The notes under the pieces are model-generated. The model saw nothing but the letters and a program-made list of their open reading frames with translations. It did not search any database and was not told where the DNA came from. A DNA stretch of 64,000 bases. Source: a bacterium (lineage in GTDB: Bacteria > Zhuqueibacterota > Zhuqueibacteria > Residuimicrobiales > Krinioviventaceae). The first letter of the stretch is position 1; each line of letters opens with the position of its first letter. Below are positions 1 through 64,000 of the stretch, in pieces. A program made the position numbers and the translations under genes. The stretch covers positions 4,160,001 to 4,224,000 of the forward strand of contig OY843751.1 in assembly GCA_963693055.1 (NCBI GenBank), given 5' to 3'.

Positions 1-964
1 CTGTATTGGTAATAGCACTAACTTTTAAATTTCCACTCGCTTTGTATTTCCATTTTTCACTTCCGTCATGATTTATCGCATAGATATTATTATCGCTCGA
101 GCCTACATAAATGGTACTATCTGCTCCAATAATAGGTGTAGAAGCATGTACTTCAAATGTCCAAATAGTATTACCGTCGCGATCAAGTGCATACAAGTTA
201 TTGTCCTGCGCGCTTATATACAATCTACCAGCAGGGCCTATTACAACAGCCTCACCTGAAGTGTTTAAATTTTCAATATGCCATTTTATAGCACCATCAG
301 GATTTATTGCAAAAAAACCATTGGTATTAGTAGCAATATAAATCGTACCGTCTGAATCTATAGTCGGTGTAGAAATATATTCTGCATCAAGTTCAATTCT
401 CCATTTCAACTCTCCACCTGGCGATAATGCATACAAAATACTTTCCAGGGTACTAAAGTAAATGGTACCATCTAGCCCTATAGAAGGTGAATCCTCTATA
501 AAACCAACTGCAGTATACTGCCATTTCAAGGTACCATCTGGATTAATTGCATACATGATCCCGTTACCTTCACCTATATAAATGGTTCCGTCATCTGCTA
601 ACGCAGGTGTATGCATAAAAGCATTTTCACACAAAAATTTCCATTTTTCGGTACCATCAGGATTTAATGCATACAGATATGAATCTTCATTCCCCACATA
701 AATAGTGCCATCAGGCGCAATACAGGGAGCATCATCAAACTGATCCAAGCCCGGTGTAAACTCCCATAAAATCTCACCTTCAAAATCAATCGCATAAACA
801 GATCCACCTTCAGAACCAAAATAAATAGTATTATCTCTAATTGCAGCACCCCTATACCACATGCCACCAAAATCTTTATTCCATACAAGCTCTCCATCAC
901 TTTGCGCAAAACCAGCTGCTGTCATTATCATAATCATGAATACCGTTGCCAGACGTACCTTCAT
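1..964 (-). CDS. Secreted PQQ-like/BamB-type beta-propeller repeat protein (runs off left edge)
   Basis: Absent from the ORF track because it is truncated. Manual translation from ATG at 964 after a CAGGAGG RBS gives MKVRLATVFMIMIMTAAGFAQ (signal peptide), then repeats such as PCIAPDGTIYVGNEDSYLYALNPDGTEKWKF and PALADDGTIYIGEGNGIMYAINPDGTLKWQY. The frame stays open to position 1. Confidence 0.85.
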   Translation of the reverse strand, partial: MKVRLATVFMIMIMTAAGFAQSDGELVWNKDFGGMWYRGAAIRDNTIYFGSEGGSVYAIDFEGEILWEFTPGLDQFDDAPCIAPDGTIYVGNEDSYLYALNPDGTEKWKFLCENAFMHTPALADDGTIYIGEGNGIMYAINPDGTLKWQYTAVGFIEDSPSIGLDGTIYFSTLESILYALSPGGELKWRIELDAEYISTPTIDSDGTIYIATNTNGFFAINPDGAIKWHIENLNTSGEAVVIGPAGRLYISAQDNNLYALDRDGNTIWTFEVHASTPIIGADSTIYVGSSDNNIYAINHDGSEKWKYKASGNLKVSAITNT

Positions 965-1235
965 CGTTCCTCCTGTTTTGGGTTAAATTTGGAAAGCATT
1001 CTCCACCAATGCCACCCCGTTCTGTTTAACAGGCTACAATCCTAAAAGTTTTAAAAATACAATATCATGCACTTTACAAGATATTTTTTAACAATAACTT
1101 GCAACCAAATTAAACAATAATACTAGAATCATTTTTGTTACAAAACAATCTTGGTTTGAAACACGAGTATTACCCCTTGAATCGTCCCACCACTAAAAGT
1201 AATAATATTTTTTTAATTAAAAAAACTTTTTTCAT

Positions 1236-1274
1236 AAAAAAAAGCCCCGATCATCAATTATAACAATCGGGGCT
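1236..1274 (-). terminator. Intrinsic terminator of cold-shock gene
   Basis: AGCCCCGAT...ATCGGGGCT stem followed by a U-tract on the minus strand, just past the csp stop. Confidence 0.8.
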
Positions 1275-1292
1275 CAAAGTCAATCTGTCACT

Positions 1293-1493
1293 CTATAGTT
1301 TTGAAACTTTGGTAGCTTGCAAACCTTTACGGCCCTGTTCAACTTCGAACTGGACCTGCACACCTTCTTCTAAACTTTTATACCCATCCCCTTCGATTGC
1401 TTTATAATGCACAAACACATCATCACCGGATTCTCTGGTTATGAATCCATAACCTTTTGCTCCATCAAACCATTTTACAGTTCCTGTTTCCAT
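1293..1493 (-). CDS. cspA: Cold-shock protein, CspA family
   Basis: [18 protein letters not shown]...DVFVHY contains RNP1/RNP2 motifs; start moved to the ATG at 1493. Confidence 0.95.
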
Positions 1494-1549
1494 ACAAATC
1501 ACCCTTTATTATTACAATTAAAGTACTACAGTATTACAACTTGCCGGAT

Positions 1550-1602
1550 AAAAAAAAATCATCTTGATTGCTGTGACAGGATACATCAGCATTCTTGACG
1601 AT
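1550..1602 (-). promoter_or_regulatory. Hairpin + U-tract in csp 5' leader (possible attenuator/thermosensor)
   Basis: Minus strand ATCGTC..TGCTG-loop-CAGCA..GATGAT followed by a U-run about 55 nt before the start codon. Confidence 0.45.
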
Positions 1603-1916
1603 TATCTTAAACAGTTATTACTATATGAATTATCCTTGCTTCCGGTATTAATAGATGTAATCGAGTACCATGTGTTAATATCTTAAGTTAAACATTACCC
1701 TGTTACAATGCAACAAAAAAAACATAAACTTTTCCAATTTAACTCAAATTTAACCCATATCGCCTTATTTTGCCCTATTCAACCAAAAATCACATAACCA
1801 GACGTCTGCTTCAATATCAATATATTTTACATATTACACGCCAGGATTGATATCTGCCCCTGCTTTTTACAATTCCCCAAATTTATCATAAAATCTCAAC
1901 AATTCGATATGCATAT

Positions 1917-1951
1917 AAAAAAAGCCCCAGACAAATAGTAATGCCCGGGGC
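1917..1951 (-). terminator. Intrinsic terminator of efflux operon
   Basis: Minus strand GCCCCGG...CTGGGGC followed by T7. Confidence 0.75.
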
Positions 1952-1975
1952 CCTGAATTAGTAATGATGCCACAT

Positions 1976-3295
1976 TTAGTAATTTACTCTACCGGTAGCC
2001 TGTTCCCAATCAAAATAAGCAGCAAGATAATCATACACTGCGGAATAATATCCCAACTGTGCCTGATCAAACATCAACCTCGCGTCTTTTAATTCCAACT
2101 GGGTAGACAATCCCGATTCTGTTGTAGTCTCGGTAATATGAAAGGCTTTTTCTGCAGTTTCCCATGTAGCCTTTGCGGAAGCAATTCGCTGATTTGCTTC
2201 CTTTAAACGTAAATACACATTCGATACTTCATTGGTAATATCTTCACGGGTTTTTTCCATTTGCAGTCTTGTTTTTTCCAGTTCAACCTGTGCTTTCTGT
2301 ACTTCTGCAAGCCGGTAACCACCGGTAAAAATGGGAAGCGATAAATTTAAACCGGCAAATAACAACTTGTTCTCTTCATCGAATTTATAATAATTAGATT
2401 GAGAAGTATATGCATAAGCCACTTGACCGGTTAACGTAGGTAAAAATGCTCCTTTTTTAGCTCCCACATTTGTAGTGCGCAGCTTTTCTTCCCATTTCAG
2501 AGCATTCATATCCGGTCGTTTATCAAAAACCACAGACAATTCCTGCATTTCAGGCAACGGAGGAACCGTTTCCAGGTTTCCTTTTAATTCAATTTCAGAG
2601 TTAACATCAATTCCCGCAAAATTTTTAAGCGTATTCATAACAATCATTTGATTACGCCTGGCTTGTTCACTTTGCGGCACAGCGCTGCGCCAGCGGGTTT
2701 CAGCTTGCAACAAATCCAGCTCAGAGATTTGCCCATTATCAAAACGCAGCTTCATAGTATTATAATTTTCAAATGCGTTTGCCTCAGCCGCTTCACTAAC
2801 TTTTCTTACCTTTTCCAGCAAAAGACACTGATAAAACAACTGCTTTGCTCCGGTCATAATCGCCTGATTACTGGCTTTGTAAATGTATTCGGTCAATTCC
2901 TCATATTGTCTGGCAGCCTTGATTGCACTGCCAACAGTAGGACTAAACAGAGTCTGCTGCAAAGCCAGAGTTGCACTGTATTCATTGTCACGTTTAATCG
3001 GTGCTTTAATCACACCACCGACTCCCAGCATAAGAGAACCTGCATCAAAATACATATAATAATCGGTCAAATTCCGGATATAACCGGCTTCTGCAGCCAC
3101 CATAGGAAGCGCTTGAGAAACAGCTTCCTTTTTTTGAACATCTGCCAACTCACGGTCTTTATCTGCAAGTTTTAAATCTTTACTATGCTCTTTCACAACA
3201 TCCAGATAGGCGTCAAGATCAAGCGTCTCTGCCGACAGATACTGAAATCCGCACAATACCAGTAATGTCATATATATGAAAATCTTTTTCATCAA
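1976..3295 (-). CDS. TolC-family outer membrane efflux protein
   Basis: Signal peptide, two OEP-type repeats (RFDNGQISELDLLQAE; LSLPIFTGG), downstream of the RND gene. Confidence 0.93.
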   Translation of the reverse strand: MMKKIFIYMTLLVLCGFQYLSAETLDLDAYLDVVKEHSKDLKLADKDRELADVQKKEAVSQALPMVAAEAGYIRNLTDYYMYFDAGSLMLGVGGVIKAPIKRDNEYSATLALQQTLFSPTVGSAIKAARQYEELTEYIYKASNQAIMTGAKQLFYQCLLLEKVRKVSEAAEANAFENYNTMKLRFDNGQISELDLLQAETRWRSAVPQSEQARRNQMIVMNTLKNFAGIDVNSEIELKGNLETVPPLPEMQELSVVFDKRPDMNALKWEEKLRTTNVGAKKGAFLPTLTGQVAYAYTSQSNYYKFDEENKLLFAGLNLSLPIFTGGYRLAEVQKAQVELEKTRLQMEKTREDITNEVSNVYLRLKEANQRIASAKATWETAEKAFHITETTTESGLSTQLELKDARLMFDQAQLGYYSAVYDYLAAYFDWEQATGRVNY

Positions 3296-3332
3296 AATTA
3301 TCTCCTTTGGTACATTTCAACGAGCGAATACT

Positions 3333-6300
3333 TTACGCCTGCTTTTTCACCTTTTGTCTACTTGTCAAATAATAAAGTGTGGGTATCACAATCAGGGCCA
3401 GCACTGTTGAAATCAGCAGACCACCAATACTCACAACACCCATCGGTTGACGAAATTCTCGTCCCGAGGCACCAATACCCAATGCCATAGGCAGCATACC
3501 CAGAATAATAGCAATAGAAGACATGAGAATCGGTTTCAATTTTGTGGGACATGCTTCAACAAGGGCGTCATGCACATTATACCCCTTTTGACGGACCAGC
3601 AGGTTGGTATAATCCAAAAGCAAAATCGCGTTATTCACCACAATGCCTAAAAGCATAATAATTGCCATCATTGAAATAATGTTCATGGAAATTCCGGTTA
3701 TGTACAAACCTCCAAAAACACCAATCATCGCTAATGGAACAGTTCCCAAAATCAACAGAGGTTGTGTAAAACTTTCCAAAATTGCGGCAAGCAGCATATA
3801 AGTCAAAACTATAGCCAATACAAAGGTAAAAAGCATGCTTTGTATAGTACTTTTCATTTCTTCGGCCATACCTGCCCATTCAACTTTATATCCTGGTGGC
3901 AATTCAAGGTCTGCAAGACGACTATCTATCTCATTCGTAACATCTCCCATTGGAACACCAGGTGCTGTTGATGCACCAAAGTCAATCATTTTGAATTTAT
4001 CCTTGTGTAAAATTCGGGTAAATCCCTGGGTATATTTAATATCTGCAAGTTGCGAAATCTTGAATGTTCCCGCAGGAGCAACAACAGAAATACTCTCAAC
4101 TTCTTCAGGAGTATCCACAGATTCATCTGTTAAACTCACACGAATATCATACTCTTCACCCTGATCACGGAACTTTGTTGTTACCAAACCTTCTAATGAA
4201 CCGCGCAAAGTCATTGCCAGATCATAAATGGTTAATCCCGCATTTGAAAGTTTTTCACGGTCAGGTACAATCGTAATCTCTGGTTTACCAGGGCGTGAGC
4301 TGGTATTCAGGTTAATCAATCCGGGAACATCATGAATGCGTTCAACAATTTCTCTACGGTATTTTTCCAATTCCTGCACATCCTGTCCCATTAATGTAAA
4401 ATTAACAGGGGCTGTCCCCATACCCATTGAAGAAGTTGCCTCAATTCTCAATCGAACATTCGGAAGATCAGATAACTTTTGTATTAATTCTGCAGCCATA
4501 TGCCCTGTTGTTACATCACGCAAAGAGACATCTACCAATTTTACATTCACCAATGCCATATTGGTACCCGTATCCATATCATTGATCTTTCCCAAAGTTG
4601 TTACAATGGTTTTAACTTCCGAATATTCCTCAATACGGGTTTGCATTTCTTTTAATACCTGGGCAGTTTCATTTAAATTGTAACCCGTTGGCAGCTCTAC
4701 TTCCATTTTGATATCGCCTTCATCCAGCTTGGGCATAAAGTCAAAACCAATCTGAGATGCCATAAAAAAACTACCAACAAACATAAATATACTAACCAAA
4801 ATCACCATAAAGCTTCGCATTTTGTTCTTGATGATCCAACTCAGTAACCGCTTATACCAATCTTCCCAGGCAGTAAACATGGCATTCATGCGTTTGCCAA
4901 TGGGATGTTTTTTGGTATCATGCTCGGGAATAATTAACGAAGCCAGCATTGGTGTTAGTGTAAAAGACATTAATAATGAAAATATAGTTGCATAAACAAC
5001 GGTCAAAGCAAACTCTTTAAACATCATTCCCACAATACTGCCCATATTGGCAATGGGTAAAAATACCGCAATATTTGTCATTGTCGATGCAATTACGGCA
5101 ACCACCACCTCAGCCGTACCTTTTGCAGAAGCTTCACGGCGACTGTTACCCATATTTTTATGTCTGAATATATTTTCAAGCACAACAACAGAGTTGGAAA
5201 CAAGAACACCCACCGCGGTTGAAAGTCCCATCAATGTCATCAGGTTCAGAGTAAATCCTGAAAGTTGCAATAACATAAATGTGGATATGATAGACATGGG
5301 CATTGATAAAGCAACAATAATGGTCGAACGTAAATCGCTTAAAAAGAATAGTAATACAAGGCCGGTTAAAATTACACCCATAAAAATATTAGAAAGAGTA
5401 TCTTTAACAGAACCTTCAATCAAAATAGAACTATCTTTTATAATTGACAGTTCACACCCCTCAGGCAACAATTCCTGCAATTCCGGCATTCTTTCCTTAA
5501 CAGCTGTTGCAATACGCACAGCGTTACCATCTTTGGCTTTAACCAGTCCCAAAACCACAACATTATCATTAGTAAGTTTGTTAACATTATCTACAAATGT
5601 AGAACGTACCCGTACCTCTTCGGTAGCATCTCGCACCCGGGCAAGTTCAGATAGCGGCTTCATACCAAAACCGGTTGGCACTTTTAATTGTTTCAAATCT
5701 TCAACAGTATCAAATTCACCTTCCAAACGGACTGAATATTCCTGAGAATGTTGTTTAAAATTACCACCAGGCATATCCATATTTTGCATCGAAAGCATGC
5801 CAGCCAGTTGACTAATAGATATTTTCTGCTGCAAGATTGTTCGGTTATCAAATTCTACCTGAATTTCACGCTCACCACCACCGGTTACAGATACCTCACC
5901 AACACCTTGAATTTGTGAAAAACGGTCAGTCAGTGTTTTATCTGCCAGCTCATATAATTCTGTCATTTCAATATTACCGGACAAAACAATATTCATGATC
6001 GGTTCAGAATTAATATCAAATTTCTGAATAATCGGTCTGTCAGCGTCATCCGGCATATCATTCAATATTGCATCAACCTTGTCTTTCACCTCCTGATTGG
6101 CAATATCAACATCTTTACTGAGTTTAAATCGTATAATTACAAACGATGCAGATTCCATAGAATAGGATTGTATATAATCTATCCCGCTGACAGTTGAAAT
6201 TGCATCTTCAATTCTTTTTGTAATCTGCAGCTCCGTTTCCTGCGGACCCGCTCCAGGATAAACCGTCTGCACCGTGATCATAGGAAACGTCATGTCAGGT

Positions 6301-6410
6301 GTAAGATCCAGGTTTAATCCAAAATATGATATAGCCCCAAACATCAATAATGCCAGCAAAAGCATAGAAATCATGATGGGCCGTTTTATGGATATATCAG
6401 ATAAAAACAT
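3333..6410 (-). CDS. RND efflux permease, AcrB/AcrD/AcrF family
   Basis: 1025 aa, MFLSDISIKRP start, GVLVSNSVVVLENI and GIVVNNAILLLDY segments, multi-TM layout. Confidence 0.96.
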   Translation of the reverse strand: MFLSDISIKRPIMISMLLLALLMFGAISYFGLNLDLTPDMTFPMITVQTVYPGAGPQETELQITKRIEDAISTVSGIDYIQSYSMESASFVIIRFKLSKDVDIANQEVKDKVDAILNDMPDDADRPIIQKFDINSEPIMNIVLSGNIEMTELYELADKTLTDRFSQIQGVGEVSVTGGGEREIQVEFDNRTILQQKISISQLAGMLSMQNMDMPGGNFKQHSQEYSVRLEGEFDTVEDLKQLKVPTGFGMKPLSELARVRDATEEVRVRSTFVDNVNKLTNDNVVVLGLVKAKDGNAVRIATAVKERMPELQELLPEGCELSIIKDSSILIEGSVKDTLSNIFMGVILTGLVLLFFLSDLRSTIIVALSMPMSIISTFMLLQLSGFTLNLMTLMGLSTAVGVLVSNSVVVLENIFRHKNMGNSRREASAKGTAEVVVAVIASTMTNIAVFLPIANMGSIVGMMFKEFALTVVYATIFSLLMSFTLTPMLASLIIPEHDTKKHPIGKRMNAMFTAWEDWYKRLLSWIIKNKMRSFMVILVSIFMFVGSFFMASQIGFDFMPKLDEGDIKMEVELPTGYNLNETAQVLKEMQTRIEEYSEVKTIVTTLGKINDMDTGTNMALVNVKLVDVSLRDVTTGHMAAELIQKLSDLPNVRLRIEATSSMGMGTAPVNFTLMGQDVQELEKYRREIVERIHDVPGLINLNTSSRPGKPEITIVPDREKLSNAGLTIYDLAMTLRGSLEGLVTTKFRDQGEEYDIRVSLTDESVDTPEEVESISVVAPAGTFKISQLADIKYTQGFTRILHKDKFKMIDFGASTAPGVPMGDVTNEIDSRLADLELPPGYKVEWAGMAEEMKSTIQSMLFTFVLAIVLTYMLLAAILESFTQPLLILGTVPLAMIGVFGGLYITGISMNIISMMAIIMLLGIVVNNAILLLDYTNLLVRQKGYNVHDALVEACPTKLKPILMSSIAIILGMLPMALGIGASGREFRQPMGVVSIGGLLISTVLALIVIPTLYYLTSRQKVKKQA

Positions 6411-6481
6411 AAATTCAAATCCTTATACGTTAATCGATTTTTTAATATTCCACAATACTGGAATCTATACAAAAATATTTA

Positions 6482-7519
6482 TCAGGAATCAGCAATTACT
6501 CTAATTTTTTCACCATCCTTTAATAACATCTGACCACCAACAATTAACTGATCACCAACAGATAAACCTTCAACAACTTCAATATCCAATCCCTGGGTTC
6601 TTCCGGTTTTTATCTCACGTTTTTGTGCTTTACCACTCTGGTTCACAAAAACATAATTTGAATTTTCTTCCACAATTACATTTTTTCTTTCAACAATAAT
6701 GGTTTCGTCACCTTCACCACTGTATATTGTAATTTCTGCGTTAATTCCGCTTTTAAAACGTTTACCGGAATTATTCAGCTCTACCCATACACCAAAAGCT
6801 TGCATAGATGTATTTAATGATAAATCAACCTGGCTTACTCTGCCTTCAATTATCAAACCTTGCCATTTCGCAGTTACATTGTTACCAACTTTTATCACAG
6901 CAGCCTGACTTTCAGAAGCCCACAGTTTACCTTTCAACTTTTGAGTCTGACTGACCGTAAACAAAGCATCACCAGGACTCACATTATCAGATTCCTGCAC
7001 ATTGATCTGAGAAATAGTTCCACTGATAGGTGCCTTAACCATTATAGATTGCCTTACCGCATCCCAATTTGCTTCAGCTACTTTGAATTGGGTTTTTGTA
7101 TTATCAAAATCCTGCAAAGAAATACCACCGCTGTTATACAGATTGGTCATACGGTCCAAAGTTGTTTTTGCCAATTCGTAAGCTGATTTGGTTTGATTAT
7201 ATTGCGCGGATGGGTTGTCAGTAGGAAAGCTAATAACAACCGCGTCTTTTTCTACATAATCACCAACTTTGTAATAGATCTTTTCAACCTTGTCAGCAAC
7301 CATTGCACTTGCGTTTGATTCTTGTATACCACTCAAAGTAGAATGAAAAGTATTTTCTATACTGAACTTGTTTTTTTCAATCTGTTTAATTGTAACAGGT
7401 ACACCTTTTTCTTTATATATCTGCTCAAGACTTTTTGATTGTGATTCACTTTTTGTACAAGAGCTTGTAATAAAAACTGTGATTATTGCAATTAAAAATA
7501 TTACGATTCGGTTTCGCAT
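6482..7519 (-). CDS. RND periplasmic adaptor (MFP), lipoprotein
   Basis: Lipobox TSSC, VKAPISG motif, C-terminal VEGLSVGDQLIVGGQ. Confidence 0.93.
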   Translation of the reverse strand: MRNRIVIFLIAIITVFITSSCTKSESQSKSLEQIYKEKGVPVTIKQIEKNKFSIENTFHSTLSGIQESNASAMVADKVEKIYYKVGDYVEKDAVVISFPTDNPSAQYNQTKSAYELAKTTLDRMTNLYNSGGISLQDFDNTKTQFKVAEANWDAVRQSIMVKAPISGTISQINVQESDNVSPGDALFTVSQTQKLKGKLWASESQAAVIKVGNNVTAKWQGLIIEGRVSQVDLSLNTSMQAFGVWVELNNSGKRFKSGINAEITIYSGEGDETIIVERKNVIVEENSNYVFVNQSGKAQKREIKTGRTQGLDIEVVEGLSVGDQLIVGGQMLLKDGEKIRVIADS

Positions 7520-7550
7520 TCATGCCTCCATGATTTCAATTGGTTGTAAT

Positions 7551-7572
7551 ATACATTCATATATGCATGTAT
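7551..7572. promoter_or_regulatory. Putative TetR/AcrR operator upstream of MFP
   Basis: Near-perfect palindrome ATACATTCATATATGCATGTAT. Confidence 0.6.
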
Positions 7573-7603
7573 TGTATGTAAAAAATTTTTATTTTACAAA
7601 CTC

Positions 7604-8236
7604 TTATTTCTCTACATTGTCGTCTTCATCCTTATTTTTTAATCCGTTAATAAAAATATCAAATAATGCCTCTGGATTTTTAACATCCACCATATTCCGT
7701 CTTCTTTTCACATAAATATCTGCAAAACCTGCAATAGTAGCACTCATCAAACTGCTAAAATGATGTGGATCAATAGGACGAATCTCACCTTGATTGATTC
7801 CGTCTTGCACAATGGATGTAAACATATTAAAAAACTTTTTTCCGCGTTCCTGAAAATATTCTTCTATTTCAGGCATTTCATGTATCATTCGCTTGTCCAT
7901 AAAATCAAGCTGCTGATTTTCAAGAAATTCTTTATCTTCTTTTAGCTTTTTTATAAATACATAAAAAATCTTTTCCAGCTTTTGTAATGGGGTAATATCT
8001 TCTTCTATGACATTATCAAATATCTCAAAAAACGGGTCAAGTCGTTCTTTGAACAAAGCAATCAATAATTCTTTTTTATTCCCAAAATGCCAATAAATTG
8101 CACCTCTGGTTAATCCCACATGCTCAGCAACATCGGATAAACGGAATGCGTTGAATCCTTTTTCGCTGATCACATGCAATGCAGATTTAAGTAATAATAT
8201 TCGTGTTTGTTCGGCTTCTTCTTTGGTACGTCGCAT
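7604..8236 (-). CDS. TetR/AcrR family transcriptional regulator
   Basis: MRRTKEEAEQTR...GLTRGAIYWHFGNK HTH, closely AcrR-like. Confidence 0.95.
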   Translation of the reverse strand: MRRTKEEAEQTRILLLKSALHVISEKGFNAFRLSDVAEHVGLTRGAIYWHFGNKKELLIALFKERLDPFFEIFDNVIEEDITPLQKLEKIFYVFIKKLKEDKEFLENQQLDFMDKRMIHEMPEIEEYFQERGKKFFNMFTSIVQDGINQGEIRPIDPHHFSSLMSATIAGFADIYVKRRRNMVDVKNPEALFDIFINGLKNKDEDDNVEK

Positions 8237-8258
8237 TTCTATCCTTATATTTTAAAAT

Positions 8259-8278
8259 TACATACATACTTGTACGTA
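8259..8278. promoter_or_regulatory. Putative TetR/AcrR autoregulatory operator
   Basis: TACATACA-TACT-TGTACGTA inverted repeat in the same 20-bp frame as the 7552-7571 site. Confidence 0.6.
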
Positions 8279-8331
8279 TTTATTCGGAAAAGTTCCCAAA
8301 ATATTTAGTTTTTTTTCTTATTTTATGTAAT

Positions 8332-9543
8332 TTATTTTGTGTCCCAATAATTTATCGAGGGATCCAGAGTATAAAGTGACATAATCTCTGAACTCAGGTC
8401 GGTGCGGTTTATCCCGTTCACTTTGAACAATATTTCAAAACATTCAGTATTGCCCTGGTTTGTTTTAAATTTCTCCTGGACCGTTTTTAACAGTTGGGGA
8501 TTGGTTAAATACTTGACACTTTGTATTACTCCAATATCATGAAATGAAAGAAATAGCATTACTGTATTTCGGTTGGGACCCGAATACTTGGCTACTATGC
8601 TATAATCGTCATGCATTGACTCTGATTTGCCGATTTGATGATATTCTGTGGCTTCCTTTCCGGTTTTATCAATGAGCGATACGATGTTCCCTTCTGTATC
8701 AATCGTAAAATTAGAATTTAAGAAAAAATTATTAAAAAAACCACTAGTCTTGAATAATCCAATAAAAATCACATTATATTGCTGTAGATATTGCATATTA
8801 AACCGTGACATGAGACAAATCTCAAAATCTTGATCTCCCTCTATCAACACAGGCATTAATGCTTTAAGATAAAAAGGAGTACCATAGGCAAGATAACTAA
8901 AATCAATTTCCTGATAATGAATACTGCTATTGCTATTTTCAGATATATAGTGCTGAAAATCATTGCTGTTATTCACACTATAATCTCGTATTACAGCCGA
9001 CTGTTTCGTTATATCGTCTGTTTGTTGAAAGAAATAATAATCGCCCAGTACTATCATTACTGGTTTTTCGTCATGTACTATATCCTTCCAAATAGAAGAA
9101 TTAGATACACCCATCTGCCCTTGCTGCCAAATCAGATAAACCCATACAAACACTACTATTCCCAGGCATACCAGAGCTCCAATTGCAAGAATTTTCCACA
9201 TATTATTCCTGGTATATATCGAATCTTTTTTTTCAATAAATTCAATTTTATAGCGTCCTTTAGGTATCCTAAAGACAACCTTATCGTCCCTGCCTTCTGT
9301 CAGATAATAATGTTCAAGCTTTTTACGCAGTAAATGGATCTTTACTCTAACAAATGTAAAGTCCTGGTTTGTATTACCAGAGGTATCCCTTTGAAAAAGA
9401 TCATAGGCAATTTGTGATTCTTTGGGTATTTCCCCATCACGCGTTGCCTCATACAAATAGATCAGTAACTGCCGGTCATTTTCCGATTTAAACTCGCTAC
9501 TGCTTAAAATTTTCTCAAGATGTGAATCATAAACCGTATTCAT
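8332..9543 (-). CDS. Membrane-anchored putative transcriptional regulator (N-terminal wHTH-like domain, one TM, extracytoplasmic domain)
   Basis: VRVKIHLLRKKLEHYY...FRIPKGRY resembles an OmpR/ToxR-type recognition helix and wing; a single TM (ILAIGALVCLGIVVFVWVYLIW) precedes a ~260 aa C-terminal domain. Confidence 0.65.
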   Translation of the reverse strand: MNTVYDSHLEKILSSSEFKSENDRQLLIYLYEATRDGEIPKESQIAYDLFQRDTSGNTNQDFTFVRVKIHLLRKKLEHYYLTEGRDDKVVFRIPKGRYKIEFIEKKDSIYTRNNMWKILAIGALVCLGIVVFVWVYLIWQQGQMGVSNSSIWKDIVHDEKPVMIVLGDYYFFQQTDDITKQSAVIRDYSVNNSNDFQHYISENSNSSIHYQEIDFSYLAYGTPFYLKALMPVLIEGDQDFEICLMSRFNMQYLQQYNVIFIGLFKTSGFFNNFFLNSNFTIDTEGNIVSLIDKTGKEATEYHQIGKSESMHDDYSIVAKYSGPNRNTVMLFLSFHDIGVIQSVKYLTNPQLLKTVQEKFKTNQGNTECFEILFKVNGINRTDLSSEIMSLYTLDPSINYWDTK

Positions 9544-9661
9544 TAAACTGCCTGAAAGTAAGTTTTTTACCGTTAATAACCGTTATTTACTGTACTTTGA
9601 CATAAATTCTTTTAATTTAATTAAAAAGCTAACAATAATATCAATAGGATCAAAAAGAAAA

Positions 9662-11230
9662 ATGAAAAACATTATGCAATCTGGTAAAGCAATTACAGTT
9701 TTAACTGTACTGCGGGTAATTGTAGGTTGGCATTTTTTATATGAAGGAATTGCCAAACTCGTAAATCCAAACTGGTCAGCTGCTGCATACTTGATGGAAT
9801 CCAAATGGCTTTTTTCCGGCTTTTTCCATTGGATCATCGCTAATCCCACAATCCTGAATATTGTTGATTTTCTCAATATCTGGGGACTCATTTTTATTGG
9901 TCTCGGATTATTTGTGGGCTTGTTTACACGCACCGCAAGTTATGCGGGTATTTTTTTGCTAATGCTTTATTATGTCGCTAATCCCCCCTTTGTTCACTCT
10001 AGCGCACCATCAGAAGGACATTATTACATCATAAACAAAAACCTCATAGAAGCCGCAATCCTTCTCCTGTTTGCTTTGATGAATAAAGAATCCCTATGGG
10101 GAATTGACAGGCTTTTATCATTCTATATGCAAAAACGCAAAAACAAAACCTTCCCTGAAGCAGACAATCATGACCTTAAAGAATTTGTTGATAATCCAAG
10201 AAGAGAGCTCTTGAAAAATCTGGTTACTCTGCCGGTGATGGGTGCCGCTTTTTTCGGTGTAGCTAAAAAACATGGTTGGATCAGCTTTGAAGAAAACAAT
10301 CTACAGGCTGCAGACGCACAGACAAGTGCTTCAGTAATATTCTCAAGTGGTATGGATATTAAAGAATTAAAAGCTCAAGTTCCTCATGGAAAGATCAAAG
10401 ACAACCAAATCAGCCGCATTATCGTTGGCGGCAACCTGGTTAGCGGATTTGCCCATTCACGTGATCTCATATATGTCTCTTCCATTTTGAAAAAATATTT
10501 CACAGATGAAAAAGTAATTGAAACCCTGTGGCTATGTGAAGCATGCGGAATCAATACCGCTCTGCTCAGAACCGATGAAAGCACCATCCGAATTCTTGAT
10601 AAATATTGGAAACGAGGCGGAAAAATCCAATGGCTTGCCCAAACATATCCCAAAGAAAATGACTTTACAAATGTACAAATGGCAATTGACAATGGCGCCA
10701 TGGGAGCATTCTGCCAGGGAGCAATTGCAGATACATTTATTCGAGACAATAAACTGGATGATTTGGAAAAAACAATCTCTTTTATCAGAAGCAAAGGTAT
10801 CATTGCCGGTACCGCCGCGCATTCACTCCAGGTACCAATCGTTTGTGAAAAATCGGGATTGGATCTGGATTTCTATATGAAAACCCTGCACCATGATAAA
10901 TACTGGTCAGCTCACCCCAAAGAAATGCGTATCGAATTCAACCAGTTACAACCCAATAACGATGATCACAACCGCTACCATGATAACATCTGGTGCATCA
11001 ACCCTGAAGAAACCGTAGAGTTTTTCAAAAACGTTACCACTCCCATGATCGCTTACAAAGTTTTGGCTGCTGGCGCAATTGATCCCAAAGAGGGTTTACA
11101 TTACGTTTTTAGTAGTGGTGCCGACTTTGCATGTGTAGGTATGTTTGATTTTCAGGTAGTTGAAAACGCAAATATTACACATGATATTCTAAGCCAAAAC
11201 CTCGCACGCGAACGTAAATGGTATGCTTAA
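9662..11230 (+). CDS. DoxX-family membrane domain fused via an internal twin-arginine motif to an aldo/keto-reductase-like TIM-barrel domain
   Basis: LRVIVGWHFLYEGIAK DoxX motif with 4 TMs; NPRRELLK plus a hydrophobic stretch; ISRIIVGGN...IAYKVLAAG AKR-like signatures. Confidence 0.75.
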   Translation: MKNIMQSGKAITVLTVLRVIVGWHFLYEGIAKLVNPNWSAAAYLMESKWLFSGFFHWIIANPTILNIVDFLNIWGLIFIGLGLFVGLFTRTASYAGIFLLMLYYVANPPFVHSSAPSEGHYYIINKNLIEAAILLLFALMNKESLWGIDRLLSFYMQKRKNKTFPEADNHDLKEFVDNPRRELLKNLVTLPVMGAAFFGVAKKHGWISFEENNLQAADAQTSASVIFSSGMDIKELKAQVPHGKIKDNQISRIIVGGNLVSGFAHSRDLIYVSSILKKYFTDEKVIETLWLCEACGINTALLRTDESTIRILDKYWKRGGKIQWLAQTYPKENDFTNVQMAIDNGAMGAFCQGAIADTFIRDNKLDDLEKTISFIRSKGIIAGTAAHSLQVPIVCEKSGLDLDFYMKTLHHDKYWSAHPKEMRIEFNQLQPNNDDHNRYHDNIWCINPEETVEFFKNVTTPMIAYKVLAAGAIDPKEGLHYVFSSGADFACVGMFDFQVVENANITHDILSQNLARERKWYA

Positions 11231-11258
11231 AATTTATTCCTCATTCATTTCTTCACTC

Positions 11259-11288
11259 AGGTCCCGGGTTTCACCTGGGGCCTTTTTT
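11259..11288 (+). terminator. Intrinsic terminator
   Basis: AGGTCCCGGG-TTTCA-CCTGGGGCCT followed by a T-run. Confidence 0.75.
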
Positions 11289-11420
11289 AAATTCTTAAAA
11301 AAGAAAAAAGTAAAAGACCATTCTCTTTGCATAATATAAAAGCAATCACATATTATTTTTCTTGAAAGTTTGCTAAAATAGTTTATATTAATATCGTCAA
11401 ATAATGTTTTGGATGCTTAA

Positions 11421-12230
11421 ATGGACCTGAAAAACACTTTATTATTTCTAACTATATTTTCATCATTTCAGCTATTCTCCTGTGCGGCAGAAACCCCGCT
11501 CCCCCAAAAGGGCCTTTGCGCGCATCGTGGTGCCAATAGTACGCATCCTGAAAACACATTGCCCGCGTTTCAGGAAGCAATTGATCTTGGCGCGCAAATG
11601 ATTGAATTTGATGTCCGCCAAACGCAAGACAAACATCTCGTAATTATGCATGATGAAACATTAGACAGAACCACCAACGGAACCGGAGCAGTCACAGAAT
11701 CTACTTTTGACTATATACGCTCTCTTGATGCAGGTAGCTGGAAATCAGATAAATTTGCAAACACACAGGTACCCACCTTTCAGGAAACACTCCATATGAT
11801 GCCTCGTAATATATGGCTCAATATTCATATCAAAGGAGATCCACAAATGGGTGCAGAGATAGCCCAAATAGTAGTTAAAGAAAAACGTCTGCATCAGTCA
11901 GTACTGGCTTGCTCTTATGACATGGCTCAGGCTGCATTAAAAGTGAATGACAATATACTCATTTGTAATATGGACAGGCAAGATTCTTCCTTGCAATACA
12001 CCAAAGAAACGATACAAAACAACTGTGAATTTTTGCAATTGAAAACACGGGCCGATTCTGTGCTAAACCAAATAATACCTCAATTGCATGCAAACAATAT
12101 AAAAATCAATTATTTTAGCTGTAATTCCCCCGTCAAAATGAAATCATTGTTCAATGCAGGAGTGGATTTTATATTAACAGACAATCTGGCAGAATTAATG
12201 TCTGAATATAAGCGTTCAGCTCAACATTGA
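11421..12230 (+). CDS. Glycerophosphodiester phosphodiesterase family lipoprotein
   Basis: AHRG, PENT, IEFDVRQT, MHD motifs; lipobox LFSC. Confidence 0.92.
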   Translation: MDLKNTLLFLTIFSSFQLFSCAAETPLPQKGLCAHRGANSTHPENTLPAFQEAIDLGAQMIEFDVRQTQDKHLVIMHDETLDRTTNGTGAVTESTFDYIRSLDAGSWKSDKFANTQVPTFQETLHMMPRNIWLNIHIKGDPQMGAEIAQIVVKEKRLHQSVLACSYDMAQAALKVNDNILICNMDRQDSSLQYTKETIQNNCEFLQLKTRADSVLNQIIPQLHANNIKINYFSCNSPVKMKSLFNAGVDFILTDNLAELMSEYKRSAQH

Positions 12231-12302
12231 TGGTATTAACTCTTTGAGTGAATACCGAAAAATCCGCAACAAAATATTTTTTGCCTCCTGAATGCCCACA
12301 AC

Positions 12303-12318
12303 CGGCACATGGATTGCA
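12303..12318 (+). promoter_or_regulatory. Putative sigma-54 promoter
   Basis: CGGCAC-ATGGA-TTGCA matches -24/-12 TGGCAC-N5-TTGCW with exact spacing. Confidence 0.5.
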
Positions 12319-12379
12319 AAATATTAAATTATGAAAAATTTGTTATGATTTGTATATTAATATGAACCGAGGTTAAATT

Positions 12380-12748
12380 ATGTCCGTCTATTGTAAATAC
12401 GATAATGAAGAAAATATTCTTCATATTAAAACAGACAAGACATTATCAAAAGAAGCATTAAGCGAATACCGTACAATGCTGAAAACTTTGCAGCTTAAAC
12501 CCGGCGTAAAATGCCTGGCCGACTTTACAGAAGCCTGTTACTATACAAGAATAGAAGACATGCTTTTAATTGTTGGTGCTGCCGAAGAAACTGGTAATCT
12601 TTTGTCAAACTCACAAATCGCACTTTGTACCAATAATGACCTGGCTTTTCGAATGGCTCTAATATACGAAGCCGTTAGCAACAGAACCAAGGCTTGGGTA
12701 AAAATCTTCCAGAGTCCCAACGAAGCGATTTTGTGGTTTAAAAATTAA
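12380..12748 (+). CDS. STAS/SEC14 (SpoIIAA-like) small protein
   Basis: KCLADFTEA, IALCTNNDLAFRMA and C-terminal IFQSPNEAILWF pattern. Confidence 0.7.
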   Translation: MSVYCKYDNEENILHIKTDKTLSKEALSEYRTMLKTLQLKPGVKCLADFTEACYYTRIEDMLLIVGAAEETGNLLSNSQIALCTNNDLAFRMALIYEAVSNRTKAWVKIFQSPNEAILWFKN

Positions 12749-12795
12749 AAAAAGTTAATAACAAAATCCAGATAGTAAACTATTGGGGTGCAGTA

Positions 12796-13170
12796 TTGCC
12801 TATATCGTTTGAATTTGATAAAGAGAATAATATTCTCTATGAATTCGGAACAGGCCCATTATGTGTTGATGACTTTATTCAACATCGGCAAACTATTTCC
12901 AAACTTGCTTTAAAATCCGGTCTAAAATGTTTATGCAATTACAGTGGTGCTGAAATCGATATGCACTTTAATGATATGCAGCAAATATCATTATCTGTCA
13001 TTAGATCAACAGAAATGGTGCAAATAGATAATATACAAATTGCTATCATTACAGACAATGATCTGGGATACGGCCTGGCGCGCATCTGTGAAGCAATGAC
13101 TTCAGATGAAAAACATGATGTTCAGGTTTTTAGATCTATAGAAAATGCAAAAACATGGTTGGATATCTAA
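12796..13170 (+). CDS. STAS/SEC14 (SpoIIAA-like) small protein, paralog
   Basis: IAIITDNDLGYGLAR and VFRSIENAKTWL; homologous to the upstream gene. Confidence 0.7.
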   Translation: MPISFEFDKENNILYEFGTGPLCVDDFIQHRQTISKLALKSGLKCLCNYSGAEIDMHFNDMQQISLSVIRSTEMVQIDNIQIAIITDNDLGYGLARICEAMTSDEKHDVQVFRSIENAKTWLDI

Positions 13171-13283
13171 AAACTTTTAATCATTATATTTCCTGCAAAA
13201 TTTACTAGAAAACTCTATCGAAAAACGCTTGTATTCCTGACACAATAGTGTATATTATAGTATCCACACTCCAGGAGTTGCTT

Positions 13284-13769
13284 TTGAAATCTAGAATTAT
13301 ATTTGATTCGGTTTTTGGAAATACTGAGGAAATTGCAAAAGCAATGTACAATGCAATTTATACAAATATTGATATAGAGATATCAAGAGTAAATGACACA
13401 CATCCTCAGGATTTGTTAAATTCTGATTTGCTCATTGTCGGCTCTCCTACACGGGCGTTCAGTCCTACACCGTCTACAACAAAACTCTTGAAACAAATCA
13501 AAGCAAGAGGATTAAAAGACACTTTTATTGCAGCGTTTGATACACGAATGGAAATTGATAAAATTAATTCAAAATTCCTTCAAATAATGGAAAAATTATT
13601 TGGATACGCGGCCAAACCCATAGCAGATCTGCTGGTTAAAAAAGGAGGCAAACTTGTTGCGCCACCAGAAGGCTTTATTGTCGATGGAGAACAAGGGCCG
13701 TTAAAAGCAGGTGAACTTGAGCGCGCCGCAAATTGGGCCAAAACTTTATTAACTCAAATAGAAGATTAA
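13284..13769 (+). CDS. Flavodoxin family protein
   Basis: IIFDSVFGNTEEIA, VGSPT and AAFDTR motifs; TTG start at 13284 after AGGAG; promoter-like TTGTAT-16-TATATT at 13229-13256. Confidence 0.88.
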   Translation: MKSRIIFDSVFGNTEEIAKAMYNAIYTNIDIEISRVNDTHPQDLLNSDLLIVGSPTRAFSPTPSTTKLLKQIKARGLKDTFIAAFDTRMEIDKINSKFLQIMEKLFGYAAKPIADLLVKKGGKLVAPPEGFIVDGEQGPLKAGELERAANWAKTLLTQIED

Positions 13770-13770
13770 T

Positions 13771-14076
13771 ATGAAATACTCTGAAATCCAAATCGACAAT
13801 CCTATCGATCTAAAAAGTATCAACAAATTCATCAAAGATCTGGGAAACTGTGAAACACCACAACTTTTAATCAACATCGGTGATCATCACTTTGAATCTA
13901 TCGAAGCAATTCAAGAGCTCAAAACCAGACTCTTGAACAAGGCAGCCATATTAGACCGCTTTGAAAAAATCGCAATCATTCACCCTCCCGGCTTTCCAAA
14001 TGAGAGTGAAGATGAAGACATTTACCGCTATTTTAGTGAACAAAAAGAAGCTGTCAAGTGGTTAAATAAAAAATAA
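13771..14076 (+). CDS. Small STAS/SEC14-like hypothetical protein
   Basis: KIAIIHP and YFSEQKEAVKWL resemble the SpoIIAA-like C-terminus. Confidence 0.55.
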   Translation: MKYSEIQIDNPIDLKSINKFIKDLGNCETPQLLINIGDHHFESIEAIQELKTRLLNKAAILDRFEKIAIIHPPGFPNESEDEDIYRYFSEQKEAVKWLNKK

Positions 14077-14230
14077 ACCATCAGCAGGGGCGTTGAGAAA
14101 AAAAAAGTTTTGCTGTTGGTAAAATTCAGCCCTACCAGTAATCAAAACTTGCCTGGCTCCCGGCAAAATCAAGAGACAAACTCGCAATAGCCTGGAGAGT
14201 GATTTTCAGTCAATTTTAGATTACCTGAAT

Positions 14231-14262
14231 AAAAAAAAGGAGACCCTCAGGCCTCCTTTTTA
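14231..14262. terminator. Bidirectional intrinsic terminator
   Basis: A8-GGAG-accctcaggc-CTCC-T-run between convergent genes. Confidence 0.7.
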
Positions 14263-14286
14263 TGTTTCAAAACTATTGTTTCCAGT

Positions 14287-14751
14287 CTATTTTGCCATGC
14301 CTTCCAATGCGGTCAGCTTTTCTAACGGACTTTTAAAAGCGTCTCCACTTCCCGCCGCCGGAGCTGCCAGTTCGAGCGATTCCAATCGCTCAAGTGGACT
14401 ACCACTCAAAGGTTCGCTGAATTCCGTACCACTTGTTGCGCTATAATCATCCTCATCAGACAGCAATACATCACCAACCTGTATATATTGTCCGTTAAAA
14501 GATTCCACTTCTTTGGCAGCAATACCATTTTGTAGCGCTTTAACAATCTCTAACCGGCCAATACGTTCATAATCAAAACCAACCATACGGTATACATCGT
14601 ACTGCATACCGCGATCACCCAAATCCATATTGGTATTGATCAGCACATAATTATTGATAATCCTGACAACCTGGCCTATCTCTGTGGCAGCTTGCAGGCC
14701 GGCTGTTAGAATTAGCAGAAACACCAGAATATTTATAAATTTGTTCATCAT
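14287..14751 (-). CDS. Secreted hypothetical protein
   Basis: Signal peptide (GLQA), small beta-rich domain and a tail with duplicated SPLE(R/K)LxxLE. Confidence 0.75.
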   Translation of the reverse strand: MMNKFINILVFLLILTAGLQAATEIGQVVRIINNYVLINTNMDLGDRGMQYDVYRMVGFDYERIGRLEIVKALQNGIAAKEVESFNGQYIQVGDVLLSDEDDYSATSGTEFSEPLSGSPLERLESLELAAPAAGSGDAFKSPLEKLTALEGMAK

Positions 14752-14766
14752 AACCTCTACAATTTA

Positions 14767-16014
14767 TTAAAAACTGTAAATCAAAGAAACACGTTTAAAC
14801 AAGTTGCCGCTTGTTGAATAATCCTTGCCACTGATTATAAAGGGTCCATTGTGCAAAAAGTCAGCACCTGAATTGGTATCAAGCGCGACATCAATTTTTA
14901 GATTGCGCAAGCGGAAATAGAGCCCCAAATTGGCTGTATAATTGTTAAAGTATTCATTGTACTCGTCAAGCTCATCAGCGCTAACAGCAGACTTCATGGT
15001 CATCTTTTCAATCAATTTGTACATAGACATCCGGAAACCCAGCCAGTGGTACAATTCAGCTTCCATACCAATATTAACAAATGGTAAAATAGTATTACCG
15101 CTTTCCGGTTGAACACCAGCATCTCCAGTAAAAAATGATTTTTCAGTTGATGAGGAGCTACGCATCATACCGGTTGCACAGGTTACCAATACTTTTTCAC
15201 GGGGAACAATATCAAAACCAACTCCAGCTGTGAAACTACTCTGTTTATCAAGCAATGATTTAATGGGATCGTTGACATGATTTGGATCACCTGCTAGTAC
15301 ATCTTGATCAACTGCATACTTATACCCATAACCATCATTTGTAAAATTCAAAAAGGGTACAAGAACAACTTTATTTGTCATAGAGTACAGATAACGGGCG
15401 GTAAAGCTAATGGTGCGATGACCATTGGGTTCGCGATAAATGGCAGCATCACGAGATGTGTCTTCCCACTGAAAATCTCTGCCTGTGTATGAAAAAGAAG
15501 CATCCAGCTGATTGCGGGAATCCGGTTTGTAACTCACTCCGCCTTCAAATAAAGTGCTAGACAAGTGACCGTTTTGACTAACATCGTTTACAGGATCAGA
15601 ATACTCGCCCTTGTTTGTATAAGACGCCAAATGAACACCATAATTAAAATCTCCTGCACGATATCCAACCAGAATATCCATCTTTTGAGTGGCAACATAA
15701 CCGGCAAGCTGAGGATCAGTATACGCGATTGTACGCGTATCATCTGTCAGATACAATCCCAGGCTGATCTGTGATGTAATGGGCAAGTTTACACCACCAC
15801 CGGCAAGAGGATTACCTGTGTAGGATTCCATAAAAACATTATTGTCATAGTTAACCAGCGTTGAAGGGAACAGCCAAATATTATAACTATCAATCACATA
15901 ATAATTGGCAAGATAACCCAGTGACTGAACACGGGTACCACTGGCAGATAAAGGTGCGGCTGCTGTTAACAGCAAACATAGAACGAGGAGCACAATTTTC
16001 AAGGTTTTCATCAA
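14767..16014 (-). CDS. Outer membrane beta-barrel protein (FadL/PorV-superfamily-like N-terminus)
   Basis: Signal peptide, RVQSLG...D..NIWLFPSTL hatch-like segment, amphipathic strands, C-terminal YSF. Confidence 0.7.
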   Translation of the reverse strand: MMKTLKIVLLVLCLLLTAAAPLSASGTRVQSLGYLANYYVIDSYNIWLFPSTLVNYDNNVFMESYTGNPLAGGGVNLPITSQISLGLYLTDDTRTIAYTDPQLAGYVATQKMDILVGYRAGDFNYGVHLASYTNKGEYSDPVNDVSQNGHLSSTLFEGGVSYKPDSRNQLDASFSYTGRDFQWEDTSRDAAIYREPNGHRTISFTARYLYSMTNKVVLVPFLNFTNDGYGYKYAVDQDVLAGDPNHVNDPIKSLLDKQSSFTAGVGFDIVPREKVLVTCATGMMRSSSSTEKSFFTGDAGVQPESGNTILPFVNIGMEAELYHWLGFRMSMYKLIEKMTMKSAVSADELDEYNEYFNNYTANLGLYFRLRNLKIDVALDTNSGADFLHNGPFIISGKDYSTSGNLFKRVSLIYSF

Positions 16015-16249
16015 AGCCTCCTGTAAACATTTTCAAATGAAAATGATTAATTTTTTTGGGCATCTATTAATACCCGTCACTATAATGGAATGCCTCAAGA
16101 TAACTTATTATTCCTATAAAATCAAGAAAAATTACTTAACAACATAAAAAACTTGACGTTAGCCCAAAAACACCATTTCAAAAATTTCCAGCTTGAAATC
16201 ATCAGAAATAAATACTATTTTTAACTATCCCAAAAATGAGGACACAAAT

Positions 16250-17221
16250 ATGCTGAAATTAATCCGGTTGTACTCGCTTTTAATCCTGTTTGCAACAATA
16301 GCTTGCGTAAAATCAACACAAAACACAATCCCTCAACGTCCCGAAATAATTAAACTCGGCACAATTGATTGTGATCTGGTAGAAACAACCCCCATTGTAT
16401 TTAATGAAAAAGTTTGGCGTTTTGAATATGTTAGAATCAAATATGCGCACAATACTACCGGAGATTCCTATTTCCGTTTCATCAATCACGAAACCGGTCA
16501 AGCGACTCCCCCTTTTGCTCAAGGCTACCATTTGGGCAGTGCGTTTGTTAATAAAGATTCCGTATATGTCAGTTGTGTAGATATATGGGATGGTGAGATC
16601 ATTCAACTGTTTGTCTCGGCAGATCTTGAACACTGGACCACCCGCACCGCATTAAATTTGCCAGGCTATGGAATTTTCAACACATCCATGTGTAAAGCAG
16701 ATAATCGTTTTGTTCTCATGTATGAAATTGGCAAACCCCAATCAAAAGCCGGTGTTCGCTTTACCGCAAACTTTGCAGAATCACAAGACCTCTTGAATTG
16801 GAAAACCTTGCCTGCAGAATGTAATTATGCGCAAGATCGTTATACCGCGCCCCATGCATTGCGCTACCTTGATGGATATTTTTATGACTTTTATCTCGAA
16901 GCCCATGAAGGATATGAAATGCGGGTTGTACGCTCAAAAGATCTGATCAACTGGCATCCAAGTCCTTTCAATCCTGTTCTCAAGGCATCAGATAAAGACA
17001 AACAGATTGCAAATCCCGGGCTGACAGAGAATGAGCGTGAACGCATCTTAAATGCTAAAAACATTAACAATTCTGACATTGACTTTTGTGAATTCAAGGG
17101 AAAACTGATCATCAATTACTCGTGGGGTAACCAGCGAGGCAAAGAATTCCTTGCGGAAGCAGAGTACAAAGGTACGCTAGAACAATTTCTAACAGGATGG
17201 TTTCCAAAGACAGACCAATAA
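16250..17221 (+). CDS. Lipoprotein with probable five-bladed beta-propeller glycosidase-like fold
   Basis: Start moved to ATG 16250 (GAGG RBS; TTGAAA-17-TATTTT at 16193-16221); lipobox TIAC; repeated SxDLxxW blades. Confidence 0.65.
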   Translation: MLKLIRLYSLLILFATIACVKSTQNTIPQRPEIIKLGTIDCDLVETTPIVFNEKVWRFEYVRIKYAHNTTGDSYFRFINHETGQATPPFAQGYHLGSAFVNKDSVYVSCVDIWDGEIIQLFVSADLEHWTTRTALNLPGYGIFNTSMCKADNRFVLMYEIGKPQSKAGVRFTANFAESQDLLNWKTLPAECNYAQDRYTAPHALRYLDGYFYDFYLEAHEGYEMRVVRSKDLINWHPSPFNPVLKASDKDKQIANPGLTENERERILNAKNINNSDIDFCEFKGKLIINYSWGNQRGKEFLAEAEYKGTLEQFLTGWFPKTDQ

Positions 17222-17434
17222 AAAAAGCTATTTTTAGAAAAATTTATTCTTAAAAAGCTATTTTTTACTAAAAATCTGATAAAAAAATAATATTTATTCA
17301 AAATAATAAAACTTTTTGTTGCATTTGAATAATAAATAGTGTAACTTTGTAAACTAAATAACTGTACGCCGTTTTTATGCTAGTTAGAAAAATTTGTTTA
17401 CAAAAAATTTTATAAAAAGTTCAAAAAAAAGATT

Positions 17435-17477
17435 ATCGCTGCGAAGAGCGTAATGCTGTTCAATGCGATTTTTTTTT
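17435..17477 (+). promoter_or_regulatory. Hairpin + U-tract in second csp 5' leader
   Basis: ATCGC..GAA.AGC-loop-GCT.TTC..GCGAT followed by a T-run about 55 nt before the ATG. Confidence 0.4.
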
Positions 17478-17533
17478 GTCGATACAGCAAAAAAAAGTGT
17501 ACAAAGTTTTATTTTATCATGAAGGAAAGTACA

Positions 17534-17734
17534 ATGGAAAAAGGTACTGTAAAGTGGTTTAACGGTTCAAAGGGTTATGGCTTTATCACTAAAGAAGACG
17601 GCCAAGATGTGTTTGTTCATTTTAACGCCATCAATGGTGATGGATACAGAACATTAGATGAAGGCGATCAGGTAGAATTTGAAACCGAACAAGGCCAAAA
17701 AGGTTTGCAAGCGGCGAATGTAACTAAATTATAA
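17534..17734 (+). CDS. cspA: Cold-shock protein, CspA family
   Basis: [18 protein letters not shown]...VFVHF; start moved to 17534 after AAGGAA. Confidence 0.95.
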
Positions 17735-17752
17735 TTCTATATACTTGTAAGC

Positions 17753-17790
17753 AAAAGCCCTGTTAATTTTTTTACCAGGGCTTTCTTTTT
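17753..17790. terminator. Bidirectional intrinsic terminator
   Basis: AAAGCCCTG...CAGGGCTTT flanked by A and T tracts, between convergent genes. Confidence 0.8.
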
Positions 17791-17812
17791 ATATACCTGT
17801 TACAATTGTCTG

Positions 17813-19540
17813 TTACCATCCCGCTATCTTGAATTTCACAATATCTTTGGGTGTCAACTTTTCACTCCCCCTTGCTTTCTGTATGGATTTCACATAGGCT
17901 TTATCTACACCATGGATTTTAAAATCTATTAATTCAGATATGGTAATATCATTCAACCCGGTTGAATGAATATCTTTAATATATTGGGAATCAATACCAT
18001 GAATTTTCATTTCTATAAGCTTGGATTTACTTGTATTTTTGTATCCATATTTACCAAGCACTGTAATCATTTCCGGATCAATTCCCTGTATTTTAAAATC
18101 AACAACATCAGATAATGTTACATTTTTCAAACCCGCATTCTGAAGCTCTCTGACATAGTCCGGAGATACGCCATGAATTTTCATTTCTATAATTTTCGAA
18201 TACTTGATATCTGAAAAACCCAGCTTAACAAATGCATTTACATAAAAAGGCTCAACGCCATGAATTTTAAATTCTTCAAGCTGTTCAAGCGTTAAATTTT
18301 CAAGCCCTGTCTTGTGCATTTCAATAATATAGTCTGGTTCCACTCCATGAATCGTTAAATCTACAACTGTTGAGGCCGGCATATCTTTATAGCCCAAGTC
18401 ACCAAGCGCTTTTAACAATTCAGGCTCCACGCCATGCATTTTGAATTCAACCAGTTTCGAAATGGGTAGCGCTTCAAATCCCATCTGCTGCATTTCGCGA
18501 ATGTATTGCGGACGAATATCATGAATTTTCAATTGAATAATTTCAGAATTTTTAATTTGATCATAACCCAACGCTGTAATCCCTTTAACAAATTCGGGCT
18601 CCACGCCATGCATTTTAAATTCGGTCAATTGTTCAAGAGTGAAATTTTTTAATCCCGCATTGTGCATCTTTTTAATATAATCGGGTGAAACATCCTGTAT
18701 TGTCAAATCAACAATTTGTGAAAGAGATATATCATGATAGCCCAATTCATCTAGTGCTTTTACTAATTCGGGTTTTACATCATGTATTTTAAATTCAACC
18801 AGCTTGGAGATTGAAAGCTGATGAAAACCGGCAATATCCATTTCCTGAATATAGCCTGTACTTACACCATGAATCTTGAACGCAACCAAATCTTCAGCAT
18901 CCACATTTTTGTATCCCATAGCCGCAAGGGATTGAATAAAATCCAGATCTACACCATGAATCCGAAAACTTACCAAATCATCTGCACTCAAATCCCGGTA
19001 TCCATATTGATGGAGCGATTTAATAAAATCGATACTGACATTAAAAATAGCAAAAGAAACAAGATCTTTGCTGTTTATTCTTTCATACCCAAGTTTTTTC
19101 AAATCATGAACATATTTTTTATCAATATTACCAAGGCACAAATGCATCAACTGTGTGTCTGACACATCACCAGAAAGGTTCTTTTGCAAAAAGGATTCAA
19201 ATTCCGAATTTGCAATAAACTCAAAAAGTCCAAAGCCTTTGTCTGCACTTGTTCTGCCATTCAATATCAACTTGCCGGCATCACTTTGCAGATAAAATGG
19301 GCCCTCACTGTTCTTGTTTAAATTTTGAAAATCTCTAAAACTGAACAAACCGCTGGTTTCCCACTCTTTCATATTAGACCAGGAACGTTCATTAAACATC
19401 AGTTTCAATTTTAAACTATCACCATTGAATCTAGCTACCCATTCCCCATTTATTGAACCGGCAAACAATTCCACGGACATGAACAACAAAAATATTCCCA
19501 TTTGTATCATTACTTGTTTTTTCATAACATTACTCATCAA
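17813..19540 (-). CDS. Exported protein with ~15 tandem 29-aa helical repeats (KIHGVxPxYIxxLxxxG...)
   Basis: Signal peptide ending ELFA; repeats counted by eye in the translation. Confidence 0.85.
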   Translation of the reverse strand: MMSNVMKKQVMIQMGIFLLFMSVELFAGSINGEWVARFNGDSLKLKLMFNERSWSNMKEWETSGLFSFRDFQNLNKNSEGPFYLQSDAGKLILNGRTSADKGFGLFEFIANSEFESFLQKNLSGDVSDTQLMHLCLGNIDKKYVHDLKKLGYERINSKDLVSFAIFNVSIDFIKSLHQYGYRDLSADDLVSFRIHGVDLDFIQSLAAMGYKNVDAEDLVAFKIHGVSTGYIQEMDIAGFHQLSISKLVEFKIHDVKPELVKALDELGYHDISLSQIVDLTIQDVSPDYIKKMHNAGLKNFTLEQLTEFKMHGVEPEFVKGITALGYDQIKNSEIIQLKIHDIRPQYIREMQQMGFEALPISKLVEFKMHGVEPELLKALGDLGYKDMPASTVVDLTIHGVEPDYIIEMHKTGLENLTLEQLEEFKIHGVEPFYVNAFVKLGFSDIKYSKIIEMKIHGVSPDYVRELQNAGLKNVTLSDVVDFKIQGIDPEMITVLGKYGYKNTSKSKLIEMKIHGIDSQYIKDIHSTGLNDITISELIDFKIHGVDKAYVKSIQKARGSEKLTPKDIVKFKIAGW

Positions 19541-19582
19541 TTTTAAAATTACTGTCTTCCTGCAGGCCGGGTTTCAATAAGA

Positions 19583-19610
19583 TAAACCAGTATTCATCCA
19601 AAAAGTTACA
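19583..19610 (-). promoter_or_regulatory. Putative ECF promoter TGTAAC-N17-GTTTA for the repeat-protein gene
   Basis: Same motif and spacing as the site upstream of the sigma gene. Confidence 0.65.
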
Positions 19611-20403
19611 ACAAGGTCAGAATGCTTTTCTCAATTTTATCCCGTACGTTTTGATCAAGATCCCGATTAGCAAGAAGCTGCTCAAAAGAATATATCGACT
19701 CTTTTTCATGACAAGATACCATTATATCCGCCAGCATTAACAATACCTGGGAGTCCTTTTGAACATTGATGGCATGCACCAATCCTTCCCTCACCATAGG
19801 GTACTCACTGAACCGCGCCAGTGACTGTACTGCCATTAGTCGCACATCCATATTGGGATCACTATTCAATGTCATAAGCAGCGCGTGCACTATAGCAACG
19901 CCCAAAGTATCCAGATCACTTACTCTGCTTACACCCTGTAACCGCTGCACCGCAGATGGATGCTGGATAAGCGTCAACGTCACGAGCTGTTTCATATCAC
20001 TCATTTCTGTTTGCATGGTATTTAAACGGTGCTCATAATCAGTTTGGGGTGTAAACCGTCCTCCCAAAAACCAACCGGTCATCAAGAGTACCAAGCTGTA
20101 TACAGCAACAGCAAACACCCTGGGAGAAAAATCCAAAAAGGCTCTAAATCCCAAAAACCAGTTCAAAAACCTTTCGTCCTTGTGTTCCTGCATTGCGAGC
20201 ATATCATAAAAGCGGGTATCCAATCTCTCACTGGGCTCAGGTACATCAAGTTTATCCAGGTTTTCATTCACAGATTCGAGCGACTCAAACTCTTTCATAT
20301 CGTAACCGGCTTTAATCAATGCAGCCTCTAGCCGATGTCGTTCATCAGAACCCGGACGGCTCTCCAGATATGCCAATACCAATAATTCTATATTTTTATC
20401 CAT
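19606..20403 (-). CDS. Anti-sigma factor (cytoplasmic N-terminus, TM, coiled coil, HEAT-repeat domain)
   Basis: Overlaps the ECF stop; single TM; LNSDPNMDVRLMAVQSL is HEAT-like. Confidence 0.8.
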   Translation of the reverse strand: MDKNIELLVLAYLESRPGSDERHRLEAALIKAGYDMKEFESLESVNENLDKLDVPEPSERLDTRFYDMLAMQEHKDERFLNWFLGFRAFLDFSPRVFAVAVYSLVLLMTGWFLGGRFTPQTDYEHRLNTMQTEMSDMKQLVTLTLIQHPSAVQRLQGVSRVSDLDTLGVAIVHALLMTLNSDPNMDVRLMAVQSLARFSEYPMVREGLVHAINVQKDSQVLLMLADIMVSCHEKESIYSFEQLLANRDLDQNVRDKIEKSILTLL

Positions 20404-20947
20404 GATTCATATTTTCCATTTGTAAATAAATATCTTTTAATTCATTCAATGCCCGGAACACCTTGATCTTGACATTTCCTTCCGAGCAGTTTAGTATCTT
20501 TCCTATCTCTTTGTATTTTAATCCCTGATATTTACTCAAAATTAATATTTCACGTTTATTTTTGTCCAGTTTATTCAGTGCTTTATCAAGCATTTGCAGA
20601 TTTTCTTTTTGAATATATTGTGTGTCATGATCAAAATCGTCCTCCAGTTCCGCTTCCAACTTTTCCGGCATGTCCTTGTATCGGTTATTCTTGCGGGTGT
20701 GATCAACAAAAACATTATGCGCTATCTGGTACATCCAGGCTGAAAAAGAACCATATCCTGAAAACCTTTGTCTGTATTTTAACATGCTCATAAACACATT
20801 CTGAACAAGGTCTTCGCTGCTTTGATGGTTCCGCGTCAAACGAAAAAAATATGCAAACAAATTCTGTTTATAACGTTCAAACAGAATTGCCAGTTTATCT
20901 GTCTCTCCGGATTTTACCCAAAGCATAATCTCTATATCGGAATACAG
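20396..20947 (-). CDS. ECF sigma-70 family RNA polymerase sigma factor
   Basis: SEDLVQNVF and FSAWMYQIAHN (region 2); LKYKEIGKILNCSEGNVKIKVFRA (region 4). Likely CTG start at 20947 after GGAGG; the track uses ATG 20926. Confidence 0.92.
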   Translation of the reverse strand: MYSDIEIMLWVKSGETDKLAILFERYKQNLFAYFFRLTRNHQSSEDLVQNVFMSMLKYRQRFSGYGSFSAWMYQIAHNVFVDHTRKNNRYKDMPEKLEAELEDDFDHDTQYIQKENLQMLDKALNKLDKNKREILILSKYQGLKYKEIGKILNCSEGNVKIKVFRALNELKDIYLQMENMNHG

Positions 20948-20990
20948 TCCAGACCTCCAATTATAATAATATCACACATTGATATTATTA

Positions 20991-21018
20991 TAAACTGATC
21001 TTTATTAAAAAGGTTACA
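20991..21018 (-). promoter_or_regulatory. Putative autoregulatory ECF promoter TGTAAC-N17-GTTTA
   Basis: Minus strand TGTAAC-CTTTTTAATAAAGATCA-GTTTA; an AAC-containing -35 is typical of ECF promoters. Confidence 0.65.
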
Positions 21019-21155
21019 GCAAACACATATTTTTCTTACTGAATGCGAACAAATTTTATTTCTATTATACCAAAATATTTTTTATATTTACACACTTTTG
21101 GTGGGTCAAATCAATATATATTAAAACAATATTCAAGCGAATATCGGGAGCAAAA

Positions 21156-21695
21156 ATGCCCAAATGTAAAATAGTATTATTTATCATCTTTACACTATTT
21201 TTATCATCCACAGCTTTTTCACAATATTATAATAACAGCGAAAAAGGGAATCTGGGGCTGGGTGTACAGCTCAGTTATCCTTTCTACGGAGTCAGCGCGC
21301 AGTTGAATTTTATTGATAGAATAGGTATCCAGGGGATTTTTGGATTAAATTCAGACATTAAATCTTACAGCGGTAAATTATCCTATAATGTAATACACAA
21401 TTATAATTACAATTTCTACGTCTATGGTGTTTATGGACGCTATGAATATACGGATTGGGCTTTTACCGGATTCTTATTATTGGAAGAGATAACTGAAAAA
21501 AAGAATGGTTATGGCTTTGGGTTTGGAGTTGATACCAATTATCTGAGCAACAAGGCCCTTGTCCCGGTATGGGCTAATTTTGAAGTGGGTTATGGTTATG
21601 TAGATTTCGAATACCTGAACTTTGACACTCCGGCCATTACAGTAGGTGTAGGTCTGCATTACTATTTTGATTTCAGCAATTCTTCAAATTTCTAA
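21156..21695 (+). CDS. Small outer-membrane beta-barrel-like hypothetical protein
   Basis: Signal peptide AFS|Q, Gly/aromatic strands, GVGLHYYF near the C-terminus. Confidence 0.7.
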   Translation: MPKCKIVLFIIFTLFLSSTAFSQYYNNSEKGNLGLGVQLSYPFYGVSAQLNFIDRIGIQGIFGLNSDIKSYSGKLSYNVIHNYNYNFYVYGVYGRYEYTDWAFTGFLLLEEITEKKNGYGFGFGVDTNYLSNKALVPVWANFEVGYGYVDFEYLNFDTPAITVGVGLHYYFDFSNSSNF

Positions 21696-21716
21696 ACTTC
21701 TCTCTTGACTTTACTC

Positions 21717-21745
21717 TTGATTTCCTGCATTTCATAGAGTATAAT
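21717..21745 (+). promoter_or_regulatory. Sigma-70 promoter of ggt
   Basis: TTGATT-17 nt-TATAAT, then a CAGGAGG RBS. Confidence 0.6.
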
Positions 21746-21761
21746 ATATAAACAGGAGGTT

Positions 21762-23462
21762 TTGATGAAAATAACCAGGCAACTCTCTCTTTTAATATTT
21801 TTCCTGATCTCGAACACATTTGCTATTGGCGGCAGAACTCCTGTCTATGCTGAAAAAGGGATGGTGGTTACCAGTTCTCAACCGGCATCTCTGGCAGGCC
21901 TCTACGTTCTAAAAAATGGCGGCAATGCCATAGATGCTGCCATTGCAACGGCGTTTGCCATGTCTGTCACCTGGCCTCCTGCAGGCAATATCGCCGGGGG
22001 TGGTTTTATGGTTATTCATTTCCCCGATGGCAAAGTAACAACAATAGATTTTCGGGAAAAAGCCCCCCTCGCCTCTACTGGAAATATGTATCTCGATAAA
22101 AATGGCAAGATTAATAATAATAGCAACCATGACGGATTACTGGCAGTAGGTGTTCCCGGTACAGTAGCCGGTCTCTGGCTTGCGCACCAAAAATATGGCA
22201 GTACATCCTGGGGCGACCTTTTAGCACCTGCAATTGATCTTGCGGAAAACGGATTTCCCATGCCTCGTTCTGTTTATAATGATGTAACCGGTTATCTTGC
22301 CCCCTATCTCAATCAATGGCCATCAACCAAAGCCATCTTTTATAAAGACGAGAATTCTCCGGTTGCTCCCGGAGAAAACTGGCAGCAGCCGGATCTGGCA
22401 GCCACACTTAAACGCATCCAGGAAAAAGGGCACGATGGTTTTTACAAAGGAGAAACCGCACAAAAACTGGCAACGTTCATGCACGAGAATGGCGGTATCA
22501 TTACAGAGCAAGACCTTGCCGCGTATCAGGCAATTGAACGGAAACCAATTCACGGTACCTACAGGGGATACGATATTTACTCTATGCCCCCGCCAAGCTC
22601 CGGCGGAGTAGCAATTGTAGAAATGTTAAACATGCTCGAGCCATATAACCTTTCTGAAATGGAGCACAATTCAGCGCAATACCTTCATCTATTGACCGAA
22701 GTCATGCGACGTGCTTTTGCAGACCGCGCACAATATTTGGGTGATCCTGATTTTAATCCCAACATCCCTATCCAAATGCTTTTATCAAAAGAACATGCCG
22801 GCGAATTGAGAAAAACAATAGATCTCAACACCGCATCTAAAAGCGATTCTGCACTGTTCAATCAGGTGTATGAAAGTGATCAAACGACACATTTTGTAGT
22901 CATGGACGAACAAGGTACGGCAGTTTCCCTGACCTATACACTCGAACAAAGCTATGGTTCAAAAATCGTTGCGGAAGGGTTGGGCTTTTTACTCAATAAT
23001 GAAATGGGCGATTTTAATCCGGTACCCGGAATAACAAACACAAAAGGACAAATCGGTACCCCTCCAAACCGTATTGCCCCGGAAAAACGCATGCTCTCCA
23101 GCATGTCTCCCACAATAGTTGCCAGAGACGGAAAACCGGTACTGCTGATCGGTAGTCCCGGTGGACGTACCATAATAAATACAGTGCTACAAGTGATATT
23201 AAATGTAACAGATCATAATATGAATGTAGCTCAGGCCATTGAAGCCGGACGGATGCATCATCAATGGCAGCCGGATGTATCCCGGTTTGAAAAATTTGGT
23301 ATCTCACCAGACACCAAAGCCTTGTATGAAGACATGGGCCACCCATGCAAATGGATCAGCTCGCAGGGTTGCGCCATGGGCATCATGCTGGATCCCGAAA
23401 CAGGAACCATAACCGGTGCGTCTGACTCGCGTAGCTCCGAGGGTTGGGCAGCGGGTTATTAA
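21762..23462 (+). CDS. ggt: Gamma-glutamyltransferase
   Basis: GGNAIDAA, IDFREKAP, PPPSSGG, Q|TTHF nucleophile Thr, LSSMSP, GSPGG. Confidence 0.97.
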   Translation: MMKITRQLSLLIFFLISNTFAIGGRTPVYAEKGMVVTSSQPASLAGLYVLKNGGNAIDAAIATAFAMSVTWPPAGNIAGGGFMVIHFPDGKVTTIDFREKAPLASTGNMYLDKNGKINNNSNHDGLLAVGVPGTVAGLWLAHQKYGSTSWGDLLAPAIDLAENGFPMPRSVYNDVTGYLAPYLNQWPSTKAIFYKDENSPVAPGENWQQPDLAATLKRIQEKGHDGFYKGETAQKLATFMHENGGIITEQDLAAYQAIERKPIHGTYRGYDIYSMPPPSSGGVAIVEMLNMLEPYNLSEMEHNSAQYLHLLTEVMRRAFADRAQYLGDPDFNPNIPIQMLLSKEHAGELRKTIDLNTASKSDSALFNQVYESDQTTHFVVMDEQGTAVSLTYTLEQSYGSKIVAEGLGFLLNNEMGDFNPVPGITNTKGQIGTPPNRIAPEKRMLSSMSPTIVARDGKPVLLIGSPGGRTIINTVLQVILNVTDHNMNVAQAIEAGRMHHQWQPDVSRFEKFGISPDTKALYEDMGHPCKWISSQGCAMGIMLDPETGTITGASDSRSSEGWAAGY

Positions 23463-23517
23463 CAAGCTAACTTGATTTCATTTCAAAATGACAGTTACAT
23501 ATTTTTTAAAACAGTAA

Positions 23518-24363
23518 ATGATTGGAAAACATGTGAATATATGCAAAATGGGCATCGATCTGGGTGGGACAAAACTTTTATGTTTTGCAAATAATGGCGA
23601 CCAAATCTTTCAAGAAAAATTCACAACAGGAAACGCTGCTACAATAGAACAGATAAATAATTGTATATCAGAATTTATTATAAAACACAAAATCAATCCT
23701 GAAATCATGGGCATTGCTATTCCAGGTTTAATAGAAAATAATTCTCTCATTATTGAATCAGATGTCTTGCAAAACCTCAACAATTACGAAAGCAGTGATT
23801 TCCTCCCGGAATTTCGTATACCTAAAATTTTGCTCAATGATGTAGATGCATCCGCTATTTATGCTAAAATGCAATATCCGGATAAACAATTTATCCTTTC
23901 TGTAATGGCAGGCACCGGCATTGGTTTAGGTATCTATATCAATAACAAGCTTTTCAAAGGTAGAAATGGGTTTGCCGGTGAGTTGGGGTACATGCCACTA
24001 CCGACATTGAATGGCACCAAAAATCTCGACCAACTTGCCTCAGGCACTTCAATCCTTGAATCTTTTGCAGGTGATGCAGTAGCCCTCTCACATGCATTAG
24101 AATCAAATGATGCGAATGCGGTACAAATTATTGACAGAGCAGCTACTCATCTGGGTATTGCACTTGCAGGCTTGATTAACATCTTTAATCCTGATTTGCT
24201 GGCAATTGGTGGAGGTACATGTAGATTCCTGAATTATTTTGATATTTGCAAAAACACAGTAATTGAAAACACAAATCCATTTCTTTTAAAAGATCTTGAT
24301 ATTGTATTAATTGAAACGAATTTGAATGTGGCTAAAGGTGCTTTACAATTTGCACAATTATAA
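23518..24363 (+). CDS. ROK family sugar kinase
   Basis: GIDLGGTK, LLNDVDA, GTGIGLG, GFAGELG; no HTH. Confidence 0.88.
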   Translation: MIGKHVNICKMGIDLGGTKLLCFANNGDQIFQEKFTTGNAATIEQINNCISEFIIKHKINPEIMGIAIPGLIENNSLIIESDVLQNLNNYESSDFLPEFRIPKILLNDVDASAIYAKMQYPDKQFILSVMAGTGIGLGIYINNKLFKGRNGFAGELGYMPLPTLNGTKNLDQLASGTSILESFAGDAVALSHALESNDANAVQIIDRAATHLGIALAGLINIFNPDLLAIGGGTCRFLNYFDICKNTVIENTNPFLLKDLDIVLIETNLNVAKGALQFAQL

Positions 24364-24447
24364 AAAGTAATTGAATATGATTTTTATTCTGTTTTAATTG
24401 TATAACGGATAGTTTTATATTATTAAAAAACAAAAAGGACTCATCCT

Positions 24448-25614
24448 ATGAAACCAATTCCATTAACTCCAATAGAATATATATTTACCGGTGCCGGCTC
24501 TCAGCCCATTACCTTTGCTTTCTATTATAAAGAGCACCTAAACCCGGAACTGCTCATGGGTCATTTAAAAGAAACGCTGGAACAGTTCCCCATTTTATCC
24601 AGCAGACTCGTTAAAATCTCGGAACAGGAATACGGATTCAAATACGAGCAGGATGCCCTAACATTTCTAGTTCGCACTTCAGGACCCGATTTTGATGAAA
24701 CATCAAGCGTTCTGAATTATATTGAACCTATCCAAACCATAGAGGATGCACCTCTCGCCCGCATCACGTTAACCCAAACAGAAAACGGATCGGTTCTGGC
24801 GGCTAGTATCTCTCACGCGCTTGTAGATGGATTCAGTTTTTTCCATTTTTTATCAACCTGGGCCAGAAATACACGTAATGACCGCTCATTGCCGCCATCA
24901 CTCGATCGTACAACTTTTGATCATCACCTGCATTCCAATCCATTTGAAAAAATTACAGCTAAAAAAATTCTTGAGCAAAGTGGATTGTTTTTCGGAGAAA
25001 AACGGATGGAAACAGATCCATTATCCGTTCAACAGGAAAGAGAATTTATTTCCATAGAAACCATCCGAACACATTTACTCAAATTCAAAAAAATTAATCC
25101 AGATATTTCTTTGACCGACAATGATATCATAACCGCCATGTTGTGGAAAAAATATGTACCCCAATGGTGCCATACAAATATCCCGGAAACTTTTATTACC
25201 TGCCCTGTCGATTTACGCAGGGTTGTAAAACCGCTTTCGAGAAATTACCTGGGCTGCGCAATAGCGTTTGCTACTGCTTCAATAAAACTAGAGGATTTAG
25301 AAAATAAAACCATTGGCGAAATTGCTGTTATTGTCAAAAATGCTGTCAAAAGTGTCAACACAGAAACAGCCATAGCAGCCATGCAAACGTTGGATATTTT
25401 TAGAAAAGAAAACGGGCCACAAGCTTTTGAACATTTGCATCTCTGTCACCCCGGAAACGGTATGATTGTCACCAATCTAACCAGAATGCCGGTTCAGGAC
25501 ATTAACTTTACAGGTTCAGGACCCAAAGGTTATCTCACCTTTACCGATGTTTCCGGAGGTGCTGCTATACTTGCATCTGAAGACGGTGTAGAAGTTTTGG
25601 TATCAATGCCCTAA
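24448..25614 (+). CDS. CoA-dependent acyltransferase (BAHD/transferase-like, HxxxD)
   Basis: FPILSSRL, SHALVDG, PVDLRR, NYLGCA and a DINFTGSG variant of DFGWG. Confidence 0.8.
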   Translation: MKPIPLTPIEYIFTGAGSQPITFAFYYKEHLNPELLMGHLKETLEQFPILSSRLVKISEQEYGFKYEQDALTFLVRTSGPDFDETSSVLNYIEPIQTIEDAPLARITLTQTENGSVLAASISHALVDGFSFFHFLSTWARNTRNDRSLPPSLDRTTFDHHLHSNPFEKITAKKILEQSGLFFGEKRMETDPLSVQQEREFISIETIRTHLLKFKKINPDISLTDNDIITAMLWKKYVPQWCHTNIPETFITCPVDLRRVVKPLSRNYLGCAIAFATASIKLEDLENKTIGEIAVIVKNAVKSVNTETAIAAMQTLDIFRKENGPQAFEHLHLCHPGNGMIVTNLTRMPVQDINFTGSGPKGYLTFTDVSGGAAILASEDGVEVLVSMP

Positions 25615-25674
25615 AACGTAATTTGTCTTTTTGTAATTTTTCCTAAAGATTAACTAAAATGAATCGAGGCAGCG

Positions 25675-26607
25675 ATGAACAAGTACTTGAAATATGTTTT
25701 CATACTCTCTTTAATTTTCACTTACCCGAGCTGTCAAAAACAAAAAACCTTAAATCCAGAGCCTTCTCCAATCACTATTTCACTTGCCAGACCCAACTTT
25801 ATTACAGTTTTAAACAATAATCATCCTGGCAACAGGATCGGTTACCGGCTCCACGAACACGAACCCATAACATATGGACAAATCCCCTCAACGTTACAGG
25901 AAGCCAATATAGACACCCTGCAAATCAATACCATTCTGGGAAAATTGAAAAATGACACAACCTGCTTTATCTATAAACTGCAAGTTGAAAAAGACGAACA
26001 TTGGACAAAACAAACCTGGACTTATTATCTAAAACCAGTCAATGATGGTATAGAATTATACTGGCTAATACAAACCTATGACAAAGGATTGCCCGAATAT
26101 CATGGCGTGCAGCAATGTTTTCGATTAGGTGGTCCTTCAAACAAAGAATGGAGAAGAGAAATCGCAAATACACCAGCCTTTAGTGAATATGAACTATGGA
26201 AAACCGACTCTACCAGATCTCTCTCTTTTGTAATCAGACATGATCAATGTCAACAATTACCAGCATCGTCTCACACCGTTGGAGCAAGAACACCACTGGG
26301 TATCCGCATAGATAACCTGCGGACAAACAATAATCCCATGAAATACGTTGGTCCCTATAAAGCAGAAATGCTTGCCCCAATAGACAATGGATTAATCTTT
26401 CGCAGCGATACCACCAATACATGGGTATGTGGAATCTATTGGCAAAACACATCACACGTAACCAATCATCATCCGGCAGATTGTTTACATACAATCGTCA
26501 ATATCGGAAACATTCCCCCCATTTCTAAAAGACTATTGAAAGGTAAAATATTTTGGTACAAAGGAGATAGATCAACACTGGCCAATATTTCGGATAATTT
26601 GCATTAA
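25675..26607 (+). CDS. Hypothetical lipoprotein
   Basis: GAGG RBS, N-terminal hydrophobic stretch with Cys, 310 aa ORF; no family recognised. Confidence 0.7.
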   Translation: MNKYLKYVFILSLIFTYPSCQKQKTLNPEPSPITISLARPNFITVLNNNHPGNRIGYRLHEHEPITYGQIPSTLQEANIDTLQINTILGKLKNDTTCFIYKLQVEKDEHWTKQTWTYYLKPVNDGIELYWLIQTYDKGLPEYHGVQQCFRLGGPSNKEWRREIANTPAFSEYELWKTDSTRSLSFVIRHDQCQQLPASSHTVGARTPLGIRIDNLRTNNNPMKYVGPYKAEMLAPIDNGLIFRSDTTNTWVCGIYWQNTSHVTNHHPADCLHTIVNIGNIPPISKRLLKGKIFWYKGDRSTLANISDNLH

Positions 26608-26736
26608 TCGGATTGAATTATGCTTGAAAAAAACATGCTATTCCAAGTTTAAAAGTTTTTTCTTTGCTTTTGTTCAATAAAAACAGTATACTAGAACACA
26701 TTTGTAAATATAGTAAGCAGGGCCAATTCAAGAAAG

Positions 26737-28299
26737 ATGGACAGAAAATACCCGTATATCACTATTCTCATACTTGCCTGTTTTCTCTCTTGCAGTAACA
26801 GCTCAGTAGATCCATGGAAAAGAGCACCTGAAATCCTTAAAGACATCAAAGCACCTGATTTTCCCAATATAGAATTCAACATAATAGATTATGGTGCAAG
26901 AGGAAATCAGAATTACGACTGCACAGAATCCATAAAACAGGCAATAAGTGCATGCCATAAAGCCGGAGGGGGCAAAATCATAATTCCTGCCGGTATTTAT
27001 ATGACAGGCCCCATTCATTTAATGAGCAATGTAAATCTGCATCTTGAAGAAAATGCAGTCTTGAAATTTTATTTTGATCCCGAAAAATATCTTCCTTTGG
27101 TCTTCAGCCGCTGGGAAGGTGTAGAATTGATGAATTATTCACCCCTCGTTTATGCATATGGTCAGGAAAATATTGCCATAACAGGAAAAGGAACCTTGGA
27201 TGGACAGGCAGGTAAAGGGAGATGGTGGGATTGGAGAAAAAATCCTACATGGGGTTGGCAGGAAGGTAAAGTTTCTCAGAGTGAAAACAGGAACATCCTG
27301 TTTGAAATGGCAGAAAATAAAGTTCCGGTCAAAGAGCGTGTATTCCCGGATGGTTCATTACTCTCACCACCATTCGTTCAACTGTACAATTGTAAAAGCA
27401 TACTGATAGATGGAATCACAATAATAAATTCTCCCATGTGGCACTTGCATACAGTGCTATCACAAGATATTACAATCCAAAACCTCAATATCAGCAGTTT
27501 TGGTCCCAATAGTGACGGATGTATTGTGGAATCCTGTAAAGATGTAATAATACAAAACTGCAAAATCAGAACTCAAAACGATTGCATTTCATTAAAATCT
27601 GGTCGTAACGAAGATGGGCGAAGAATCAATATACCAACAGAAAATGTCATTATAGACAACTGTAACCTGCAAAGCGGCATTGGTGCATTTACTATCGGCA
27701 GCGAAACGTCTGGCGGCATACAAAATGCTTTTATTAAAAATTGTCAAATGACCAGCCCCTATATGGGATTTGGAATCCGGTTAAAAAGCAATTCATTAAG
27801 AGGCGGCTTAGTCCGTAATGTCCATTTTAAAAACATAGAAATCAGCCAAGTTTCAAACGCTGTCATATCTCTGAGTATGTATTATAATGAAGGCGATGCA
27901 GGCAGTCACAACCCAACAATAGAAAATTTTACGTTTGAAAATATTAAAAGTTATAAAAGTAGTTACGGATTAATATTGATGGGATACACAGATTCAGAGA
28001 TATCCAATATACAATTCAAAAACTGTACTTTTCAGAATGTTGAGAATGGCAATTGTATTATTAATGTGAAAAATATATCCGCTATCAATACAACTACGAG
28101 TGGCGAAAAACTGCCAAACATTAAAGAATTGAAAATGCCAAAACAAGTTAGAAATACTTTGAATAAAGAATTGGGGAACGGTATCGTTGAGCGGTTAATG
28201 GTTCATACATATAGTACCGGAGTTCGGTATGAATTCAGGATTCTTGTAAATGGGTTACGCAGATATGTTTTTATTAATCAGGACGGAAGGTTATTATAA
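26737..28299 (+). CDS. GH28 polygalacturonase-like lipoprotein with altered catalytic motifs and a PepSY-like C-terminal tail
   Basis: TGPIHLMSNVNLHL, PNSDG, IGSETSGG, IRLKS; QND replaces GDD and GIG replaces GHG. Confidence 0.88.
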   Translation: MDRKYPYITILILACFLSCSNSSVDPWKRAPEILKDIKAPDFPNIEFNIIDYGARGNQNYDCTESIKQAISACHKAGGGKIIIPAGIYMTGPIHLMSNVNLHLEENAVLKFYFDPEKYLPLVFSRWEGVELMNYSPLVYAYGQENIAITGKGTLDGQAGKGRWWDWRKNPTWGWQEGKVSQSENRNILFEMAENKVPVKERVFPDGSLLSPPFVQLYNCKSILIDGITIINSPMWHLHTVLSQDITIQNLNISSFGPNSDGCIVESCKDVIIQNCKIRTQNDCISLKSGRNEDGRRINIPTENVIIDNCNLQSGIGAFTIGSETSGGIQNAFIKNCQMTSPYMGFGIRLKSNSLRGGLVRNVHFKNIEISQVSNAVISLSMYYNEGDAGSHNPTIENFTFENIKSYKSSYGLILMGYTDSEISNIQFKNCTFQNVENGNCIINVKNISAINTTTSGEKLPNIKELKMPKQVRNTLNKELGNGIVERLMVHTYSTGVRYEFRILVNGLRRYVFINQDGRLL

Positions 28300-28341
28300 T
28301 CCGGTTCAATTCCCCATCCAACAATTCATTCAGGGGTATTC

Positions 28342-29884
28342 ATGAAGCGCAGACAATTTATAAAATCCATTTCTGTTGTCAGCATTACAAGGTTTTCCGG
28401 AATTAATTGTGCAAAACCATCAAAATCAAGCTTTCCCAATATTGTTCTCATATATGCAGATGACCTGGGTTATGGAGATCTGAGTTGCTACGGGGCATCT
28501 CGTGTCAATACACCCAACATTGACAGCCTGGCTAAAAACGGAAAAGTTCACACAAGCTTATGCCACTGCCGCCACTTGCACACCTTCACATTATTCCCTG
28601 ATAACCGGCCAGTATACATGGCGGAAAAAAGGGACGGGTATTGCGCCAGGAGACGCTTCTCTCCTTATACCAACAAACATCACTACATTTCCCTCAATGC
28701 TTGGCAATGCAGGCTACACATGTGGAGTCGTTGGTAAATGGCATTTGGGATTAGGTGACAAAAAACCAAACTGGAATACTGAAATTAAACCGGGACCACT
28801 TGAAATCGGTTTTAATTATTCCTTTTTAATTCCCGCAACAGGAGATCGTGTTCCCTGCGTATATGTTGAAAACCATCATATAGTGGGACTCGATCCATCA
28901 GATCCCATAACAATCAGTTTTAAAGAAAATGTAGGCAACTCTCCCACTGGCATTTCTCATCCGGAAATGTTAAAATTCAGGGGCGATCCCCAACACAGCA
29001 ACACAATCGTAAACGGTGTTAGCAGAATTGGTTACATGACTGGTGGAGAATCTGCACACTGGGTAGATGAAGACATGGCAGATGTAATCAGCAGCAAAGC
29101 CATTAATTTTATTGAACAGAATAAAAGTTACCCCTTTTTTCTCTACTTTTCCCTGCACGATATTCACGTACCGCGGGTTCCCAATCCCCGTTTTGTTGGA
29201 AAAACAGAAATGGGCCCACGCGGTGATGCCATTGTTCAGGCAGATTGGTGTGTGGGAGAAATTCTAAAATCCCTCAACAAACTGGGTTTGACAGAAAATA
29301 CAATCGTTATATTCAGCTCTGACAATGGTCCGGTGCTGAATGATGGATACGATGACCACGCAGAGGAACTCAAGGGCAGCCACAAAGTTGCAGGTCCATT
29401 GCGCGGTGGTAAATATAGCAGTTTTGAAGGCGGTACCCGCATCCCGCTTTTGCTTCAATGGCCCCCAAAAGTAAAACCGGCAATCAGCAATGCTCTGATC
29501 AGTCAGATTGATTTCCTTGCCTCTTTTGCAGCATTAACAAAACAAACACTCTCTGACAAAGATGCACCTGACAGCATAGACAATCTTGCCGCACTGATTG
29601 GAAAAGACCCGATAGGACGCAGCCATATTGTAGAACAATCTGCCGAGAACTTTATCAACCTGCGCAAAGGGAAATGGAAGTTTATAGAACCGGGAAAAGG
29701 TCCCAAACTCAATGTTATCAAAAATATAGAAACCGGCAGAGACCCGAATCCACAATTATATGATCTTTCTACAGACATTGGGGAACAGATAAACGTTGCA
29801 GAAAAATACCCACAAAAGCTTAAAGAAATGCAAACCCTGCTGCAAAAAATACGTGAAACCGGAGACAGGTCTTTACGTAGTTAA
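28342..29884 (+). pseudogene. Frameshifted arylsulfatase (Tat signal), S1 family
   Basis: MKRRQFIK...[15 protein letters not shown] in one frame, [16 protein letters not shown] onward in another; shift near 28540-28546; CxPxR reads CTPSH. Confidence 0.85.
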
Positions 29885-29945
29885 TATTGCAAACAGCGAT
29901 AACTATCTTTTCGCATCAATCAATCATTGACTACAAGGGGCAATA

Positions 29946-30548
29946 ATGAAACGCACCGAGCTTTATCACCCACGGGTATTCGACTCTCTCTGGGCGGAAA
30001 AATATTACAATAATAATTTTAAAAATATTCAACGCGCAGGCAAAGATATTGTAAAAATCCTCAAACAGTATGGATTTAAAAACGGTAAAATTCTTGACGC
30101 GGGTTGCGGTTTTGGAGCCATAGATATAGAAATAGCAAAAGCATTTCCTGAAGCAGAAATTATAGCAGTCGATCTTTCCGAACCACTGCTCGAAATTGCA
30201 AAACGGGATGCCGAAAAAAACAAAGTATCAGACAGGATCACCTTTCAACCGGGCGACGTGCATAACCTGAGTTTTGACACTGCCTCTTTTGATTTGGTAA
30301 TCAATACCTTCTTGCTGCATATTGTTGAACATCCCATTGATATGCTGAACGAGTTGGATCGTGTTACAAAGCCAAACGGTCATATAATCGTTCTTGATCT
30401 CTGCAGAAACTGGCTTGCATGGATCATCAAAGAACTGCGTAAATCTTTGACACTGAACGAAGCCAGTGAAATCATCAAAAAATCAAATATACGCAAGGGA
30501 AAAACGTCACGGGGTGCCTATTGGTGGGCCTGGGAATCAGATAACTGA
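29946..30548 (+). CDS. Class I SAM-dependent methyltransferase
   Basis: ILDAGCGFG, VDLSE, GDVHNL, FDLV and RVTKPNG motifs. Confidence 0.92.
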   Translation: MKRTELYHPRVFDSLWAEKYYNNNFKNIQRAGKDIVKILKQYGFKNGKILDAGCGFGAIDIEIAKAFPEAEIIAVDLSEPLLEIAKRDAEKNKVSDRITFQPGDVHNLSFDTASFDLVINTFLLHIVEHPIDMLNELDRVTKPNGHIIVLDLCRNWLAWIIKELRKSLTLNEASEIIKKSNIRKGKTSRGAYWWAWESDN

Positions 30549-30646
30549 AATCACTGAAATCCTAGTCAAGAATACCAATCATAATGAGGAATTGAATCAT
30601 GTTATCATTTAAACGTGAATGAATAGCAACACAATGTGGACCGGGT

Positions 30647-30796
30647 TTGAGATTTGTTTGCATAGCTATGGCTATCCCTGTTCTACCGGATATTGCTATT
30701 GCCTTCGGAACAATAATCATGGGCACCATTTACGGCTTTTTAACTGAACTTATTACATCTGTACTATTCAAAGCCAAATCACCTGCAAGCGCCTGA
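30647..30796 (+). pseudogene. Possible 3' remnant of a membrane-protein gene, or a 49-aa membrane peptide
   Basis: Frame reads LRFVCIAMAIPVLPDIAIAFGTIIMGTIYGFLTELITSVLFKAKSPASA*, has no good RBS and is followed by a terminator. Confidence 0.35.
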
Positions 30797-30807
30797 TTCA
30801 AAATTTT

Positions 30808-30839
30808 GGGAGACCAGATCACAACCTGCTCCCCTTTTT
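30808..30839 (+). terminator. Intrinsic terminator
   Basis: GGGAG..CAG-loop-CTG.CTCCC followed by a T-run. Confidence 0.6.
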
Positions 30840-30972
30840 AAAAAATCCGAACAACGCATTTTCAAACCCGCACATTTATTGACCTAAAAAACCGCTTGCG
30901 CTTTGATACAACAAACACTACCTTTCACCTTGCCTTAAAAATTTTCTAAAAAACATAAAAAATGGAGACCTC

Positions 30973-32163
30973 ATGAAAAAACTCTTGCTACTGATTATAC
31001 TCCTTCCGATGTTTATTTTTGCGCAACACAATATCACCATTGACGGAGATTTTAGCGACTGGCAGGATGTGCCTGTATCTGTTACGGATCCTGCTGATGA
31101 TGTTCATCATACAGACGGCTATCCGGCAGGTACTGCTCCCGGTTACCGTGCATATAGCGATGTTGATATATTAAAAGTTAAATTCACCAACGATGCTGAA
31201 AACCTGTTTGGTTACATGAGCGCAACCGGTATTATCGGAAACACATCATCCGATACCCTGGGCCACTCGAAAAAAGGCCGTTATTATTTCATCTTTACAA
31301 TCGATGTGGATGAGAATGAAGATACCGGTTACCGCCTTAATGAAGGTGGATATTATCCGGATAGTGACGGATACGATGTGAATATGGAAGTAGAATTCTA
31401 CAACGGTGGATTCAACACCGGCCATTATATCAATCACGAATTTCTGTCTGATAATGCAGTTGAAACCCAGGGCATGCAGGATCTTAAAGATGGCATTATT
31501 CGTCTTGCTCCTGGTGTATACGACTATTATTCCCAGTGGGTTACCTTTGAAGACTCGTCTTATGTTGTGGTTGCTGACAAGGGTCCCGTTTACCAGGGAA
31601 TCATCACCATTGCGGTATCAGAAGACGGCCATGAAGCAGAAATGAAAGCACCCATGTGGGGATTCCTGAAAACCCCGGAAGGTACACCTATTATCGATTT
31701 GGGATATACCCTCAAAGTCTCTGCATCACTTGAAGGCAGTGGCGAGTTGTCTGAAGAATCCATTAATAACGGCTATACTCCCGGCAGCCACTCGGAATGG
31801 GGTTCAGATACGGCAGAACCGTTCCTCTATACAGTTATGGATCCCGCAACATCCATTGCAGATAATTCTAAAAATACAGTACCGCAATCAACAGTATTGC
31901 ATCCCAACTATCCCAATCCATTCAATCCGGAAACTATTATAGAATACGAATTGACAGAAAATGGATTTACAAGCATTGTGGTTTATAATATACTCGGTAA
32001 AGAGATCAAATCATTGGTTTCTGAAAACCAGGCTCCGGGTTTACATCGTATATCATGGGACGGCAAAGACAATTCTGGCAGCAACGTAGGTTCCGGATTT
32101 TATTTCATTCAGCTTCAAACCGGTAATACCGTCCAAAGCCAAAAAGCTATCTTGATCAGATAA
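30973..32163 (+). CDS. Secreted protein with C-terminal FlgD-Ig / T9SS-type-A-like sorting domain
   Basis: Signal peptide; ITIDGDFSDW start (sugar-binding DOMON-like); NYPNPFNPET..VYNILGKEI..WDGKD..SGFYF. Confidence 0.85.
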   Translation: MKKLLLLIILLPMFIFAQHNITIDGDFSDWQDVPVSVTDPADDVHHTDGYPAGTAPGYRAYSDVDILKVKFTNDAENLFGYMSATGIIGNTSSDTLGHSKKGRYYFIFTIDVDENEDTGYRLNEGGYYPDSDGYDVNMEVEFYNGGFNTGHYINHEFLSDNAVETQGMQDLKDGIIRLAPGVYDYYSQWVTFEDSSYVVVADKGPVYQGIITIAVSEDGHEAEMKAPMWGFLKTPEGTPIIDLGYTLKVSASLEGSGELSEESINNGYTPGSHSEWGSDTAEPFLYTVMDPATSIADNSKNTVPQSTVLHPNYPNPFNPETIIEYELTENGFTSIVVYNILGKEIKSLVSENQAPGLHRISWDGKDNSGSNVGSGFYFIQLQTGNTVQSQKAILIR

Positions 32164-32177
32164 TTTTAACAACACAC

Positions 32178-32222
32178 TGGTGCCTGATCATCCGTCTGTG
32201 ACGGATGATCATAGGCCCGGTG
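32178..32222. repeat. REP-like palindrome, GGTGCCYGA...GGCCCGGTG family (may double as terminator)
   Basis: TGATCATCCGTC-TGT-GACGGATGATCA perfect stem; flanks shared with 35839-35888 and partly 37821-37868. Confidence 0.6.
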
Positions 32223-32442
32223 TTATTTGTTTTTTTTTTTAATAAATACCCATTCTTTCTACTTCCAACGTCCCACCTTTGCCCTCTTCGTCTGACTCGT
32301 GACTGTACGCAACATTCATCTCAATTAAACAACACATTTCCATTGGCTCATAATATTTCACTGGATTCTAATCAATATTATTATATTTTATAAACAAGGT
32401 TGGGAGTATAAATAAATACATTATTGAATCAAGGAGAGCAAT

Positions 32443-33870
32443 ATGGATTATAATGTATCACGTCGTAGTTTTATGAAAAGTGTTTCTGCTGTAACAGCTG
32501 CTGCCTCTGCCCCGTTAATTCTTCCAAAATCAGTATTTGGGGCCAATGACCGCATTAATGTAGCGGTTCTGGGTGTTAGAGGACGTGGAAAAAATCACAT
32601 TGAAGGCTTTATGCAGCAGGACAATGTAGAGGTTGTCACACTGTGTGATCCTGATAAAAATGTGCTGGCTGAACGCGCAAAAACATTTCAGGAAACCTAT
32701 GGAAAAAAAGTAAAACAGATTCAGAATTTGCGCAAGGTAATGGATGACAAAAAAATCGATGTTGTAACCATTGCAACACCAAACCACTGGCATTCACTGG
32801 CTACCATTTGGGCTTGCCAGGCAGGCAAAGATGTATATGTTGAAAAACCCATGAGCCATAACATCTTTGAAGGTGGACAAGCCGTAGCAGCGGCCCGAAA
32901 ATACGATCGAATTGTGCAGCATGGTACCCAGAGCCGTTCAAGTCAGAGTTGGGGTAAAATTATTGCCGCAATCCAGTCCGAAAAATATGGAAAACTGCTT
33001 GTATCAAAAGGATATTGCTGTAAACCCAGATGGAGCATTGGATACAAACCCTTTAAACAACCGCCTACGCATCTGGATTTTGATTTATGGGCTGGCCCAG
33101 CGCTGGATGATCGCTATCACGAAAATCTTGTACATTATAACTGGCACTGGTTCTGGCATACCGGCAATGGAGATACCGGCAACCAGGGTGTTCACCAGAT
33201 GGATATTGCCCGTTGGGCAATAAAAGGCGCTACATGGCCTACAAAAGTATGGGCATTGGGCGGACGCTTTGGCTATGACGATCAGGGTGAAACACCCAAT
33301 ACCCAGCTTGCCATGATGCAGTTTGGTGATGTGCTAATGTTGTTTGAAACACGTGGACTCGTTGGTGGCGAATCCAAAATGCCGCGCAAAGTAACGAACG
33401 AATTTTATACAACAGAAGGCATGTTTGATAATAAACGCTTCTATCCCAAAGACGGCGGTACACCGGTTGAATTAGATGATTTTGAATCAGCGGTTAAACC
33501 GGGTAACAATTTCGAAAACTTTATCAATGCTGTACGCAGCCACAATGTTAAAGAATTAAACGCTGATGTACTAGAAGGTCATTATTCTTCGGCATTATGC
33601 CATTTACCAAACATATCTCAACGTTTGGGCGAACAGGTACCATTCAAGACCCCCAATCAGGTATTGGAAAATGAAGTGGCCTATGACGCATGGCAAATGG
33701 TAGAAAAGAATCTGGCATGGGGACTGGATCTTGATCTGCACAACATGACTTATCAGAATGGGCTTGAACTGGCTTTTGATCCGGAAACGGAAAAATTTAC
33801 CAATGAAAATGCCAACGCAATGTTGACACGTACATACCGCGCACCCTATATCGTTCCGGAAACCGTTTAA
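32443..33870 (+). CDS. Tat-exported Gfo/Idh/MocA oxidoreductase
   Basis: SRRSFMK Tat signal; IATPNHWH, DVYVEKP, VQHGTQSRS, NQGVHQMD. Confidence 0.93.
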   Translation: MDYNVSRRSFMKSVSAVTAAASAPLILPKSVFGANDRINVAVLGVRGRGKNHIEGFMQQDNVEVVTLCDPDKNVLAERAKTFQETYGKKVKQIQNLRKVMDDKKIDVVTIATPNHWHSLATIWACQAGKDVYVEKPMSHNIFEGGQAVAAARKYDRIVQHGTQSRSSQSWGKIIAAIQSEKYGKLLVSKGYCCKPRWSIGYKPFKQPPTHLDFDLWAGPALDDRYHENLVHYNWHWFWHTGNGDTGNQGVHQMDIARWAIKGATWPTKVWALGGRFGYDDQGETPNTQLAMMQFGDVLMLFETRGLVGGESKMPRKVTNEFYTTEGMFDNKRFYPKDGGTPVELDDFESAVKPGNNFENFINAVRSHNVKELNADVLEGHYSSALCHLPNISQRLGEQVPFKTPNQVLENEVAYDAWQMVEKNLAWGLDLDLHNMTYQNGLELAFDPETEKFTNENANAMLTRTYRAPYIVPETV

Positions 33871-33872
33871 AC

Positions 33873-33905
33873 AAAAATCCCCCCAGCTTAACCACTGGGG
33901 GGATT
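33873..33905. terminator. Terminator between convergent genes
   Basis: AATCCCCCCAG-cttaacca-CTGGGGGGATT perfect 11-bp stem, with a U-tract on the minus strand. Confidence 0.8.
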
Positions 33906-33972
33906 GATAAATTCACATCTAATTTTCAAATCTCTTTTTTACTCTTTACGTCAGCCCTATTCCATCTCGTAT

Positions 33973-34000
33973 GCCTACTAATAACTGATTACTGATAACT
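33973..34000 (-). repeat. Heptamer tandem array (AGTTATC-type) abutting a stop codon
   Basis: TGA aa AGTTATC AGTAATC AGTTATT AGTAGGC. Confidence 0.75.
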
Positions 34001-34002
34001 TT

Positions 34003-35802
34003 TCACTTTCCATGAAACAACAATTCAGATGGTATCTCTCTTTTTTCAAATCCCGGTCCCTGCCAGGTCAATTTCAAATTCTGTCCGCCAGCCATCTGAA
34101 AATATTTACACTGAATCTTGTGTTTGCCTTTTTTCAATGCAATGGATGTGGACATTTCATAGCTTCCATGACCCCCGTCATTATTGATCACCAGTTTGTC
34201 ATCGAGCAACAGTACACTGCCATCGTTCGATTCCAGATATAGAGTATACTGCCCATCCTGCGGAACAGCCACATATCCATTAAAAATAAACGCGTAATCA
34301 TAATCACGACGACGTTTGTCAATATTGAATCCGTCAAGAGTACCTGAAGAAACAAAAGGCAGCTTTTCTATCTGATCACATCGTGAGGCACTTCCTTCAA
34401 AATACTGATAAAAAATCCCGGAGCCCGGTTCAGAATCTAACACCAAAGCCTGTTGATACACATCACTGCCAACATATGCGGAAACAATCCTGCTGGGTGG
34501 CTTGCCCGGTGCAAATGCCTGCATCAGCAGCGTCGTTGTACCGGTAACAGTAAACGGTTTATCATAGACTGTGCCATCGGTCAAAGATGGTAGACTTTCA
34601 TCCAGCGTATAACGAATAACGGCTCTATTTTCACATTCCAGCTCAACAATACCGTTTTTATCTCTTTTAACCACAGGCTCTGCTGTGTCATCCGAATAGA
34701 TCCAATCCATACTCAACCGGGTTAGCTGTATGGTCTCTAGCCCGTTACTGGTGCGTCGGTTTCCAGCACAATGTCCCAGCAGCACATGGTCATCTACAAA
34801 TTCTATAGCTGTATAGCAATACCAGCCATAAGGATCGCTTTCAACTGTTTTAATCTTTTTCCAGGTTTTTCCATCATCCGACGACAATGCAAGATTATAG
34901 GGTGTACGCTTGCCGCCATCGAGTGCGTCTTCATAATTATTGTTCCATAACAGCAATAAATCACCCGTAGACGGAATGCGCTCTATCGATGCAGGTGAAA
35001 GCGGGGACTTTATATTACCCGGCTCTAAAGTGGACCATGTCTCTCCCCTATCAGCTGACCAGGTAAAATATTGCACACCGGCATCGGTTCGACAAAACAT
35101 TAAGAGTTTGCCGGAATTCAACTCGATGATCCCCGGTTCCTGGGTAACAACTTTATTAGGATTCGCGGCAACGCTGCTTTTATGAAAGGTTACACCATTA
35201 TCGTCCGAGTAATAACTCATAATACGGGCAACAGGACTATGAAAATTTTCATCTACATGCAGAGCCACAGGCAGTAATATCCTGCCATCTTTTAACTGCA
35301 CCACACGGTCATTATTCATTACAAAATAACCGTCATCCTGAATCATCCTCCGGGGTTCTCCCCACGATTTTGCTTCATCTTTGGAAATCCGCATATACGG
35401 TACACAATCGGTTTCAGAATTCTTGCGTAAATAAATCAATGCAATTTCACCACTGTTTAACCGCAGCATGGAAACTGACATGATATTCATGCCCGCCTCA
35501 TTGGCTACAATCAAACTATCGGTTTGGGTCCAGGTACTGCCTTTATCATCTGAATATCGACCGGCAAGGTAAGCACTGTCATTGTCTCCATTACCACCGG
35601 TAAAATGGGTGTACACGAATAAAATACGACCATCTTTTAACGTAATAAAATCACCTTCACTGTTGCGGAAATTATCAGGACCCGGTTCCAACCTCAAAAC
35701 CACCTCTTTTCCGGGATGAGGAACTACTTTATTCATACCACAGGATTGCAATACTACTGCCATCAAAACCATTACTGTTAACAAATACCACTTGAATTTC
35801 AT
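34003..35802 (-). CDS. Lipoprotein: BNR/Asp-box sialidase-like (GH33-like) propeller + Fn3-associated + PA14
   Basis: LQSC lipobox; SDDKGSTW, SKDEAKSW, SDDNGVTF, SADRGETW and SDDGKTW Asp-boxes; IRYTLD; YLESNDGS...NDGGHG PA14. Confidence 0.85.
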   Translation of the reverse strand: MKFKWYLLTVMVLMAVVLQSCGMNKVVPHPGKEVVLRLEPGPDNFRNSEGDFITLKDGRILFVYTHFTGGNGDNDSAYLAGRYSDDKGSTWTQTDSLIVANEAGMNIMSVSMLRLNSGEIALIYLRKNSETDCVPYMRISKDEAKSWGEPRRMIQDDGYFVMNNDRVVQLKDGRILLPVALHVDENFHSPVARIMSYYSDDNGVTFHKSSVAANPNKVVTQEPGIIELNSGKLLMFCRTDAGVQYFTWSADRGETWSTLEPGNIKSPLSPASIERIPSTGDLLLLWNNNYEDALDGGKRTPYNLALSSDDGKTWKKIKTVESDPYGWYCYTAIEFVDDHVLLGHCAGNRRTSNGLETIQLTRLSMDWIYSDDTAEPVVKRDKNGIVELECENRAVIRYTLDESLPSLTDGTVYDKPFTVTGTTTLLMQAFAPGKPPSRIVSAYVGSDVYQQALVLDSEPGSGIFYQYFEGSASRCDQIEKLPFVSSGTLDGFNIDKRRRDYDYAFIFNGYVAVPQDGQYTLYLESNDGSVLLLDDKLVINNDGGHGSYEMSTSIALKKGKHKIQCKYFQMAGGQNLKLTWQGPGFEKREIPSELLFHGK

Positions 35803-35838
35803 AACCTACCCGTTCTTTTAATAATTATTAATCTTCAC

Positions 35839-35988
35839 CAGTGCCCGAGTGCCCCGAACTTGCTTCGGGATGTATCAACGGCCCGGTGCTTCTCATCGCC
35901 CAACTCCAGCTAACAGTTTATAGCTAACAGCATTACCATCTTTCATCTTTTTGGGCTACTGACAACTGATAACTGATTACTGATAACT
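35839..35988. repeat. Composite intergenic repeat (REP-like hairpin + heptamer arrays), duplicated at 37821-37986
   Basis: GTGCCCGAGTGCCCCGAACTTGCTTCGGGATG...TTCTCATCGCCCAACTC...CTGACAACTGATAACTGATTACTGATAACT. Confidence 0.75.
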
Positions 35989-35989
35989 C

Positions 35990-37789
35990 TTATTCTCCAT
36001 GAAACAACAATTCAGCAGGGATTTCAGATTTGTCAAAACCGGGACCTTTCCAGTTTAATTGCAAATCTAATGCACCCGCCATCTGAAAATACTCGCACTG
36101 CAATTTATGGTTTCCTTTTTTTAATGCTACTGTTGCATCTACTTCATACTTGCCGTGTCCACCGTCATTGTCAATCAGTAGTTTATCATTAATATAGAGC
36201 ATACTCCCGTCATTGGATTCCAGATAAAATGTATATTGCCCATCCTGCGGAACATCCAGATATCCATTAAAAACAATTGCGAAATCATTTTTTCGTCTGC
36301 TTGGTTCCAGATTGATCTCCGACTGAATCCCGGAAGCGACCAATTTCAACGTTTCAATTTGTTCAGCTCTCGAAACAGTCCCCTCATAATATTGATAAAA
36401 CAAGCCGGGACTCAAGTCTGCATCTAACTTGAAAGCTTCCTGATGCACATCACTGCCAACATTTGCATGAACAATCTGACTGGGCGTCTTTCCGGAAGCA
36501 AATGCCTGCATGAGCAGCGTTGTTGTACCGGACACCTCAAATGGACCCTTGTAAATATCACCATGTGTTAAAGTAGGAATACTTTTATCCAGCGTATAAC
36601 GGACCATTACATCCACATCATCACAGGTCAATTCTATAGACCCGTTTTTATCTTTAACGACCCGCGGGTAAGCCGTTGCATCAGCATAAATCCAGTCATA
36701 ACTCAAACGTGTGATCTGTATGGTTTCCAGCCCATTGCTTGCCCTTCTATTTCCAGCGCAGTGACCCAACAATACAGAGTCATCTAAAAATTTAATCGCT
36801 GTATAACAGTACCAACCATGAGGATCACTCTCCAAGGTCTTGATCTTTGACCAGGTTTTCCCTTCGTCTGATGAGATGGCCAGATTAAAGGGGGTACGCT
36901 TGCCACCGTCCAATGCATCTTCATAATTGTTATTCCAGACCAACAAGAGATCACCTGTTGATGGGACCCGTTTCATTGATGCGGGTGAAAGCGGAGACGT
37001 TATATTGCTCTCCTCAAACGGAGTCCAGCTCTCTCCTCGGTCTTTAGAGTAAGAAATGACTTGCTTACCAATTAAGGTTCTGCAAAATAAAAGAATTGTT
37101 CCATCTCTCAATTGGATGATTCCTGGCTCTTGAACTACTATGTTTTGAGGATTTGGTACGTATTTACTTTTGTTAAACGTAGCACCATTATCATCAGAAT
37201 AATAACACATAATTTGACCTTTTTCACCAGTAACCGGATGGCCTCCCCATCCTACGGGTACAATAATCCTACCATTTTCAAGCTGGATGACCCTGTCATT
37301 ATTTATAGTATAATAACCCGGCATTGTAACGCATTTTTGAGGTGGTCCCCAAGTCTCGGCTTCGTCACGTGAGATTCTCATATGTGGGGCACAGTCTGAT
37401 GAAGAATTTTTAATTGCGTAAAACAATGCAATTTCACCAGTATGTAGCCTCAATAAAGAAACGGCCATTACATTCATCCCTCCTTCATTGGCTACAATCA
37501 AACTATCAGTTTGGGTCCAAGTACGGCCTTTATCATCTGAATATCGACCCGCAAGGTATGCACTGTCATTATCGCCATTACCACCGATAAAATGAGAATA
37601 TACAAACAGAATTCGACCGTCCTTTAATGTAATAAAATCACCTTCACTGTTGCGGAAATTATCAGGACCCGGCTCTAACCTCAAAACCACCTCTTTACCG
37701 GGATGAGGAACAATATTTTTTGTCCCACAGGATTGCAATACCATTGACATCAAAACCATCACTGTTAACATATACCACTTTAATTTCAT
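35990..37789 (-). CDS. Paralogous BNR sialidase-like + PA14 lipoprotein
   Basis: Same length (599 aa) and architecture as 34003-35802; near-identical N-terminal ~100 aa. Confidence 0.85.
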   Translation of the reverse strand: MKLKWYMLTVMVLMSMVLQSCGTKNIVPHPGKEVVLRLEPGPDNFRNSEGDFITLKDGRILFVYSHFIGGNGDNDSAYLAGRYSDDKGRTWTQTDSLIVANEGGMNVMAVSLLRLHTGEIALFYAIKNSSSDCAPHMRISRDEAETWGPPQKCVTMPGYYTINNDRVIQLENGRIIVPVGWGGHPVTGEKGQIMCYYSDDNGATFNKSKYVPNPQNIVVQEPGIIQLRDGTILLFCRTLIGKQVISYSKDRGESWTPFEESNITSPLSPASMKRVPSTGDLLLVWNNNYEDALDGGKRTPFNLAISSDEGKTWSKIKTLESDPHGWYCYTAIKFLDDSVLLGHCAGNRRASNGLETIQITRLSYDWIYADATAYPRVVKDKNGSIELTCDDVDVMVRYTLDKSIPTLTHGDIYKGPFEVSGTTTLLMQAFASGKTPSQIVHANVGSDVHQEAFKLDADLSPGLFYQYYEGTVSRAEQIETLKLVASGIQSEINLEPSRRKNDFAIVFNGYLDVPQDGQYTFYLESNDGSMLYINDKLLIDNDGGHGKYEVDATVALKKGNHKLQCEYFQMAGALDLQLNWKGPGFDKSEIPAELLFHGE

Positions 37790-37820
37790 ACCATGCCCGT
37801 TCTTATAATTATAATATTAA

Positions 37821-37986
37821 CCGGTGCCCGAGTGTCCCGAACTTGCTTTGGGATGCATCAAAGGCCCGATAAAACTCTCCAGCCCGGTGCTTCTTTCTCA
37901 TCGCCCAACTCAAGCCAACAATTTATTGCTGACAGTTAATAGCTTTACCGTCTTTTATCTTTATGAGCTACCGACAACTGATAACT
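37821..37986. repeat. Composite intergenic repeat, copy 2
   Basis: GGTGCCCGAGTGTCCCGAACTTGCTTTGGGATG...TCTCATCGCCCAACTC...CCGACAACTGATAACT. Confidence 0.7.
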
Positions 37987-40900
37987 CACCTTGGCTTTAA
38001 CGCCCAAAGATCCGAAAACGGCTGCCTCTCCATTCCCGGTCCCTCTATCTCAATTTCCATACTTTCCGTTCCGCCGTTCTCATAGTACAAGATGTCAATA
38101 GCATGACGTCCCTCATCCAGGTTTACACTGCCATCCAGGAAGCGGATTCCTCCTTCGGGTTCATCATCTACCACAACTTGCCCATCAACGGATACAAAAC
38201 AACCGTCATTGGCCTTGGCATAAAATGTATATTTACCCGCGGTCTTGACCTCATAGTCAAACCGGAACCGGATTCCCACAAAATCCCCCCGACGTTTGAT
38301 CTTGTTTACATCCAGTTCATAGGTTATACCCGTAGATACTTCCCTCACCTGGCTCCAATCGGGATAGCCTTCCCATTCACCTTCATATACCGTATACGCA
38401 ATGCCCTGCACCCGGGGATCAACAAAACGGATCTTGTCGGTCTTGTCATAACTATCCCAAAATCCATCTTTTACTGCAATAGCCCTGATCGTGGTCTCAT
38501 CCCAAATCTCAATGGGTCCCTTGTATTTTTCCGATTCGGTTGTCGGCAGACTGCTATCCAGAGTATAATAAATATCCGCATCATTGCTTGCGGTAATCTC
38601 TATCCGGGCCGCGTCCGGTTTGTGGTACAGCGTATCGGCTTTGGCAATAATTGGCACAGGCAAATGAACGATTTTGATCAACTCTGTTGCGCCCTTTGAA
38701 ACAAACTGATATTTACCGGAACCAACTTTATAGATCACTGCCTGTTTGTCCGCCTTGACAAACTCTGCAGGCCCCTTGTTAACAGATACACTTTCTCCAT
38801 CCACAGCGGGTACATACACAGTAGCAGTCGTATTTGCAGGGATCTCTATATCCATAACGAGATTATCCTTTTTCAACTTCCAATGGCTTTTGATCATACC
38901 ATATATCGACTCGTATTCACCTTTTACAAATGTCAAATCACCGCACAGTACGGGTTTGATGATAACGTGCTTGAATCCGGGATCCACAAGATCAGGATTA
39001 ATACCTGCCAACGCTTTAAAAAACCATTTGTCAATACTGCCAAACATGGGGTGACTGTGCGAGCTGTGGCCGTCCCAGTCTTCCCACAAGGTTGTAACAC
39101 CCTTGCCCAGTATATAGTATCCAAACCCCGGATAATCACTCTGGTTCATCACGCTGAATGCCAGGTCTTCTCGTCCCATTTCTGTCAACGATTCCAACAA
39201 CAATGGTGTTGCCAGTATACCGGTATCCAGATGGCCCCGGTTCTCTATCACATTTTCGGCCATACTTTTAGAAACACCTGCAATATTGTCCTGCTCTACC
39301 ATCCCAAACGCCAGTGGAAAAGTATCTGCCCCCTGGTAGCTGGTCCAGTATCGTTGTTCTTTTGCATCATAGTAATGCTTGTTAAAATCGTTTTTTATAT
39401 GTTCAGCAAGTGTTGCTAGTTTTTGATGGTCCTGGTCATTTCCCAAAATTCCGGCAATTTCAGAAACCGTTTTTGCGCAGAAATAATAATAGCTGGTATT
39501 CACCAACGGTGCCGGAAGTTCCAATGGGGCCGGCGGACACCAGTCGCCCAACGGACTGTCACCGGGATTTTCATGCATCACCAGTCCGTTCTTGTCCGTT
39601 CCCTTGCCCAAAAACTCAACCCAGTGTTTCATACCTTCATAATGCTTTTCAAGCAGAGTTGTGTCCCCGTAATAAAGATAATAATACCAGGGAACCACAA
39701 CAATTGCCGAACCCCAGGCAGGACCGCCGCCGCCACCCTCATAAGGAGCGGTATGCGGAACAAATCCGGTTTTCTTGTCTTGCGCGTCATCAATGTCATT
39801 CATCCACTTGCGGTAAAACCGCATCATATCAAAATTAAATATAGAACCTTCTACCAAAAGCTCTCCGTCACCGGTATATCCTAAACGCTCACGGTGCGGA
39901 CAATCACTGCTGAAACTACTGTGAAAGTTGCCCAGTTGTGTCCAGATGTAATTCCAGTGTATCTTGTTCAACAGTTCATTGGAACAATGAAAATACCCAG
40001 TTGTATCCACTGCAGTGTTTACAACCCGCCCTGAAATACTGTTGATATCCAGCGGAACAGATGAGCCTTTGATCTCTACCGTACGAAACGCATGCCAGCT
40101 GAATCGCGGCTCCCAAATCTCGGTACCGCCTTTGCAGATATAATGATCGATCTGGCTAAAATCGCTGCCCAGCTCCTCATTATGGATGATTCTCAAGGTA
40201 TCTCCACGGTTCCCCTTTATATTCAGACGTACCCACCCCGTAAACATTTGCCCAAAATCATAAACATAGGTATTCTCTTTTGTGTGTTTGACAGAGACCG
40301 GTTTCAAAGTAGCCACTATTCCATCCCGTGGTGCCAGTTGCGGATGCAATACTCCATCCGGTGCATTCAACAGCTTGGCTTGCTGCCATCCCGAGGCATC
40401 GTAACCTGCCTTGTTCCATCCGGACATTTCCATACGTGCATCATAATGCTCACCAGTAAAAATATAATCATAAAGGATTGGTCCGTCTGTACTGAATTGC
40501 CAGCTTTCATCGCTTATAATGGTTTGTTTTTCGCCATCCAGGTATTCGATCTCGATCTGCATAATAAATCGCGGTGTATTGTACCAGACCCAGCCGGCGG
40601 GATCACGATGTCTACGATTATACCAGCCATTCCCCAGCACAATGCCTACAGCATTGCACCCTGCATGCAGCTGCTCGGCAATATCATAAATATTGTACAA
40701 AACCCGTGTTGACGAATTTTTGTCAAAATCATAAACACGATTATTATTTACCCGCTTTTGATAGTGGGTTTGCGCGGGAACCAGTACATCGTCTCCGGTT
40801 TTGGTCCCATTAATAGACATTTCATAATAACCCAAACCGCTCACATAAACGCGGGCAGTTTCAACAGGCTTGGTTATATTAAATTCTTTGCGGAACCAAG

Positions 40901-41393
40901 GGGCTGGACCGTATTCAACCTCCTCCGGACTCTTACCCTCGGCAACCCCCACCCACTTTGCCTGCCAGGCATCAGGATTCAGAGTCATTTCCCAATGTGA
41001 TATTTCACTCCAGAGAGAAGCCGCACCTGTTTCATCCCATACCTGTACTTTCCAAAACACCTGCTGCCGGGGCGCAAGTTCTGCTCCCTCGTACGCAATA
41101 TGCTGTGACTGGTTAGATCTTATTTTGCCGCTGTCCCAAATGTCTCCCGTATCCGTTATGAGCAAATCGGGCGAGCTGGCAGCCAAAATACGATAAGCGG
41201 ACTGGCTCCGGTTGTGGCCTCCTGCCTCAAGCTTCCATCCCAATCGGGGTGCAGAGATTTCAATACCCATTGGATTACTCATATACTCACAACGCAGGTC
41301 TACAACCCGCATGGCTTTATTCATTGGTTGACATCCGGATAACAAAACAAGCAAAATCAGCACAGCAGTAACAACCAGCAGCATCCTTTTCAT
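37986..41393 (-). CDS. GH78 alpha-L-rhamnosidase-like lipoprotein + Fn3-associated + PA14
   Basis: LSGC lipobox; LRCEY..NPMGI, WDSGK, YDFGQ, SDCPHRERLGYTGD, TTLWEDW, SHPMFG. Confidence 0.93.
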   Translation of the reverse strand: MKRMLLVVTAVLILLVLLSGCQPMNKAMRVVDLRCEYMSNPMGIEISAPRLGWKLEAGGHNRSQSAYRILAASSPDLLITDTGDIWDSGKIRSNQSQHIAYEGAELAPRQQVFWKVQVWDETGAASLWSEISHWEMTLNPDAWQAKWVGVAEGKSPEEVEYGPAPWFRKEFNITKPVETARVYVSGLGYYEMSINGTKTGDDVLVPAQTHYQKRVNNNRVYDFDKNSSTRVLYNIYDIAEQLHAGCNAVGIVLGNGWYNRRHRDPAGWVWYNTPRFIMQIEIEYLDGEKQTIISDESWQFSTDGPILYDYIFTGEHYDARMEMSGWNKAGYDASGWQQAKLLNAPDGVLHPQLAPRDGIVATLKPVSVKHTKENTYVYDFGQMFTGWVRLNIKGNRGDTLRIIHNEELGSDFSQIDHYICKGGTEIWEPRFSWHAFRTVEIKGSSVPLDINSISGRVVNTAVDTTGYFHCSNELLNKIHWNYIWTQLGNFHSSFSSDCPHRERLGYTGDGELLVEGSIFNFDMMRFYRKWMNDIDDAQDKKTGFVPHTAPYEGGGGGPAWGSAIVVVPWYYYLYYGDTTLLEKHYEGMKHWVEFLGKGTDKNGLVMHENPGDSPLGDWCPPAPLELPAPLVNTSYYYFCAKTVSEIAGILGNDQDHQKLATLAEHIKNDFNKHYYDAKEQRYWTSYQGADTFPLAFGMVEQDNIAGVSKSMAENVIENRGHLDTGILATPLLLESLTEMGREDLAFSVMNQSDYPGFGYYILGKGVTTLWEDWDGHSSHSHPMFGSIDKWFFKALAGINPDLVDPGFKHVIIKPVLCGDLTFVKGEYESIYGMIKSHWKLKKDNLVMDIEIPANTTATVYVPAVDGESVSVNKGPAEFVKADKQAVIYKVGSGKYQFVSKGATELIKIVHLPVPIIAKADTLYHKPDAARIEITASNDADIYYTLDSSLPTTESEKYKGPIEIWDETTIRAIAVKDGFWDSYDKTDKIRFVDPRVQGIAYTVYEGEWEGYPDWSQVREVSTGITYELDVNKIKRRGDFVGIRFRFDYEVKTAGKYTFYAKANDGCFVSVDGQVVVDDEPEGGIRFLDGSVNLDEGRHAIDILYYENGGTESMEIEIEGPGMERQPFSDLWALKPR

Positions 41394-41532
41394 ATTTTTC
41401 CTTTTGGATAAGAGAGGTGTGTAATTTTTTAGAATAAAATCATTTTTTACGAAAAAATCAAGGAGTATAATTGTACGTAATTTTTAGAGAAATTGAATTT
41501 TCTAATTGTCGTTTTATTGCAGGAAAAAAATT

Positions 41533-42077
41533 TTCAGTTATCAGTTCTCAGCTTTCAGTATAGCAGCCCCCGTTTTTTCTGACTACTGATAACTATTCAG
41601 AAATCATACTATCGCTCTGCAATCCGCTGGCGAACGGACACTCTGGAACCGGGCCTCGTTTTTTTCTGATAACTGACAACTGATTACTGACGACTTGATA
41701 CTCTGATCGCTCGGCATATTCATCCGGGCGGAATATTCATCCGGGACATTCGTCCCGCTGGCTTTTACTTAATGAACCTCACGGTAAAACCTTAATCCAG
41801 ATGTTTAAATTAAGGATAAACAGAGTTTATCCTCTCATTTCCGCCCAAAACCAGAGTTTTGGACAGAGTTACCAGTTTCATCCGTGTAAATCCGTGCCAA
41901 TCCGTGGCTAAATAAATGGGTTCCAAGGCAGAGCCTTGGAACCAGATAATATATAAAGTTTTGGACGGAGTAATATCGAGCGAGATATTCGGCCCTTTAC
42001 CTTCGATACTTCCGCCCGCCAACAGACGGACAGATACTCTGGAACCGGGCCTCGTTTTTTTCTGATTACTGACTACT
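41533..42077. repeat. Mosaic of short palindromes, heptamer and nonamer arrays, bounded by a ~40-bp direct repeat
   Basis: ACTCTGGAACCGGGCCTCGTTTTTTTCTGAT at 41640 and 42036; several hairpins; ATCCGTG nonamers at 41880-41906. Confidence 0.75.
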
Positions 42078-42083
42078 TTGGCC

Positions 42084-45000
42084 TCACGGCAAAATCATCC
42101 ACGACGGTGGGAACGCCTGTTTTTCGTATCCCGGTCCCTCAAAATAAAAATCCATGGATTCAGAGCCAACAACCTCATAATAGAACAAGTCCAAATCATG
42201 GCGCCCTTTGTCCAACTGGATCTTGCCGGAATTAATACGTTTAGCATGCGCGCCTGCGTCATAAACAATCGTCTTGCCGTCTATTTTCAACACACATCCG
42301 TCATTGGCATCACCATAAAAGGTATAAACACCGGGTGTCATAATATCAAATTTTCCGGCAAAACGGATTGCCACCTGATCACCCCGCCTGTCAATCTTGT
42401 TTACATCAAACTGAAAGGTTTTACCGGTAGATGCCACTTTAAAATCATAGGTCTCGGGATCCGGACCCAAATCACCCCACTCTCCATGATACACAGTATA
42501 CGCAATACCATTCACAGCAGGATCAATAAAACGTACATTTGCAGATGCAGGATAACTGGTTATAAATCCCTCTTTGACCATAATCGCCTGAATGGTGCAG
42601 TTTTCTTTAATCTCAACCGGACCTGTATATTTTGCAGATTCCACAGTAGGCTCGCTTCCATCCAATGTGTAATATATATCCGCATTGTTTGTAGCCCGAA
42701 TGGGGATGTACGCAGCATCATGTATGTGATACAATGTGTCCACCTTGTCAATAATCGGTACGGGTAAACGGACCGGCTTAATCAGTTCAGCAGCTCCCTG
42801 AGAGCTAAAAGTATATTTTCCAGAACCCACTTTATAAACCGCTCTATTGTCCTCTGCTCTGACAAATTGGGCGGCATCACTATTCACAGACACCCGCTCC
42901 TTATCCGTTGCAGGTACATATATTGTTGCCGTTGTATTGACAGGTATGTCCACATCCATTTTCAGGTTGCCCTTTTTATCGAGCTTCCAATGGCTTTTAA
43001 TCATACCGTAAAACGATTCTGTTCCGGCGTTCACATAGGTCAAATCCCCACAAAGGACGGGCTTGATGATGATGTGCTTGAATCCCGGATTTTCAGGATC
43101 CGGGTTAATACCCGCCGGTGCCTTAAAGAACCAACGAATTGTGCTTCCGTACATAGGGTGACTGTGCGAAAGCTTGCCGTCCCAATATTCCCACAGCGTG
43201 GTAACGCCTTTGCCAAGGATATAGTGACCATAGCTGGGAAAATCATGCTGGTTCATCATCATAAACGCAAGGTCTTCTCGCCCCATTTCCGTCAGCGTTT
43301 CCATTACAAGCGGCAAACCCAAAATACCGGTATCCAGATGTTCACGATTTTTAACAACATTCTCGACCAAGCTCTCAAAAACGCCATCAACATTCTCTTC
43401 TTTTACCATACCAAATGCCAACGGAAACGCATCCGCGCCCTGGTAACTGGTCCAGTATTGTTGATTTTTTTCATCATAAAACCGCTTGTCCAGTGCTGTT
43501 CCTATCATTTCCATGAGGGCCAAATGCTCATCGCGGTCAGCGGTTTTACCCAGTATGTCCGCGGTCTGAGCCACCAGCTTTGCACAGAAATAATAATAAC
43601 TGGTATTTACCAATGGCTCGGGGAGTTCAAGTGGAGCGGGAGAAGCCCAATCTCCCAGGCACCATGCGTTTGGTTCTTCCCGAACGACAATTCCATCCTT
43701 GTCTGTGCGAGTGCCCAGGTATTCCACCCATTGCTTCATGCCTTTATAATGTTTCTGCAATATTTGTGTATCACCATAATATACATAATAGTACCAGGGA
43801 ACAATCACATATGCCGAACCCCACGCGGGGCCGCCGCCTCCACCTTCATACGGAGCGGTATGCGGAACAAATCCGGTTTTCTTGTTACGGGCATCGTCAA
43901 TATCGTTCACCCATTTGTCATAAAACCGGGTCATATCAAAATTAAAAATGGACGATTCTACCAGAATCGATCCGTCACCGGTATAACCCAAACGTTCACG
44001 GTGCGGACAATCACTGCTAAAGCTGCCATGCATATTACCCAACTGGGTACGAATGTAATTCTCATGGATCTTGTTAAACAGCTCGTTCGAGCAGTTGAAA
44101 TATCCCACGGTATCCATAACCGTATTTACAACCCGTCCACTGATGCTGTTCAGGTCGAGTGGTACGGACGATCCCCGGATTTCTACCGTCCTGAACGCAT
44201 GCCAGGTAAAACTGGGTTCCCAGGTTTCCTGACCGCCTTTACACATATACTGATCACCCTGACTGTAGTCACTGCCCAATTCTTCTATAAAACGGAAACG
44301 CAAGGTATCTCCACGATTACCATTTATGTGTAATTTCACCCAACCCGAGAACATGTGTCCAAAGTCATAGACATATACATTATCTTCCGTATGTCTGACC
44401 GTTACCGGTTTTACCGTATTGATAATACCGTCCCTTGGGGCAAGCTGTGGTTGCAGCTTACCATCCGGTGCTTTTAACAGATTGGCCATCTGCCAACCCG
44501 ATGCATCGTATCCCGCTGAACTCCAGCCGGGCATTTCCATTCGGGCATCATAATACTCACCGCTGAAAATGCCGTCATGACGAATGGGACCCTCTGTGGT
44601 ATACTTCCAGCTATCATCACTCAAAACAAGTTGTCGCTCTCCATCGGCATATTCAATTTCGATCTGCATGATAAATCGTGGTGTATTGTACCACATTCTA
44701 CCCTCGGCACCGCGGTCACGTTGATTATACCATCCATTTCCCAGTACAATACCCACAGCATTGGCGCCCTGCTCAAGCTGACCGGTTATATCATATATAT
44801 TATAGAATATCCGGGTAGTGGATTGATCATCATAATGATAAATCAGACCCGAGAGATTCCGCTTCTCATAGTTTGTTTGCGCGGGGACCAGTTCGTCGTT
44901 ACCGGTCTCACTTCCATTCAAAAACATTTCATAATATCCTAAACCCGTCACATAAACCCGGGCTTGTTTAACAGGTTTGTCAATTTTAAATTCTTTGCGG

Positions 45001-45503
45001 AACCACGGGGCCGGACCGGTTTTCATCACAACAGGTTCCTTGATTTCCGATACCCCAACCCACTTGGCCTGCCAGTCAGCAGGATCCATCAGGGCCATCT
45101 CCCATTTGGCAATGTCACTCCATTTAGATTCGGTACCCTGTTCATCCCACACCTGTACTTTCCAGAATACCTGTTGGCGTGAATCTAATTTTTTACCATC
45201 CCATGAAATGTTTACGGATTGGTCCGAATCCACTTTACCGCTGTCCCACAAATCTGCGGAACCCTCTGCTAACAAATCAGTACTGCTTGCCGCCAGGATT
45301 TGATACGCGGACTGGCTGCGGTTGTGCCCGCCTGCTGCCAGTTTCCAGCTTAATCGTGGGGTTGCGCTGTCAATCCCCAACGGATCGTTTATATATTCGC
45401 AACGCAGATCTTTGACCTGCATGGATTTGTTCATGGATTGACAACCGGAAAACAAAAATATCAACATCAGTACAGACAACAAGACCGGAACAACCTTTTT
45501 CAT
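42084..45503 (-). CDS. GH78 alpha-L-rhamnosidase-like lipoprotein + PA14, paralog 2
   Basis: FSGC lipobox and the same GH78 motifs. Confidence 0.93.
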   Translation of the reverse strand: MKKVVPVLLSVLMLIFLFSGCQSMNKSMQVKDLRCEYINDPLGIDSATPRLSWKLAAGGHNRSQSAYQILAASSTDLLAEGSADLWDSGKVDSDQSVNISWDGKKLDSRQQVFWKVQVWDEQGTESKWSDIAKWEMALMDPADWQAKWVGVSEIKEPVVMKTGPAPWFRKEFKIDKPVKQARVYVTGLGYYEMFLNGSETGNDELVPAQTNYEKRNLSGLIYHYDDQSTTRIFYNIYDITGQLEQGANAVGIVLGNGWYNQRDRGAEGRMWYNTPRFIMQIEIEYADGERQLVLSDDSWKYTTEGPIRHDGIFSGEYYDARMEMPGWSSAGYDASGWQMANLLKAPDGKLQPQLAPRDGIINTVKPVTVRHTEDNVYVYDFGHMFSGWVKLHINGNRGDTLRFRFIEELGSDYSQGDQYMCKGGQETWEPSFTWHAFRTVEIRGSSVPLDLNSISGRVVNTVMDTVGYFNCSNELFNKIHENYIRTQLGNMHGSFSSDCPHRERLGYTGDGSILVESSIFNFDMTRFYDKWVNDIDDARNKKTGFVPHTAPYEGGGGGPAWGSAYVIVPWYYYVYYGDTQILQKHYKGMKQWVEYLGTRTDKDGIVVREEPNAWCLGDWASPAPLELPEPLVNTSYYYFCAKLVAQTADILGKTADRDEHLALMEMIGTALDKRFYDEKNQQYWTSYQGADAFPLAFGMVKEENVDGVFESLVENVVKNREHLDTGILGLPLVMETLTEMGREDLAFMMMNQHDFPSYGHYILGKGVTTLWEYWDGKLSHSHPMYGSTIRWFFKAPAGINPDPENPGFKHIIIKPVLCGDLTYVNAGTESFYGMIKSHWKLDKKGNLKMDVDIPVNTTATIYVPATDKERVSVNSDAAQFVRAEDNRAVYKVGSGKYTFSSQGAAELIKPVRLPVPIIDKVDTLYHIHDAAYIPIRATNNADIYYTLDGSEPTVESAKYTGPVEIKENCTIQAIMVKEGFITSYPASANVRFIDPAVNGIAYTVYHGEWGDLGPDPETYDFKVASTGKTFQFDVNKIDRRGDQVAIRFAGKFDIMTPGVYTFYGDANDGCVLKIDGKTIVYDAGAHAKRINSGKIQLDKGRHDLDLFYYEVVGSESMDFYFEGPGYEKQAFPPSWMILP

Positions 45504-45592
45504 AAGATTCCCTCAAAATTTTTACAGGTGTGTATTTTTTTTAATTAAACCAATTTTCACGAAATAAACAAGAGCAATAATTCAGCATCCTG

Positions 45593-45712
45593 GCTATCAG
45601 CATTCAGTCATCAGTTTCCAGTAAAGACTCAAGATATTGGTCTATTACAATAGTAATTGATCTAATAAATCTAGATTTTTTCCTGATTACTTACTACTGA
45701 AAACTGATGACT
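45593..45712. repeat. Element with inverted heptamer arms (MITE-like), homologous to 49246-49365
   Basis: Left arm AGTCATCAGTTTCCAGTA pairs with right arm TACTGAAAACTGATGACT. Confidence 0.65.
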
Positions 45713-45714
45713 TT

Positions 45715-48700
45715 TCACATATTTTGTTTCCTGTCGCCAGGAATCATCATCCATTCTGGTGGGAACATTTGTTTTTCAAATCCCGGACCTTTAAAATTAA
45801 ATTCCATACTTTCAGAACCGGCTACTTCATAATAAAACAAATCCAAATCATGACGGCCGGCTTTTAGGTCTATTTCATCAAATTCTTTACGTGCGGCATA
45901 AGCACCCGCATCATATACCACCGTTTTTCCATCGATTTTCAGTACACAACCATCGTTAGCATTCGCGTAAAATGTATATCTACCCGGTGTTTTTATATCA
46001 AATGAACCCTCAAACCGGATAGCAACATAATCGCCCCGTCTCTCTATCTTGTTCACATCAAATTCATAGGTCTTGCCGGTAGATGCCACTTTGTATTTAT
46101 CAGATTCCGGATCAGGACCCAAGTCACCCCATTCTCCCTCATAAACCGTATAAGCAATTCCATTTACAGCAGGATCAATAAAACGTACCTTGTCGGCTCT
46201 ATCATAACTGTTTATAAATCCATCTTTAATGGCAACCGCCCGGATTATTGTATTGTCTTTAATTTCAAAAGATCCGGTATATATTATTGAATTCTCGTCA
46301 GGTATGCTGCCATCAAGCGTATAATAAATGTCTGCATCATTACTGGCTGAAATCTCTATATTCGCCGTATCGGGTTTAAAATAAAGCGTATCCACATTTT
46401 TTATGATTGGAGTAGGCAAGTGTACGGGTTTCATCAATTTTGCTGCTCCCTGGGACTTGAATGTGTATTTCCCTGAACCCATCTTGTAAACCGCTTTATT
46501 GTCCTCAATTTTGACAAATTGGGCGGCCTCACTATTGACTGACACCCGCTCCTTATCCGTTGCAGGCACATAAACAGTTGCTGTTGTATTGACAGGAATT
46601 TCCACATCCATTTTCAGGTTGCCTTTTTTATCGAGCTTCCAATTACTCTTGATCATGCCGTAAAACGTTTCAGTCTGTGTATTCACAAAGGTCAAATCCC
46701 CACAAAGGACGGGCTTGATGATGATGTGCTTGAATCCGGGAGTAGCAACATCAGGATTTATACCCCCAAGTGTTTTATAAAACCACCGTATCACACTGCC
46801 AAACATGGGGTGACTGTGAGAACTTTTACCATTAAATTCTTCCCACAAGGTGGTTACATTTTTACCCAGTATATAACTACCAAAACTCGGAAAATCACGC
46901 TGGTTCATCATCATAAACGCAAGATCTTCACGCCCCATATCTGTTAATACTTCCAGCACAAGGGGAGTACCCAAAATACCGGTATCCAGATGCTCACGGT
47001 TCTTTATAATATTTTCAACCATGCTTTCAAAAACACCATCAACATTCTCTTCTTTTACCATTCCAAATGCCAATGGAAAAACATCCGCGCCCTGGTAACT
47101 TGTCCAATATTGTTGATTTTTCTCATTGTAATAGCGTTTATCCATTGCAGATTGAATTTCATCCAATAGTGCCAGATAATGGACTCTGTCTTGTGGTTTG
47201 TCCAGAACATCGGCAATCTGTGCAACCAGTTTTGCGCAATAATAATAATAACCGGTATTTACTAGTGGCTCGGGTAGCTCTATCAATTCGGGAGTAACCC
47301 AATCACCCAGGCACCATCCGTTTGGTTCTTCACGCACGACAATGCCTTCCTTGTCTGTACGTGTTCCCAGGTATTCTACCCATTGTTTCATACCTTCATA
47401 ATGCTGCTGTAATATCTGTGTATCGCCATAATAAACATAATAAAACCAGGGAACAATCACATACGCTGAACCCCATGCGGGTCCACCACCTCCGCCTTCG
47501 TACGGAGCGGTATGCGGTACAAATCCGGTTTTCTTGTTACGGGCATCGTCAATATCGTTTACCCATTTGTCATAAAACCGGGTCATGTCAAAATTAAATA
47601 TAGAGGATTCAACCAAAAGTGACCCATCACCGGTATAACCCAAACGTTCTCGGTGCGGACAATCACTGCTAAAGCTGCCATGCATATTACCCAACTGGGT
47701 ACGAATATAGTTATCGTGTATTTTATTAAATAGCTCGTTCGAGCAATTGAAATATCCTACGGTATCCATAACAGTATTCACAACACGACCGCTGATGCTG
47801 TTTAGATCCAGTGGAATGGACGCTCCCCGGATCTCTACAGTCCTGAACGCATGCCAGGTAAAACTGGGCTCCCAACTCTCGCTGCCACCCTTGCATATAT
47901 ACTGATCAGCCTGACTGTAATCGCTGCCCAATTCTTCTATAAAACGGAAACGCAGTGTATCGCCACGGTTACCGTTAATGTTCAATTTTACCCATCCCGA
48001 GAACATGAGTCCAAAGTCATAGACATAAACATTATCTTCCGTATGTTTGACTGATACCGGTTTTATCGTATCAATAATACCGTCTCTTGGAGCAAGCTGA
48101 GGTTGCAGCTTGCCATCCGGTGCTTTTAACAGATTGGCCTGTTGCCAGCCAGACGCGTCAAAATCCGCAGTGCTCCAGCCGGGCATTTCCATGCGGGCAT
48201 CATAATGCTCGCCGGTGAATAGTCCATCATGACGTATGGGCCCCTCTGTTGTGTACTGCCAGGAATCATCACTAAGCAGAGTTTGACGTTCGCCATCAGT
48301 ATACTCGATCTCCATCTGTAGAAAAAATCTCGGTGTGTTGAACCACATACGGCCTTCAGATACCCGATCGCGTTGGTTATACCAACCATTGCCCAGCACA
48401 ATTCCAGCCGCATTTTTACCTTGCTTGAGCTGGCTGGTTACATCATAAATATTGTACAATACCCGGGTAGTGGATTGATCATCATAATCATAAATCAGTT
48501 TTGTCAAATCACGTTTTTCATAATTGGTTTGCGCGGGGACCAGTTCGTCATTACCGGTCTTGCTGCCATTAAAAAACAATTCATAATACCCCAAACCGGT
48601 CACATATACACGGGCTTGCTTAACGGGTTTGGTAATTGTAAATTCTTTACGAAACCATGGGGCCGGACCGGTTTTCATCTCGGCAGGTTCCTTGCTTTCC

Positions 48701-49155
48701 TCAACACCAACCCATTTGGCCTGCCACTCCTCCGCATTTAAAAAGGCCATTTCCCACTTGGCGGTTTCGCTCCATTCAGACTCGGCACCCTGTTCGTCCC
48801 ATACCTGCACTTTCCAAAATACCTGCTGGCGTGAATCCAACTTTTTACCACCCCAGGGGATGTTTACGGACTGGTCCGAATCCACTCTGCCGCTGTCCCA
48901 CAAATCTGCAGAACCCTCAGATAACAAATCAGGACTGCTTGCCGCCAGGATATGATACGCGGATTGGCTGCGGTTGTACCCGCCTGCTGCCAGTTTCCAG
49001 CTTAATCGGGGAGTAGTGCTGTCAATACCCAATGGATCGCTTATATATTCGCAACGCAGATCGTTGACCTGCATGGATTTATTTATAGATTGACAACCTG
49101 AAAACAAAAATGCCAACATCAGTACAATCAACAAGACAGGAATGGTCTTTTTCAT
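45715..49155 (-). CDS. GH78 alpha-L-rhamnosidase-like lipoprotein + PA14, paralog 3
   Basis: FSGC lipobox and the same GH78 motifs; closest to paralog 2. Confidence 0.93.
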   Translation of the reverse strand: MKKTIPVLLIVLMLAFLFSGCQSINKSMQVNDLRCEYISDPLGIDSTTPRLSWKLAAGGYNRSQSAYHILAASSPDLLSEGSADLWDSGRVDSDQSVNIPWGGKKLDSRQQVFWKVQVWDEQGAESEWSETAKWEMAFLNAEEWQAKWVGVEESKEPAEMKTGPAPWFRKEFTITKPVKQARVYVTGLGYYELFFNGSKTGNDELVPAQTNYEKRDLTKLIYDYDDQSTTRVLYNIYDVTSQLKQGKNAAGIVLGNGWYNQRDRVSEGRMWFNTPRFFLQMEIEYTDGERQTLLSDDSWQYTTEGPIRHDGLFTGEHYDARMEMPGWSTADFDASGWQQANLLKAPDGKLQPQLAPRDGIIDTIKPVSVKHTEDNVYVYDFGLMFSGWVKLNINGNRGDTLRFRFIEELGSDYSQADQYICKGGSESWEPSFTWHAFRTVEIRGASIPLDLNSISGRVVNTVMDTVGYFNCSNELFNKIHDNYIRTQLGNMHGSFSSDCPHRERLGYTGDGSLLVESSIFNFDMTRFYDKWVNDIDDARNKKTGFVPHTAPYEGGGGGPAWGSAYVIVPWFYYVYYGDTQILQQHYEGMKQWVEYLGTRTDKEGIVVREEPNGWCLGDWVTPELIELPEPLVNTGYYYYCAKLVAQIADVLDKPQDRVHYLALLDEIQSAMDKRYYNEKNQQYWTSYQGADVFPLAFGMVKEENVDGVFESMVENIIKNREHLDTGILGTPLVLEVLTDMGREDLAFMMMNQRDFPSFGSYILGKNVTTLWEEFNGKSSHSHPMFGSVIRWFYKTLGGINPDVATPGFKHIIIKPVLCGDLTFVNTQTETFYGMIKSNWKLDKKGNLKMDVEIPVNTTATVYVPATDKERVSVNSEAAQFVKIEDNKAVYKMGSGKYTFKSQGAAKLMKPVHLPTPIIKNVDTLYFKPDTANIEISASNDADIYYTLDGSIPDENSIIYTGSFEIKDNTIIRAVAIKDGFINSYDRADKVRFIDPAVNGIAYTVYEGEWGDLGPDPESDKYKVASTGKTYEFDVNKIERRGDYVAIRFEGSFDIKTPGRYTFYANANDGCVLKIDGKTVVYDAGAYAARKEFDEIDLKAGRHDLDLFYYEVAGSESMEFNFKGPGFEKQMFPPEWMMIPGDRKQNM

Positions 49156-49444
49156 AGGGTCCCTTAAATATTTAATAGGTGAGAGATTTTTTTAGAATAA
49201 AACCAATTTTTACGAAATAAGCAAGAGCAATAATTCAACCACTTGGTTATCAGTAATCTCACTCTCATCTGTTTTCATTAAAACCCAATAATTTGGATCT
49301 ATCATAATAGAATTTAATCTGATAAATTTAGTTTTTTTAAATTCTGATTACTGAAAACTGACAACATTGCTTGCCTTTTATATTTATTATACTTACCATA
49401 CCCTACTCATCATTAAACATCACAATACAGGAATACACCCGATT

Positions 49445-51100
49445 ATGTTTTACGCATTCTTAGCTGTGCTCCCCATTTTGACCGCCGCGGTCCTGCTGGT
49501 CGGATTTCGTTTACCCGCCAAATACGCAATGCCCATCGTATTCATTATCGCCATTACCGTTTCCATGCTGTTCTGGCATGTAGAATGGATTGTTGTGCTT
49601 GCCTCCAGTATACAGGGTTTGTTTATTACTTTTGACATTCTCTATATCATTTTTGGGGCAATCCTGTTGTTAAATACACTCAAATATTCAGGGGCCATAT
49701 CTGCAATTCGCACAGGATTTTCACACATCAGCGATGACCGGCGCGTTCAGGTAATCATTATCGCCTGGCTGTTTGGTTCGTTTATTGAAGGTGCATCAGG
49801 CTTTGGCACACCCGCTGCTATTGCCGCCCCACTGCTGGTTGCACTCGGATTCCCGGCCATGGCCGCTGTCATGATAGGGATGATGATACAAAGCACCGCC
49901 GTTACATTCGGAGCGGTGGGCACGCCCATCCTCATTGGCGTTAAAGGCGGGCTCGAAAATCCTGAGCTCCTGGCTCAACTCGCCGCATCCGGTCACGATA
50001 TGCAATGGCTGCTGCTCAATATCACGACCTATTCAGCAATTTTTCATGCCATCACCGGAACACTGATCCCACTGCTTATGGTTGTCATGATGACACGTTT
50101 TTTTGGAGAAAATCGATCCTGGAAAGAAGGTTTATCCATCACCCCGTTTGCAATATTGAGCGGTCTGGCATTTACAATCCCCTATGTTCTCACCGGTGTA
50201 TTTCTGGGTCCCGAGTTTCCCTCGCTTTTGGGTGCATTGATTGGCCTGCCTCTGGTCACCTGGCTGGCACATAAAAAAATCCTGCTGCCAAAAGACAAAT
50301 GGGATTTCCCCAATTCCAATACCTGGCCCGCGGAATGGCTGGGCAAAATCGAGATCAAACCCGAAATAAATCCATCCAACAAAATTTCCTTTGCCGCTGC
50401 CTGGGTTCCCTATTTATTTGTAGCATTATTTCTGGTACTGACTCGCTTGCCCAAACTGGGGATCGGTGCCCTTTTGAAAACCGCGGCCATCAAATGGACA
50501 CACATTTTCGGAACGCCTGTAACCGCGGCATCTACCCCTCTGTATCTGCCGGGTTCCATCTTGTTGCTCGTGGTATTGATCACAGTATTTCTGCACCGCA
50601 TGAATTTCAAAGCACTAAAGTCCGCGGTAATCGATTCAGCAAAAATACTGTTCAGCGCAGGATTCGTACTCGTTTTTACCGTCCCCATGGTACGGCTCTA
50701 TATCAATTCTGGAATCAACCCGGTAGACATGTCCAGCATGCCCGTTACCATGGCGCAATGGGTAGCGGATTCGGTGGGAGGCATCTGGCCCTTTTTTGCC
50801 CCGACCATTGGAGCGCTCGGCGCATTCATTGCCGGCAGCAATACCATCAGTAATCTCATGTTCAGCCTGTTCCAGTTTAGTATCGCAGAACAACTGTTGA
50901 TATCTGGCACCATCACAGTTGCATTGCAGGCTGTAGGCGCCGCAGCCGGTAATATGATCGCTATTCACAATGTAGTTGCAGCATCCGCAACCGTGGGACT
51001 CCTAGGCAAAGAAGGTGCAGTCCTCAGAAAAACCATCATTCCCACCCTGTATTACCTCACGGTAGTAGGATTGCTGGGGATGATCGCTATTTATTTATAG
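49445..51100 (+). CDS. lctP: L-lactate permease (LctP family)
   Basis: [41 protein letters not shown]; start moved to ATG 49445; TTGCCT-17-TACCAT at 49371-49399. Confidence 0.93.
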
Positions 51101-51105
51101 ATTAA

Positions 51106-51136
51106 TGTAGGGACCTGTCTTAGACCGGCCCCTACA
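51106..51136. repeat. GTAG-type REP palindrome
   Basis: TGTAGGGACCTGTCTTAGACCGGCCCCTACA; sibling at 52980-53007. Confidence 0.7.
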
Positions 51137-51163
51137 AATCCCCAATTCTTAACCAAACTTTTT

Positions 51164-51423
51164 ATCGCGATGCAGATTCCTGCATCGCGGAATATACATA
51201 TGGGACATTCGTCCCGATTAAATATCTCTCAAATTCCACAAGGGAGACTTGCAGCGTCCCTAATTCTCAAACTATGTGAAAATAAACTTGATCGCGATGT
51301 AGATTCCTACATCGCGGAATATTACTACGGGACATCTGTCCCGCTTTACTGCATCTATCCGTGGCTAAAAGCTAATAGCTTATTAATGACAGCTTTTCTT
51401 CTGAATACTGAGCACTGATAACT
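51164..51423. repeat. Two copies of a two-hairpin module plus a heptamer composite
   Basis: ATCGCGATGYAGATTCCTRCATCGCGGAATAT-N6-GGGACAnnnGTCCCG at 51164 and 51291. Confidence 0.75.
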
Positions 51424-51424
51424 T

Positions 51425-52897
51425 TTATTTCTCCTCCGGCAACTCTACATTTTTACAACTCACCACCTGAATCGGCGTTCTTGCACGCAGGCTCACATCG
51501 TCCATTTTCCAGTTGACAGCATTGGTAATCTTGCCGCCATTCTGTGCATCAATAGACACATGCTCCCATACAACATCCCGAATAGGCTTTTCTTCATACG
51601 CATTGGCATAAATCCCGATTCCCGCATTGGTTGCGGTTACATCCGAGATCTGGATATCGTAAAACTCGGGAATACCCCGTTCCGGTGGATCAACTTTGGT
51701 CAGCATGGCTTTCCAGTGCGCCGGCCATTCCGGTTCAGGAATATGCTCGGGACGCGGGGGATAACTGTATTCGGGAAACCAGTTCAGCTCCCAATGAAAC
51801 GGATTTTTCACACTGTCCATTTTGATATCATGAAACCACACATTGCTGATCACCCCGCCGCGCACCTTGGCGGATTTAAACCGTATGCCGTTATTTGTCC
51901 CTCTGGCATCCAATCCATATACTTCAATATTGTGCATGCCACCTGACGTCTCGCTGCCCAGGGTAATCAATCCATGACCCTTGCCGGTAATGCAATTACG
52001 GACCACTATATTTTCAGCAGGACGGTTAACGCGCAATCCATCCGCATCACGTCCCGCTTTGAGACAAAAATTATCATCATTACAATCTATATCACAATCC
52101 TCTACCAATATATCTTGAGAAGAATCTATATCAATACCATCTGTGCTGGGCCCGTGCCCGCCAATATTGTTCCGAATAACAAGCCCCTTTACATATACCC
52201 GCTCGCTGTAGGTCATAGTAACGGTCCAGAATCCCGACCGCTTGACCGTAAAGTCCGTCAACCGCACATTTTTCGACTCGTACACAACAATGGGACGTAC
52301 ACGCTTTGCATCATAATCCACAGCCCAGCGCATGTTCTGTTTTGTATAAGGCTCCAGCAGAGTAAAAAACTTGTTCCACCAGAACTCACCGTTACCGTCT
52401 ATCATGCCCTTCCCGGTCACATGCGCGTTTTCTACCTGGTAAATATTGATCAATGCCGCGGGCCAATCCATTTCAATCCCGGCGATGCGTGTCCATTTAT
52501 CCGGAAATTCTTCATCCTTGTTCACTGCTTTCAGTACTACCCCCTCATCCAATCGCAGCTCTACATTGGATTTGAGGAACAATGCCCCGCTAAAAACCGT
52601 ACCCACCGGTAGCGTAACAATCCCCCCGCCAGCGGCACTAGCCGCGTCAATAGCAGACTGGATCTGCTTTGTATTAATGGTCTCTCCATCTGCAACCGCA
52701 CCATAATCTACAGCAGCAAACACAGTCTGCGGTACCTGCCCAAAATTAGCATCATAAAAAACGGATTCCAGTTGCGTTACCAATTCGCTCTTGCCGGATG
52801 AGCCAGGTTCCCCACTCTGCGATTGACAGAATAAAATAAATGAAAGCAGAGCTACAACTACCAACCCCATCCACTTTTTCAAAGAAATAGTAGACAT
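51425..52897 (-). CDS. GH28 polygalacturonase / exo-galacturonosidase family
   Basis: GALFLKSNVEL, STDG, NDD, GHG, GSETSGG and IRFKS all intact. Confidence 0.93.
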   Translation of the reverse strand: MSTISLKKWMGLVVVALLSFILFCQSQSGEPGSSGKSELVTQLESVFYDANFGQVPQTVFAAVDYGAVADGETINTKQIQSAIDAASAAGGGIVTLPVGTVFSGALFLKSNVELRLDEGVVLKAVNKDEEFPDKWTRIAGIEMDWPAALINIYQVENAHVTGKGMIDGNGEFWWNKFFTLLEPYTKQNMRWAVDYDAKRVRPIVVYESKNVRLTDFTVKRSGFWTVTMTYSERVYVKGLVIRNNIGGHGPSTDGIDIDSSQDILVEDCDIDCNDDNFCLKAGRDADGLRVNRPAENIVVRNCITGKGHGLITLGSETSGGMHNIEVYGLDARGTNNGIRFKSAKVRGGVISNVWFHDIKMDSVKNPFHWELNWFPEYSYPPRPEHIPEPEWPAHWKAMLTKVDPPERGIPEFYDIQISDVTATNAGIGIYANAYEEKPIRDVVWEHVSIDAQNGGKITNAVNWKMDDVSLRARTPIQVVSCKNVELPEEK

Positions 52898-52979
52898 AAT
52901 TTACTCCTTAAATTGATATTTGTAAATATATTGAATATTCTTAAACGAGTCAACAATCCCAACTTGAATATTCACAATA

Positions 52980-53007
52980 TAGGGATCGGTCTGAGACCGA
53001 TCCCTAC
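52980..53007. repeat. GTAG-type REP palindrome
   Basis: TAGGGATCGGTC-TGA-GACCGATCCCTA perfect stem. Confidence 0.7.
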
Positions 53008-53155
53008 TCAAAACCTGTATTCTGCGTCCCCCCTCCTACATAAATCACATTTCCCCTCAACCATCTATGACGTGTTTTCTGACAACTAAGCACTGACTAC
53101 TGATAACTTTTCCCGGCTGCCATTTGCCTTTTGCTGTCTTACGTTAAAAAAACAC

Positions 53156-53184
53156 TTGCATCCATATAGCCAATCCACTATATT
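53156..53184 (+). promoter_or_regulatory. Sigma-70 promoter
   Basis: TTGCAT-17 nt-TATATT upstream of 53247. Confidence 0.5.
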
Positions 53185-53246
53185 AAAACAGGGATCAAGG
53201 GGCAGATTCGGAAGGACCAACATACACAATATTTAGGGAGAATGCC

Positions 53247-55763
53247 ATGAACAAGAGTAACTATCTTGTACGCATTGTATTGTTTGTTCTTTTGTATCTG
53301 CCATTTATTGGCTATCCACAACACATAACAGATATCCTAGTCAACACCGAACCGGATTCCAACGCTTTCAAAGCCACATCCACCTCTCTTCATGTGCTTT
53401 CACCTGAGAAATTTATGGTTATTTGGAATGATGACCGTAGTGATCACAGATTGGCGTGGGCAAACATCCTCAATGAAAATGCAAATATTCTTTATGATGA
53501 CTTTATGGTCCCAGGGGGAGATGACATTTCAGTTTACGAGGATAGTTATACGGTTTTAGGTTCCTACTACAACCTTACTCCCGTTATGGAAACACATGAA
53601 GGTTATTATCAACATTTCAATAGCAATCAACCGATATCAGAACCTACCTCATTATATTCCGAATATGTTGGCATGTGTGGAACAGGCTTTACAGGAGAAG
53701 GATTAGCAATGACGCGCACATCCTGGGGAAATGTCTATGTTCATAATTCGGGGGGTGCTATATATTGGGCAACACAAAATGAAATGCTGGGTACAACACA
53801 ATCCAATTGGAATATCTTTTATCATCCGGATTCATTAAGCAATAATGATAGAACAACAGATGCAGAACATTTTTCACTATTCCCATCCGCAGATAACAGT
53901 TTTGCCTGGTGTGTAATCAGTCGCTCCAATTACTGGTGGGACGGGCCCAGAGAAAACCAGTTACTTTTAAGCAAAATTGATCAAACAAGGTCAACAGAAA
54001 GCACAAAAATCATTATTAACGATACGCTTTCAACCGATTGGGGCTTTTCAAAATGGTTGCATGCTGAAACTGAAAACGACTCTTCTATTGTAATTTTCTG
54101 GGCAAAAAAAGATTCCCTCATCGAAACCCATATTGATACCAGCGGACAAGTAAAAAGTTATCAGGCGTTTCTACCTTTTCCAGAAGATAATGTAAATGAT
54201 CCCGGATATCACGAATTGTCTACTTTTCATCTGAGCAATAAACAAAACGGGACCATGTTTCTTTATATAGGTATTATAAATCAACTTAAAAAAATAACAA
54301 TTCAAAATAATCATATCACCAATATTTCTGAATCTATTACAGACTTTGAGAATTATGGTACACTCAATTTGTCAGACCGGTTTTATCAAAATCCTGCGGG
54401 AGACTTGTTTTTTGTTGCAATAAAAAATAATGATCCGGTTCTTTACAAATCTTCAGGAAGCACATTTCAACCTTGCAATAACCTGTCTTTTACCGGTAAC
54501 GGAGCAAGCCAAAACACCCCGGGGATATTCAAAAAAACCAACAACAGCTTTGCCATTAGATATACCGAGTCCGACAAATACTATAAATCCGTTTATATGA
54601 ACATGGACGGAGAAAGAGATCAACCACCATTATCCTGGCCCGTTCCCGGCAGTCTGCTCTTTAATAATGGAGAAGAGCTTTTACATTTAAATGTTGAATA
54701 TTTTAGCGGCCCGGATTATGTAACCCTGCACAAATACAACGCACTTGATGGTTCACTATTGTTGGAAAAATTCTTACGACCTCATTTAAACACATTTACG
54801 TATGGCAAATTAAATGATGATCAGTTTTTTGTTTTTCAAACGCAGCAGGATTATCAAAACAAAATTTCTATTTTCAATACCAATGGTACATTAATAGACT
54901 CATTGGTGTTTGAAAAATATAAAAAAGAACATGACGACCTGGCAATATATACCATGCCCAATGGCAAATTCTGGTTGAATGATAGAAATTTTGCCCTTTG
55001 GGACCCGATAAATAAAACGATCCGGTACACTCCCAAAGTAAAGAAATACAATACCCCACTCAACGATTCTCTGTTTTTAGATTTATCAATTAAAAAAATT
55101 CAAAACGAATACACAATTAATTTAGTTTTAATTGATACAAGCAATATCGAGTTGATGTCAAATCACATATCATTTCAAGCGGAATACGGTTCTTATACCT
55201 ACCCCATATTGATAAATGATGCCTATTTTATACTACCCTATAGAATAAACAACCAATATATGTTCAATATTTTCAACTTGAATTTGGAAACAGAATGCTT
55301 GCATCCCCAGGAAATATTCCCCAATGCGTCTCCTTATCTGACAAACTTTACGCGCAAACGCATCGGCAACCACATCGTCTTTGCCTGTACCGATGTCCGC
55401 GATACTGAAACCGGACAAAACGTCTATGCCAGCATTTTCAACATTAACGATCTCATCACCGGCATTGACGATGCCCCAATATCCCAACAGGTGCCGAGCC
55501 GGTTCAGTTTGTCCGAACCCTCACCCAATCCCAGCAGAGCGGGACAATCAATCACCTTTCAACTGGATATACATAAACAATCCAAAATGGATTTTCAATT
55601 GTACAATATCCTGGGACAGCGAATCCAGTCCTACAACCGACAGTTCAACGCGGGGCAACAGTCCGTCAGGTTCCAACTACCCAATCTGGCAGCCGGGATC
55701 TATTTTCTCAAAGCAACGGATAGCCAGCAGACCATCATCAAAAAAATCGCAGTGATACGATAA
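53247..55763 (+). CDS. Large secreted beta-rich protein with T9SS-type-A-like C-terminal sorting domain
   Basis: Signal peptide; PSPNP...LYNILGQ...LAAGIYFLK...KKIAVIR. Confidence 0.85.
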   Translation: MNKSNYLVRIVLFVLLYLPFIGYPQHITDILVNTEPDSNAFKATSTSLHVLSPEKFMVIWNDDRSDHRLAWANILNENANILYDDFMVPGGDDISVYEDSYTVLGSYYNLTPVMETHEGYYQHFNSNQPISEPTSLYSEYVGMCGTGFTGEGLAMTRTSWGNVYVHNSGGAIYWATQNEMLGTTQSNWNIFYHPDSLSNNDRTTDAEHFSLFPSADNSFAWCVISRSNYWWDGPRENQLLLSKIDQTRSTESTKIIINDTLSTDWGFSKWLHAETENDSSIVIFWAKKDSLIETHIDTSGQVKSYQAFLPFPEDNVNDPGYHELSTFHLSNKQNGTMFLYIGIINQLKKITIQNNHITNISESITDFENYGTLNLSDRFYQNPAGDLFFVAIKNNDPVLYKSSGSTFQPCNNLSFTGNGASQNTPGIFKKTNNSFAIRYTESDKYYKSVYMNMDGERDQPPLSWPVPGSLLFNNGEELLHLNVEYFSGPDYVTLHKYNALDGSLLLEKFLRPHLNTFTYGKLNDDQFFVFQTQQDYQNKISIFNTNGTLIDSLVFEKYKKEHDDLAIYTMPNGKFWLNDRNFALWDPINKTIRYTPKVKKYNTPLNDSLFLDLSIKKIQNEYTINLVLIDTSNIELMSNHISFQAEYGSYTYPILINDAYFILPYRINNQYMFNIFNLNLETECLHPQEIFPNASPYLTNFTRKRIGNHIVFACTDVRDTETGQNVYASIFNINDLITGIDDAPISQQVPSRFSLSEPSPNPSRAGQSITFQLDIHKQSKMDFQLYNILGQRIQSYNRQFNAGQQSVRFQLPNLAAGIYFLKATDSQQTIIKKIAVIR

Positions 55764-55818
55764 CCAACTCCCGTCCATGAGCGAGAATCCCTCGGGGGGA
55801 TAACTTGGAGGCAGAACA

Positions 55819-58251
55819 ATGAAAAATATTTTAAATTACTCAATACTTTTACTTTTACTAGTACATATAAATGCATCAGCACAACACATAACAGATATCC
55901 TAGTCAACACCGAACCGGACACTAACGATTTCAAAGCCACATCCATTTCTCTGCATGTGCTTTCACCGGACAAATTTATGGTTATTTGGCATGATGATCG
56001 TGGAGTTCCTGATCAGGCATGGGCAAATATCTTTGATCAAAATGGAAATGAATTATATACCCCCTTTCAGGTTCCGGGAGACACATATGTCTCGGCTGAA
56101 GATGATAAATATACCATCCTAAGTAAATATTACTCTCAATCGGGAATCTTGGAAAACTATGATTTCCAACATTTTCAAGACGATACAAATATATCGGAAC
56201 AGAAAAATATTGAATCTATTTTATATAATCCATGTGATTATTTTAATCCAATTGAAAAAATTGAACTTTATCGAACACAAGAAAGAAACATCTGGATCAA
56301 AAATAACTGTGGTTCTATAAATATTGCAGTTCAAGATTCACATTTCTCAACTCTAATTCCTGATTTTTATCCACTTTACATAGATTATTGGGATAATGAA
56401 AACAATCATGGTTACGAAGAACTCGTATCAAATTATTCGATAGCACAAAATGATGATAAAAGCCAATCATGGATGCTAACACTTCACCCTGGAGTATTTT
56501 TAGATTTAATTAACATTGACAAGCCCATCTATTCAGATTTTACAGCAAAAAAAATATATCTGGACTCTATAGATTACGATTTTGAGCAATATTGGGCAAA
56601 TGCTCAGATGATAACAGATAGCACTATCTTGTTCTTATGGGCAACAAGAGATACACTAAGAACAATACAATTTGATACCAGCAGTACTATTCTTGAAAAA
56701 CAAAATTATTATATTGGTGACGATCAATACTATAACGAAATGTTTCATATTAGTAATGAATCAAAAAATACAAGATATTTATTGGCTGGAAATCATTTCA
56801 GGTCAAGAATTATAAAGATTAAAGACGATCAGGTTGAATTTATATCTGATAGTTTTCTCGACATGACGCAATTATACAATCGTAAAATGTTTACACAGAT
56901 GTTTTTAAATAAAGAGGAAGAATTATTTATACCTGCTGTTTATAACAATCAGGCTGAATTATTTAAAATCAAAAATGATTCTATTTCACAGTTTAAAACG
57001 TTAAAAGCTCCTGATACCGGGGCCAACCAGGAATGTTCACATATTCGTCCTATTGATGATAGTAATTTCACAGTGACATTTAAGGAATCCGGGAGTACAA
57101 AAACAGTTAAAATGTCAGTAGACGGTACAATTATCAATCAGGAAATGGATTTACCATCAACTAACGGCATGTTTTTTAATAATGGAACTGAGCTGATTAC
57201 ACTTTTCAAAGACATTGAATCAAACGCTTTACAGATGGAAAAATATGATTTACATACAAATACTATACTTTTAGAAAAAGCACTGTTTGACTCTACTCTC
57301 ACTTTTTATTTTGAAAAGCTGGATGCTTCATCATTTGTTGTTTTTAATCTATTGGAAAACAGGATTAATTTTGCAGCATTTAATTCTAACGGAGAAATGA
57401 TAGATGAAACTAGTATTCTCAATCCATTTAACAACGGTGAACAATTTAAAATAGCAAAATTACCTGATACTAAAATCTGGTTTCATTCAAATTTTAATTA
57501 TTTTTTATTTGATCCGCAATCATTCAGTGTTCAGACATTTTCGGGTTTATATGGGCAATCAAAATTCTTCCCGGTTACTGAATCCAAACTTGTCAATTAC
57601 AGAAATGGTACGTTTACAATCATTGACACATCAGGATCAATCACAAAACAAACCGAAACAAATACATCATTCGAGTTTATAGAACCTTTTAGTGTTCTTC
57701 CTATTAGTGATGATACATTTTTGTTCAATTCTGCTTATTCAGCTAAATTTCAACTAATTACAACTGAATTGGAGTTTTACACACAAAGCACGCTAAGCTG
57801 TTTTCCTCAAAAAAGTTATTATAACATGACCAATTTCACAAGCAAATGTATCGGCAACCACATCGTCTTTGCCTGTACCGATATCCGCGATTCCGAAACC
57901 GGACAAAACGTCTATGCCAGCATTTTCAACATTAACGATCTCATCACCGGCATTGACGACGACCCAATATCCCAACAGATTCCGAGCCGGTTCAGCTTGT
58001 CCGACCCATCACCCAATCCCAGCAGAGCGGGACAATCGATCACCTTTCAGTTGGATATACATAAACAATCCAAAATGGATTTCCAATTGTACAATATTCT
58101 GGGACAGCGAATCCATACTTTTAACCGGCAGTTCAACACGGGGCAACAGTCCGTCAGGTTCCAACTGCCCAATCTGGCAGCCGGGATCTATTTTCTCAAA
58201 GCAACGGACAGCCAGCAGGCCATTATCAAAAAAATCGCAGTGGTTCGATAA
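55819..58251 (+). CDS. Tandem paralog of the above, same CTD
   Basis: Signal peptide ASA|Q; shared QHITDILVNTEPD start and a near-identical last 133 aa. Confidence 0.85.
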   Translation: MKNILNYSILLLLLVHINASAQHITDILVNTEPDTNDFKATSISLHVLSPDKFMVIWHDDRGVPDQAWANIFDQNGNELYTPFQVPGDTYVSAEDDKYTILSKYYSQSGILENYDFQHFQDDTNISEQKNIESILYNPCDYFNPIEKIELYRTQERNIWIKNNCGSINIAVQDSHFSTLIPDFYPLYIDYWDNENNHGYEELVSNYSIAQNDDKSQSWMLTLHPGVFLDLINIDKPIYSDFTAKKIYLDSIDYDFEQYWANAQMITDSTILFLWATRDTLRTIQFDTSSTILEKQNYYIGDDQYYNEMFHISNESKNTRYLLAGNHFRSRIIKIKDDQVEFISDSFLDMTQLYNRKMFTQMFLNKEEELFIPAVYNNQAELFKIKNDSISQFKTLKAPDTGANQECSHIRPIDDSNFTVTFKESGSTKTVKMSVDGTIINQEMDLPSTNGMFFNNGTELITLFKDIESNALQMEKYDLHTNTILLEKALFDSTLTFYFEKLDASSFVVFNLLENRINFAAFNSNGEMIDETSILNPFNNGEQFKIAKLPDTKIWFHSNFNYFLFDPQSFSVQTFSGLYGQSKFFPVTESKLVNYRNGTFTIIDTSGSITKQTETNTSFEFIEPFSVLPISDDTFLFNSAYSAKFQLITTELEFYTQSTLSCFPQKSYYNMTNFTSKCIGNHIVFACTDIRDSETGQNVYASIFNINDLITGIDDDPISQQIPSRFSLSDPSPNPSRAGQSITFQLDIHKQSKMDFQLYNILGQRIHTFNRQFNTGQQSVRFQLPNLAAGIYFLKATDSQQAIIKKIAVVR

Positions 58252-58275
58252 ACACTTTTAACGAGGTATACACGA

Positions 58276-59349
58276 TTGAAATTTGCTTTTTACATTTTAA
58301 TATTGCTCATAATTCTAATGGCGTGTTCATTACCTGTAAAAGAGGAATCCTCCGAATATTTCTATTATGAATCTTTTATTTCGCTTATTTCAATAGATGG
58401 AGAAAATTTTGAAACGCTTGTAAATCATGCCGGTGGTGCAGAAGCTTCAAGTGCGGATATATATTGGTTGGGTGATAAATCCCAATTTCTAGTCAACCGT
58501 GATGATCTATATATTTACGATCTTGAAGGAACGCTTGTTAAAGAAATCAGAATACCGGACAATATTATTGACATTGATACTAGTCCCAATGGGGATAATA
58601 TAGCTATTAGATGTGGCGGTGACAGTTCAGATTTGTACATGATTGACACAGAATCATTTGAAATGAAAAAAATCACAAATACGCCATCAATTGTCGAACG
58701 TTACCCACGTTTCTCAAGTGATGGTAAAAAAATTGTATATGTATGCGTATTTGATACAGAGGACCAGGAGAAACCAGCTATCAAATTGTATGATATGGAT
58801 TCAGACAGCTCGGTAACGCTGATAACAGTAAAAGAGGAGAACCTGCATTTTAATCCCTTTGAATCACCCTGTTTTGGCAAAGATGATAAAATCATTTATT
58901 ACATGAACAACTATAATAATGAGATCAATTACGGGGGCACTACAACGCTTTACAGTTATAATTTAATTACCGGTGAAAAACGAAAAATAGACGAGAATAC
59001 AGCCTCGGCGTCCAAAATGAAATATGCAACAAAGGGTGACCGGCTGGTTTACCTCACAAATGAACCCTTTAGAGGAATCAAAGTGTTTGACGCAAACACA
59101 CAAAACTTTTATAATTTGGGAGATACAATACATGAAGAATGTAGGGCCATTGGTCCCAATCAGATACTGAATATTAATTCACAAGGCACGCATGTAATTG
59201 CAGGAACTGATTATTGTAGCAACACCCATATATATGCAATAGACATCGAAAAAGCAGAATACAAAGAAATTGCTTTGGGTACATCACCCGCATTGAACAA
59301 AGATGACAAGACAATTTTATTCGTAAAAACATTTAAAAATAAATACTAG
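58276..59349 (+). CDS. TolB-like / PD40 beta-propeller lipoprotein
   Basis: LMAC lipobox; SPNGDNIA, YPRFSSDGKKIVY. Confidence 0.75.
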   Translation: MKFAFYILILLIILMACSLPVKEESSEYFYYESFISLISIDGENFETLVNHAGGAEASSADIYWLGDKSQFLVNRDDLYIYDLEGTLVKEIRIPDNIIDIDTSPNGDNIAIRCGGDSSDLYMIDTESFEMKKITNTPSIVERYPRFSSDGKKIVYVCVFDTEDQEKPAIKLYDMDSDSSVTLITVKEENLHFNPFESPCFGKDDKIIYYMNNYNNEINYGGTTTLYSYNLITGEKRKIDENTASASKMKYATKGDRLVYLTNEPFRGIKVFDANTQNFYNLGDTIHEECRAIGPNQILNINSQGTHVIAGTDYCSNTHIYAIDIEKAEYKEIALGTSPALNKDDKTILFVKTFKNKY

Positions 59350-59385
59350 AGTTCATTTCCTCAATACATTTATAAAGAAAAAACA

Positions 59386-59943
59386 ATGTTTTTCATCCCA
59401 TCCCCCAAAACCGTCAAATCGACCATTCTCCATACAAAATCAAATAACCCTAACCGGTTCATTGACGAGTGGAATTATCGAAAAACAAAGAGAAACAACT
59501 ATTTAAATCTGGGAAAAATTATAACTTTTTTTGTATTCCTTACTTTTGCAGGTCGAATCAGCTATACTGTCTTTTTCTCAATGTTTGACAATACAGGCTA
59601 TCAACTGGTATTACACAAAAAAGAGATCAAACTACCCTCAGCAGTTAAACAGGAGGCCCTTGCCGGTATCCGCCATCTGGATTGTGCCATTATCTCTGTT
59701 GATATTGCAGGTGCTATCCATTATCAAAACACAACCGTAAATCCTGCAATATTAAAAAAAGAATTGATAGAATGGTCGGGCAGACGACATGGAGATCCAC
59801 ACTCAATTGGTCCCAATGTCATTCTCATAATCGATAAAGACTGTAATATGGAACATGTGCATAAAGTATTTGCAGTATTGAAAGAAATTGATAAACGGAA
59901 TATCATGTACCTCGCCCGGAGCAAAAACAATATCCCGGATTAA
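59386..59943 (+). CDS. ExbD/TolR-like domain membrane protein (orphan)
   Basis: One TM; IKLPSA, ISVDIAGAIHY, VILIIDKDCNMEHVHKVFAVLKE. Confidence 0.65.
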   Translation: MFFIPSPKTVKSTILHTKSNNPNRFIDEWNYRKTKRNNYLNLGKIITFFVFLTFAGRISYTVFFSMFDNTGYQLVLHKKEIKLPSAVKQEALAGIRHLDCAIISVDIAGAIHYQNTTVNPAILKKELIEWSGRRHGDPHSIGPNVILIIDKDCNMEHVHKVFAVLKEIDKRNIMYLARSKNNIPD

Positions 59944-60017
59944 TCCCCCTTATCATATATTTACATCTTTGATTATCTGTATCCGTGTCCACCCACTGAA
60001 CTTGCGGATACCGTGTT

Positions 60018-60141
60018 GAATATATCTTCGGGATATTTGTCCCGGATTACTGTATCCATCCGTTTGAATCTGTGGCTAAAAGCTGATGGCTTATAGCTGA
60101 CAGCTAACAGCTTTTCTTCTGATAACTGCCAACTGATTACT
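60018..60141. repeat. Composite repeat homologous to 51317-51423
   Basis: GAATAT-N6-GGGATATTTGTCCCG...GTGGCTAAAAGCT...ACAGCTTTTCTTCTGA + heptamers. Confidence 0.7.
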
Positions 60142-60154
60142 TTTCCGTCTCCCG

Positions 60155-60928
60155 TCAATCCCTTTTTCCCTGCATCAACCGGGTGTACACACCATGCGGT
60201 AACAATTTTATAAATTTACCAAACATTGACATCCGGTACGGGAAATGGATCTCTAACTTGCCTTTTTCAAGACCGCGGATAATTCTGGCTGCTGCCTTGT
60301 CCGTATCCATCAAAAATGGCATTTGGAATGTGTTCCGGTCCGTGATCTCGGATTTCACAAATCCCGGTGAAATAATCACACATTTTACACCGGTCCTCCA
60401 GAGATCAATACGCAAACTCTCCATTAGATTGTACAGCGCCGCCTTGCTGGAACAATATGGCGCGGATTCCGGCATTCCCCGGTACGCGGCCAGACTCGTA
60501 ACGGCTGCAATGGTTCCGCGTTTACGCTCAATCATCCCCGGCAACAGATATTTCAGAAAATACAATGTATGAAAATAATTGACCTTGAATTCATGATGAA
60601 AATGGTCCAGATTGATATCGTTTACATTAAATCCAAAACTCATTCCAGCGTTCATTAAAAGCAGATCAATCTCGGTTCCCTCTTCCAATAAAGACTCGCA
60701 CACATGCTGCACGGCTTTTTCATCGCTAACATCACAAGGGAAAAACAAATGCTGATCCAGATTGGGCAAAGATTTTACCAGCTCCAGCAGCCGGTCTTCC
60801 CGACGTGCTACCAGGATTAAACGATTTCCTTTTTGCGCCAACTGAACTGCCAGTTCCCTGCCAATCCCGGATGACGCACCCGTGATCAGTATCGTCTTGT
60901 TCGATATAGTTTCGTTACTCAATTTCAA
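60155..60928 (-). CDS. SDR family NAD(P)-dependent oxidoreductase
   Basis: ITGASSGIG, NAG, YCSSK, PGFV. Confidence 0.95.
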   Translation of the reverse strand: MKLSNETISNKTILITGASSGIGRELAVQLAQKGNRLILVARREDRLLELVKSLPNLDQHLFFPCDVSDEKAVQHVCESLLEEGTEIDLLLMNAGMSFGFNVNDINLDHFHHEFKVNYFHTLYFLKYLLPGMIERKRGTIAAVTSLAAYRGMPESAPYCSSKAALYNLMESLRIDLWRTGVKCVIISPGFVKSEITDRNTFQMPFLMDTDKAAARIIRGLEKGKLEIHFPYRMSMFGKFIKLLPHGVYTRLMQGKRD

Positions 60929-61604
60929 AATCCTTTAATTTTAATGCTTCATAAACATAAGAATTTGATCCCTGACCCCATTCAAGAAATGAAATCCCAA
61001 ATTCTTTAACAAATTCAACATTGGTCACTTCATAGTACGGATAATAGTCAGTCCCTCTGATATAAAGTGTATCTGTTGTTATTTGGCTGAAATTTTCTAA
61101 TACGTAATTATTGATTGAAAGGTTCCAACTGGTTTCATATTGGATCTCATAAATCACTGTATCATATTTTACAATTTGAAACTGTTTTGAATCAGAATAA
61201 TTAAAATTCGTATCCGGTTCAATGGATGGATTATCAAAAAAGTAATGAATGGATATTCCGGCAACCTGTGCATCAACAGCATAATATTCCAGGGTATCAA
61301 TCAATGCAGAGTCAATAACAGTCCAATCCATTTCACCGTAAATATCCCATGATTCACTTGTAACTCCACTTTTAATTTCTTTCACATATTCATAGGTCCA
61401 AACATTACCGGTTTTTAGGGGCAGATATGCACTATTCAATCCCGTAATTGGTTCAGGTGCAGGTTCTTCCGGAACAGACACCGTATCAACATCGGTAACT
61501 GGTTCAGGTTCTGATACATTTGATAATGGAAATTTTTCACGTTCGCAAAACATAAAAAGGAGTGAGATATAAACAAAACATAATAGTAATATGATCTTTT
61601 TCAT
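60915..61604 (-). CDS. Hypothetical exported protein / lipoprotein
   Basis: Hydrophobic N-terminus with Cys, Pro/Glu linker, YLPLKTGNVWTY motif. Confidence 0.75.
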   Translation of the reverse strand: MKKIILLLCFVYISLLFMFCEREKFPLSNVSEPEPVTDVDTVSVPEEPAPEPITGLNSAYLPLKTGNVWTYEYVKEIKSGVTSESWDIYGEMDWTVIDSALIDTLEYYAVDAQVAGISIHYFFDNPSIEPDTNFNYSDSKQFQIVKYDTVIYEIQYETSWNLSINNYVLENFSQITTDTLYIRGTDYYPYYEVTNVEFVKEFGISFLEWGQGSNSYVYEALKLKDFEIE

Positions 61605-61639
61605 ATTTCCCCCTGGTGCAAGTATGGTACAATAATATA

Positions 61640-62257
61640 TTATCGAAGGTCTATCAATTCGTACTGGTCCAAATTGGAGATTTTAAAATCATCTGCGGTG
61701 AGTTTGGTATCCAAATCCACAGAATCAACTTTATAGGTGGTTTCGTTCTCATTTGCGTCAATCTGCAAAACCTTGTTGATCAGTTTGGAATCTTTATCTA
61801 CCCACAAATGCACCTGACGCACAAATTCATCCTGGCTTTTAGCAGTCAAATGTAAATGCACAATCCCCGATTTTTCTTCAACCCATTCAGCATTATAATC
61901 AGTAATATATTTCTCAATAAAGCTCTTTAAAAAAGGCTGATCTCCACCCTGCTTGGCATCATTCACAATCACCTGATTATTGGCATAACTTAGTGTATAC
62001 AAAGCCTTGCCATCATTAATGATCAGATTATCGGGATTCTCAAAACGAAATTTTTCACCATCCTGCACAAATATCTTGCCGGCAATGGTAATCTCTTCTT
62101 TTGTCAGCTTCCACAAAAATTTCTGAGTAAAATTTATGCTTAAATCCTTGTTAGATTTATAGGTCTTTTGCACATCTTTTAAAAGGTCATTGGCATCATC
62201 TTTGGCAAATGCCAGAGATACAAAACCAATCAATATCAATATTAAAATTTTCTTCAT
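61640..62257 (-). CDS. lolA: Outer-membrane lipoprotein carrier protein LolA family
   Basis: Directly after ftsK; NFTQK..GKIFV..KFRFE..IINDGK..NNQVIV; start moved to 62257 after GAGG. Confidence 0.85.
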   Translation of the reverse strand: MKKILILILIGFVSLAFAKDDANDLLKDVQKTYKSNKDLSINFTQKFLWKLTKEEITIAGKIFVQDGEKFRFENPDNLIINDGKALYTLSYANNQVIVNDAKQGGDQPFLKSFIEKYITDYNAEWVEEKSGIVHLHLTAKSQDEFVRQVHLWVDKDSKLINKVLQIDANENETTYKVDSVDLDTKLTADDFKISNLDQYELIDLR

Positions 62258-62270
62258 TCTCAAGGTTCCT

Positions 62271-64000
62271 CTATTCAAGATACTCATCATCATCGTCACT
62301 CATATTATCCACCGCGCCGTTTTCCATAGCTTCCAATTCTTCGGGCGAGATCAAAACTTCACGTGCTTTACTTCCTTCAAACGGACCTACTACACCTGCG
62401 TCTTCAAGTTCATCTATGATCCGTGCAGCACGTGAATACCCGACTTTGAGACGTCGTTGTATCAACGATACAGATCCCTGCTGGTGTCGCACAACTAACT
62501 TGAGCGCTTCATTAAACAAAGCGTCCCGATCTCCGCTTATTCCACCATAACTGGATGTTTCTTCAGCTTCCGTATAGAGAGGAAGCGGTTTTTTATCTAC
62601 CGGAGATTGGTGACGAATATGTTCAATAATACTCTCAATCTCGTTCAAGTTTATAAACGCACAATGGATACGAATTGTTTCAGGACTCGCAGGAGGTAAA
62701 TACAACATATCACCACGGCCCAATAATTTTTCCGCTCCGTTTGTATCCAGAATGGTCCGGGAATCAATCTTGGAAGCTACCTGAAACGCCATACGCGCCG
62801 GAAAGTTTGCCTTGATCACACCTGTAATTACATCAACAGAGGGACGTTGTGTAGCTAAAATCAAATGGATCCCCACAGCACGAGACATCTGGGCCAATCT
62901 AGCAATAGGCTCTTCAACCTCTTTGGAGGCTTGCGAGGTCATCATCAAATCCGCAAGCTCATCAACAACGACAACCATATAAGGCAATGTTTTGGTTTCT
63001 TCTTCACCTTCAGCCTGATATATGCCATCACGAATACGTTCATTATATTCTTCAATATTTCGAACACCCGCACCGGCCAACTTTTCGTAACGCCGCTCCA
63101 TCTCCTGTTCTACAGACTTGAAAACCTGTATAGCAGACTTGGCAGATGTAGCTACTTTTTCCTTCGATCCCTGCACATAGCTCAAATGGTGCCTGAACAA
63201 TTTGGCATAATTTGACAATTCCAATCGTTTCGGATCAATCAGCACAAACTGAACTTCTTCCGGTGTAGCTTTGTACAAAAAGCTCATAATGATGGTATTC
63301 AAACACACACTCTTGCCAGATCCGGTAGCACCCGCAACGAGCAAGTGCGGCATTTTAGCAAGATCGGCAATAAACGGTTTGCCTGATATCGTTTTACCCA
63401 CAGCTATAGTCAGCGGAGATTTGGCTTCCTGAAATTCCGGTGTCTCTACAATTTCCCTGAGGAATACAGTTGCAGGATTCATGTTCGGCAATTCCACACC
63501 CACTGCCGCCTTACCGGGCACAGGTGCAACAATACGGATTCGCTTTGCCCGCATGGTCATAGCAAGATCGTCTGCTAATGCGGTAATTCGCGAGACTTTA
63601 ACACCTGGGGCCGGTTCAAGTTCATATCGGGTAATCACAGGCCCGGGATGAATTTCCAATACAGTGGTTTTGATTCCAAAATCCGCCAGCTTGTCTTCAA
63701 GCATCCGTGCATTAGCCTGTAGCATATCTTCATCCACATAATCTTCCTGATCATCAGGATAAAACATCAAATCCATAGGTGGCTTTTCATAAGGTCTTCC
63801 GGGTGGTGGTGGCGGTTCTTCATCCAAATCAACTTCATCTTCTTCAGATATTTTCGCTTTATTGCCCAGTTCCAGATTCAACTGTTCTTTCAAAGCTCCA
63901 ATCTTTGCGGGATCAATAGGCGCTTTTTGCTGCTGCAACTCTTCGTCATATCCGGGATCCGATTCTCCATATTCGGGATCATAATCAATAACCGGCTTGG
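62271..64000 (-). CDS. ftsK: DNA translocase FtsK (5' part beyond window)
   Basis: PHLLVAGATGSGKS, VVDELADLMM, ATQRPSVDV, gamma domain QRRLKVGYSRAARIID; frame open to the window edge. Confidence 0.98.
   Translation of the reverse strand, partial: KPVIDYDPEYGESDPGYDEELQQQKAPIDPAKIGALKEQLNLELGNKAKISEEDEVDLDEEPPPPPGRPYEKPPMDLMFYPDDQEDYVDEDMLQANARMLEDKLADFGIKTTVLEIHPGPVITRYELEPAPGVKVSRITALADDLAMTMRAKRIRIVAPVPGKAAVGVELPNMNPATVFLREIVETPEFQEAKSPLTIAVGKTISGKPFIADLAKMPHLLVAGATGSGKSVCLNTIIMSFLYKATPEEVQFVLIDPKRLELSNYAKLFRHHLSYVQGSKEKVATSAKSAIQVFKSVEQEMERRYEKLAGAGVRNIEEYNERIRDGIYQAEGEEETKTLPYMVVVVDELADLMMTSQASKEVEEPIARLAQMSRAVGIHLILATQRPSVDVITGVIKANFPARMAFQVASKIDSRTILDTNGAEKLLGRGDMLYLPPASPETIRIHCAFINLNEIESIIEHIRHQSPVDKKPLPLYTEAEETSSYGGISGDRDALFNEALKLVVRHQQGSVSLIQRRLKVGYSRAARIIDELEDAGVVGPFEGSKAREVLISPEELEAMENGAVDNMSDDDDEYLE

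Follow-up and report, generated by a model that had tools for sequence, protein, structure and literature searches.

A conserved DoxX protein joined through an internal twin-arginine helix to an aldo-keto reductase-fold barrel is a likely substrate of both Sec and Tat

The 64,000-nucleotide window analysed here, from a bacterium of the Krinioviventaceae (contig OY843751.1, positions 4,160,001 to 4,224,000), holds an open reading frame at 9662..11230 of the + strand whose 522-residue product joins a DoxX membrane domain, a twin-arginine (RR) anchor helix, a flavinylation-like tether and a barrel with the aldo-keto reductase (AKR) fold. Two known mechanisms come together in this DoxX-RR-barrel fusion, a real and conserved variant that is apparently undescribed. 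The reading frame, with its DoxX part, internal RR and barrel, had been proposed in a preliminary description of the window, and the layout was borne out by Pfam, AlphaFold2 and homologs. The best 120 homologs are 516-532 residues long and cover 96-100% of the query. In the AlphaFold2 model of the whole protein (mean pLDDT 90, from a 145-sequence alignment), four long N-terminal helices are followed by a linker helix, a helix at residues 179-203, a disordered stretch at 208-228 and the barrel, so that the structure prediction which the description had proposed as a check recovered the four helices, the RR helix and the AKR-fold barrel. A frameshift or assembly artefact as the origin of the fusion was ruled out by hundreds of full-length homologs and by a paralog in the same genome. 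The gene upstream is divergent, and directly 3' of the stop codon lies an intrinsic-terminator-like hairpin of 11 pairs with a T run (11259..11290, + strand; found by a consensus scan only, which gave 3 such sites against 1.2 expected), which together suggest a single-gene transcript.

The DoxX domain (9683..10084, + strand) matches Pfam DoxX (PF07681) over residues 14-102, with E 2.8e-7 and 31.5 bits against a gathering score of 23.6, and DoxD (PF04173) over residues 15-162 with 21.7 bits, just below the cut-off of 22.7. It has four predicted transmembrane (TM) helices (8-34, 62-85, 89-106 and 126-139) in an N-in/C-in arrangement and is followed by a basic linker (10085..10198, + strand), predicted to be cytoplasmic, whose length and sequence vary between homologs. 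Over 21 aligned fusions, the mean number of Lys and Arg residues is 0.14 in loop 3, before TM4, and 8.9 in the linker after TM4, a distribution that fits a predicted topology with the N-terminus inside, four crossings and the RR inside. The AlphaFold2 helices, the Pfam match and these counts agree on the four DoxX helices and the basic cytoplasmic linker first read from the sequence; an odd number of helices, with the RR outside, had been named as speaking against dual targeting, and the number predicted from AlphaFold2 and the Lys and Arg counts is even, with the RR inside. Five charged residues within the helices (R18, E28, K32, R90 and E130) are conserved. There is no conserved histidine pair in the aligned DoxX domains, and a reading of the domain as a heme cytochrome was dropped, as H24 is nearly conserved and H56 and H120 are not. 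PDB sequence searches with the DoxX profile returned no solved relative.

The motif NPRRELLK begins at residue 178, and its twin arginine, R180-R181 (10199..10204, + strand), lies exactly where the preliminary description had placed it. When its conservation across fusion homologs was checked, as that description had suggested, the RR was present in 121/121 close homologs, query included, and in 83/83 non-redundant fusions (a 65% identity set drawn from 330 full-length fusions). By a lenient pattern it occurs in 259/259 fusions with a linker, two fragments of 261 having been dropped, and the strict RR..P..G pattern is found in 237 of the 261. The DoxX-linked anchor helix that follows (10205..10270, + strand) consists of 16 uncharged residues and then K202-K203, and is predicted to be a fifth, Tat-inserted helix; the model gives residues 179-203 a pLDDT of 86-88, and the family pattern is RR-E-L-L-K-x-L-x-x-x-P-x-x-G-x-F. 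At least 13 uncharged residues follow the RR in 82/83 fusions, and behind the helix there is at least one Lys or Arg in 83/83 and two or more in 84%. Of the fusions, 5/83 retain the consensus Phe of the Tat motif, against 32/36 unfused barrels. With a mean Kyte-Doolittle value of 1.63, the RR helix does not fall below TM1 (1.16) or TM3 (1.28); set against the range of the Sec helices (1.16-1.87), it is not clearly the less hydrophobic, and the "weakly hydrophobic" of the preliminary description gains no support from these values.

Barrels that are not joined to DoxX offer a further view of targeting. An N-terminal RR signal was found, by the lenient pattern, in 56 of the 64 unfused barrels with enough N-terminal sequence; unfused barrels carry cleavable-looking signals, and the barrel-only paralog of the query genome (L003:8597-9457) starts with an ordinary Tat-type signal. 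TatC is encoded in the query genome and in 49/50 fusion genomes (taken from 50 of 80 loci; the one miss is a 3.0 Mb assembly), and ApbE in 50/50. Among control genomes TatC is present in 11/14 and ApbE in 8/14, so that in the fusion genomes the presence of TatC is no more than permissive and that of ApbE supportive without being decisive. The invariant RR, the even predicted helix count, the presence of TatC and the mostly RR-type N-terminal signals of unfused barrels uphold the dual Sec and Tat targeting proposed earlier, which we regard as likely on these sequence features.

Dual Sec-Tat membrane proteins include, in the available part of Tooke 2017 (PMC5449189), the actinobacterial Rieske protein Sco2149, the heme-Moco protein Sco3746, the MLMS-1 polyferredoxin and the long form of YkuE, and are termed "Class IV Tat substrates" in a 2026 Tat review (PMC13673990). 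The DoxX fusion resembles them in having an even number of helices, an inside RR before the last helix, basic residues behind that helix and a C-terminal globular domain, and in having split forms as separate membrane and Tat-exported proteins. It differs from them in its DoxX membrane part, in carrying an AKR-fold passenger instead of a metal-cofactor domain, in its flavinylation-like tether and in the replacement, in most members, of the Tat consensus Phe. As far as the accessible portion of the defining paper goes (PMC5449189), the class has just four families, and the fusion would be a large fifth.

Behind the anchor helix, on the disordered tether (208-228), lies an ApbE flavinylation-like motif, D218-A-Q-T-S-A-S224 (10313..10333, + strand), whose predicted FMN acceptor is S224 (nt 10331-10333); the preliminary description does not mention it. 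In the tether, [ST][GS]A[ST] is found in 68/83 fusions (shuffled mean 0.9, maximum 4) against 1/36 unfused barrels, the latter being those with classical signals; D-x-x-[ST]-x-A-[ST] in 55/83 (shuffled 0.3) against 0/36; and the canonical D-x-x-[ST]-G-A-[ST] in 27/83 (shuffled 0.02) against 0/36. The background of the motif in the query genome is at most 0.006 per 35 residues, and its form is constant although its distance from the anchor helix varies between fusions. The query motif is non-canonical, with Ser at positions 5 and 7. The canonical ApbE motif is D-x-x-[S/T]-G-A-[S/T], and such position changes lower flavinylation, according to the available text of PMC12052999; DAQTSAS has the same shape as DGRSSAS, given as the verified acceptor of trypanosome fumarate reductase in the part of that preprint at hand (10.1101/2020.12.30.424822). 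An Arg at position 5 occurs in some fusions and in an ORF, probably NqrB, of the query genome's NQR-like operon. The query genome has two copies of ApbE, one of them without an evident signal peptide, and an NQR-linked ApbE lies at genome positions 5481043-5482119; apbE is the next gene after the fusion in 2/80 loci (L038 and L047). Given how common ApbE is, and with one copy of the query genome showing no evident signal, the motif alone does not place the tether outside. The near-restriction of the motif to fused barrels, its likeness in shape to a verified variant and the adjacent apbE genes argue for flavinylation, and the non-canonical form of the query motif argues against it for the query protein; on balance we consider the attachment of FMN to the tether probable.

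Extracytosolic electron-transfer proteins flavinylated by ApbE include NqrB/C, RnfD/G, NosR, PceC, DUF2271 and DUF3570, and also FMN_red proteins, in which the motif sits on an unstructured extension (PMC8238504, PMC11334425, PMC12052999). The fusions share with this group a D-x-x-[ST]-[GS]-A-[ST] motif that is predicted to lie outside, beside a membrane domain, and in two loci an adjacent apbE. Unlike these proteins, they have no FMN_bind domain, carry the motif on a free tether, where its positions 1 and 5 often depart from the canonical form, and have DoxX as the membrane partner.

The C-terminal part of the protein (10376..11227, + strand) is a (beta/alpha)8 barrel of the AKR fold without the AKR catalytic tetrad. 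A model of the C-terminal 292 residues is a TIM barrel with pLDDT 97, and its best fold match is 4exa (PA4992; Z 20.5, rmsd 2.8 A over 225 residues). AKRs top both fold searches, ranks 1-21 of the fold matches being AKR-family enzymes, and SmbA (6gtm), an AKR-fold nucleotide receptor, is among the matches at Z 16.3. The His of the AKR tetrad aligns to Q352 (Q in 35, H in 19, M in 12 of 100 barrel sequences), and the Asp, Tyr and Lys positions, placed by eye with a register that depends partly on AKR motifs, correspond to L301, to a gapped loop and to Q327, so that by this alignment and placement the tetrad Asp-Tyr-Lys-His is not kept. Instead, H265, R267, D268, Y271, H387, D403, K407, K466 and D496 are near-invariant across the 100 sequences. 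When the barrel was compared by profile with three canonical AKRs, no more than 68 columns could be aligned, with a probability of 37%, and Pfam Aldo_ket_red matches just 2 of the 100 barrel members (best E 0.02). Pfam and NCBIfam searches gave no match for the C-terminal ~290 residues of the query, PDB sequence searches found no solved relative of the whole protein or of the barrel profile, and ESM Atlas matches to the barrel were to unnamed or automatically named clusters only; one such name, "NADH:flavin oxidoreductase", was not adopted, as the fold searches favour AKR. The conserved K466-x-L-A-x-G and G493-M-x-D-x-Q, in the beta7 and beta8 stretches, resemble what we take to be the nucleotide-binding end of AKRs. 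With the tetrad absent and a different polar set near-invariant, the barrel is an AKR-fold protein rather than an AKR member, probably with its own chemistry; the "AKR-like" label of the preliminary description thus holds for the fold and fails for membership of the family. Measured against the aldo-keto reductases themselves (PF00248; closest 4exa and the L-galactose dehydrogenase 9w6y), the likeness lies in the barrel fold with its N-terminal hairpin, and the differences are an identity of 12-15%, the lost tetrad and the predicted export and membrane tethering of the barrel.

The anchor helix is also found with other enzymes, a reuse that the preliminary description does not mention either. 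In the query genome the gene ahead of a stand-alone DoxX encodes a Gfo/Idh/MocA protein with the anchor-helix type at its N-terminus. A helix profile trained only on fused-barrel helices, with the query genome's two fusions left out, was compared with the 9,778 ORFs of that genome: the two fusions scored 61.6 and 60.5, the DoxX-adjacent Gfo protein 42.9 and the next ORF 20.0, and the other 36 Gfo-like proteins scored at most 15. Eighty metagenome loci that encode a relative of the DoxX-adjacent Gfo were compared: one has the anchor helix, and that one alone adjoins DoxX (roughly 60 of the remaining 79, judged by eye, extended 0.6 kb or more downstream). In relatives, an anchor-helix Gfo lies next to the stand-alone DoxX or one gene further off at 26 of the 30 best loci, the other 4 being not assessable, and all 6 DoxX loci of a Bacteroidota sample also pair with an anchor-helix Gfo, of a distant Gfo clade; the genomes behind these counts are kin and not independent. 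The anchor-helix type is strictly linked to this DoxX subfamily, and the selectivity of the profile for DoxX-linked proteins indicates that the helix belongs to DoxX. In separate Gfo proteins the anchor helix is the N-terminal RRxFL signal, and one DoxX-paired Gfo matches Pfam TAT_signal weakly (E 0.0006, below the cut-off); no flavinylation motif was found behind the helix in the DoxX-paired Gfo proteins examined. A third partner is an FMN hydroxy-acid dehydrogenase (PF01070), joined to DoxX and the RR helix in 12 proteins (11 full-length, 1 fragment), whose unfused relatives start with N-terminal RR signals. In these fusions the tether motif is canonical in 2/12 and altered in most others, and, given its absence from the Gfo partners, covalent FMN is no general requirement. 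All three partner types have redox folds. We tentatively suggest, with somewhat more doubt than confidence, that DoxX proteins of this subfamily act as a general socket by which Tat-exported dehydrogenases are coupled to quinone. An uncleaved Tat signal would serve as a docking helix completing the DoxX bundle, and the socket would have been combined with at least three unrelated enzyme families, in some cases by fusion and in others in trans; in the AKR-fold fusions, periplasmic NAD(P)H would be re-oxidised by a covalent FMN carried on a swinging tether.

For the fusion itself, our preferred reading is a membrane-tethered periplasmic oxidoreductase with a Tat-exported barrel and a tether FMN relaying electrons to quinone at DoxX, and to this chain as a whole we give about an even chance. 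Sec would insert the four DoxX helices, the barrel would fold with its cofactor in the cytoplasm, and Tat would export the folded AKR-fold barrel through the internal RR helix, which would stay uncleaved as a fifth helix, likely docking on DoxX. ApbE would then add FMN covalently to the flexible tether, and this FMN would shuttle electrons between the presumed NAD(P) of the barrel and quinone at DoxX. Export by Tat and a periplasmic location of the barrel are very probable. The inside RR, the uncharged helix and the Lys or Arg behind it, features listed for dual Sec-Tat proteins in the available part of PMC5449189, argue for the dual route, and the unfused barrels with ordinary Tat-type signals argue for Tat export of the fused barrel; the loss of the consensus Phe in most fusions argues against the export step, and the hydrophobicity of the anchor helix against this explanation in general. 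Given that the barrel is missing the AKR tetrad, its catalysis and its binding of NAD(P) are only presumed. Electron exchange with quinone through DoxX is about as likely as not; DoxD is a subunit of thiosulfate:quinone oxidoreductase according to the accessible part of PMC6335251. The oxidation of a sugar-like substrate is a tentative proposal that we hold more loosely still, and the reaction could run in the reductive direction instead.

It is unlikely, yet the most probable of the alternatives, that the barrel is exported and tethered with DoxX as a mere anchor or assembly partner, the chemistry being redox-neutral or based on internal recycling of a tightly bound NAD(P), as in glucose-fructose oxidoreductase, with no link to quinone. 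This would accord with the DoxX-paired Gfo proteins that have no FMN motif, with the occurrence, away from any DoxX, of close relatives of the barrel and of Gfo as free Tat-type proteins, with the absence of a conserved heme-ligand histidine pair in DoxX, and with the internal cofactor recycling proposed for periplasmic BT2158 (PMC8121099, as far as its available text goes). It leaves unexplained why a flavinylation-like motif is nearly confined to fused barrels, why apbE is adjacent, why charged residues are conserved within the DoxX helices and why all three partners have redox folds. A release of the barrel, in which signal peptidase would cut behind the helix after Tat export and free a soluble enzyme, the fusion serving co-expression only, is the least probable of the alternatives: cleavable-looking signals do occur on unfused barrels and an A-x-A follows the anchor helix in 19/83 fusions, but that sequence is not conserved, and the helix has a conserved P-x-x-G face of its own and occurs only with DoxX.

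Two further readings, each improbable, concern the side of the membrane and the function of the barrel. The RR could be a structural relic of a signal peptide that was fused in, the helix re-entrant or lying on the surface of DoxX, and the barrel cytoplasmic, with free NAD(P)H and with FMN from a cytoplasmic ApbE. Free NAD(P) is cytoplasmic, the query genome has an ApbE that lacks a signal, Lys or Arg residues flank the anchor helix on both sides and the consensus Phe is mostly lost. Against a cytoplasmic barrel, both arginines are invariant within an otherwise variable linker, separate Gfo proteins have this helix as their N-terminal signal, in one case with the weak TAT_signal match, and basic residues after the helix are an expected Sec-avoidance feature. 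Alternatively, the barrel could be a non-catalytic ligand-binding domain like SmbA and the protein a periplasmic sensor or redox-signalling device, for which the fold match to SmbA and the absent tetrad would speak. The near-invariant polar residues lie at strand ends (H265, R267, D268, Y271, H387, K407 and K466), as in an active site, there is no cytoplasmic output domain, and the interchangeable partners are enzymes, all of which disfavours a sensor.

Two known systems are close to the exported, quinone-linked oxidoreductase that we favour. In thiosulfate:quinone oxidoreductase DoxDA, too, a DoxD/DoxX membrane domain has a catalytic partner, which is fused to it in some forms and separate in others. 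The partners here, unlike in DoxDA, are AKR-fold, Gfo/Idh/MocA or FMN_dh proteins, no sulfur-oxidation genes are found among the recurrent neighbours of the fusion loci, and no DoxA match was obtained in the 522-residue protein at E up to 1. Glucose-fructose oxidoreductase of Zymomonas and BT2158 of Bacteroides are Tat-exported NAD(P) enzymes, and in the available part of PMC8121099 folded export with bound nicotinamide cofactor is established, while the way in which periplasmic NAD(P) enzymes are re-oxidised is acknowledged as a gap. These two enzymes are soluble and thought to recycle their cofactor on a second sugar, whereas the DoxX fusion has an attached membrane module. A link to the Bacteroides BT2156-2160 operon proved, on checking, to be an analogy only. 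In the literature searched, which left subscription journals mostly outside, no description was found, among the matches listed, of DoxX with twin-arginine, aldo-keto reductase, Gfo/Idh/MocA or ApbE. The word DoxX is absent from the main texts of Tooke 2017 (PMC5449189, where "DoxD" is absent too), PMC13673990, Meheust 2021 (PMC8238504) and Huang 2024 (PMC11334425), whose supplements, like Tooke's online lists, could hold unnamed members. If the proposed chain is true, it offers a testable answer to the role of DoxX proteins and to the question of how Tat-exported NAD(P) enzymes shed electrons in a compartment without free NAD(P); if the socket reading is true, a branch of DoxX gains a function, and a large dual Sec-Tat family and a new class of ApbE substrates are added.

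The family is large and patchily distributed. A first homolog search kept 6,606 related proteins, fused and unfused together, among 8,000 scored candidates, the best 120 of which are full-length fusions of 59-96% identity, and a search of 1.8 billion representatives found fusions down to ~35% identity and many barrel-only proteins of 300-360 residues. In GTDB genomes at least 594 stretches encode a relative, the best 80 of which come from Bacteroidota, Acidobacteriota, KSB1, Calditrichota, Gemmatimonadota, Planctomycetota, Lentisphaerae and Hydrogenedentes. The DoxX subfamily is present in 34/41 close relatives and in 6/201 genomes of one Bacteroidota-centred phylum sample, and the barrel in 8/81 genomes of a Planctomycetota-centred sample. 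The query genome itself encodes, besides the fusion of the window, a second fusion, the stand-alone DoxX and the barrel-only gene. No conserved operon, and none naming a substrate, was seen around the 80 fusion loci, where neighbours are variable, with a leaning towards exported sugar enzymes. Gfo/Idh/MocA is the neighbour seen most often, at 22/80 loci; its 34 copies in 0.98 Mb of fusion loci, against 37 in the query's 6.5 Mb genome, make a crude comparison between different organisms, and this enrichment only hints at sugar chemistry. In a quick tree of 82 DoxX domains, in which the backbone is unresolved, the outgroup unusable and no order of events readable, the domains cluster by partner type. 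The fusion also has a cultured carrier, Parabacteroides sp. PH5-46 (L042, a homolog with the canonical tether motif), which possesses a split DoxX-Gfo pair (L217) as well.

The DoxX module of the fusion protein also exists in split form. A two-gene unit in the same genome (L002:7159-9115, corresponding to genome C1 6113158-6115114) encodes a Gfo/Idh/MocA oxidoreductase that bears the DoxX-type RR anchor helix, followed by a stand-alone DoxX, and this pair is the split counterpart of the fused module. About 1.3 kb downstream of it lies a PF06439 3-keto-disaccharide hydrolase gene. Genes for a PMT_2-type membrane glycosyltransferase-like protein and for a flavinylation enzyme ApbE that lacks an evident signal peptide are located away from the pair (L166). 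In related genomes (L209-L212 and L214), a recurring cluster places the anchor-helix Gfo and DoxX alongside genes for a discoidin-like protein, for a membrane protein resembling PMT_2-type glycosyltransferases and for an ApbE that likewise has no evident signal peptide. A 3-keto-disaccharide hydrolase, DoxX and an anchor-helix Gfo form a single gene run in Parabacteroides sp. PH5-46 (L217), which suggests that the split module is connected with the 3-ketoglycoside pathway.

DoxX is also joined to other enzymes. Database proteins P0228, P0381, P0382 and P0384-P0392 (561-596 aa) consist of DoxX, an RR helix and a PF01070 FMN-dependent hydroxy-acid dehydrogenase, and make up a second candidate family of dual Sec-Tat proteins. 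RR signals are unusual for this dehydrogenase family, and they are also present on unfused relatives of the DoxX-fused members. A Rieske domain placed after DoxX could represent another dual-targeted design; DoxD/DoxX-Rieske fusions of Actinomycetota form a 118-member ESM Atlas cluster (score 0.76), which we treat as a lead only.

More distant relatives of the barrel were seen in genomes from a Planctomycetota-centred sample (L226-L231 and L233). At least one of them, L228, begins right at the barrel and carries no signal, so the family may include a cytoplasmic branch. Three fusion genes (L031, L199 and L200) read across two frames, likely reflecting frameshifts in long-read assemblies rather than true splits.

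Divergent from the fusion gene (window 9662-11230, forward strand), a reverse-strand gene (8332-9543) encodes a 403-aa protein without a match in Pfam or NCBIfam. A single hydrophobic helix separates its soluble N-terminal domain from a large C-terminal one; the protein looks like a membrane-spanning one-component regulator, and it might regulate the fusion gene. Beyond it on the same strand (1976-8236), a gene for a TetR regulator (the only one confirmed by Pfam) is followed by genes that, as read from the sequence, encode a membrane-fusion protein, an RND transporter and an outer-membrane factor; the set reads as an ordinary efflux operon. Further along the window, also on the reverse strand (17813-20926), are genes for an ECF-type sigma factor and an anti-sigma-like membrane protein, together with one for an exported protein of 575 aa that is built from many short imperfect repeats.

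What the first reader, a model, noticed from the sequence alone, without database searches (positions are those of the whole stretch)
33973..60141. Heptamer arrays (AGTTATC)n sit immediately after the stop codons of seven minus-strand genes
Seen, in mRNA sense: 34003 TGA+2 nt (x4); 35990 TAA+1 (x5); 37986 overlapping the TGA (x3); 42084 TGA+6 (x2); 45715 TGA+2 (x4); 51425 TAA+1 (x3); 60155 TGA+13 (x3). The genes include unrelated GH28 and SDR, so duplication alone does not explain it. Units vary in the middle but keep (C)AGT every 7 nt. Same-orientation arrays without an adjacent stop occur near 41579, 41666, 49344 and 53079; I noticed none in the first 33 kb. They resemble cyanobacterial STRR-type heptamers. 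Inference: phased sites for a multimeric RNA/ssDNA-binding protein acting on 3' UTRs, or footprints of a mobile element that targets gene ends.
Basis: partly seen in the sequence, partly recalled or inferred. Interest (0 to 1): 0.7.

Follow-up and report, generated by a model that had tools for sequence, protein, structure and literature searches.

The report
Orphan arms of four-helix-bundle cassette
The 7-base repeat runs after these stop codons are real and match the repeat arms around a small gene of unknown function elsewhere in the genome; they are likely leftover landing sites for that protein's predicted five-part ring, which would link two long-unexplained features of bacterial genomes.

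Summary
The genome holds 44 strict arrays (controls 0-2), all intergenic. 19 lie within 30 nt after a same-strand stop (about 4 expected; 1 after an opposite-strand stop); replichore does not explain this. The seven sites are not independent: five follow paralogues, and two share one copied block.

The same unit forms the inverted arms around the genome's four-helix-bundle gene (TIGR02436/PF05635), 373 kb away. That cassette is present, replaced, reduced to an array or absent at one orthologous site across relatives. Arm units track the protein's clade. Only two of seven unit positions vary, and 23 of 44 arrays have four units plus a fifth AG; solved relatives are pentamers. Binding is untested, no gene remnant lies beside 42 of 44 arrays, and one relative has longer arrays.

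The unit (TAACTGA, MacGregor 2015) and the after-stop rule (Rehm 2015) are published. I did not find the link to this protein family, outside the Coxiella rRNA insert, in 8 searches. This scan found it before on much other DNA.

The parts
33977..34007 (-). heptamer array, 5 in-phase AG cores, first core overlaps the stop of the BNR/PA14 gene 34003-35802
   Evidence: kept in G001 with 6 cores
35958..35988 (-). heptamer array, 5 cores, TAA+1 after BNR/PA14 paralogue 35990-37789
   Evidence: kept in G001
37970..37986 (-). degenerate array, 3 cores, overlapping the TGA of alpha-L-rhamnosidase 37986-41393
   Evidence: longer in G001
41536..41559 (+). reverse-oriented (right-arm type) array, 4 cores, partner of 41578-41594
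   Evidence: hairpin z -2.9
41578..41594 (-). left-arm type array, 3 cores, in a gene-less hairpin upstream of gene 37986-41393
41665..41702 (-). array, 6 cores, start of a local copy of the block that follows 42061; not found at this place in G001
42061..42084 (-). array (2 full units from TGA+6) after rhamnosidase 42084-45503
   Evidence: 5 cores in G001
45599..45622 (+). reverse-oriented (right-arm type) array, 4 cores, partner of 45682-45712
   Evidence: hairpin z -4.9
45682..45712 (-). array, 5 cores, TGA+2 after rhamnosidase 45715-49155; left arm of a gene-less hairpin
   Evidence: 6 cores in G001
49343..49359 (-). array, 3 cores, in a 75%-identical copy of the 45.5-45.7 kb block; no stop behind it (points away from the lactate permease start)
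51400..51423 (-). array, 4 cores, TAA+1 after GH28 gene 51425-52897; opens a block shared with the SDR site
53078..53108 (-). array, 5 cores, pointing away from the start of gene 53247-55763
60075..60105 (-). AGCT-type heptamer array, 5 cores, following the AGT array
60118..60141 (-). array, 4 cores, TGA+13 after SDR gene 60155-60928
   Evidence: kept in G001

Best explanation
The arrays have the same unit and polarity as the repeat arms that bracket this genome's four-helix-bundle gene, and they are likely gene-less arms of that cassette that its predicted five-subunit ring would bind. Shown: the cassette is left arm, gene, mirror-image right arm, placed just after a host stop codon; it differs between relatives at one site; unit cores are constrained while two positions are free; the typical array is four units plus a fifth AG (about 30 nt). 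Inferred: each subunit holds one AG core of a single strand; the cassette and its arm-only derivatives settle right behind stop codons because the left arm marks the insertion end; arm-only copies were spread in trans over a 2-Mb region around the cassette by an enzyme not identified here, then multiplied by tandem gene duplication and copying of intergenic blocks, with slippage reshuffling the free positions. For the host they are likely near-neutral passengers, not a purpose-built 3' UTR network.
For: G000 has one array-flanked TIGR02436 gene (C1:4596706-4597071), with (AGTTGTC)x6 before it and the mirror array after its stop. The permease genes downstream of it carry gene-less versions: stop, array, short spacer, mirror array. 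At the site before the ABC ATPase, 6 of 13 genomes have gene plus arms, 2 an array only (one with a truncated upstream gene), 5 no array seen; G000 and G001 ATPases are 99% identical but their four-helix proteins 61%, with different arm units. Own left and right flanks rank top 3 of 29 for complementarity in 19 of 20 such genes, against 1 of 9 for a conserved repeat-free clade. 46 of 75 family genes with enough flank have three or more units in both arms; 61 of those 92 arms have 4-5 units; 21 of 38 measurable left arms start within -14 to +15 nt of an upstream stop (no null run). Unit similarity rises with protein identity (Mantel rho 0.35, p 0.0002, n 45). Only the free pair at positions 4-5 yields many arrays (26, against 1-5 for the 20 other pairs). 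G000 against G001, 12 arrays of equal length: 10 of 230 core positions differ, 21 of 92 free positions. Core count 3:6, 4:8, 5:23, 6:4, over 6:3, with 23 different spacer patterns among the 23; G001 mode also 5 (12 of 35 held). Closest solved relatives 2GSC (E 1e-22) and 2RLD have five chains; Xcc0516 is a homopentamer (PMC4990558 introduction). In Rehm 2015's supplement, a four-unit GGGAATC array lies 6 nt after bccP and overlaps the start of XCC0516; most Xanthomonas arrays have four units. The related Avd pentamer holds bases in crevices between protomers (10.1101/2023.10.23.563531). 8 of 9 genomes with a close relative of this protein have AG[CT] arrays, against 36 of 112 others; 3 of the 5 array-rich others checked carry an AGT-armed gene of another clade. 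40 of 44 arrays lie in 3.5-5.5 Mb; 9 of 13 clusters within 1 Mb of the cassette (p 0.01), while a REP-like family is spread more evenly.
Against: No binding or mobility was tested. No four-helix remnant lies within 700 nt of 42 of 44 arrays, so decay of whole cassettes at these sites is not shown. No target-site duplication or clean empty site was found, and the cassette encodes no known recombinase. With a stricter core the mode is 4, not 5 (23 of 44). In G118 the arrays examined have 4, 6, 10 and 12 units. G005 (96% complete) and G112 (90%) have many arrays and no AG[CT]-armed gene was found. 29 of 75 family genes lack three-unit arms on both sides, and some arms have period 6 or 8. Clade and unit are inherited together, so the Mantel result does not prove recognition; kin are not independent. 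22 of 29 orthologous sites held for G001 keep an array, which suits a host function as well. The regional window was chosen after seeing the data.
Confidence: 0.55

Rival explanations
1. Host regulon: the arrays are selected binding sites in 3' and intercistronic RNA for a ring protein (the four-helix pentamer or a host protein) that tunes stability or translation of carbohydrate and transporter operons; the cassette's own arms are autoregulation.
For: Core positions differ less (10 of 230) than flanking DNA (83-96% identity) between G000 and G001, and 22 of 29 sites persist; all seven window sites persist; strict sense polarity after stops. Deleting heptamer repeats changed recO promoter output in reporter tests (10.1101/2022.06.06.494920, passages); MacGregor 2015 proposed translational regulation.
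Against: Unit family switches at orthologous sites (AGT to AGC or GTGAAAC types); no functional theme beyond paralogue clusters (11 families); 15 of 44 point away from starts; arrays cluster near the cassette; the cassette itself is replaced between two species of one genus.
Confidence: 0.2
2. RNA hairpin role: paired arms form RNase III substrates or terminator-like stems, as in 23S rRNA intervening sequences, and solo arrays are broken hairpins.
For: RNase III cuts the Coxiella IVS at the first heptamer (PMC4990558, passages). Gene-less pairs fold well at 45590-45717 (z -4.9) and 41520-41600 (z -2.9). In 16 gene-less hairpins G-U exceeds A-C 28:9.
Against: Of six of the seven stop-adjacent sites' regions folded or inspected, only 45715 has a partner arm; 34003, 35990, 51425 and 60155 fold no better than shuffles (z -0.05 to -1.7). 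Mismatches recur at the free positions rather than compensating; cassette arms show G-U:A-C 49:44. The 28:9 excess comes from related copies on the G-rich leading strand, and some registers were wrong.
Confidence: 0.13
3. Neutral slippage: heptamers expand by replication slippage wherever tolerated, spread by duplication and gene conversion, and no protein reads them.
For: Long arrays are homogeneous (8-9 identical units) and change length between G000 and G001; five of seven window sites are paralogue copies; a slippage origin is the reading of Mrazek 2007 as reported in MacGregor 2015 (the 2007 paper itself was not held).
Against: Slippage would not confine variation to two fixed positions, give a peak at five cores with 23 different spacer patterns, fix polarity after stops, or tie units to protein clades.
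Confidence: 0.12

Closest known systems
TAACTGA direct repeats of Beggiatoaceae, Cyanobacteria and Bacteroidetes (MacGregor 2015, PMC4679880; abstract, parts 2-3 of 9 and passages read)
   Same: [quoted passage not shown]
   Different: There most sets sit just before start codons, here most sit after stops in the other orientation; the text has no occurrence of 'four helix' or 'intervening'; candidates proposed were S1, Csp and CsrA.
GGGAATC heptamer repeats of Xanthomonas and GGGGA(C/T)T of Nostoc (Rehm et al. 2015, PMC4692102; passages, section 10 and one supplement search read)
   Same: Within 50 bp after a stop on the sense strand or before a start on the antisense strand; inverted pairs; mode of four units; no replichore bias; one array sits at XCC0516, the solved pentamer.
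   Different: Different unit; read there as G-quadruplex formers, which AGTTATC cannot be; 'helix bundle' does not occur in the main text.
ORF-bearing 23S rRNA intervening sequences with S23p/PF05635 (Coxiella, Leptospira; Warrier et al. 2016, PMC4990558; introduction and passages read)
   Same: Same protein family, inverted termini, tandem heptamers before the start codon, sporadic distribution.
   Different: Here the cassette lies between protein genes; the single 23S gene has no large insert (2996 nt against a 2925-position model); most copies are arms without the gene.
Cyanobacterial STRR heptamers; REP/BIME with RAYT; MITEs (definitions recalled)
   Same: Small dispersed intergenic repeats near gene ends, few autonomous and many gene-less copies; REP-like hairpins are interleaved with the arrays in the window.
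   Different: Different units; the linked gene is a four-helix bundle, not a transposase; copies share a core and period, not a fixed sequence.
Avd of diversity-generating retroelements (10.1101/2023.10.23.563531, passages read); TRAP as a functional analogy (recalled)
   Same: Pentameric barrel similar to S23 proteins that binds about 31 nt of RNA with all five protomers.
   Different: Avd binds a stem-loop and partners a reverse transcriptase; the genome's one reverse transcriptase lies 150 kb from the cassette and no link was shown.

Membership tests
TAACTGA / long heptamer intergenic repeats | Tandem 7-nt unit TAACTGA or its reverse complement, in excess of chance | tested here: met
   44 arrays against 0-2 in controls; commonest spacer is TA
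TAACTGA / long heptamer intergenic repeats | Intergenic, oriented with respect to neighbouring genes | tested here: met
   44 of 44 intergenic; 35 of 44 nearer the gene behind than the gene ahead
TAACTGA repeats of Maribeggiatoa type | Most sets end within a few nt of a start codon | tested here: not met
   15 of 44 point away from a start, at 27-166 nt
Xanthomonas GGGAATC repeats | G-tracts able to form a quadruplex | tested here: not met
   unit profile has no G-tract
23S rRNA IVS with S23p | PF05635/TIGR02436 gene between complementary termini | tested here: met
   for the cassette at C1:4596706-4597071 only; the window's arrays carry no gene
23S rRNA IVS with S23p | Located inside a 23S rRNA gene | tested here: not met
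   cassette lies between transporter genes; 23S gene is of normal length
23S rRNA IVS with S23p | Excised from RNA by RNase III | not testable with these tools
   needs RNA data or an assay
MITE / non-autonomous transposon | Terminal inverted repeats | tested here: inconclusive
   paired arms at 9 of the loci listed; most arrays are solo
MITE / non-autonomous transposon | Target-site duplication and a cognate transposase | tested here: inconclusive
   none seen in G000/G001 alignments; no clean empty site at close range
REP/RAYT | Palindromic REP unit flanking a Y1 tyrosine transposase | tested here: not met
   two PF01797 matches at 0.37 and 5.73 Mb; no strict array lies near them
Pentameric Avd/S23p ring as binder | Protein forms a pentamer and binds the array | not testable with these tools
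   homology to five-chain entries only

The most novel reading that the evidence does not exclude
PF05635 four-helix proteins are sequence-specific pentameric rings that read one 7-nt unit per subunit on single-stranded nucleic acid; each clade has its own unit, and its activity seeds about 30-nt arrays right behind stop codons across a genome. That would give one cause for the excess of heptamer repeats in bacteria (STRR, TAACTGA, GGGAATC) and a function for a large orphan family, with hosts able to reuse the arrays as 3'-end control sites.
Probability: 0.3. Interest if true: 0.85.

Novelty: new variant of a known kind. Interest (0 to 1): 0.55.

Why it matters
Heptamer repeats at bacterial gene ends have been described several times without a partner or an origin, and the S23p/four-helix-bundle family has solved structures but no function. 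This complete genome has one array-flanked gene and 42 strict arrays of the same unit that are not its arms, so it offers a plain test: one 121-residue protein, one 30-nt ligand, a predicted step at five cores and clade-specific units as controls. The arrays themselves are a known kind of repeat.

Tried and rejected
Replichore as the cause of polarity: rejected (31 of 44 leading against 66% of genes; 13 of 19 near-stop arrays). Seven independent insertions: rejected. General RNA hairpin: only some sites fold. Sense-strand pairing signal in cassette arms: none (49:44). Four-helix remnants beside arrays: none beyond the cassette. Rfam: no match at E up to 1 in 33000-61000. Promoter and terminator scans: counts near shuffles, no terminator called on an array. 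Sequencing runs: no RNA holder listed. Four runs' contigs laid on 33500-53400 showed no interpretable joint removing an array; contigs cannot show absence. Whether the cassette region has excised forms in public runs stays open. A reverse-transcriptase link: one PF00078 match, not beside the cassette or an Avd-like gene. A per-position tally included misaligned sites and was replaced. Regex tests for other unit families in G000 were thin: AGCT arrays have no readable polarity, GTGAGAC n=4, two families n=0. A profile-based locus scan could not run because the alignment was too diverse; a single-protein scan gave 12 loci.
Full report
Observation. The seven arrays and the four extra ones lie where stated. 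The window is G000:C1:4160001-4224000 of a complete 6.5-Mb genome; an earlier scan note calls the organism KSB1-like, which I did not test. With my own gene caller (4904 of 5586 calls kept) the strict pattern (AGTnnTC)>=2+AG occurs 44 times, against 1, 0, 1 at periods 6, 8, 9 and 2, 1, 1 in Markov simulations; all 44 are intergenic. 19 of 44 begin within 30 nt after a same-strand stop and 1 after an opposite-strand stop. Placement inside each array's own gap predicts 4.3-4.7, and after dropping 7 paralogue copies it is 12 of 37 against 3.6. Strand use matches that of genes (31 of 44 leading, genes 66%). An unbiased scan finds period-7 runs after 28 of 4904 stops, against 7-14 for other periods.

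Independence. The window overstates the number of events. Two genes are BNR/PA14 paralogues and three are rhamnosidase paralogues; the four of them in the strict set fall in one BLAST family. The GH28 and SDR genes are unrelated, but 110 nt downstream of them align at 71%. Genome-wide, the 19 near-stop arrays follow 11 gene families. A further 15 arrays point away from a start codon, at 27-166 nt, and 35 of 44 are nearer the gene behind them than the gene ahead. The general rule is that arrays read from a gene boundary into the gap.

The cassette. G000 has two TIGR02436/PF05635 genes. The one at C1:4596706-4597071 has six AGTTGTC-type cores before it and a mirror array after its stop; the other has no repeats. 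The permease paralogues downstream have stop, array, short spacer, mirror array and no gene, as do the window's pairs at 45599-45712 and 41536-41594. At the site before the ABC ATPase, 6 of 13 genomes have gene plus arms (two behind a different upstream gene), 2 have an array only and 5 show none; G000 and G001 share 99% in the ATPase but 61% in the four-helix protein, with AGT arms in one and AGC arms in the other. Own flanks rank top 3 of 29 for complementarity in 19 of 20 array-type genes and 1 of 9 of a conserved repeat-free clade; two loci with cut flanks were left out and I drew the two groups. In a wider set, 75 of 84 genes had enough flank; 46 have three or more units in both arms. Unit similarity rises with protein identity, from 2.9 below 40% to 4.4 at 60-70% (n 45, one AT-only core dropped; Mantel rho 0.35, p 0.0002). 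Co-inheritance alone could give part of this. Of 121 genomes of the phylum, 8 of 9 with a close relative of the G000 protein have AG[CT] arrays, as do 36 of 112 others. Of five array-rich others checked, three carry an AGT-armed gene of another clade and two show none.

Anatomy of the unit. Freeing positions 4-5 of AGTTATC yields 26 intergenic arrays of three or more units; the other 20 pairs yield 1-5, and middle units between near-consensus neighbours keep the five core bases in 36-40 of 42 cases. Between G000 and G001, 22 of 29 held orthologous sites keep an array (44 sites in all; 15 not held; by eye, three of the seven misses have a degenerate or other-family array). In 12 arrays of equal length, 10 of 230 core and 21 of 92 free positions differ. 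Counting in-phase AG cores gives 3:6, 4:8, 5:23, 6:4 and three longer; G001 gives a mode of 5 in 12 of 35. All 23 five-core arrays differ in their spacers. With a stricter core the mode is 4, so the fair description is four units plus a fifth AG, about 30 nt. Cassette arms have 4-5 units in 61 of 92 cases. G118 departs from this, with 4, 6, 10 and 12 units in four arrays examined.

Mechanism. The closest solved relatives are five-chain entries, Xcc0516 is described as a homopentamer, and the related Avd pentamer binds about 31 nt of RNA with bases in crevices between protomers. I infer one AG core per subunit on a single strand. Whether that strand is RNA or DNA is open: G-U and A-C mismatches are equal in cassette arms (49:44), and the 28:9 excess in gene-less hairpins is confounded. 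Arrays are concentrated around the cassette (40 of 44 in 3.5-5.5 Mb; 9 of 13 clusters within 1 Mb, p 0.01, post hoc) while a REP-like family is spread more evenly. No gene remnant lies near 42 of 44 arrays, so arm-only spread or clean loss is likelier than slow decay. The mobilising enzyme is unknown; no target duplication was seen. I give 0.55 to orphan arms of a selfish cassette read by its own ring, 0.2 to a host regulon, 0.13 to an RNA hairpin role and 0.12 to neutral slippage.

What is known. [quoted passage not shown] Rehm 2015 (PMC4692102; passages, section 10, supplement search) gives the same positional rule and a mode of four units for GGGAATC, and its table lists an array 6 nt after bccP overlapping the start of XCC0516, without comment in the passages I saw. 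Warrier 2016 (PMC4990558) notes heptamers before the S23p gene of the Coxiella IVS. A Nostoc preprint (10.1101/2022.06.06.494920; passages) reports reporter effects of heptamer repeats and an unidentified partner; its supplements are closed. PMC10053308 (passages) links PF05635 to Avd. PMC5524665 and PMC8700078 (passages) only list such genes. Eight searches found no paper tying dispersed heptamer arrays to this family outside rRNA; most subscription journals are not searched, and Mrazek 2007 was not held. This scan noted the gene-plus-arms layout in 854 findings and five-unit or orphan-arm readings in others; these are unchecked notes and not evidence.

Verdict. A real feature. The repeats are a known kind. 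Their tie to the four-helix cassette is supported by comparison here, appears unpublished, and can be tested with one binding assay. Novelty: new variant of a known kind. Interest 0.55.

Noticed in passing
G000:C1:5878393-5878761; L024-L031: A second, diverged four-helix-bundle gene without repeat arms, conserved across the order; looks like a domesticated copy.
   Followed up: partly
window 33900-53200, intergenic gaps: Gaps are mosaics of several small palindromic repeat families (REP-like, 3-20 copies each in the genome) placed downstream of the arrays.
   Followed up: partly
window 34003-49155: Tandem of two BNR/Fn3/PA14 genes and three alpha-L-rhamnosidases with Fn3/PA14-type tails; each rhamnosidase is preceded by an array hairpin, so arrays may mark duplication junctions.
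   Followed up: partly
window 53247-58251: Two tandem 810-838 aa proteins with only a C-terminal sorting domain recognised.
   Followed up: no
G000:C1:4444361-4448873: A reverse transcriptase (PF00078) next to a 417-aa unknown gene and genes that look like umuDC (recalled); possibly a defence locus.
   Followed up: no
G000:C1:2797300-2798450 and 2562938: Several near-identical blocks of about 190 nt, each with a five-core AGCT array, in a long gene-free stretch near the terminus.
   Followed up: no
G000:C1:4567000-4597000 (L103, L074-L075): A run of about ten ABC permease paralogues whose gaps carry arrays of different unit families, switching between G000 and G001 at the same junction.
   Followed up: partly
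G010:C2:222273-293370 (L079-L082): Nine four-helix-bundle matches within 71 kb, several partial.
   Followed up: no
L019, L020: Family genes whose flanks have period 8 (same orientation on both sides) or period 6 rather than 7.
   Followed up: no
G000:C1:4555627-4558622: Only one 23S rRNA match in a 6.5-Mb genome, 38 kb from the cassette, with no large insert.
   Followed up: no
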